Made by a program: the position numbers and the translations under genes. The notes beneath the pieces are model-generated. The model searched no databases. It was not told the origin of the DNA and was given only the letters and a program-made list of their open reading frames with translations. Positions 1-20,000 of a stretch of DNA of 20,000 nucleotides are shown piece after piece. The DNA comes from an uncultured virus (IMG/VR IMGVR_UViG_3300027828_000031). Lineage: Duplodnaviria > Heunggongvirae > Uroviricota > Caudoviricetes. Numbering within the stretch: the stretch's first letter is position 1; each line of letters starts with the position of its first letter. Location of the stretch: IMG/VR virus record IMGVR_UViG_3300027828_000031. One strand, 5' to 3'.

Positions 1-1994
1 ACTGTCTTAGGTCCGATACCAGATATAGCTTGCATACCAAATCTAATAATATTCTTATCTGTCATAGTAAACTTGGTTGCACCTGATGATACCAATGGTG
101 ATAATAGATTAATCTGTTCATTATTTCTGGTCATATCTTTAATAACAAGCATCTGTTTCTTTGGTTTATTGCCAACAATCAATGAATTTAATTCTGCTGT
201 ATAAAAACAATCTGCATATTTAGATTTAGCTATTGCACCACGTCTCATATTTTCTGCATATTCAACAGCATGAGCGCGGTTGAATCCATATCTACCAAAC
301 GTTCTGATTTGATCCTTTGCAATTTGAATAATTGAATCTTTTTGCTGTGGAGTTAGACTCTTGGTTGTGAAATTATGTTCCCTAGCCGCATCTCCTAACC
401 ATTCTAATTCACTGTCGATTAGAGCCATATTCTTTTTACCAACTGCCTTACGTAGAATATCTGCACGCCCAAGTGAACATCCTGTCATTTGTCTAACACG
501 ATAAATAATTTGTTCTTGGAATACCATAATACCAAATGTATCTTCTAGATATTCAGCTTCCTCAGGAAAGAGATATACTACCTTATCTTTACCAGATTTA
601 CGGTCGATCAGATGCTGTACCATAGTCTTACCATCAATTTCTGCATCCAAAGGTCCTGGCCTATATAATGCATTTCCCATTATTATATTCAATTGTGATT
701 GCATACCTATTTCTGGTAATAAATCATAATCAACCATTTGTGGTATAAAGCCCATCGATTCTGCTATACTATCTGCATCATAAAGATCTTTCATTAGTTG
801 CGTAAATCCACCAGATTCGCACTGAAATATTGATTTTGTATTTCCATCTCTAAATAACTGTTTTACATCATGATCTCCTAGAGGTGTTGATTTATATGCA
901 AATTCAGGATCATACCAGTGCTGTACTAGCTTCTCTGCGTCAAAATTAACATCTACAGTTCTAAGGCCTAATGCATCCAATTTAAGGTATCCAAAATCTT
1001 CTGCACGCATCATATCAAATTGCATCGCGGTCACATATTTACCACTACTATCTTTATAATAGATTAATGGCACATTTTCGCTCAACACCTTAGGTGATAT
1101 AATAACACCAGCGGCATGGACTGATGGACTCTTCTTGAGACCATATAGTCTCTTGATAACATTTATTACTCTATCGCCATCCCACTTTGATAGGAAAGTG
1201 AATCTTACTGAACATAAAGGATTAGGATCAGTCTTGATTGCGGCAAATTTCTCCATCTGTTCATCGTTTAACATATCAATGAATTTGTCATTATCAAATA
1301 ATTGACCATATGTTTGCTTATCTGCTATAACCTCAATATCTGGATACGATATATTATGTACCGCATTTATAAAATCTTCATTGTCTAGTAATTCTTCAAG
1401 GTCACAGCCTTCACCAAATGTATCTTTGACTTCATCTATGACCACTTCTGCGACTCTGGCTGATTTTAATACGTCACTTACTACTGAATTAGCACCAAAA
1501 GTCTGAAATGTGATTATCTGGGAAACCTTATCTGCACCATTCTTCCATGCAATATAATCTACTACAATATGGCGATAGCGTTGGGATATATCAAAATCAA
1601 TGTCTGGAGGGGCTATTCGTTCTGAGTTTAAGAATCTCTCGAAAATTAGCTTATATTCAATTGGACAAAATTCATGGATACCAATGGCATAACATGCTAT
1701 AGACCCACCCACAGATCCACGGCCTGGTCCTAATGGGATTACTCCATATTCGGGCAATTCATGACCGCGCAACTCACAGAATTCCTTAACACGTTTCTCA
1801 TCTCTACAGAAGTCATGAATGTCCCATACATTTAATATATAATCTTGAAAATTGTTTTCCTCTATAATTACACGTTTTTCGACTTCATATCTCTTAACTA
1901 CTTCATCATTCTGTTGCCAATTCGGTCCGTATTTCTCAACGAATCCCTTCTCGACTATGTGCATCAGGAATCTGCCTTGTTTGTTTATTTCCAT
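1..1994 (-). CDS. dnaE: DNA polymerase III alpha (DnaE) polymerase core lacking the PHP domain; 3' end runs off the window
   Basis: Translated by hand (not in ORF track). ATG at 1994 follows GGAGG at 2007-2003. Frame is open to position 1: MEINKQGRFLMHIVEKG...GPGRGSVGGS...FERFLNSERIAPPDIDFD...HAAGVII...GYLKLDALGLR...ALYRPGP...FQEQ...ADILRKAVGKK...YGFNRAH...IRFGMQAISGIG. All three catalytic Asp are present. Confidence 0.95.
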   Translation of the reverse strand, partial: MEINKQGRFLMHIVEKGFVEKYGPNWQQNDEVVKRYEVEKRVIIEENNFQDYILNVWDIHDFCRDEKRVKEFCELRGHELPEYGVIPLGPGRGSVGGSIACYAIGIHEFCPIEYKLIFERFLNSERIAPPDIDFDISQRYRHIVVDYIAWKNGADKVSQIITFQTFGANSVVSDVLKSARVAEVVIDEVKDTFGEGCDLEELLDNEDFINAVHNISYPDIEVIADKQTYGQLFDNDKFIDMLNDEQMEKFAAIKTDPNPLCSVRFTFLSKWDGDRVINVIKRLYGLKKSPSVHAAGVIISPKVLSENVPLIYYKDSSGKYVTAMQFDMMRAEDFGYLKLDALGLRTVDVNFDAEKLVQHWYDPEFAYKSTPLGDHDVKQLFRDGNTKSIFQCESGGFTQLMKDLYDADSIAESMGFIPQMVDYDLLPEIGMQSQLNIIMGNALYRPGPLDAEIDGKTMVQHLIDRKSGKDKVVYLFPEEAEYLEDTFGIMVFQEQIIYRVRQMTGCSLGRADILRKAVGKKNMALIDSELEWLGDAAREHNFTTKSLTPQQKDSIIQIAKDQIRTFGRYGFNRAHAVEYAENMRRGAIAKSKYADCFYTAELNSLIVGNKPKKQMLVIKDMTRNNEQINLLSPLVSSGATKFTMTDKNIIRFGMQAISGIGPKT

Positions 1995-2595
1995 TCAATT
2001 GTCCTCCGAGTTTGTTAAATATATCATCAATTTTACTGCCAGTACCATCCAATGATGGTTGAATAACTATTGACAAGACATCATCCCCACCTAGCTTTTC
2101 CCATATCGGCTGTAAATGATCAGGCCTGTTGTTATACATTTTCTCCAGCACAACTGTTCGATATCTCTCATGGCTTTGTGCCTGTTTAGTACAATCTGTG
2201 CTAATAGACATATAACCCATAGTCTTTATTGCGAATTCTGAATATTTGATACGCCATTGGTCTAAATCAACCACATCATTATTCTTAACATTCATAATCT
2301 GATTAATCTTGCCACATACCTCACTATATACCTCTTTGGTTGTACACTGAATATGCAAGATCTTGTTTGTTAGGTGTTGCTTCCGTTCTCCGATCTGAAA
2401 GACATTAACGAGTAGGTCTTGTTTGATTGGAACGCCATTTCGCGCTATTGGTGTCGATGGTCGACGCGGTTCTGGTGTTTCAATGTCTGATTCAACCAAT
2501 TGATTTGTCGAGGGTTCTTCTGGTAATTTAATATCTCTAAGATTCACTGTTGGCCTCCGTTTCTTTTTGAACAAACCTGACATTATGTTCATCAT
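1936..2595 (-). CDS. hypothetical protein between the two dnaE halves
   Basis: 219-aa ORF with AAGGAG upstream; basic KKKRR patch and Pro/Glu-rich N-terminus; no recognisable motif. Confidence 0.7.
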   Translation of the reverse strand: MMNIMSGLFKKKRRPTVNLRDIKLPEEPSTNQLVESDIETPEPRRPSTPIARNGVPIKQDLLVNVFQIGERKQHLTNKILHIQCTTKEVYSEVCGKINQIMNVKNNDVVDLDQWRIKYSEFAIKTMGYMSISTDCTKQAQSHERYRTVVLEKMYNNRPDHLQPIWEKLGGDDVLSIVIQPSLDGTGSKIDDIFNKLGGQLNGNKQTRQIPDAHSREGIR

Positions 2596-2836
2596 TATTT
2601 CTCTCCTTATATGGTATTATATCATGTGTTACACCTGTATTGTCAGTAATAGTCAAATATATATCATCAATACTAAATGTTTCACTAGTATCGTCAACGA
2701 TTGCTTCGATTGATTCTCTTAAGCATTTAATATTATTGTCGTTTATTGCCTTACCCTTATATTGCTGTAGCACCGTTCTGATTTCTCCCTCTATATCTCT
2801 ATCGTCCGTTGGTGCTATGGTTATATTTAATCCCAT
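2537..2836 (-). CDS. hypothetical acidic protein between the two dnaE halves
   Basis: 99-aa ORF; GGAGGAG upstream of the ATG; overlaps the PHP gene stop. Confidence 0.65.
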   Translation of the reverse strand: MGLNITIAPTDDRDIEGEIRTVLQQYKGKAINDNNIKCLRESIEAIVDDTSETFSIDDIYLTITDNTGVTHDIIPYKERNNDEHNVRFVQKETEANSES

Positions 2837-3828
2837 TGTTCCACTCCTCCATTCTCAAACCACTCTGGCACACTGAATTTTGGTGTAAAGATTTCCTTTG
2901 ATGGTTTTAACACATTGCCATCACATCTGTTGGCTATAATCATGGTATTTTTAATATATTCATCTTTAAACGATGTTCTCAACTCATTTGCAGACAATAT
3001 ATGATATCCTTTCCCTTTAAAGCCAAATGTATTAGGGTGGTCAGTTTCCTTATTAAAATTGATTGCTAGGAGATTTGCATGTGCATCCATATCATCTTTA
3101 TATCTATAGTGCGCGTCTGTAGCCGCAATAATCGTAATACCCATTGATTCTGCTATGCCTACCTTCTGGTCGTTAACAGTATTCTCATCAGGTATGTCAT
3201 GATTATGATATTCTAATATAAAATCATCACCAAATCTAGACTGGAACCAGTTTAACATTGCCATGGTACCGCCAAAATCTTCCTTGAGTATCATTTGGTC
3301 AACTGGTCCACCAATACAGGCTCCACTCCAGATAATGTCGTCTCCATATTTGTCAATCAATTCCAAATCAATACGTGGCTCATGATAGAATCCTTCATAA
3401 TATGAGTACCACATCAATGAACATAGATTCTGGTAGCCCTTCCAATTCTTCGCCCATGCATTAAGATGATAATATGCCTCACCACGCCTCTCAAATGATT
3501 TATAATGTCTGGAATTAATCATGAGACCATTGTTCCATACCCAATCATCCTGATTATAATCTTGTTTTGGCTGTGCCGCCATATAGAATTCACATCCTAT
3601 AATATGCTTCATCCCAAATGCATAAGCCGCCAGTGCTAAATCACCATGTGCCGACATAACGCCATGATCTGTGGCAGTTATGATGCCATGTCCCCGTTCT
3701 TCTGCTATTTGAATAATATCTTCTTTAACTTTCTTGGGTTCATCATGATCCAGTGTTCTGATCATACCGTCTTTATTAGAATATTCCGTATGTAGATGCA
3801 TATCCACGAAATCAATCTTATTCTCCAT
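2827..3828 (-). CDS. dnaE: stand-alone DnaE PHP domain (N-terminal part of Pol III alpha, likely proofreading exonuclease)
   Basis: HLHTEYS-x2-DG, TDHG, GCEFY, YHL, EPRID, GACIGG, TDAHY, NT-x2-IA-x-RC and PKF-x-VP match the DnaE N-terminus; GGAGG SD upstream. Confidence 0.92.
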   Translation of the reverse strand: MENKIDFVDMHLHTEYSNKDGMIRTLDHDEPKKVKEDIIQIAEERGHGIITATDHGVMSAHGDLALAAYAFGMKHIIGCEFYMAAQPKQDYNQDDWVWNNGLMINSRHYKSFERRGEAYYHLNAWAKNWKGYQNLCSLMWYSYYEGFYHEPRIDLELIDKYGDDIIWSGACIGGPVDQMILKEDFGGTMAMLNWFQSRFGDDFILEYHNHDIPDENTVNDQKVGIAESMGITIIAATDAHYRYKDDMDAHANLLAINFNKETDHPNTFGFKGKGYHILSANELRTSFKDEYIKNTMIIANRCDGNVLKPSKEIFTPKFSVPEWFENGGVEQWD

Positions 3829-4543
3829 ATATTACATCCTCCCAATCTGGCACCGTGTTGTCGATATGGTCATATAACCTTGCTTTCAGTTTCTTCGTGA
3901 GTTGTATTATCCTTTGCTTAGAAATGTCAAGTTCTCTGGCAGTAGTAGTCTGAGCTTTGCCTTCAATAATAGATTTTAGAATATATTCATCTCTTTCACT
4001 TAAATCCATATTATTTACCGCCAGCTTCACTGCTAATAGTACACCCTCAATATGTTTGTCACGCTCATTGTTAATTATTTCTTCTTCTGCTGTAGGATAT
4101 GCTGATTGGTTGTTTACATTTGGATGCCTTCTTGTATATGTTTCGAATGTCTCTTCATTAGACATGTCATCATATTCCTTCATTAATTGGTATCTCTTAT
4201 TATCTTTAACTTTACTTTGATAAATATATCTGACTCTACTGTCCAAGTGTGATTGAATGAAATTATTATATGTGGCTTGTCCATCAATCTCATATTTAAA
4301 TTTAGTATAATGCCACATCCAATATCTAATGTCTGCTAGTATATCATTCCAGCCAATAATCACTGTGCCGTTGTTATACTTAATAGACCATTTCTTGCAG
4401 ATCGTCAATAATAGTGGCTTAAATATATCGAGGAGGAAGGTCATTCCCTCCTCCTCCAAGACAGCATCTCCAGACTGAACCTTGACTACCGCATCATTAA
4501 TATTATCAATTTTTTCGCATTCGCCTCGTTTCAGTCTAGTCAT
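3818..4543 (-). CDS. phage sigma70-family RNA polymerase sigma factor-like protein
   Basis: Region-2-like segment (LLDIFKPLLLTICKKW...ATYNNFIQSHL) and region-4 HTH (LSERDEYIL...TTARELDISKQRIIQL). ATG at 4543 directly after the dut stop is preferred over GTG at 4570. Confidence 0.75.
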   Translation of the reverse strand: MTRLKRGECEKIDNINDAVVKVQSGDAVLEEEGMTFLLDIFKPLLLTICKKWSIKYNNGTVIIGWNDILADIRYWMWHYTKFKYEIDGQATYNNFIQSHLDSRVRYIYQSKVKDNKRYQLMKEYDDMSNEETFETYTRRHPNVNNQSAYPTAEEEIINNERDKHIEGVLLAVKLAVNNMDLSERDEYILKSIIEGKAQTTTARELDISKQRIIQLTKKLKARLYDHIDNTVPDWEDVIYGE

Positions 4544-4544
4544 A

Positions 4545-5063
4545 TTAGTTACCCGTACTTCCGAAGCCACTGCAATTTCGCTGTGTAATGCCTAAATTAT
4601 CATGGCAATTAACTTCTATTATATTTGGTGTACACTTTTTATGAATTACTAATTGTACTAATCTATCACCATGTTTTATCATAATCTTTTTATCACTTAA
4701 ATTTGCAATACAAGCAATCAATTCACCTGTATATCCTTCATCGATTATTGAATCACCAGATATCATTAATTTCTGATTGGTTGATGATCTACATTCTAAT
4801 CTACCATAATAGCCCATAGGCATCCTAACAAATATACCAGTTGGAATGTTGACCATTTGTTTCTTTGGTAACCAGAAGTACGGCATTGTGTCCATACTTG
4901 GTGAAGGCATGATCCCTAATGCAAAACCATCTGCTTGATGGATTCCAATATGCTCTTGTACTATAGATGGCAGATCATAGCCCACATCACCTTGTTTCTT
5001 GACATGTATTAAATCAAATTCTCTAGCCTCTTCCGTTCTGAACACCTTCAAATCTTGCATCAT
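4545..5063 (-). CDS. dut: trimeric dUTPase-family protein
   Basis: Motifs I GDVGYDL, II RSS, III IDEGYTGE, IV GDRLVQLVI, V R-x3-GFGSTG. Confidence 0.9.
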   Translation of the reverse strand: MMQDLKVFRTEEAREFDLIHVKKQGDVGYDLPSIVQEHIGIHQADGFALGIMPSPSMDTMPYFWLPKKQMVNIPTGIFVRMPMGYYGRLECRSSTNQKLMISGDSIIDEGYTGELIACIANLSDKKIMIKHGDRLVQLVIHKKCTPNIIEVNCHDNLGITQRNCSGFGSTGN

Positions 5064-7001
5064 CTATTCCTCCTCATGCCAATCTTTACAGACTCTTAAT
5101 TCTGCATCATAATTTCGTCTAGTTGGGTTCCAACATTCTTCAAATGAATAATACCCTATCACTCGATTCATTGCTGTTTTAATTGGTGCTCCACAATCAG
5201 GGCATTCTCTAGACTGTCCGATTATGTTTGTGTGTCCATTTATACATTTACCTGTTCTAAAACAGATCCCAACATGATTAACACCAGATTGAGCACACAA
5301 TTTAAATAGTTGATACATCATTTTTGCTGAATGCAGTCTATCTTCAAAGTTCAAATGAACAATACCACCACCTGAAATTATGCTCATGAATCTACCTGCG
5401 ATATCAATTCTATCGAAGATATCAACATCAGCAATTAATGGAACATATTGATTACTATAAAGATTGGTTGCTATGTCATATCCAAATGTTCTATCTTTCT
5501 TAACTAGTGTAACACAAGTTTGTTCACCTGGAATTTCTTCAATGTTATAAGCCCAACCATCTTCTTTGCGATATTCCTTTGTCTTTTCACGCATGAATGA
5601 GAATATATCTTGAGCAATCTCGGTGCCGTTATCATCTATGATATCATATCCAAGATATTCTACCATTTCCTTAGCACCCGTAATACCAAATGTTGAGAAC
5701 ATCGTATCCAATGAGAACCAGCCCGTACCGCCGCCTTCACGATCTCCGAAGAACTTGAGATATTTAGGTGTACGATCAATTCTCTTTTGTAAGACATCTA
5801 TTCTATGAATCTTTAATAATCTTCGTGCTGTATCCATTCTGTGTGTTAATAGCTCTTCTATAGACCCCTGACCTGCATTTGAGTCTAATGCTAATCTAGG
5901 TAGATTGATTGTTACTACTCTATGAGATCCAATATTAACCCCGCCATTTCCAAAGCTATCTGGTGACATATCCATATCATCTAGATCATTCTCATATCTA
6001 CAACACATTGCCAACTTGGATTTCTTGCCAAAATGGATATTGAAATTACCCAAATTCATATTGGTTTCTGCCGCCCACTGTGCGAACTCTTCATCGATGA
6101 ATTCTTTCTTATCGCCGATCGTGATGTTCATTGTTACTACTGGAAATCTGTATGGGAATCCAGTAATTGGATCACCATTTTTGAACCACTCACAGAATAT
6201 CTTCTGTAATTCCATGATATAGTCTATATCTGGCTTGCTACCATCAGGATAGAATACGTGACCAAATAGGCTATTTAGGCCAGATTCATCATAAATACCG
6301 AGATTGACGAATGGAGATTCTCCTTCAGATCTTGATGCGTCATTGAAAAGGACAACCAATGATTGATAATCTTGGATGATTTCTTTCCTATGGGCTGGAT
6401 TTCTAGGGTCGAGGTTCTCTTTTTGACAGAAATGTGCATACCACATGAAGAAGTCTGATGGTGCTGTTGCTCCTGCAAATTGTCTTGACATATCTCCAAT
6501 GAGCTTGTCGACCTGTGAGATAAATGATCGTCTGTGCTTCGCTGGTGTATTAATTGATGGTCCATAAGGTCTCCCTTCCACTACCATGCTTGTTAAACTG
6601 AATGCATAGCAATACGGTAGTTGTAATTTCTTGCCGTGTGCGTCATGGAAGTATAATTCTCCGTCCCAAATCGCCGCAATGTCTCTGTTTGCTTGGTCAA
6701 TACCATATCTCTTCACACCATAATACCATAATGTATGATATCCCAATAACTTCATAGGTCCATTCATAAGATGTGCAGAGTATGTTGTTGGATCTTGTAT
6801 TTCTGTAATATTGCTGTTCTGATCTTGATAGACATCTGATAGTCTATTTTGAAAAAATTCTTTACTTGAATTACCGATATCTAATTGATTGGGTGCAATC
6901 CCTGTTAATTTTAGTAGATCTAATCCTTTACTACTTTGTGTATATGAATCATATAATAATTTAAATTCTCTCTCTACAGTAATACCAGCTATTCTTGACA
7001 T
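5064..7001 (-). CDS. nrdD: anaerobic (class III) ribonucleoside-triphosphate reductase
   Basis: LYFHD, PYC, MCCR finger loop, TINLPRLA, Zn ribbon C-x3-H...CPDCG, glycyl-radical loop RVIGY. Start reassigned to ATG 7001 (AAAGGAG upstream); the 7160 start overlaps nrdG. Confidence 0.93.
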   Translation of the reverse strand: MSRIAGITVEREFKLLYDSYTQSSKGLDLLKLTGIAPNQLDIGNSSKEFFQNRLSDVYQDQNSNITEIQDPTTYSAHLMNGPMKLLGYHTLWYYGVKRYGIDQANRDIAAIWDGELYFHDAHGKKLQLPYCYAFSLTSMVVEGRPYGPSINTPAKHRRSFISQVDKLIGDMSRQFAGATAPSDFFMWYAHFCQKENLDPRNPAHRKEIIQDYQSLVVLFNDASRSEGESPFVNLGIYDESGLNSLFGHVFYPDGSKPDIDYIMELQKIFCEWFKNGDPITGFPYRFPVVTMNITIGDKKEFIDEEFAQWAAETNMNLGNFNIHFGKKSKLAMCCRYENDLDDMDMSPDSFGNGGVNIGSHRVVTINLPRLALDSNAGQGSIEELLTHRMDTARRLLKIHRIDVLQKRIDRTPKYLKFFGDREGGGTGWFSLDTMFSTFGITGAKEMVEYLGYDIIDDNGTEIAQDIFSFMREKTKEYRKEDGWAYNIEEIPGEQTCVTLVKKDRTFGYDIATNLYSNQYVPLIADVDIFDRIDIAGRFMSIISGGGIVHLNFEDRLHSAKMMYQLFKLCAQSGVNHVGICFRTGKCINGHTNIIGQSRECPDCGAPIKTAMNRVIGYYSFEECWNPTRRNYDAELRVCKDWHEEE

Positions 7002-7011
7002 ATTTTCTCCT

Positions 7012-7482
7012 TTAATAACGGATCTCATATAGTCCACCGTCACGACCTCTCCTCTTAAAGGCCTTTTGGTTTTCTGATGATGGAAATCCGTCTCTTTTTT
7101 GATTGTGTCTATACATACCATATTTAATAAAATCACATATATTTTCAAGATTTGTTCCAATTGATATACGTGTATATCCAGTATATAATGCTATGTTTCT
7201 TTTATAGATATTTCTGAGTTCTGATGCTAGCAGAAATAGATCAGCATATGATTGGTCAAGTGGTTCTCCGCCTAGAAATACTATCCAATCATTATCGGCA
7301 ATATTTACAGTCTTTACAATATCATCTATTGACATCTCAATGCCATCAAATGATTGTAGTTCTGGATTTTGGCAATCTTTACATCCAATATTGCATCCCT
7401 GAAACCATATTGTAGTTACTGCTTCATCCGTGAATGGTTTACCGTTAGTTATATCGAATTTATCTATTCTCGCTATCTTCAT
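7012..7482 (-). CDS. nrdG: anaerobic RNR activating enzyme (radical SAM)
   Basis: FQGCNIGCKDCQNPE (CxxxCxxC), LGGEPL, LYTGY, SSENQ; adjacent to nrdD. Confidence 0.93.
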   Translation of the reverse strand: MKIARIDKFDITNGKPFTDEAVTTIWFQGCNIGCKDCQNPELQSFDGIEMSIDDIVKTVNIADNDWIVFLGGEPLDQSYADLFLLASELRNIYKRNIALYTGYTRISIGTNLENICDFIKYGMYRHNQKRDGFPSSENQKAFKRRGRDGGLYEIRY

Positions 7483-8006
7483 TGGATTGCCTTCTTTATA
7501 TCAAATACAACATCTTGTAATGCCTGATTTCCATTGACTACGATCTTTGGTGAGATTTGTCTGATCATCGGCAATGTGACTTCATTATATTTCTCAAATC
7601 TGTTAACAATGATTGATAGTATATCATCATTTCTTTTTCTTTGTGATAGTCGATATCCGCAGACCTCCAGATCTGTGTCAACCAAGATAATAATTGGCTC
7701 TGAATTTGTAATGCTCTTTAAGAACAGATATTGATCATAGAATCTTGGAAATCCATCTAATACTATCATATTAGCTGTATTGGATGCCGCCACTATTTTA
7801 GTCTGTATCTGTGTTCTCATCGCCATTTCATTTGCTAGTCCGCCTCTAGCAAGACTATCCGCTGTATTTGTGTCGATTTTTGCTAATTCTCTTGCAATAT
7901 CACCTGATGATATGTAAATTCCTCCAAGGTCTGTTGAGAGTTGTCTGCCTATGGCTGATTTACCTGATCCAGGTGGTCCTACAATTACTAAAACTTGTGT
8001 ATTCAT
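7479..8006 (-). CDS. adk: adenylate kinase-family (deoxy)nucleoside monophosphate kinase, short LID
   Basis: P-loop GPPGSGKS, ISSGDIAR, LDGFPR, R-x-DD; substrate uncertain. Confidence 0.85.
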   Translation of the reverse strand: MNTQVLVIVGPPGSGKSAIGRQLSTDLGGIYISSGDIARELAKIDTNTADSLARGGLANEMAMRTQIQTKIVAASNTANMIVLDGFPRFYDQYLFLKSITNSEPIIILVDTDLEVCGYRLSQRKRNDDILSIIVNRFEKYNEVTLPMIRQISPKIVVNGNQALQDVVFDIKKAIQ

Positions 8007-8040
8007 AATTACTTGCTCCTTTCAAAATCGCCGCATAGTT

Positions 8041-8069
8041 GTTATAGTGTTTGAGCCAGCCATCGTAAA
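8041..8069 (-). promoter_or_regulatory. candidate sigma70/sigmaA-type promoter for the kinase-nrdG-nrdD-dut-sigma-dnaE block
   Basis: Minus strand TTTACG (8069-8064), 17-nt spacer, TATAAC (8046-8041), within one of the few intergenic gaps. Confidence 0.45.
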
Positions 8070-8083
8070 GTGATGACCGGCCC
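8053..8083 (-). other. RNA stem-loop downstream of the primase-helicase gene
   Basis: GGGCCGGTCATC-ACTTTAC-GATGGCTGGCTC: 12-bp stem with 3 G-U pairs that pairs fully only on the minus transcript; no U-tract. Confidence 0.55.
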
Positions 8084-8088
8084 GTAAA

Positions 8089-10764
8089 CTATTGTTCATT
8101 GAACATAAACTTCGTTTCTCCAATTCTTTGTGTGGGACCGTCCAAATATAAGCTAAATGGTATATCACGTTCACCATGTCTATTCTTATCAATTAATCCC
8201 TTAATATTCCCTACTACAGGTAGTGTGCCCTCATTAATCTCATCTTCTGTTCTACGCTTTAATGTAATATAGTTATCTGCATCTTGTGCTATTTCATATG
8301 ATCCTGCACCATGTTCGGCACGTGCATCATCTTCGATCAGTGCTTGTTTGCTTAACTGCGACACCAATACGACAGCCACCTTGAACTCATTCGCTAATTG
8401 CTTCCATGCCTTTGAGATCAGTCCAAGCTCCTGATATCGCTGTTTCTTAGTGCCAGATATCATTTGCAATTGAACGTAATCGATAAAGATAACTTTAGCT
8501 TTGTATTTCATTATATGTCTACGAGCTATTGACAATGCCTTTGATAAATCATGACCCTGATCTGCAATGTGTAATTTTGATTGTGCTAGTAATGCCGCCG
8601 CACCCTCTACTGATCTAAGTTCTTCCTGATCTACATGACCAGTACGTAACTTCTCTGATTCTACACCTGAGAGCATCGACATAAATCTAGTCGTACATTG
8701 TTCCTTAGTCATCTCAAGCGATAGCCATAATGAATCTTCCAATTCAGTTTCTGGCGCTGTTATTGAAATATATTCTGCCCAGTTTTGGCATGTTACAGTC
8801 TTACCAACTGTTTGATTTCCAGCCACTACAGTGAGTGTAGCATCATCTAGTCCTAGTAGTGCTTTAGACATCCCATAGAATTTTGGTCCTAAATGTACTC
8901 CAACAAACTCAACAGGATTCTGTACTTTGTCATAGAATTTCTCCATCCAATCCTGAGCTAACTTGAGTCCATCATCAGATTCTCTGTCTATATTGTTTTT
9001 ATAGACTGTACTATAGATATCTGTAATACCTTGGTCTAATGTCATACGTGGATCTTTAGTTAGATCATTAAGTGACATTTCCATCATATTGATCTGTTGT
9101 TTTGCCGCTCTACGTATTAGCTTGTCTTCGATATCGTCTACGAAAAATTCTACATCTCCATGTTTATCTAATAATTCTTTAATCCATTCATCAGTCAATA
9201 TTTGATCCATACTTAAATTCTTAATAATTGTCCGTAGTTCTAGCACATCTTTATGACCATATTTTTGTAGTATGTCAAATAAATTACGATGTCTTGATAA
9301 ATACCAATCTTGAGGATCAAATTGCTGTGACATATCAAGACAGAAGTCTTCATCTCTTAACATCTCACCAAGTACAATCTCTTCACCTTCGGGTGATGCC
9401 AATGATATATCATTAGTACATGCCACAGCCAAGTAATAATCCTCAACTTCATCGGTTGATATGCCTATCTTCGATGCCACATGTTGAATCATAATCTTCT
9501 TCATGAACGGATCATTGACTGCATTTATTAACTCTTGAGCATCCCACATGAAATCAATATTCATAGTCTGCTTATTTAGTTCAGTGTATCTATCTGACAT
9601 CTCCTCGTATAGAATATCAATTAGATATTGTGTTACATATACTGATGAGTCTAGTACTTCTTTGATTGCATCAAATCCATGCTGTCCAATATAGTCATCT
9701 GGGTCATAGCCCATAGGCAATAATGCTATTTTCAATCGGACATCTGTTTCGAATTTAAGATAATCTCGTGCTATCTTTTTAGTTCTAATACGACCAGCAC
9801 TGTCACCATCAAATAATAATATAAGTGTATGGATTCTATACTTATCACACATATCATAAGTACGTTTATTAATTGTAGTTCCTAATGCACCAAATGTTGG
9901 AAATCCTGCTTGACTGACTTTCATAGTATCAGGTGCACCCTCAACTACAACCGCTTGGTTATTGTAATTATGCAACTTTCTGCGCATTATATCAAAGCCA
10001 AAGAATCTGTCTTCCTTACTATAGAGTGGGTGATCATCATCTGCGCCAATATATCTCTGCCCTTTCGTAGCGGCTTCAAATGGTCTCGATTGAAAATACC
10101 TCATCGCACCCCATGGTGTTGTTACTGGGAATAGAATTGCATTATCAAATTGTTTCTTGGCTGTTGATCTGGTCTCTACTAAATGAAGTTCATTTTTGAA
10201 TTGTGCTATACACCCATCCCAAGTTGTTACACGTCCCATATTCATTCGGTCTGCATATCCAATTTTGTATTCCATGAGTGTATCTATTGTAAAACCACGA
10301 CCTAGCATATAATCCATCGCTTGTGGATTTGAAAATAACTTCTGATGTGCAAATTCTCTAGCCATTCCATTATTTGCATATAGTTCGTTTTCGTATTTCT
10401 CTTCTTCTGTTAATTCTGCCATATATGGTTGTAGATCAAACCCCATAATATCAGCCGCAATAAACATAGCTTCAATATGTGATACTTTTTTAACTTCCTC
10501 AACATATTGGATATGATCACCACTTGCTCCACACCCAAAACAGTAATAGAATCCTTTCTGTGGTTGCACAGTGAAGGATGGTGTTGTATCTTTCTCACCA
10601 TCATCTCCTGTAGGATGTATATCCATATTACATCGCTTCTTATAGAGTTCATCACTGACACGTATCATAGCTGATTTATCTACGGCTTCTATAAATCTGT
10701 TTAATGGCATGAAGCTACATAATTGGTCACGCAAGCCCTGTATGTCTCTTAATTTACCCTGCAA
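8089..10764 (-). CDS. dnaG: DnaG-type primase / DnaB-type replicative helicase fusion
   Basis: CHC2 Zn finger (C..H...TPSF...YYCFGCG); TOPRIM VVEGAPD, DGDSAG, DPDD; DnaB N-domain (EEIVLG...DWY...HR); helicase motifs TVGKT, SLEM, IDYVQL, SQLS, QDAD, KNRHG; TTG start. Confidence 0.92.
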   Translation of the reverse strand: MQGKLRDIQGLRDQLCSFMPLNRFIEAVDKSAMIRVSDELYKKRCNMDIHPTGDDGEKDTTPSFTVQPQKGFYYCFGCGASGDHIQYVEEVKKVSHIEAMFIAADIMGFDLQPYMAELTEEEKYENELYANNGMAREFAHQKLFSNPQAMDYMLGRGFTIDTLMEYKIGYADRMNMGRVTTWDGCIAQFKNELHLVETRSTAKKQFDNAILFPVTTPWGAMRYFQSRPFEAATKGQRYIGADDDHPLYSKEDRFFGFDIMRRKLHNYNNQAVVVEGAPDTMKVSQAGFPTFGALGTTINKRTYDMCDKYRIHTLILLFDGDSAGRIRTKKIARDYLKFETDVRLKIALLPMGYDPDDYIGQHGFDAIKEVLDSSVYVTQYLIDILYEEMSDRYTELNKQTMNIDFMWDAQELINAVNDPFMKKIMIQHVASKIGISTDEVEDYYLAVACTNDISLASPEGEEIVLGEMLRDEDFCLDMSQQFDPQDWYLSRHRNLFDILQKYGHKDVLELRTIIKNLSMDQILTDEWIKELLDKHGDVEFFVDDIEDKLIRRAAKQQINMMEMSLNDLTKDPRMTLDQGITDIYSTVYKNNIDRESDDGLKLAQDWMEKFYDKVQNPVEFVGVHLGPKFYGMSKALLGLDDATLTVVAGNQTVGKTVTCQNWAEYISITAPETELEDSLWLSLEMTKEQCTTRFMSMLSGVESEKLRTGHVDQEELRSVEGAAALLAQSKLHIADQGHDLSKALSIARRHIMKYKAKVIFIDYVQLQMISGTKKQRYQELGLISKAWKQLANEFKVAVVLVSQLSKQALIEDDARAEHGAGSYEIAQDADNYITLKRRTEDEINEGTLPVVGNIKGLIDKNRHGERDIPFSLYLDGPTQRIGETKFMFNEQ

Positions 10765-10766
10765 AT

Positions 10767-11459
10767 CTATCGCCCCTTAATGTTTCTGATGTCTCGTTTC
10801 AATCTGGCATTCCCTATAAGTTCATTAAACCGACTCTTAGATGTATCTAATGTTTGCTGATCATGACCAGATGATTCATTGTTTTTATAGAACTTCTCAT
10901 TATATGTTTCAGATATGAGCCTCTGTTTTACTTTTTGAGCATCCAATTCAATGCCAATCTGTGTTGATTTGATGACTTCATACATATAGGCGAAATTGCG
11001 TTGTCCATCTGCCAAACATCTGTCTACTGCTTTCATGACCATCCTATATGAATATTTCTTAGTAGTGATCTCAAACATCTTATGTAGTGTATTATATGTC
11101 ATGTCATCGTTCAATACCTTATCACATATGATTTGATACATCATTATATTGGTTGCATAATCACCCTTCTCAGGATCTGGATTCTTAAATATTAACTTAT
11201 CAAAAATTGGATTAACCGCGCCGCAGTTCGTAAGTTTCATCATGTCGCCATAAGTAAATAAATCACGTGCGCGTACTATATTACCCTTGGCAATGCATTT
11301 GTCTATAGCTTTTTCGATATGTTCTGCTCTAAGTTTAAGAACTAACTCATCCATTGTTAATGCTTCATTTGCATCGATTTCATATCTAAATCCATTGTTT
11401 ATATTATATGAGGAGATCACATTAAGCAATCTCCTCGACTCTCTAGCCATATAAACCAT
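10767..11459 (-). CDS. DnaD/DnaB_2-domain-like replication protein (putative helicase loader or initiator partner)
   Basis: YSYRMVMKAVDRCLADGQRNFAYMYEVIK resembles the DnaD-domain consensus (A...A...gkrn..Y...IL); lies just upstream of the primase-helicase. Confidence 0.5.
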   Translation of the reverse strand: MVYMARESRRLLNVISSYNINNGFRYEIDANEALTMDELVLKLRAEHIEKAIDKCIAKGNIVRARDLFTYGDMMKLTNCGAVNPIFDKLIFKNPDPEKGDYATNIMMYQIICDKVLNDDMTYNTLHKMFEITTKKYSYRMVMKAVDRCLADGQRNFAYMYEVIKSTQIGIELDAQKVKQRLISETYNEKFYKNNESSGHDQQTLDTSKSRFNELIGNARLKRDIRNIKGR

Positions 11460-11462
11460 AAT

Positions 11463-11951
11463 CTAGCTCTTTCCTGAGGACTTCGCTTTTTCATTATGCT
11501 CATCAATCAATTGTTTTGCAAGATCCTCTACTCTAGTAAAATCATCTATACCAACCAATTGTGCAATTGCACGCATGTAAAAATCTACCATAGTCATGCG
11601 CTGATTTAACATATTGTTTACTAAGTCCGCGGCTAATTGTCCTGTAATTGGACTAGTGAATTCTTCATATGCCTGTTTACCAGCTTGCACCATCACGTTC
11701 CAGTTGGTTGCTAATCCATTTTGAACTTTACTTCTAATATCTGCTTTCAATGCTTTGTCTAATTTCTTCCATAGACGATATATGACTTTATTATTGTGAT
11801 TAGTTTGTAGATCTATGATCATCTGGTATCCGATTACTGGACCTTGCTTATCCATAAATTTCAGCATTTCGAGTGGTGTTAAATCCACCATCTGATCAAA
11901 TAATTCATCGTACTTCTTTCTTTGATTTTTATCCATTACTACGTGTCCCAT
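11463..11951 (-). CDS. hypothetical helical protein
   Basis: 162-aa ORF with AGGAGG SD; co-oriented and tightly packed. Confidence 0.75.
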   Translation of the reverse strand: MGHVVMDKNQRKKYDELFDQMVDLTPLEMLKFMDKQGPVIGYQMIIDLQTNHNNKVIYRLWKKLDKALKADIRSKVQNGLATNWNVMVQAGKQAYEEFTSPITGQLAADLVNNMLNQRMTMVDFYMRAIAQLVGIDDFTRVEDLAKQLIDEHNEKAKSSGKS

Positions 11952-11960
11952 AATAGCCTC

Positions 11961-13028
11961 CTATAGATATTGATTCCTAAGTTCTAGTGCATCTGTGATA
12001 TTCTTCAATGAATTGTCAATTGATTGCATCGTTTTATTTAGTTCTTCAATCATTTGGAATAAGTTAATATTTGTGCCAATATTACCACCACCGCCACGTG
12101 CTCCGCGTCTCTTAATCTCAGCATCAACTGATTCCTGTAATATCTGCGGTGGTCCTGAATAGTCTAACCCAGCCAATTTCCTCATCCATAGTGTATCTCT
12201 AGACGACCTAATTCCATCCTCTTTAGCTTTCTGGCTGTAATAGATATACTTATATTCAGTATATAGATGCTCAGGTATTGGATATTCTTCGATATTACCA
12301 TTGAGTGTCATGAAGTAATCGCATGGCAATGATTCAATAGACTCAAATAAATAAAGCCAGAATGTGTCCGCACTATCATCGCCGTAATACCATGTACTAT
12401 TCATATATGGCGGATCCAAGAATACTAGATCACCACCCTCGATATTATGCATTTGTAGAAATAAAAATTTGCTAACCTCATCATTATAGATAGATATTCT
12501 ATCTTTAAATGGCTCAAGTGCATTATGCCATGCCATTATATTAGATTCTACTGTGGATGGTGTTGCCATTCTTTTACCCCATGATGATACAAACTTGCCA
12601 TCTTTATATTTAACCTCACCACGCATGGAACCGCGAATTAAGGCATATAATAGATGATGTTTGTTGATATTATTGAGATTTATGATCTCGTCATCAGAGT
12701 CTGATACATCATTGTTATATTCAGCCTTTACAGCTTCATAGAATAGTCCGCTCATATTGATAATATTATATAATCGTTCATAGTTATCTATGATCTCACT
12801 AGGTCTATATACTAGATCTCTCCATAATGCCATCAGATCTTGGTTGATGTCATTGATTATAATATTGCCATTTATTTTGACTCTAGATAATATCTCTCGT
12901 AATTCTCCACCTGACCCGATAAATGGAATAATCAGATTGTTGACTTCTGCTGGGAAATTATCTACGATATCTGCCGCCTGTTTCCGTTTAGATCCTGCCC
13001 ATGGGATCCATCCTTTATATGCCATCAT
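11961..13028 (-). CDS. dam: Dam-family (D12 class) N6-adenine DNA methyltransferase
   Basis: IPWAGSK, PFIGSG (SAM-binding), NDIN, FLDPPY catalytic motif; target site may not be GATC. Confidence 0.88.
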   Translation of the reverse strand: MMAYKGWIPWAGSKRKQAADIVDNFPAEVNNLIIPFIGSGGELREILSRVKINGNIIINDINQDLMALWRDLVYRPSEIIDNYERLYNIINMSGLFYEAVKAEYNNDVSDSDDEIINLNNINKHHLLYALIRGSMRGEVKYKDGKFVSSWGKRMATPSTVESNIMAWHNALEPFKDRISIYNDEVSKFLFLQMHNIEGGDLVFLDPPYMNSTWYYGDDSADTFWLYLFESIESLPCDYFMTLNGNIEEYPIPEHLYTEYKYIYYSQKAKEDGIRSSRDTLWMRKLAGLDYSGPPQILQESVDAEIKRRGARGGGGNIGTNINLFQMIEELNKTMQSIDNSLKNITDALELRNQYL

Positions 13029-13034
13029 ATCCTC

Positions 13035-13343
13035 CTATAATTTTGCAAATTCGTCTTCACGAGCCTCATAGATCTCACCAAGTACATCACCTACTGCACG
13101 CAATATTCGCTTCTGCTCATCTTTGGTGAATACTAAATGTGATGAATTGTCCCCATGATATTGATCACATAGTGTATATGTTGGATTCTTGCTGACAATT
13201 CTTAATGCTATACCACTACTGTCCATTGATGTTTCACATTCAATGAGTTTTTCAGTCATGGTCTTAATCTTCTCCATGTCATTAAATAATTGCTTTGATG
13301 CTTTTACCCTAGTCTCCATATATTCTAATGTTTTGATATCCAT
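13035..13343 (-). CDS. hypothetical protein
   Basis: 102-aa ORF; AGGAGG SD; TAATG coupling to the upstream gene. Confidence 0.7.
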   Translation of the reverse strand: MDIKTLEYMETRVKASKQLFNDMEKIKTMTEKLIECETSMDSSGIALRIVSKNPTYTLCDQYHGDNSSHLVFTKDEQKRILRAVGDVLGEIYEAREDEFAKL

Positions 13344-13600
13344 TACTTTTCCTCCTTATAACATTTATTACATATATGTTGTTTTAGTTTAGTATGATAG
13401 CATTTAGTTGGTTGATCGCATATATAACATGGATAAAATAATCTCTGTTGCATAATCACACTACCATCAAAACCCTTGCAATATCCAGATTTACGTAATG
13501 TGAACCCAAGCTGGCACTTCAAATCTGGCCTATGGTGCCTCATAATCTGTAATGCATTTGTACATCTAGCACACTTAGAACACCATATCATATCATACAT
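13343..13600 (-). CDS. small Cys-rich putative zinc-binding protein
   Basis: CxxCxxC...C...C plus CxxC...CxxC; GGAGG SD; TAATG coupling on both sides. Confidence 0.65.
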   Translation of the reverse strand: MYDMIWCSKCARCTNALQIMRHHRPDLKCQLGFTLRKSGYCKGFDGSVIMQQRLFYPCYICDQPTKCYHTKLKQHICNKCYKEEK

Positions 13601-15060
13601 TATTTTACCTCCTCAAATTTGAACTCGGGTTCCGTCTTCCAAATCTTAATCTTATTATTGATATGTTTATTAATAAATGGTGCATTGTCTCTGAACGTTG
13701 AAAATATCGCCTCTGTCTTGTCATCATGCAGTCTCATAATACGACCAATCCTTTGCAATGCTGTTGTCGACGATTTTCCAGCACCAGCTTCAACCACTGC
13801 CTCAAGTCTAGGTACATCCAATCCAACATCCGCTATTGACGATGCAATAACCAATGGTGCTTTACCATCTCTCATATCTTGGATTGTTTGCTCACGATGT
13901 TTCTTCCCTGATTTACCAGATATCATAAGTGCATCTATACCAAATGCTTTAAACATCTTCTGCAGAATTTCTCCATGTTTTATTTGAGTAATCAGCACCA
14001 ATGTATTTAGACCATTTGCATGATGTCTTAATGCTTCATTAACAACCTGCATATTTCTAGAATTGTTTTCAACAATTGCTGATTTATAAACTTGAGCATA
14101 TGTTCTACCACTCCATATATTGTCTATTACATCTATGATTTTAATTGTTGGTTGCATAAGCCATCCATCCCTAATTAAATCGGATGCAGTATTAAAAACT
14201 ATGATCTCACCAAATGCGGCCCTGATCATCATTGATCCTCCATCATCGCGCCAAGGACTAGCACTCAAGCCATATGCTCTACTTGCATTTTTAAACATTT
14301 GACGTGCGCCAAATGCTGTAGAACTACCAACACGCTGTGTTTCATCAAACAATACTAATCCAACTGTATGTGACCAATTGAGTATGTCTTTTTTATGTTG
14401 TTTAATATCCATTTTATCTTCATATCCATGACCTTCTTCATCAAAGGCATATTTCTCATAGAATGACTTAGATAAGCACTGCGATAGAGTTTGTACAGTA
14501 GCAACAGTGATATCTTGTAGATTAACAATGCCACCGCCAATCTGTCCAATTTCAATCCCAAATGCGGCATGCAGTGTATCCATTACCTGCTTAAGTAAAT
14601 CTAATGTATGAACTATAACTACGGCTCTACAGCCAATAGATTCTATAATACCAGCCATCATTACGGTCTTGCCCGAGCCAGTAGCAGATTGAATTATTCC
14701 ACTTTTAGCAAATGTTGCCTTAATAATTGTTTCATTTTGATAGTCTCTAAATTGGAAGTTACATCTAGGATAAGATACTGGAGTACCATTTGAATATTGA
14801 AATACATACTCGTATTTATACTCATATCTAGTCAATAAACCAGATACTATATCCAATATGCCAGTTGGGAATGATTTTGTGTTAATATTAAATAGATGCT
14901 TACGACCATCCCATTTACCACATTTGCCACCCTTCTTCATAAAATGTTGTCCTTGAATCTCATATGAACATACTTCTTGAATTTTACTTAATGTGGCAGG
15001 GTCTATATGGCCTTCAATTATACAAACTGTATTACTTACATTAATCTTGACTAATTGCAT
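13600..15060 (-). CDS. superfamily 2 DNA helicase (UvsW/XPB-like)
   Basis: Q motif FRDYQ, Walker A ATGSGKT, TVQT, DETQ, SASP, GLDVP, QRIGRIMR. Confidence 0.9.
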   Translation of the reverse strand: MQLVKINVSNTVCIIEGHIDPATLSKIQEVCSYEIQGQHFMKKGGKCGKWDGRKHLFNINTKSFPTGILDIVSGLLTRYEYKYEYVFQYSNGTPVSYPRCNFQFRDYQNETIIKATFAKSGIIQSATGSGKTVMMAGIIESIGCRAVVIVHTLDLLKQVMDTLHAAFGIEIGQIGGGIVNLQDITVATVQTLSQCLSKSFYEKYAFDEEGHGYEDKMDIKQHKKDILNWSHTVGLVLFDETQRVGSSTAFGARQMFKNASRAYGLSASPWRDDGGSMMIRAAFGEIIVFNTASDLIRDGWLMQPTIKIIDVIDNIWSGRTYAQVYKSAIVENNSRNMQVVNEALRHHANGLNTLVLITQIKHGEILQKMFKAFGIDALMISGKSGKKHREQTIQDMRDGKAPLVIASSIADVGLDVPRLEAVVEAGAGKSSTTALQRIGRIMRLHDDKTEAIFSTFRDNAPFINKHINNKIKIWKTEPEFKFEEVK

Positions 15061-15670
15061 TCTCTTTCACTTCCTTCCATCTATCCTTATTGATACTATG
15101 GATAGCGGTAGTGAATTGCTTAAGTGTCATAATGACATAAACTTTGCCTTTGAATTTAAAATAGACACAACATTTTGGTTGCTTATAAAAATTCTTGATG
15201 TTTAGTCTATCAGCCATTTCGATTTCTGAAATATAAAGGTTCTTTATCTTGTTATTCATCTGGATTTCTAACATCAATGGCAGTGTTGCGTCTGCATGGA
15301 TCATCTTGAGCATAGTTGTATTATTAATCATAACAAATCCAAATGGTACCTTTGGTCTAGAGAATGCAAAGAACCATTCTGCTCCATAGATTTCACATTC
15401 ATCTTCAATTTGTTCTATATCTTCGATTGGTATTTTGTGTCTAGGTTTAAGCTCTGATGGAACAATTCTCTTTTTTGCCTCACCTAGCCAATTACAGGGA
15501 CCAGTGCCCTCATTGTCTCTAATATCTCCCCATCCAAACCTTGAATTTGAACCGGAATATGGTACTACATACATATTAAGGGACTTAGCTATCTTCTTTT
15601 CGAAAGCCTTGCCCCTCTTGCGATTATTGGCATTTTTCCGTGCCAATGGACTCTTTTTCTTCTTTGCCAT
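15041..15670 (-). CDS. PD-(D/E)xK nuclease, Hjc-like Holliday junction resolvase
   Basis: RGKAFEKKIA...SGS...GDI...EAK catalytic pattern; located between SSB and helicase. Confidence 0.7.
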   Translation of the reverse strand: MAKKKKSPLARKNANNRKRGKAFEKKIAKSLNMYVVPYSGSNSRFGWGDIRDNEGTGPCNWLGEAKKRIVPSELKPRHKIPIEDIEQIEDECEIYGAEWFFAFSRPKVPFGFVMINNTTMLKMIHADATLPLMLEIQMNNKIKNLYISEIEMADRLNIKNFYKQPKCCVYFKFKGKVYVIMTLKQFTTAIHSINKDRWKEVKENAISQD

Positions 15671-15677
15671 TTTATTG

Positions 15678-15711
15678 CCTCCTAGATAAGGAGGGTGCCA
15701 CTAGGGCACCC
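15678..15711 (-). promoter_or_regulatory. double hairpin after ssb: GC-rich stem-loop (possible weak terminator) plus anti-SD hairpin
   Basis: GGGTGCC-CTAGT-GGCACCC (15711-15693) and CCTCCT-TATCT-AGGAGG (15694-15678); the second covers the resolvase SD. Confidence 0.55.
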
Positions 15712-15717
15712 ATTAGA

Positions 15718-16923
15718 TTATTCAATACCTAAGAATGTTGTTAGATGTTGTAACTGCTCATCTGTCATAGCATAGATATTAGTTACACCATTACATTCTC
15801 TTGCTAGTAGATCGATTACTGCTTGATATCCTTTGCCTGATACCTCAGGATGTGATTGAATTGACACGTTTATCTTTTGAATCACTTGGTTCTTATCAAA
15901 CGCCGTATCCGGTTGTCCAACCTGTGTTTGTGGTTGAGCCGTAGCCGCTGGTGCTGTCTGCTGTGGCTGTGTTGGCGGTGTTTGAGTTGCTACAGTACCA
16001 GTTGGTTGTGGTGTAATTGGTTGACTAGGAACTGTTGCTGTTGGCGCTTGCTGTACTGGAGTTCCTTGTTGCGGGTTATTGAAATTTGGTACTCCATCAA
16101 TCATAACACCACGTAGATTTACCATAATAATTTGTGCACACGCTTTAGTTTCATTTTGACGTTTAGATGTTGACAGCCAATCTATAAAACTAGGATCTTG
16201 TGCATTAATTTGTTCAAGTGTTGCACCTTTATGCTTAGTATTTGGCATTACATGTGCTAATGCTTCTTTTAGAGATTTTGGATATTCTAGTTCTAGAGGT
16301 TTAATGAATTCTTCCCAATTCAATCCAACTTCTAATACTTTAGCTTGCATTGTTTCTACAGTGTCTGGTGCATAAACTTCTGCTAAAATAGGCAATTGTG
16401 GTTGTAGTGAGTCATAACCTGGATAAACATCAGTAGGTTGTGGCATCGCTGATGATCCAATGTATTCCGTACTGAACATATCACCCTTAGTACCTGTCTT
16501 GGTTGCTATAAAATTCATTGCTTCAATATTCTGTTTCGCTTTTGCAAGTGGTGACAGTGATTTAAATAGATCTGTACCTGATTTTAAAATTCGAACTGAT
16601 TGTGTAGAATAATCCCAAACTGGCATTGCCATACGTAATCTGCTTGCATGTTTGCCACCTGTTTTACAAACTGGACAATTTTCCATGCCTGGGCAGATTA
16701 TTTCTCTATAAAATGCACCGCCATTAGGGTCATTTTTGCGTGCTTCATTTTGTATTGGATGACTATAGAACCCATGAGGCTGTTCTCCTAAATCCGTTCT
16801 AAGTAATGGTCGTACAATTTTTGGTTCATTGTACTCAAGTTTGATCTCTTGACCAGAACCCCCACCACCGTTTGACATCTTACCAGTACCATCAATTACA
16901 TCCCAAGTATTAATTCCTGACAT
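15718..16923 (-). CDS. ssb: single-stranded DNA-binding protein (gp32-like OB fold with Zn site) with extra C-terminal domains
   Basis: H...CPGMENCPVC Zn site, VWDY...VRILK..TDLF, TKTGT..STEY pattern typical of gp32-like phage SSBs; replication context. Confidence 0.65.
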   Translation of the reverse strand: MSGINTWDVIDGTGKMSNGGGGSGQEIKLEYNEPKIVRPLLRTDLGEQPHGFYSHPIQNEARKNDPNGGAFYREIICPGMENCPVCKTGGKHASRLRMAMPVWDYSTQSVRILKSGTDLFKSLSPLAKAKQNIEAMNFIATKTGTKGDMFSTEYIGSSAMPQPTDVYPGYDSLQPQLPILAEVYAPDTVETMQAKVLEVGLNWEEFIKPLELEYPKSLKEALAHVMPNTKHKGATLEQINAQDPSFIDWLSTSKRQNETKACAQIIMVNLRGVMIDGVPNFNNPQQGTPVQQAPTATVPSQPITPQPTGTVATQTPPTQPQQTAPAATAQPQTQVGQPDTAFDKNQVIQKINVSIQSHPEVSGKGYQAVIDLLARECNGVTNIYAMTDEQLQHLTTFLGIE

Positions 16924-16941
16924 TCTAAATTCCTCCTCTTA

Positions 16942-17169
16942 TTAATTAAATATAAACATCACGTCATAGACATAGATGTCATCGCTATATTTGTGTTCCA
17001 TCTTTTCATCATATGTATTTAACATATAATCCATCTTCTGATCTAAATTTTGAGTATTTGTAATTAACTCAATACCTGATGGTAGCATTACTGCCACTAC
17101 CATATAGACCATATTAACACCTGATTCCATCTTTGCCTTTGCATCTTCAAATTTCTTTCTAATATGCAT
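16942..17169 (-). CDS. small hypothetical phage protein
   Basis: 75 aa; AAGGAGG SD; ELI-x-N-x2-NL-x2-K-x2-Y-x3-TYD pattern recalled from Firmicute phage hypotheticals. Confidence 0.7.
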   Translation of the reverse strand: MHIRKKFEDAKAKMESGVNMVYMVVAVMLPSGIELITNTQNLDQKMDYMLNTYDEKMEHKYSDDIYVYDVMFIFN

Positions 17170-17214
17170 TAATCTTCCTCCTTACAGTTTGATCCTGCAA
17201 CGTACTTATACGCT

Positions 17215-17245
17215 AAAGGAGAGACCCTTATTAAGTCCCTCCCTC
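17215..17245 (-). terminator. stem-loop, possible intrinsic terminator or processing site
   Basis: GAGGGAGGGACTT-AATAA-GGGTCTCTCCTTT on the minus strand, several G-U pairs, only a short U run. Confidence 0.4.
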
Positions 17246-17260
17246 GCTGTTATTTCTAAC

Positions 17261-18313
17261 TTATGCTAGTTGGTTCTTCCATTTAACGTATATGTTTATG
17301 TGACCAGATAATTCGCTTGGCTTAACTCTGATCTCATTAACTCCCGCTCCGACACTTTTGAAGATATCTTTATGTTTGTTAGCAATATATTTGTTTGATA
17401 CACATGCCACATAAAGTCTAAATCCATCCTCTAAAATTTCTAATGGATCGAAAAATTTTGGATCTGTACATTCATTATCAATATAAGATTCTTGGATGTT
17501 GTATTTACCAGTATTTTCACCAATACACTTATATCTGATAATGCCAGTAGCCATGAATTCAAAATCAACAACTTCCATATACATCTTATGGTCTATACTA
17601 AAGAAGATATGCCCATTCTGATATTTAACTTCGACTTGATCTAAATATTCCTGTACCAGACCTTTGTGCACTAACATTGGCTGTCGAGAATCACTATAGA
17701 CTAGAATATGTGTGCCCTCATCTTTGATGAATTCATATCTACTGCCTTTGGACAATGGCCCAAATCCCTTATGCATTGTCACATATTCTAGACCATCATT
17801 GGTAATATTTGCCATTGCATCAATTTCAACTTGATTACCTGATCTATGTGACATTCTTTGATTGACATCAGCTTTGAGCTTACTGTACATTTCTGCGGTC
17901 TTTTTTGATGGACCACAATCTCTACCACGTCCTAATAATTGGATTAGATAACTTACATCCAACAATAATTGCTCACCAAGGTCATATTGCATAATCTGCG
18001 CTAATAATCCCTTTGAAGCTTTGTACATACCTTCTCGTTGTTTACTAGTAAATACCAGATTTGTCTCTATGTTCATCTTATTGTCCTCCTGATTTTTATT
18101 TGTGGTTTCAGCATAATATTCATCCTCTGTTATGCAGTCATGTGATTCTAGATTATCACTATGTTCGCAACCATTGCTAGTCTCAGTCCAAGCACTACCA
18201 CTACCTCTATGGTGCCCAAGCCAGTCTATACCATCTTCATAACAATGTCTGAATTCATATTTGTGTCCACAATGTGGACATCTGGCATATTTCCATTCAC
18301 CACGTGTCTCCAT
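17261..18313 (-). CDS. hypothetical protein with N-terminal CxxC zinc-ribbon-like segment; probable second in-frame start at 18076
   Basis: CPHCG near the N-terminus; internal AGGAGG (18090-18085) precedes in-frame ATG (Met80). Confidence 0.7.
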   Translation of the reverse strand: METRGEWKYARCPHCGHKYEFRHCYEDGIDWLGHHRGSGSAWTETSNGCEHSDNLESHDCITEDEYYAETTNKNQEDNKMNIETNLVFTSKQREGMYKASKGLLAQIMQYDLGEQLLLDVSYLIQLLGRGRDCGPSKKTAEMYSKLKADVNQRMSHRSGNQVEIDAMANITNDGLEYVTMHKGFGPLSKGSRYEFIKDEGTHILVYSDSRQPMLVHKGLVQEYLDQVEVKYQNGHIFFSIDHKMYMEVVDFEFMATGIIRYKCIGENTGKYNIQESYIDNECTDPKFFDPLEILEDGFRLYVACVSNKYIANKHKDIFKSVGAGVNEIRVKPSELSGHINIYVKWKNQLA

Positions 18314-18495
18314 TATTGTCCTCCTAATTTTATTTTTACAAATTTATCTTTTACTGGCTTGAATGCTTCCTTTAGATCTTCTTCAAATTCGGTCATAATT
18401 TCTCTGCCTTTAATATCATTAGCTGAATGATATAACTTACATCTACATTCTTCACCATCGCAGATTCCCGTCATACCCCAAACACAATCATTCAT
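18313..18495 (-). CDS. small Cys-rich hypothetical protein
   Basis: 60 aa with four Cys in the first 20 residues; TAATG coupling to the next gene. Confidence 0.6.
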   Translation of the reverse strand: MNDCVWGMTGICDGEECRCKLYHSANDIKGREIMTEFEEDLKEAFKPVKDKFVKIKLGGQ

Positions 18496-18507
18496 ATTAT
18501 TGTCCTT

Positions 18508-19668
18508 CTAAATCATAGCTTTCTCGTCCGTCACTATCATATCTTGTCTTTCTGCTCCAGTACCAAGTCCTATCACAGGACAACCTGTAATATTTGTCAC
18601 TGTTTTCATGAACTGAGCAGTTTTGCCTGTGATTTCTTCTACTCTACCGAGCATCTTCCAATCAATATATTGGGCGAAGTTGATGAATATACCAGTTGGT
18701 CGGTTGAGCTTGGCTACATAATCCAGTCTGTTCCAATTCATTTCAAATACTCTGCGAGTCTTCTTAGTTACTGTTGTTTGCTCACCAAACTCCACTTCAT
18801 CAGGTGCACCACACTCTGCCTTAACTTGATCCCAGCTTATTTCATTGGAACCATCATAATCGCCTGAGTACCGTTCATCACCGAGATTGGTCGAGCTACT
18901 AATTCTGATTGGATAAGGTCGCATTACCATATAAACTTCAATATTTGGGTATGTTGGTGATATGCCACAATCAGCCAATAATTGACCTGCATGGCATTGT
19001 CTAGATGTAGTATGTGGGTAATTCAACCCATAGTTAATATCTAGGTCTGTACCTTGACTGCCCTCAATGATCACATCTGTGCCAATATCTAATGATGCGT
19101 TGATATGATCCATATAATCCTGTATTACTACATTTTCTAGGAGTGCACGACCCTGATCCACTGTAATCCCGAGATATCCATGCTCTGGATACTCTCTATA
19201 TAGGTGAAGCTCTTCCATAAGGTCCCAGAATAACATTGCCTGTCTCATAGCTTTATCTGCTAATGCCGCACCACATCCTTTGAATGTAGATCCTGATTTC
19301 AATTTCTTCTTCTCGTACTCACAATGATGATTGAGTATTACTGCCGCTCTAGGGTGTACATATACCTTGCGGTCACCCAAGATATCTTTGTACTTGATAA
19401 TCTCATCTGCTAAAATTGACGGAGTAATTGCTGATCCAGGCCCAATTATTAGAGTTGCATTTAGATTGAGAATTGATGTCGGCAAATGCTGTACCATTGT
19501 AGCCTCACCATTCACTACCGTAGTATGTCCTGCATTTGACATGAAATTATTGATTGCTATGAATGGACGATCATATTGCGATGCGAACCAATCTACTACC
19601 TTACCTTTCCCACATGAGCCAGCTTGACTATCGAGAACTATTCTTACTGTACCTAATTTTGAAATCAT
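18508..19668 (-). CDS. purZ: PurZ-like N6-succino-2-amino-2'-deoxyadenylate synthase (adenylosuccinate synthetase fold)
   Basis: DSQAGSCGKGK (Ser18 where PurA has the catalytic Asp of GDEGKGK), NAGHT, GSTFKGCGAA, EGSQG, YPHTTSR, RPYPIRI, TTVTKKTRRV, NFAQY in place of the PurA TKLD guanine-binding motif. Confidence 0.82.
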   Translation of the reverse strand: MISKLGTVRIVLDSQAGSCGKGKVVDWFASQYDRPFIAINNFMSNAGHTTVVNGEATMVQHLPTSILNLNATLIIGPGSAITPSILADEIIKYKDILGDRKVYVHPRAAVILNHHCEYEKKKLKSGSTFKGCGAALADKAMRQAMLFWDLMEELHLYREYPEHGYLGITVDQGRALLENVVIQDYMDHINASLDIGTDVIIEGSQGTDLDINYGLNYPHTTSRQCHAGQLLADCGISPTYPNIEVYMVMRPYPIRISSSTNLGDERYSGDYDGSNEISWDQVKAECGAPDEVEFGEQTTVTKKTRRVFEMNWNRLDYVAKLNRPTGIFINFAQYIDWKMLGRVEEITGKTAQFMKTVTNITGCPVIGLGTGAERQDMIVTDEKAMI

Positions 19669-19669
19669 A

Positions 19670-19987
19670 TTATACCTCCAAATGTTTATCTAGATGATTT
19701 TTAACTGACAACTGTATTGATTCTTCATTGGTATGATTGCCTACCATTATAGTACACCATTTGATATTGCCTAAGAAATTCAATTTAATTTCAGCTTGTC
19801 TCATGAATCTCTCATACATATCTTGCTGTGCCATTGATGTTTCAATTCCATATTTTACATCCTGATAATCTGGCTTGTTGCGTTTTAAAGATTTTTCAAA
19901 GAAATCTTCTGTTCCTTTTAGATTAATAATAAGGATGTTAACATCTTGTCTTGTAGCGATATCTCCAAGTATTTGACAATAGTTCAT
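19670..19987 (-). CDS. hypothetical protein
   Basis: 105-aa ORF directly upstream of purZ; TAATG overlap with an upstream gene outside the window. Confidence 0.65.
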   Translation of the reverse strand: MNYCQILGDIATRQDVNILIINLKGTEDFFEKSLKRNKPDYQDVKYGIETSMAQQDMYERFMRQAEIKLNFLGNIKWCTIMVGNHTNEESIQLSVKNHLDKHLEV

Positions 19988-20000
19988 TAGTCCATCAAAT

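What the first reader, a model, noticed from the sequence alone, without database searches (positions are those of the whole stretch)
1..19668. Putative Z-DNA system built on a family-C (DnaE) replisome
Seen: purZ is in one co-oriented block with a complete replisome (split DnaE, DnaG-DnaB, SSB, DnaD-like, SF2 helicase), dNTP supply enzymes (NrdDG, NMP kinase, dUTPase) and an adenine MTase. No family-A polymerase, PrimPol, HD-family DatZ or MazZ/DUF550 gene is recognisable in these 20 kb. Established: characterised Z phages use family-A DpoZ or PrimPol plus dATP-depleting DatZ. Inference: this may be a different Z architecture in which DnaE incorporates dZTP, with adenine exclusion done by genes outside the window, by repurposed neighbours, or only partially.
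Basis: inference. Interest (0 to 1): 0.85.

Follow-up and report, generated by a model that had tools for sequence, protein, structure and literature searches.

The report
PurZ phage with DnaE replisome
A roughly 67-kb phage, probably of anaerobic Firmicutes, carries the key gene for replacing adenine with 2-aminoadenine inside a bacterial-style (DnaE) replication module, an arrangement not described for such phages, but whether its DNA is really modified is untested.

Summary
All window genes lie on the minus strand. A PurZ-type adenylosuccinate-synthetase homologue (18508-19668) sits in one block with a split DnaE, a DnaG-DnaB fusion, an SF2 helicase, NrdDG, two nucleotide kinases and a dUTPase.

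Joining two overlapping viral records gave the whole ~67-kb genome. It holds no family-A polymerase, PrimPol, DatZ, MazZ/DUF550, DUF5664 or NDT. The same is true of 8 related IMG/VR records, where DnaE and Dut are present in 6 of 6 that are at least 90% complete.

The dUTPase groups, with moderate support, with DutZ, a dATP/dGTP pyrophosphohydrolase published in 2026. That is a concrete candidate for adenine exclusion.

The cultured Bacillus phage vB_BpsS-140 shares the module. Its published restriction pattern matches that of dZ-DNA.

Against this, the nearest relatives of the phage family's PurZ are chromosomal genes of small gut Firmicutes genomes. They are often fused or adjacent to NUDIX, and most of those genomes lack PurA and PurB.

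I put about 50% on Z-DNA here. It would be a new variant of a known kind.

The parts
18508..19668 (-). PurZ-type (2-amino)adenylosuccinate synthetase homologue, 386 aa
   Evidence: PF00709 3.3e-39; phrog_1211 3.1e-63. Ser replaces PurA Asp13 (motif GSCGKG). phiVC8 positions T262, P233, Y244, W252, F295 and Y298 are kept; F12 is Ala. ATP-type pocket N305/F306/Q308 in S-2L numbering.
19670..19999 (-). C-terminal part of a 246-aa thymidylate-kinase-like kinase. ThyX lies just beyond the window.
   Evidence: The full ORF was read in the overlapping record G002. phrog_761 1.3e-15; the next gene is Thy1 at 8.1e-42.
4545..5063 (-). Trimeric dUTPase homologue, the candidate DutZ (dATP/dGTP pyrophosphohydrolase)
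   Evidence: PF00692 5.5e-18. Motifs II-V are seen in the alignment to solved dUTPases and motif I in the MAFFT alignment. It groups with Wayne, Archimedes and SBlackberry DutZ against 14 other phage Duts, 86/79.
7479..8006 (-). Adenylate-kinase-family NMP kinase, 175 aa. Inferred role: dZMP/dNMP phosphorylation.
   Evidence: PF00406 9.7e-15; solved adenylate kinases at 4e-10. Conserved next to Dut in vB_BpsS-140 and present in relatives.
5064..7482 (-). NrdD and NrdG, the anaerobic ribonucleotide reductase and its activase
   Evidence: PF13597 4.4e-80; PF13353 2.7e-14.
2827..3828 (-). PHP domain of DnaE as a separate 333-aa protein. Predicted to be the proofreading exonuclease.
   Evidence: PF02811 1.5e-27. 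In the printed alignment to Taq and M. tuberculosis DnaE1, the nine positions I recall as the PHP metal ligands are all kept.
1936..2836 (-). Two ORFs (219 and 99 aa) between the PHP and polymerase genes, forming a variable insert
   Evidence: No Pfam or PHROG hit. No homologue in three relatives, which carry 0.6-1.4 kb of other sequence at this place.
3..1994 (-). DnaE (family C) polymerase core, the N-terminal 664 of 990 aa
   Evidence: PF07733 1.3e-53, PF17657 1.4e-30; HHH_6 in the full protein. The PDIDxD and LKxD catalytic aspartates are aligned to Taq Pol III alpha.
3818..4570 (-). 250-aa HTH protein at the position of the sigma-70-like gene of vB_BpsS-140
   Evidence: Weak KorA HTH at 8.4e-4. 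The vB_BpsS-140 gene at this position has Sigma70_r4; blastp found no similarity between the two. The gene is conserved in three IMG/VR relatives.
8089..10764 (-). DnaG primase fused to DnaB helicase, 891 aa
   Evidence: PF03796 1.7e-37, PF01807 5.9e-15, Toprim. 30% identical to the vB_BpsS-140 fusion.
11961..13028 (-). D12-class N6-adenine methyltransferase. An accessory gene, not part of the conserved module.
   Evidence: PF02086 5e-19. Absent from 8 of 8 related records.
13600..15060 (-). UvsW-like SF2 helicase
   Evidence: PF00271, PF04851 and UvsW_N. 36% identical to the vB_BpsS-140 helicase.
15041..16923 (-). RusA-like resolvase (209 aa) and a 401-aa SSB-like protein
   Evidence: phrog_244 2.6e-05; phrog_14578 2.7e-07. 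Both have vB_BpsS-140 counterparts.
17261..18313 (-). 350-aa protein of unknown function next to purZ
   Evidence: No Pfam or PHROG hit. ESM Atlas gave no usable lead.

Best explanation
The window is the replication and nucleotide-metabolism module of a ~67-kb myovirus, probably of anaerobic Firmicutes. It likely replaces some or all adenine in its DNA by 2-aminoadenine (Z) without any of the classical helper genes.

Proposed route:
1. NrdDG makes dNTPs.
2. The Dut-like enzyme hydrolyses dGTP to dGMP and dATP to dAMP. This is the inferred DutZ activity.
3. PurZ condenses dGMP with aspartate, using ATP or dATP.
4. A PurB-type lyase, not encoded by this phage, gives dZMP.
5. The Adk-like kinase and host Ndk give dZTP.
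6. ThyX and the Tmk-like kinase, next to purZ, raise dTTP, the pairing partner.
7. The phage's own two-piece DnaE copies the genome from the altered pool: the polymerase core plus a separate PHP exonuclease with all nine metal-ligand positions kept. It works with the DnaG-DnaB fusion and the UvsW-like helicase.

Shown here: gene content, residue signatures, absence of the classical genes, and conservation of the module. Inferred: every enzyme activity and the presence of Z.
For: PurZ signature:
- Ser replaces the PurA catalytic Asp, and T262, P233, Y244, W252, F295 and Y298 (phiVC8 numbering) are kept in the window protein and in 15 of 15 sampled family members.
- The ATP-type pocket N/F/Q is present.
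- These positions are the ones reported as PurZ-specific in passages of 10.1101/2025.10.22.683976 and PMC8342488.

No classical helper genes:
- Six-frame searches of G001+G002 gave PolA 0/2, HD 0/2, MazG 0/2 and DUF550 0/2. Positive controls rang in 2 of 3 known Z phages each.
- tblastn with 9 Z-system proteins gave nothing below E=1.8.

Conservation:
- In 8 related IMG/VR records: DnaE 7/8, Dut 7/8 (both 6/6 among those at least 90% complete), PolA 0/8, HD 0/8, MazG 0/8, DUF550 0/8, NDT 0/8.
- The order Adk-NrdG-NrdD-Dut-sigma-PHP-insert-DnaE is kept in two of three complete relatives; the third lacks an Adk hit in the stretch fetched.
- The module is collinear with Bacillus phage vB_BpsS-140, with 13 shared proteins.

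Dut: the Duts of PurZ-bearing phages form one side of a branch, 12 against 14 rows, 86/79.

Cultured relative, vB_BpsS-140:
- DraI, PstI, HindIII and BamHI do not cut its DNA, KpnI cuts poorly and EcoRI cuts completely (PMC6483233 supplementary table 3).
- Its genome holds 21, 4, 6, 3, 4 and 24 sites for these enzymes.
- On dZ-PCR DNA, DraI, PstI, HindIII and BamHI are 'R' and EcoRI is 'PR' (PMC12944874 supplement).

Other support:
- E. coli incorporated Z into its chromosome (3.9%) when given the S-2L Z-cluster (PMC8342488 passages). Recalled: that chromosome is copied by a DnaE-type Pol III, so a family-C polymerase can use dZTP.
- A 186-aa adenylosuccinate-lyase fragment lies beside DnaE in 2 of 10 family records.
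Against: - No direct measure of base composition exists for this phage or any relative.
- The phage family's PurZ nests within a clade (SH-aLRT 98) otherwise made of chromosomal genes of gut Firmicutes. These carry the same signature residues and are of unknown function. The signature is therefore not proof of a Z-genome role.
- The phage encodes no PurB. Of 20 bacterial genomes carrying the related gene, only 4 have any PurB-family lyase. If the hosts are of that kind, the pathway would stall.
- The DutZ grouping is only moderately supported, and no bacterial Duts were in the tree.
- F12 is Ala, and positions 256 and 273 differ from phiVC8 PurZ.
- This phage carries a Dam-like methyltransferase, and GATC is not avoided: 319 observed against 226 expected.
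- PstI and BamHI failed on most phages in the vB_BpsS-140 study, so only the DraI result is specific, and perhaps HindIII, whose result on the other phages I did not see.
Confidence: 0.5

Rival explanations
1. The PurZ-like gene was captured from the host lineage and does in the phage what it does in the cell. There it partners a dNTP pyrophosphohydrolase in a nucleotide conversion that has nothing to do with genomic Z, such as clearing or converting a non-canonical or surplus (d)NMP. The phage DNA is ordinary A-DNA replicated by DnaE, and Dut is an ordinary dUTPase.
For: - There are 70 loci in species-representative bacterial genomes at 33-55% identity. None has any of 15 other proteins of this phage within 10 kb (NrdD gave 2 weak hits).
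- Neighbours in 3 of the 5 annotated loci are housekeeping genes: TyrRS, FtsY, IleRS, RecA, YmdB, Gpr, PBP.
- The phage family nests among three bacterial subclades.
- NUDIX is fused in 13 of 65 loci, and fused or adjacent in 37 of 65.
- 15 of the 16 genomes where it is the only PF00709 homologue lack a PurB-type lyase.
Against: - The residues shared with characterised PurZ, including the ATP pocket, argue for a guanine-nucleotide substrate.
- The phages swapped NUDIX (0 of 5 relatives) for a Dut that groups with DutZ.
- The same module in vB_BpsS-140 goes with DNA that resists the enzymes blocked by dZ.
Confidence: 0.3
2. The gene is a plain PurA-type auxiliary metabolic gene that boosts AMP/dATP supply from IMP during infection.
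For: - The best solved match by sequence is the short archaeal PurA of Pyrococcus, 6e-33.
- In 16 of 20 bacterial genomes the related gene is the only adenylosuccinate-synthetase homologue.
Against: - The catalytic Asp is replaced by Ser in every member examined.
- The GTP-specificity residues of PurA are replaced by the ATP-type N/F/Q.
- Most of those bacteria lack PurB, so the gene cannot be part of an IMP-to-AMP route there.
- 3 genomes also keep a canonical PurA, and a fourth has a divergent 161-bit homologue.
Confidence: 0.1
3. Z incorporation depends on a still unrecognised phage polymerase or dATPase among the many unknown ORFs, and DnaE is not the incorporating enzyme.
For: About half of the ORFs upstream of purZ have no family assignment. 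The 350-aa neighbour of purZ is unassigned.
Against: DnaE is catalytically intact, has its own PHP exonuclease, and is conserved in every near-complete relative. No second polymerase fold was found by Pfam, PHROGs or tblastn.
Confidence: 0.05

Closest known systems
PurZ0 / DutZ phages (Arthrobacter phage Wayne, Gordonia phage Ghobes; PMC12884076)
   Same: There is no DatZ or MazZ. A Dut-like enzyme lies near the synthetase, and the window's Dut groups with theirs.
   Different: Their synthetase is the PurZ0 type (M/Q at phiVC8 295/298); here it is the PurZ type (F/Y). They carry a family-A DpoZ-1 and usually an NDT-type DmtZ; here there is DnaE, no PolA and no NDT.
Cyanophage S-2L (PurZ, MazZ, DatZ, PrimPol)
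   Same: It is the precedent for a polymerase that need not prefer Z, with adenine exclusion left to pool editing (PMC8342488 passages). The PurZ has the same ATP-type pocket.
   Different: S-2L has an HD-type DatZ and a MazG-type MazZ and a PrimPol. None of these is present here.
phiVC8 / SH-Ab 15497 type (PurZ, DatZ, DUF550, DpoZ)
   Same: PurZ residues S14, T262, F295 and Y298.
   Different: Only about 30-33% identity. The replisome there is family A, with DatZ and DUF550 present.
Bacillus phage vB_BpsS-140 (MH884512.1), cultured, DSM 29700
   Same: The same collinear module: nuclease, PurZ, 401-aa protein, RusA-like, helicase, DnaG-DnaB, Adk, Dut, PHP, DnaE. No PolA, HD or MazG among the 42 ORFs scanned.
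   Different: It is a siphovirus with unrelated structural genes. PurZ is 39% identical, with VGSE instead of AGSC. Its PHP and polymerase ORFs overlap with no insert. It has RecA and a weak NDT-like ORF, and no NrdDG. Its authors did not link it to Z-DNA (passages of PMC6375668 and PMC6483233).
Phage-encoded DnaE replisomes of Firmicutes phages
   Same: A family-C polymerase with PHP, finger and HhH domains, alongside a DnaG-DnaB type primase-helicase.
   Different: No paper in the searched library links such a replisome with purZ.

Membership tests
PurZ (2-aminoadenylosuccinate synthetase) | Adenylosuccinate-synthetase fold | tested here: met
   PF00709 3.3e-39. Solved PurA and PurZ chains matched at 6e-33 to 4e-25.
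PurZ (2-aminoadenylosuccinate synthetase) | Ser in place of the catalytic Asp13 of PurA | tested here: met
   GSCGKG in the window protein and in 15 of 15 sampled relatives.
PurZ (2-aminoadenylosuccinate synthetase) | [quoted passage not shown] | tested here: inconclusive
   S14 and T262 are kept. F12 is Ala in the whole family.
PurZ (2-aminoadenylosuccinate synthetase) | ATP-type rather than GTP-type donor pocket (phiVC8 F295/Y298; S-2L N305/F306/Q308) | tested here: met
   F/Y and N/F/Q are present. Salmonella PurA has K/V and T/K/D at these positions.
PurZ (2-aminoadenylosuccinate synthetase) | Groups with characterised PurZ to the exclusion of PurA and PurZ0 | tested here: inconclusive
   SH-aLRT 92-97 for a clade with classical PurZ and vB_BpsS-140. 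The tree has a single PurA outgroup and no archaeal sequences.
PurZ (2-aminoadenylosuccinate synthetase) | dGMP + Asp + ATP activity | not testable with these tools
   This needs an enzyme assay.
DutZ (Dut-like dATP/dGTP pyrophosphohydrolase) | Trimeric dUTPase fold with catalytic motifs | tested here: met
   PF00692 5.5e-18. The motifs RSS, IDxGYxGE, GDRxxQ and RxxxGFGSTG are aligned to solved dUTPases. The motif names are recalled.
DutZ (Dut-like dATP/dGTP pyrophosphohydrolase) | Member of the monophyletic DutZ group | tested here: inconclusive
   One side of a branch at 93/91 (13 rows) and 86/79 (26 rows). The comparators were phage Duts only.
DutZ (Dut-like dATP/dGTP pyrophosphohydrolase) | Hydrolysis of dATP and dGTP | not testable with these tools
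   This needs an enzyme assay.
DpoZ (family-A Z-selective polymerase) | DNA_pol_A domain in the genome | tested here: not met
   PF00476: 0/2 records of this genome and 0/8 relatives. Wayne DpoZ by tblastn gave nothing below E=8.7.
DatZ (HD dATP triphosphohydrolase) | HD-domain protein | tested here: not met
   PF01966: 0/2 and 0/8. The control found DatZ in 2 of 3 Z phages. tblastn with S-2L and phiVC8 DatZ gave nothing below E=1.8.
MazZ / DUF550 | MazG-like or DUF550 pyrophosphohydrolase | tested here: not met
   PF03819: 0/2 and 0/8. PF04447: 0/2 and 0/8, with the control ringing in 2 of 3.
DnaE (family-C replicative polymerase) | Pol III alpha core, fingers, HhH, and catalytic aspartates | tested here: met
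   PF07733, PF17657 and PF14579. PDIDFD and LKLD are aligned to Taq Pol III alpha.
DnaE (family-C replicative polymerase) | PHP domain with the nine metal ligands of active PHP exonucleases | tested here: met
   H, H, D, H, E, H, C, D and H all align to the M. tuberculosis DnaE1 and Taq positions. Which residues are the ligands is recalled.
Z-genome (dZ-DNA) phage | 2-aminoadenine in virion DNA | not testable with these tools
   Only indirect evidence exists: the published restriction pattern of the relative vB_BpsS-140.

The most novel reading that the evidence does not exclude
A large, uncultured phage lineage, probably of anaerobic Firmicutes, writes Z-DNA with a family-C (DnaE plus stand-alone PHP) replisome and a Dut-type pool editor. 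It took its PurZ from an unrecognised cellular NUDIX-PurZ pathway in small, PurA/PurB-less gut Firmicutes. If so, some bacteria themselves make 2-aminoadenine-type nucleotides.
Probability: 0.15. Interest if true: 0.92.

Novelty: new variant of a known kind. Interest (0 to 1): 0.72.

Why it matters
Every Z-genome phage described in the papers I could search uses a family-A DpoZ or a PrimPol.

A Z system built on DnaE would show that the main bacterial replicase family can sustain a ZTGC genome when the pool is edited. It would offer a processive replisome with its own PHP proofreader for synthetic ZTGC work. It would also extend Z-DNA to an abundant uncultured phage group, probably of anaerobic Firmicutes.

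A cultured relative, vB_BpsS-140 (DSM 29700), makes the question directly testable.

The cellular NUDIX-PurZ-like genes bear on where PurZ came from.

Tried and rejected
- The window's own assembly is not held. I worked from the nearest viral record, G001, and the overlapping G002.
- Pfam, PHROGs and the ESM Atlas gave nothing for the 350-aa neighbour of purZ, nor for the two ORFs inside the DnaE split.
- The 168-aa phrog_1238 protein matched only one hypothetical solved protein, 2obb. I did not pursue it.
- ADSL_C (PF10397) as a PurB probe gave 0 of 20, even in genomes with a canonical PurA. I treated it as uninformative and replaced it with Lyase_1.
- The Dam-like methyltransferase was considered as part of the system and rejected, because it is absent from 8 of 8 relatives.
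- An NDT/DmtZ route was considered: 0/8 relatives and no hit in this genome. Only vB_BpsS-140 has a weak NDT-like ORF, below the Pfam cut-offs.
- Literature searches found no paper linking the terms:
  - PurZ+DnaE: 1 unrelated paper.
  - PurZ+'polymerase III': 38 papers, of which the 20 listed were unrelated.
  - PurZ+DatZ+'Pol III': 1 review, seen only in the listing.
  - DnaE/PolC with Z terms: none held DnaE.
  - PurZ+Nudix: 2 unrelated papers.
- The earlier-findings index held nothing.
- I did not use structure prediction, complex prediction or read mapping, because none would tell Z from A.

Full report
WHAT IS IN THE WINDOW

All long ORFs are on the minus strand. GC is 34-39%, with negative GC skew throughout.

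Pfam and PHROGs give the following genes, listed here in the order of transcription:
- The C-terminal part of a Tmk-like kinase (19670-19999).
- A PurZ-type adenylosuccinate-synthetase homologue (18508-19668).
- Small and unknown ORFs, including a 350-aa protein (17261-18313).
- A 401-aa SSB-like protein and a RusA-like resolvase.
- A UvsW-like SF2 helicase (13600-15060).
- A D12 adenine methyltransferase (11961-13028).
- A DnaG-DnaB fusion (8089-10764).
- An adenylate-kinase-family kinase (7479-8006).
- NrdG and NrdD.
- A dUTPase homologue (4545-5063).
- An HTH/sigma-like protein.
- A stand-alone PHP gene (2827-3828).
- Two unassigned ORFs.
- The DnaE polymerase core (1994-3, running off the window).

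The 'SSB' and 'DnaD-like' calls are weak, and no clamp, clamp loader or epsilon subunit was seen.

THE WHOLE GENOME

The window's own assembly is not held. The viral record G001 (47,498 bp) contains window bases 1-19107 exactly.

Left of the window, G001 holds the rest of DnaE (990 aa in all), then HIRAN, a 168-aa protein, RNase H and an ATP-dependent ligase. Beyond those come a lysis cassette (Amidase_2, BhlA holin, Cu_amine_oxidN1) and myovirus structural genes up to the terminase. NrdDG and the lysis genes point to an anaerobic Firmicutes host. That is an inference.

A second record, G002 (35,881 bp), overlaps both ends. G002 1-5629 equals the last 5.6 kb of the window at 97.9% identity. 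G002 24492-35881 equals G001 1-11390 at 100%. The genome is thus about 67.25 kb. The exact-sequence look-up reports a 68,269-bp contig for this very protein.

The 18.9 kb not covered by G001 or the window holds ThyX and the rest of the Tmk-like kinase directly upstream of purZ. It also holds an alpha/beta hydrolase, a 3D-domain protein, a 582-aa PD-(D/E)XK nuclease, zinc-ribbon proteins and many unknown ORFs.

ABSENCE OF THE CLASSICAL Z GENES

Six-frame profile searches of G001+G002 found no DNA_pol_A, HD, MazG or DUF550.

As positive controls, the HD model found DatZ in S-2L and phiVC8 but not in SH-Ab 15497. The DUF550 model found S-2L MazZ and the SH-Ab protein but nothing in phiVC8. The models work, but they are not fully sensitive.

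I therefore also ran tblastn against the joined genome with nine proteins:
- S-2L DatZ and phiVC8 DatZ
- S-2L MazZ
- SH-Ab DUF5664-DUF550
- Wayne DUF5664
- the two DmtZ proteins (Wayne and Archimedes)
- Wayne DpoZ
- the Wayne PrimPol-helicase

The best E-value was 1.8.

IS IT A PurZ?

The protein has GSCGKG where PurA has GDEGKG.

Against phiVC8 PurZ numbering it keeps S14, T262 (in the motif TTVTK), P233, Y244, W252, I34, F295 and Y298. It differs at F12 (Ala), G256 (Lys) and S273 (Glu). The same pattern holds in 15 of 15 sampled family members.

Against S-2L numbering it has the adenine-binding N305/F306/Q308, where Salmonella PurA has T/K/D.

These positions are the ones named in passages of 10.1101/2025.10.22.683976 and PMC8342488.

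In a tree rooted on one PurA, the family groups with vB_BpsS-140 and classical PurZ, apart from PurZ0 (SH-aLRT 97, 92).

A CANDIDATE FOR ADENINE EXCLUSION

PMC12884076 reports that Dut-like 'DutZ' enzymes of PurZ0 phages hydrolyse dATP and dGTP to the monophosphates. They thereby replace DatZ and MazZ, and all 98 PurZ0 genomes in that study have one. I read part 1 of the Results and sections 24-26.

The window's Dut keeps the dUTPase motifs. Its best phage matches are the vB_BpsS-140 Dut (2e-25) and Duts of PurZ0-bearing Microbacterium phages (1e-20). Most other phage Duts score 1e-9 or weaker. One Bacillus phage reaches 7e-11, and Wayne-type DutZ only 1e-11 to 1e-12.

In trees, the Duts of PurZ-bearing phages form one side of a branch. 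Support is 93/91 with 13 rows and 86/79 with 26 rows, 12 against 14. This is suggestive, not proof. No bacterial Duts were included.

CONSERVATION AND SURVEY

The PurZ family is large. 1045 proteins scored E<=1e-10, and the 119 listed after the window's own cluster are 54-61% identical, many on 55-69 kb contigs.

In IMG/VR, 8 further records carry it. Among them:

| Feature | Records with it |
|---|---|
| DnaE | 7/8 (6/6 of those at least 90% complete) |
| Dut | 7/8 (6/6 of those at least 90% complete) |
| PolA | 0/8 |
| HD | 0/8 |
| MazG | 0/8 |
| DUF550 | 0/8 |
| NDT | 0/8 |
| D12 methyltransferase | 0/8 |
| NUDIX | 0/5 tested |

The one record lacking DnaE and Dut is a 71% fragment.

In all three complete relatives NrdG-NrdD-Dut-sigma-like-PHP-gap-DnaE-HIRAN is kept, and Adk precedes it in two of them. 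PHP and the polymerase core are always separate genes, with 0.6-1.4 kb of unrelated sequence between them.

The PHP protein keeps all nine positions that I recall as metal ligands of active PHP exonucleases. The core keeps its catalytic aspartates.

THE CULTURED RELATIVE

Bacillus phage vB_BpsS-140 (MH884512.1) has the best phage-database PurZ match, at 39%. It has a collinear module of 13 shared proteins, including a split DnaE of 363 + 852 aa. None of the 42 non-structural ORFs I scanned is a PolA, HD or MazG protein. The structural genes were not scanned.

Its describers noted Pol III alpha genes (PMC6375668 passages). They also noted that DraI cut every phage genome except this one (PMC6483233 passages).

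| Enzyme | Cutting of vB_BpsS-140 DNA | Sites in the genome | On dZ-PCR DNA (PMC12944874 supplement) |
|---|---|---|---|
| DraI | non-cutter | 21 | R |
| PstI | non-cutter | 4 | R |
| HindIII | non-cutter | 6 | R |
| BamHI | non-cutter | 3 | R |
| KpnI | poor cutter | 4 | no result given |
| EcoRI | complete cutter | 24 | PR |

The match is striking. However, PstI and BamHI failed on most phages in that study, so DraI, and perhaps HindIII, carry the weight.

PLAUSIBILITY OF DnaE

S-2L shows that a non-selective polymerase suffices when dATP is removed (PMC8342488 passages). E. coli expressing the S-2L Z-cluster put Z into 3.9% of chromosomal adenine positions. That the chromosome is copied by DnaE-type Pol III is textbook knowledge.

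THE COMPLICATION

A scan of species-representative bacterial genomes with the family alignment returned 70 loci. Nearly all are gut or rumen Clostridia, Bacilli and 'Tenericutes' MAGs of 0.8-2.1 Mb, at 33-55% identity.

- None has any of 15 other proteins of this phage within 10 kb; NrdD gave 2 weak hits.
- I annotated 5 loci. In 3 the neighbours are housekeeping genes: TyrRS, FtsY, IleRS; YmdB, RecA; Gpr, PBP. One locus also has recombinase genes nearby. One has an HD-CYTH protein and an NT5C-like gene.
- Of the 65 full ORFs I extracted, 64 show A-G-S-C, and the TVTK and F295 positions are largely kept. Five loci with partial matches were left out.
- Thirteen are about 510-542 aa long. The one scanned (L079) has an N-terminal NUDIX domain. 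In 37 of 65 loci a NUDIX homologue lies in the locus, mostly fused or directly adjacent.
- Among 20 of these genomes, a canonical PurA is present in only 3, plus one divergent homologue. Any PurB-family lyase is present in only 4. So 15 of the 16 genomes in which this gene is the only homologue show no PurB. MAG completeness was not reported.
- In a 50-row tree, the phage family (support 99) nests in a clade (support 98) with three bacterial subclades.

The gene's nearest kin are therefore cellular and are not ordinary PurA. They appear coupled to a dNTP/NTP pyrophosphohydrolase, much as PurZ is coupled to MazZ or DutZ. Their role is unknown, and I found no paper on them.

This cuts both ways. 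The constant pairing with a pyrophosphohydrolase, NUDIX in cells and Dut in phages, fits a (d)NMP substrate such as dGMP. But it also means the residue signature does not by itself prove a Z genome. It also raises the question of where the phage would find a PurB. This phage encodes none. Two of 10 family records carry a 186-aa adenylosuccinate-lyase fragment beside DnaE.

VERDICT

The architecture is PurZ-type synthetase + Dut (DutZ-like) + Adk/Tmk kinases + ThyX + a split DnaE with its own PHP, with no DpoZ, PrimPol, DatZ or MazZ. It is real, conserved and widespread. I did not find it described in the papers I could search. Zhou 2021 and Tong 2023 are not in the library, and the preprint's supplements are closed.

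I put about 0.5 on genomic Z, complete or partial. I put 0.3 on a non-Z role inherited from the cellular clade, 0.1 on a plain PurA function, and 0.05 on a hidden polymerase or dATPase.

Noticed in passing
L054-L123 (genome-contig loci), e.g. L079:9533-11107, L081:9986-11570, L069:9977-11068: A cellular clade of PurZ-signature synthetases (A-G-S-C motif, ATP-type pocket) lies in 70 species-representative gut or rumen Firmicutes genomes. NUDIX is fused in 13 of 65 and fused or adjacent in 37 of 65. Housekeeping genes flank it in 3 of the 5 loci annotated. Most of the 20 genomes checked lack canonical PurA (16) and any PurB-type lyase (16). Its function is unknown, and the searched library holds no paper on it.
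   Followed up: partly
L053:1614-1901 (-) = G009:C1:32113-32400; the same in G008: A 186-aa ORF between DnaE and HIRAN in two related phage records is a fragment of adenylosuccinate lyase (1e-24 to solved ADSL, covering residues ~70-165 only). It may be a remnant of a phage purB.
   Followed up: partly
window 1936-2836 (-): The two ORFs between the PHP and DnaE-core genes (219 and 99 aa) have no family hit and no homologue in three relatives, which hold 0.6-1.4 kb of different sequence there. In vB_BpsS-140 the two DnaE ORFs overlap. The split is old and the filling is variable, possibly mobile.
   Followed up: partly
window 11961-13028 (-): The D12 (Dam-like) adenine methyltransferase is peculiar to this phage (0 of 8 relatives). 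GATC is over-represented rather than avoided in the joined genome, 319 against 226 expected. If the DNA holds Z, the enzyme would have to act on Z or on host DNA.
   Followed up: partly
L008:5299-6727 (-) and window 18508-19999: ThyX, a Tmk-like kinase and PurZ are contiguous and co-oriented. The supply of both partners of the Z:T pair would then be encoded side by side.
   Followed up: no
L005:12546-13022 (-), vB_BpsS-140: A 158-aa ORF has weak nucleoside-2-deoxyribosyltransferase similarity (7.6e-05, below the Pfam cut-off). It is a possible DmtZ-like gene in the cultured relative. The window's phage has no counterpart.
   Followed up: no
G002 1-5629 versus window 14372-20000; G002 24492-35881 versus G001 1-11390: The bridging record is 100% identical to G001 at one end but only 97.9% identical at the other. 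It is a strain variant or a mosaic assembly, so the joined genome is a composite.
   Followed up: no
L003:6388-6894 (-), left of the window: A 168-aa protein between RNase H and HIRAN matches phrog_1238 ('phosphoheptose isomerase', 5.5e-16) and one solved hypothetical protein (2obb, 2.6e-4). Its role is unknown, and vB_BpsS-140 has no counterpart.
   Followed up: partly

What the first reader, a model, noticed from the sequence alone, without database searches (positions are those of the whole stretch)
18508..19668. The PurA-like gene carries PurZ signatures: candidate 2-aminoadenine (Z-base) genome phage
Seen: the P-loop reads GSCGKGK (Ser18, codon TCA at 19617-19615) and the NTP-base motif reads N330-F-A-Q333 (18681-18670). 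Established: PurA has GDEGKGK (E. coli Asp13) and TKLD (GTP); PurZ of S-2L, phiVC8 and SH-Ab 15497 has Ser there to accept the 2-amino group of dGMP, plus an NFxN-type motif for ATP/dATP; PurZ0 keeps an Asp and uses GTP. Inference: this is an ATP-type PurZ feeding dZTP synthesis. The Cys after Ser and the Gln in NFxQ are variants I do not recognise from characterised members. An AT-rich phage with anaerobic RNR and Firmicute-like signals would be an unusual setting.
Basis: partly seen in the sequence, partly recalled or inferred. Interest (0 to 1): 0.9.

Follow-up and report, generated by a model that had tools for sequence, protein, structure and literature searches.

The report
PurZ gene in sediment Bacillota-type phage
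This phage gene carries the signature residues of PurZ, the enzyme that lets some phages swap adenine for 2-aminoadenine (Z) in their DNA, and it sits with an unusual set of helper genes in a phage lineage whose one cultured member has DNA that resists cutting in a Z-like way.

Summary
ORF 18508-19668(-) is an intact 386-aa adenylosuccinate-synthetase homologue with Ser18 (GSCGKGK) and N330-F-A-Q333-Y334.

It lies on the PurZ side of a 97/93 split from PurZ0 and PurA. NFAQY is exactly the motif of cyanophage S-2L PurZ. Cys19 is common in the family, so neither variant is new.

The phage is a ~68-kb, 36% GC myovirus from marine sediment with Bacillota-type lysis genes. In ~58 kb of it and a 92% relative, and in four (near-)complete relatives, I found no DatZ, MazZ/DUF550, DpoZ or PrimPol.

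All of them keep:
- a Dut-like gene that groups with DutZ (dATP/dGTP pyrophosphatase of PurZ0 phages);
- an adenylate-kinase-like gene;
- a two-piece DnaE polymerase.

The only cultured relative with this module is Bacillus phage vB_BpsS-140. Its DNA was reported uncut by DraI, HindIII, PstI and BamHI, although I count sites for all four. Synthetic dZ-DNA resists the same four enzymes.

The closest cellular relatives are Nudix-coupled genes in Bacillota MAG chromosomes.

Verdict: a real PurZ-type gene in a variant pathway. Z in the virion DNA is likely (~0.6) but unmeasured.

The parts
18508..19668 (-). PurZ-type succino-amino-deoxyadenylate synthetase, 386 aa. Key residues: Ser18, Cys19, Ala16, T298/T299, N330-F-A-Q-Y334.
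19670..19999 (-). C-terminal part of a thymidylate-kinase-like P-loop kinase lying directly upstream of purZ. Its stop is 1 nt before the purZ ATG, and its 5' end runs off the window. The full form is 246 aa in the 92% relative L001.
   Evidence: Window ORF. L001:9259-9999 hits phrog_761 'thymidylate kinase' at 1.3e-15. The window piece matches it at 3e-66.
4545..5063 (-). Dut-like trimeric dUTPase-fold protein, 172 aa. Candidate DutZ, a dATP/dGTP pyrophosphatase.
   Evidence: Pfam dUTPase 5.5e-18. Best cultured matches are vB_BpsS-140 dut (2e-25) and Microbacterium PurZ0-phage Duts (1e-20), against about 5e-9 and weaker for the ordinary phage dUTPases listed. It groups with Wayne DutZ and Archimedes gp55 at 94/97.
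7479..8006 (-). Short adenylate-kinase-like NMP kinase, 175 aa. Candidate dZMP kinase (inferred).
   Evidence: Pfam ADK 9.7e-15 and TIGR01351 3.4e-22, below its cut-off. Present in 4 of 4 (near-)complete relatives and in vB_BpsS-140.
5064..7160 (-). Anaerobic (class III) ribonucleoside-triphosphate reductase NrdD. The listed TTG start overlaps nrdG, so the true start is probably further in.
   Evidence: Pfam NRDD 4.4e-80. Present in 3 of 4 relatives.
7012..7482 (-). NrdG activase (radical SAM).
   Evidence: phrog_626 1.4e-20; Fer4_12 and Radical_SAM.
2827..3828 (-). N-terminal PHP-domain piece of a two-piece DnaE-type (C-family) DNA polymerase.
   Evidence: PHP 1.5e-27; phrog_405 positions 41-330.
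3..1994 (-). Polymerase core of the same DnaE, profile positions 336 onward. It runs off the window and is 990 aa in G001.
   Evidence: It is split from the PHP piece in 4 of 4 relatives and in vB_BpsS-140, where it is annotated dnaE_1/dnaE_2 (PMC6375668 Table 3).
11961..13028 (-). D12-class N6-adenine DNA methyltransferase with a DPPY motif. A caveat for full A-to-Z replacement.
   Evidence: Pfam MethyltransfD12 5e-19. Absent from 4 of 4 relatives. All 5 phage-database matches are Geobacillus or C. difficile phage records.
8089..10764 (-). DnaG-DnaB fused primase-helicase (replication-module context).
   Evidence: The only full-length cultured match is vB_BpsS-140.

Best explanation
The ORF encodes a PurZ-type enzyme. 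By inference from its residues it condenses dGMP with aspartate, using ATP or dATP, to give N6-succino-2-amino-2'-deoxyadenylate. Host adenylosuccinate lyase would turn this into dZMP.

The phage supplies an alternative helper set, and each role below is inferred:
- Class III RNR makes dNTPs.
- A DutZ-like pyrophosphatase would convert dGTP to dGMP (the PurZ substrate) and dATP to dAMP (removing the competitor).
- An Adk-like kinase, and possibly the Tmk-like kinase next to purZ, would take dZMP to dZDP.
- A two-piece DnaE polymerase would copy the genome from a dATP-poor, dZTP-rich pool.

The result would be phage DNA with 2-aminoadenine in place of much or all adenine, in a Bacillota-type phage of anoxic marine sediment.

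Shown here: the gene, its signature residues, its phylogenetic side, and the conserved gene set. Inferred: every enzymatic activity and the presence of Z.
For: Signature residues:
- S18 aligns with phiVC8 S14, T298 with T262, F331 and Y334 with F295 and Y298. The preprint 10.1101/2025.10.22.683976 (section 4 read) names these as the dGMP 2-amino contacts and the ATP-adenine contacts.
- NFAQY is identical to the S-2L PurZ motif, and S-2L PurZ uses ATP or dATP (PMC8342488, abstract and passages).
- PurZ0 reads TMLD/SMAD and PurA reads TKLD at this position.

Homology and placement:
- PDB sequence hits: phiVC8 PurZ 1.1e-26, S-2L PurZ 3.7e-25, PurZ0 7vf6 only 2.9e-15.
- The best NCBIfam model is PurZ NF038379.
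- In the careful tree, PurA plus PurZ0 separate from all other PurZ-like rows at 97/93. The window sits in a clade with vB_BpsS-140 at 99/88.

Conserved gene set:
- The Dut-like gene is in 8 of 8 related records that are at least 90% complete.
- Dut, Adk, split DnaE and primase-helicase are each in 4 of 4 (near-)complete relatives.
- The Dut groups with characterised DutZ at 94/97. DutZ hydrolyses dATP and dGTP (PMC12884076, Results read).

Cultured relative:
- vB_BpsS-140 DNA was a 'non cutter' for DraI, PstI, HindIII and BamHI. DraI cut the other 11 phages (PMC6483233 text and S3 Table).
- The 38 kb I hold of that genome has 17, 4, 6 and 3 sites for these enzymes.
- dZ-DNA is scored R for all four and PR for EcoRI (PMC12944874 Table S1).
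Against: - No DatZ, MazZ, DUF550/DUF5664, DmtZ/NDT, DpoZ or PrimPol was found. I looked in the window, in G001, in 10 kb of L001, in four relatives, and in a Pfam scan of 61 ORFs of complete genome G003.
- The NCBIfam PurZ score of 186 bits is under the curated 300-bit cut-off.
- Ala16 replaces the aromatic residue (phiVC8 F12) that is said to help accommodate the 2-amino group.
- The Dut-like protein keeps all canonical dUTPase motifs, and I found no column separating it from ordinary dUTPases. It may be just a dUTPase.
- An apparently intact N6-adenine methyltransferase sits in this genome.
- The nearest cellular relatives (47-52% identity) are chromosomal genes of Bacillota MAGs. The papers I read report natural Z-DNA only from phages, so the signature alone does not prove a Z genome.
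- Deep tree nodes linking this clade to the characterised PurZ clade are weak, at 64-65.
- The restriction data are one gel-based study. PstI, BamHI and HindIII also failed on several other phages there. EcoRI cut completely, whereas dZ PCR DNA is partly resistant. I counted sites in only 38 of 55 kb.
Confidence: 0.62

Rival explanations
1. The enzyme is an active PurZ, but the phage DNA is not fully, or not at all, Z-substituted. The module would mainly reshape the purine dNTP pool (drain dGMP and dATP), or give partial A/Z hybrid DNA, because nothing dedicated destroys dATP and the DnaE polymerase is not selective.
For: No DatZ or DpoZ was found. An N6-adenine methyltransferase with DPPY is present in this genome. 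Close homologues sit in bacterial chromosomes beside or fused to Nudix genes. EcoRI cut vB_BpsS-140 DNA completely.
Against: S-2L also lacks a selective polymerase and still makes Z-DNA through pool control (PMC8342488 passages). PurZ0 phages manage with DutZ instead of DatZ (PMC12884076). DraI resistance of vB_BpsS-140 despite 17 sites argues for heavy modification. The methyltransferase is absent from 4 of 4 relatives.
Confidence: 0.22
2. It is an ordinary auxiliary PurA: IMP + Asp + GTP gives adenylosuccinate, boosting AMP supply during infection.
For: The best solved-structure match by sequence and by fold is Pyrococcus horikoshii PurA. Scores for NCBIfam purA models are not far below the PurZ model.
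Against: The PurA Asp (Salmonella D14 in GDEGKGK) is Ser, and TKLD is NFAQ. The PurA outgroup is separated at 100/100 and 97/93. 134 of 137 sampled relatives carry Ser; the 3 Asp rows are the two PurA outgroups and one representative.
Confidence: 0.04
3. It works like PurZ0, a GTP-dependent dGMP-succinylating enzyme, because its helper gene (DutZ-like) is the one typical of PurZ0 phages.
For: DutZ is found in all 98 PurZ0 genomes in PMC12884076. The window's Dut groups with DutZ.
Against: PurZ0 keeps Asp in T/S-M-x-D, while the window has N-F-A-Q-Y. PurZ0 lies on the other side of the 97/93 branch. The hit to PurZ0 structure 7vf6 is far weaker than to PurZ. In 14 of 79 viral loci a Dut-like gene lies within 10 kb of a PurZ-like gene placed on the PurZ side in the tree; 9 of them read N/Q-F/Y-x-N/Q-Y and 5 read T-F-x-D-Y.
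Confidence: 0.06

Closest known systems
PurZ of cyanophage S-2L (PDB 7ODX), Vibrio phage phiVC8 (6FM1/6FKO/6TNH) and Acinetobacter phage SH-Ab 15497
   Same: Short-form adenylosuccinate-synthetase fold (Foldseek 3.7e-27 and 4.7e-27). Ser in the P-loop, TTVTKK, 'TSR', and N-F-x-x-Y with the same NFAQY as S-2L. Same side of the 97/93 split.
   Different: Only 30-33% identity. P-loop reads A-G-S-C instead of F/Y-G-S-T. It ends in GKGK, as PurA does, rather than GKGL. A ~30-residue insert precedes TTVTKK. There is no neighbouring datZ or mazZ and no DpoZ or PrimPol. It is not inside their clade, and the linking nodes are at 64-65.
Bacillus phage vB_BpsS-140 (MH884512), gene annotated purA
   Same: Closest cultured phage: 39% identity over 97% of the protein. 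Same module of PurZ-like, UvsW, primase-helicase, adk, dut, sigma factor and two-piece DnaE. Same PurZ clade at 99/88 and same Dut clade at 99/97.
   Different: A siphovirus of an aerobic alkaliphile with no NrdDG. P-loop V-G-S-E, motif NFANY, and A instead of T at the T298 position. Its DNA composition has never been reported in the four papers that name it (listing; passages read in two of them).
PurZ0 + DutZ (+DmtZ, DUF5664) system of Arthrobacter phage Wayne and Gordonia phages Ghobes/Archimedes (PDB 7VF6)
   Same: Uses a Dut-family enzyme rather than DatZ/MazZ. The window's Dut groups with theirs.
   Different: PurZ0 keeps the GTP-type Asp (TMLD/SMAD) and 'TSS'. It has DpoZ-1 (PolA) and often DmtZ, and none of these was found here.
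Nudix-coupled or Nudix-fused PurZ-like genes in chromosomes of uncultured Bacilli/Clostridia MAGs (L199-L201)
   Same: 47-52% identity. L199 has the same A-G-S-C P-loop and NFAQY. They are nearest the window's phage clade inside a 99* set.
   Different: The context is cellular: Mur ligase, LigD, SDR, methionine gamma-lyase, ABC transporters, adenylosuccinate lyase. The partner is a Nudix hydrolase, not Dut. No phage replication genes lie within 8 kb.

Membership tests
PurZ (succino-amino-deoxyadenylate synthetase) | Homology and fold of adenylosuccinate synthetase, short form | tested here: met
   PF00709 3.3e-39. AF2 model pLDDT 93.3. Foldseek hits to 5k7x, 6tnh, 7odx and 7vf6 at E 4e-30 to 1e-25.
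PurZ (succino-amino-deoxyadenylate synthetase) | Ser in place of the PurA P-loop Asp (E. coli Asp13, phiVC8 S14) | tested here: met
   Ser18 aligns with phiVC8 S14 and Salmonella PurA D14. It is invariant in 40 of 40 aligned relatives.
PurZ (succino-amino-deoxyadenylate synthetase) | ATP-type base pocket: Phe and Tyr (phiVC8 F295, Y298) replacing the PurA T-K-L-D | tested here: met
   F331 and Y334. The NFAQY motif is identical to S-2L PurZ.
PurZ (succino-amino-deoxyadenylate synthetase) | Other dGMP 2-amino contacts: phiVC8 T262 and aromatic F12 | tested here: inconclusive
   T298 is kept. The F12 position is Ala16, as in 43 of 137 sampled rows.
PurZ (succino-amino-deoxyadenylate synthetase) | Falls in the PurZ clade, apart from PurZ0 and PurA | tested here: met
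   The careful LG+C20 tree of 60 rows has a 97/93 branch separating PurA+PurZ0 from the rest. The window is not inside the phiVC8/S-2L/SH-Ab subclade. Only two bacterial PurA served as outgroup; no archaeal PurA was available.
PurZ (succino-amino-deoxyadenylate synthetase) | Score over the curated cut-off of NCBIfam NF038379 | tested here: not met
   186 bits against a cut-off of 300. It is still the best-scoring model.
PurZ (succino-amino-deoxyadenylate synthetase) | Z-cluster synteny with datZ and mazZ/DUF550 | tested here: not met
   No homologue was found by phmmer with phiVC8, S-2L and SH-Ab queries, or by Pfam/PHROGs. About 10 kb of the window's own genome was not seen.
PurZ (succino-amino-deoxyadenylate synthetase) | Catalyses dGMP + Asp + (d)ATP to dSMP; virion DNA contains Z | not testable with these tools
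   Needs an enzyme assay and nucleoside LC-MS.
PurZ0 | GTP-type Asp retained in T/S-M-x-D; 'TSS' | tested here: not met
   The window has NFAQ and 'TSR'. The hit to 7vf6 (= Archimedes PurZ0) is only 2.9e-15.
PurA (adenylosuccinate synthetase) | P-loop GDEGKGK Asp and T-K-L-D GTP motif | tested here: not met
DutZ (dATP/dGTP pyrophosphatase of Z phages), for ORF 4545-5063 | dUTPase fold, and membership of the DutZ clade rather than ordinary phage dUTPases | tested here: met
   Pfam dUTPase. 20 PurZ-linked Duts separate from 8 ordinary phage dUTPases at 94/97. The outgroup sample is small, and no diagnostic residue was found.
DutZ (dATP/dGTP pyrophosphatase of Z phages), for ORF 4545-5063 | Hydrolyses dATP and dGTP to dNMP | not testable with these tools
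   Needs an assay.

The most novel reading that the evidence does not exclude
A whole lineage of Bacillota phages, including these ~60-70-kb anaerobic-sediment myoviruses and the cultured Bacillus phage vB_BpsS-140, replicates Z-substituted genomes. It would do so with a two-piece C-family (DnaE) polymerase and a helper set of DutZ-like pyrophosphatase, phage Adk-like dZMP kinase and (in some members) a HAD-type nucleotidase, with no DatZ, MazZ or DpoZ. Its purZ would have been exchanged with Nudix-purZ modules that sit in Bacillota chromosomes. That would be the first Z-DNA in phages of Bacillota, the first C-family Z-replicase, and a hint that some bacteria make dZ nucleotides themselves.
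Probability: 0.4. Interest if true: 0.8.

Novelty: new variant of a known kind. Interest (0 to 1): 0.6.

Why it matters
Z-DNA phages are the only natural departure from the A:T/G:C chemistry. Proven cases are few, and the papers I read place them in Pseudomonadota, Cyanobacteriota and Actinomycetota hosts.

This clade would extend Z-DNA to Bacillota and to anoxic sediments. It would show an ATP-type PurZ working with the DutZ route that was so far tied to PurZ0. It also raises the question of whether a DnaE-type replicase copes with, or selects, dZTP.

It is directly testable. vB_BpsS-140 is deposited in a culture collection (DSM 29700, per PMC6483233). It was sequenced on PacBio, and its published restriction pattern already looks like dZ-DNA.

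New dZTP-handling kinases and polymerases also interest people who build DNA with non-standard bases.

Tried and rejected
- **PurZ-less relatives.** I looked for close relatives lacking PurZ, to test whether Dut and Adk travel with PurZ or with the replication backbone. An IMG/VR scan with a primase-helicase alignment gave 79 loci, of which only 10 are full-length relatives. Eight show PurZ in the locus. One is cut by its contig end, and in one PurZ lies more than 10 kb away. The 69 distant loci have none. The test is uninformative.
- **Residue signature for the Dut.** I looked for columns separating PurZ-linked Duts from ordinary dUTPases. None passed my criteria.
- **Fold search.** It cannot separate PurA, PurZ and PurZ0; all score within E 4e-30 to 1e-25.
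- **Genome-collection scan.** The single-protein scan gave 4 loci.
- **Whole genome.** None is held for the window. I used G001, which covers window 1-19107, plus L001.
- **Unreadable sources.** The supplement of PMC12884076 could not be read, so I do not know whether vB_BpsS-140 is in their PurZ tree. Their main text does not name it as a Z phage: 'Bacillus' occurs once, in another context. The 2023 PurZ0 paper ('...from Archaea to phage') is not in the library. What I say of PurZ0 rests on PMC12884076 and on my alignment.
- **Sequencing runs.** Four runs hold 72-99% of the sampled words, and all are labelled marine sediment metagenome, kept as contigs. Contigs cannot show base modification, so I laid no reads.
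- **7vf6.** I first took it from memory to be the SH-Ab enzyme. One search shows it is Archimedes PurZ0.
- **Methyltransferases and Z.** I found no statement on whether N6-adenine methyltransferases act on Z in PMC12944874.
Full report
**Observation.** Window 18508-19668 on the minus strand is one open frame of 386 codons. A GGAGG lies 7 nt before the ATG, and the stop of the upstream ORF lies 1 nt before it. Residues 17-23 are G-S-C-G-K-G-K, with Ser18 encoded by TCA at 19617-19615. Residues 330-334 are N-F-A-Q-Y, with N330-Q333 encoded at 18681-18670.

**What the protein is.** It matches Pfam Adenylsucc_synt at 3.3e-39. It matches PHROG 1211, labelled '2-aminooxy adenylosuccinate synthetase', at 3.1e-63.

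Among solved structures the best sequence matches are:
- Pyrococcus horikoshii PurA, 6.2e-33;
- phiVC8 PurZ, 1.1e-26;
- S-2L PurZ, 3.7e-25;
- 7vf6, which one search shows to be the Archimedes PurZ0, 2.9e-15.

The best NCBIfam model is PurZ (NF038379, 186 bits). This is below its curated cut-off of 300, and archaeal-type and bacterial purA models follow at 170 and 140 bits. An AlphaFold2 model built on 40 relatives is confident (pLDDT 93.3). Fold search returns PurA, PurZ and PurZ0 chains at nearly equal scores, so fold does not discriminate.

**Residues.** I aligned 137 family members and references. The positions compare as follows:

| Position | Window | PurZ (phiVC8 / S-2L / SH-Ab) | PurZ0 (Wayne / Archimedes) | PurA (Salmonella) |
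|---|---|---|---|---|
| P-loop Ser/Asp | Ser18 | phiVC8 S14 | Ser | D14 |
| TTVTKK Thr | T298 | phiVC8 T262 | Thr | Gly |
| NTP-base motif | NFAQY | NFCNY / NFAQY / NFANY | TMLD / SMAD | TKLD |
| Aromatic before G-S | Ala16 | F / Y / F | F / F | W |
| Residue 223 context | TSR | TSR | TSS | TSS |

[quoted passage not shown] F331 and Y334 of the window align with F295 and Y298.
S-2L PurZ uses ATP or dATP (PMC8342488, abstract and passages).
- Cys after Ser occurs in 46 of 137 rows, and Gln333 in 44 of 137.
- One real difference stands out. The aromatic residue at the phiVC8 F12 position is Ala16 here, as in 43 of 137 rows, mostly this clade.

**Phylogeny.**
- A quick tree of 137 rows and a careful LG+C20 tree of 60 rows agree.
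- The two bacterial PurA form the outgroup (100/100).
- PurZ0, plus a pair of metagenomic sequences, lies next to the outgroup.
- A 97/93 branch separates these from all other PurZ-like sequences.
- The window groups with its 92%-identical relative L001 (100/100), and then with metagenomic phages.
- It lies in an 18-row clade with Bacillus phage vB_BpsS-140 (99/88).
- The link between that clade and the phiVC8/S-2L/SH-Ab clade is weak (64-65).
- I had no archaeal PurA for rooting.

**How common it is.**
- The word-indexed search found 1046 relatives at E <= 1e-5 among 3433 candidates. The best 119 others share 54-61% identity and sit on contigs up to 69 kb.
- The exhaustive search found 4580 representatives at E <= 1e-3.
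- A 2026 paper states that over 2000 viruses are predicted to hold dZ-DNA by PurZ homology, most of them without proof (PMC13128860, Introduction passage).
- In 50,697 cultured-phage records, 218 match, all below 60% identity. The best is vB_BpsS-140 at 39%.

**The phage.** G001, a 47.5-kb virus record, contains window positions 1-19107 exactly. L001, from a 35.9-kb relative with a 92%-identical PurZ, adds 10 kb beyond the window's right end. Together with the window they show:
- A myovirus: large terminase, portal, sheath and baseplate.
- Lysis and surface genes of Gram-positive type: BhlA-type holin, Amidase_2 endolysin, LysM/PG_binding, and a Cu_amine_oxidN1 protein.
- DNA ligase, RNase H and a HIRAN protein.
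- ThyX and a Tmk-like kinase directly upstream of purZ.

Other host and habitat evidence:
- The protein's own contig is 68,269 bp.
- Four sequencing runs that hold 72-99% of the sampled words are all labelled marine sediment metagenome.
- The methyltransferase's 5 phage-database matches are all Geobacillus or C. difficile phage records.
- The only 4 matches in 185,579 species genomes are in MAGs labelled Bacilli, Clostridium or Clostridia.
- A Bacillota-type anaerobic host is therefore likely, though it is not shown.

**Helper genes.**

Absent:
- DatZ, MazZ, DUF5664-DUF550, DpoZ, PrimPol and PurB queries taken from phiVC8, S-2L, SH-Ab 15497, Wayne and Archimedes found nothing in the window, in G001, or in four (near-)complete relatives. 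These are G003, G005 and G009 (with terminal repeats) and G010 (92% complete).
- A Pfam scan covered 61 of the 109 ORFs called in complete genome G003. These were the minus-strand and neighbouring non-structural ORFs. Three boundary-spanning ORFs and the structural block were left out. It shows no HD, MazG, DUF550, NDT or PolA domain.

Present in 4 of 4 relatives and in vB_BpsS-140:
- a Dut-like gene;
- an Adk-like gene;
- a DnaE split into a PHP piece and a core piece;
- the fused primase-helicase;
- UvsW.

NrdD is in 3 of 4. The Dut-like gene is in 8 of 8 related records that are at least 90% complete. It is missing only from two records of 71% and 50% completeness.

**The Dut-like gene.**
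- Its best cultured matches are vB_BpsS-140 dut (2e-25), then the Duts of Microbacterium, Micrococcus and Arthrobacter PurZ0 phages (1e-20 to 1e-11).
- The ordinary phage dUTPases listed score about 5e-9 and weaker.
- A careful tree of 28 rows included Wayne DutZ and Archimedes gp55; Archimedes gp55 I take to be a DutZ homologue (inference from its match to Wayne DmtZ-DutZ, and its grouping). In it the 20 PurZ-linked Duts separate from 8 ordinary phage dUTPases at 94/97. The window-clade Duts form a 99/97 group.
- DutZ of Ghobes and Wayne hydrolyses dATP and dGTP to the monophosphates, with a tenfold preference for dATP (PMC12884076, Results and Table 1 read).
- That paper finds dutZ in all 98 PurZ0 genomes, and says PurZ phages mostly carry DatZ.
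- In my sample, 14 of 79 viral loci have a Dut-like gene within 10 kb of a PurZ-like gene placed on the PurZ side in the tree, and 5 of 79 have DatZ. Of the 14, 9 read N/Q-F/Y-x-N/Q-Y and 5 read T-F-x-D-Y. So the DutZ route is not confined to PurZ0.
- Caveat: the window's Dut keeps all the usual dUTPase motifs, and I found no diagnostic column.

**A published phenotype of the cultured relative.**
- Akhwale et al. digested 12 phage DNAs. vB_BpsS-140 was a 'non cutter' for DraI, PstI, HindIII and BamHI, a 'poor cutter' for KpnI, and a 'complete cutter' for EcoRI. DraI cut the other 11 phages (PMC6483233, results text and S3 Table).
- The 38 kb of its 55-kb genome that I hold contains 17 DraI sites (18.75 expected from shuffles), 6 HindIII, 4 PstI, 3 BamHI, 3 KpnI and 19 EcoRI sites.
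- On PCR DNA with 98.6% dZ, DraI, HindIII-HF, BamHI-HF and PstI-HF are scored resistant and EcoRI-HF partially resistant (PMC12944874, section 3.1 and Table S1).
- The match is suggestive, not proof. Several other phages in that study also resisted PstI, BamHI and HindIII, and other A or T modifications could block DraI.
- The passages I read in PMC6483233 and PMC6375668 do not connect this phage to 2-aminoadenine. 'Aminoadenine' has no occurrence in PMC6375668.

**Cellular relatives.**
- The three full-length MAG homologues share 47-50% identity. L199 has the same A-G-S-C P-loop and NFAQY.
- They lie among ordinary cellular genes (Mur ligase, LigD, SDR, methionine gamma-lyase, ABC transporters, adenylosuccinate lyase). 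They are preceded by (L199) or fused to (L201) a Nudix hydrolase (30 of 42 ORFs scanned).
- In a quick tree they form a 100-supported group next to the window's phage clade, inside a 99* set.
It cuts both ways: it ties the clade to Bacillota, but it shows that the signature also occurs where Z-DNA has not been reported.

**Most likely mechanism.** Every step below is inferred.
1. Class III RNR makes dGTP and dATP.
2. The DutZ-like enzyme gives dGMP and dAMP.
3. PurZ converts dGMP, aspartate and ATP/dATP into dSMP.
4. Host PurB gives dZMP.
5. The Adk-like (and/or Tmk-like, or host) kinase and host NDP kinase give dZTP.
6. The two-piece DnaE inserts Z opposite T from a dATP-depleted pool.

A 168-aa HAD-type phosphatase just outside the window might remove dAMP. 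It lies at G001 26388-26894, matches NF046079 at 6.9e-12, and is present in G003 and G005. The N6-adenine methyltransferase in this genome alone is unexplained under full substitution.

**Verdict.** It belongs to an uncharacterised, Bacillota-linked subclade with a variant helper set. I put the odds that the virion DNA carries Z at about 0.6. I rate it a new variant of a known kind, of moderate to good interest because a cultured relative makes it testable.

Noticed in passing
window 1936-2836 (-), between the DnaE pieces at 2827-3828 and 3-1994: The phage DnaE is encoded in two pieces, a PHP domain and a polymerase core. In this genome two ORFs of 99 and 219 aa with no family match sit between them. 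The split is shared by G003, G005, G009, G010 and vB_BpsS-140. In G009 the two pieces abut without inserted ORFs.
   Followed up: partly
G001 26388-26894 (-) = L012:6388-6894, about 1.5 kb left of the window start: A 168-aa HAD-type phosphatase-like protein: NCBIfam NF046079 at 6.9e-12, an Atlas structural neighbour labelled 5'-nucleotidase, and PHROG 1238. It is conserved in G003 and G005 but was not found in G009 or G010. It could dephosphorylate dAMP made by the Dut-like enzyme.
   Followed up: partly
window 11961-13028 (-): A D12-class N6-adenine methyltransferase with an intact DPPY motif sits in a putative Z-genome phage. It is absent from 4 of 4 relatives. Its only phage-database relatives are in Geobacillus virus E3 and C. 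difficile phages. Whether such enzymes act on Z is not stated in the papers I read.
   Followed up: partly
L199:7537-9062 and L201:5353-6894 (MAG contigs labelled uncultured Bacilli): Chromosomal Nudix hydrolase genes are coupled (12-nt gap) or fused to a PurZ-signature gene in Bacillota MAGs, among ordinary cellular genes. L200 has an adenylosuccinate lyase gene 4.5 kb away.
   Followed up: partly
L075 (IMG/VR contig of 41 kb): A PurZ-like gene with an F-G-S-E P-loop and an M-F-L-D-Y motif lies with DatZ, a DUF5664/DUF550-like gene and a DnaE-type polymerase plus primase-helicase. In the careful tree it groups with PurZ0 at 93/79. This is another combination not described in the papers I read.
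   Followed up: no
window 5064-7160 and 7012-7482 (-): The longest NrdD frame (TTG start) overlaps the end of nrdG by about 150 nt, and the Pfam match begins at residue 162. The real start is probably an internal codon.
   Followed up: no
window 15718-16923 (-): A 401-aa protein has a weak SSB-family match at its N-terminus and a long Pro/Gln/Thr-rich low-complexity middle. It is conserved across the clade.
   Followed up: no
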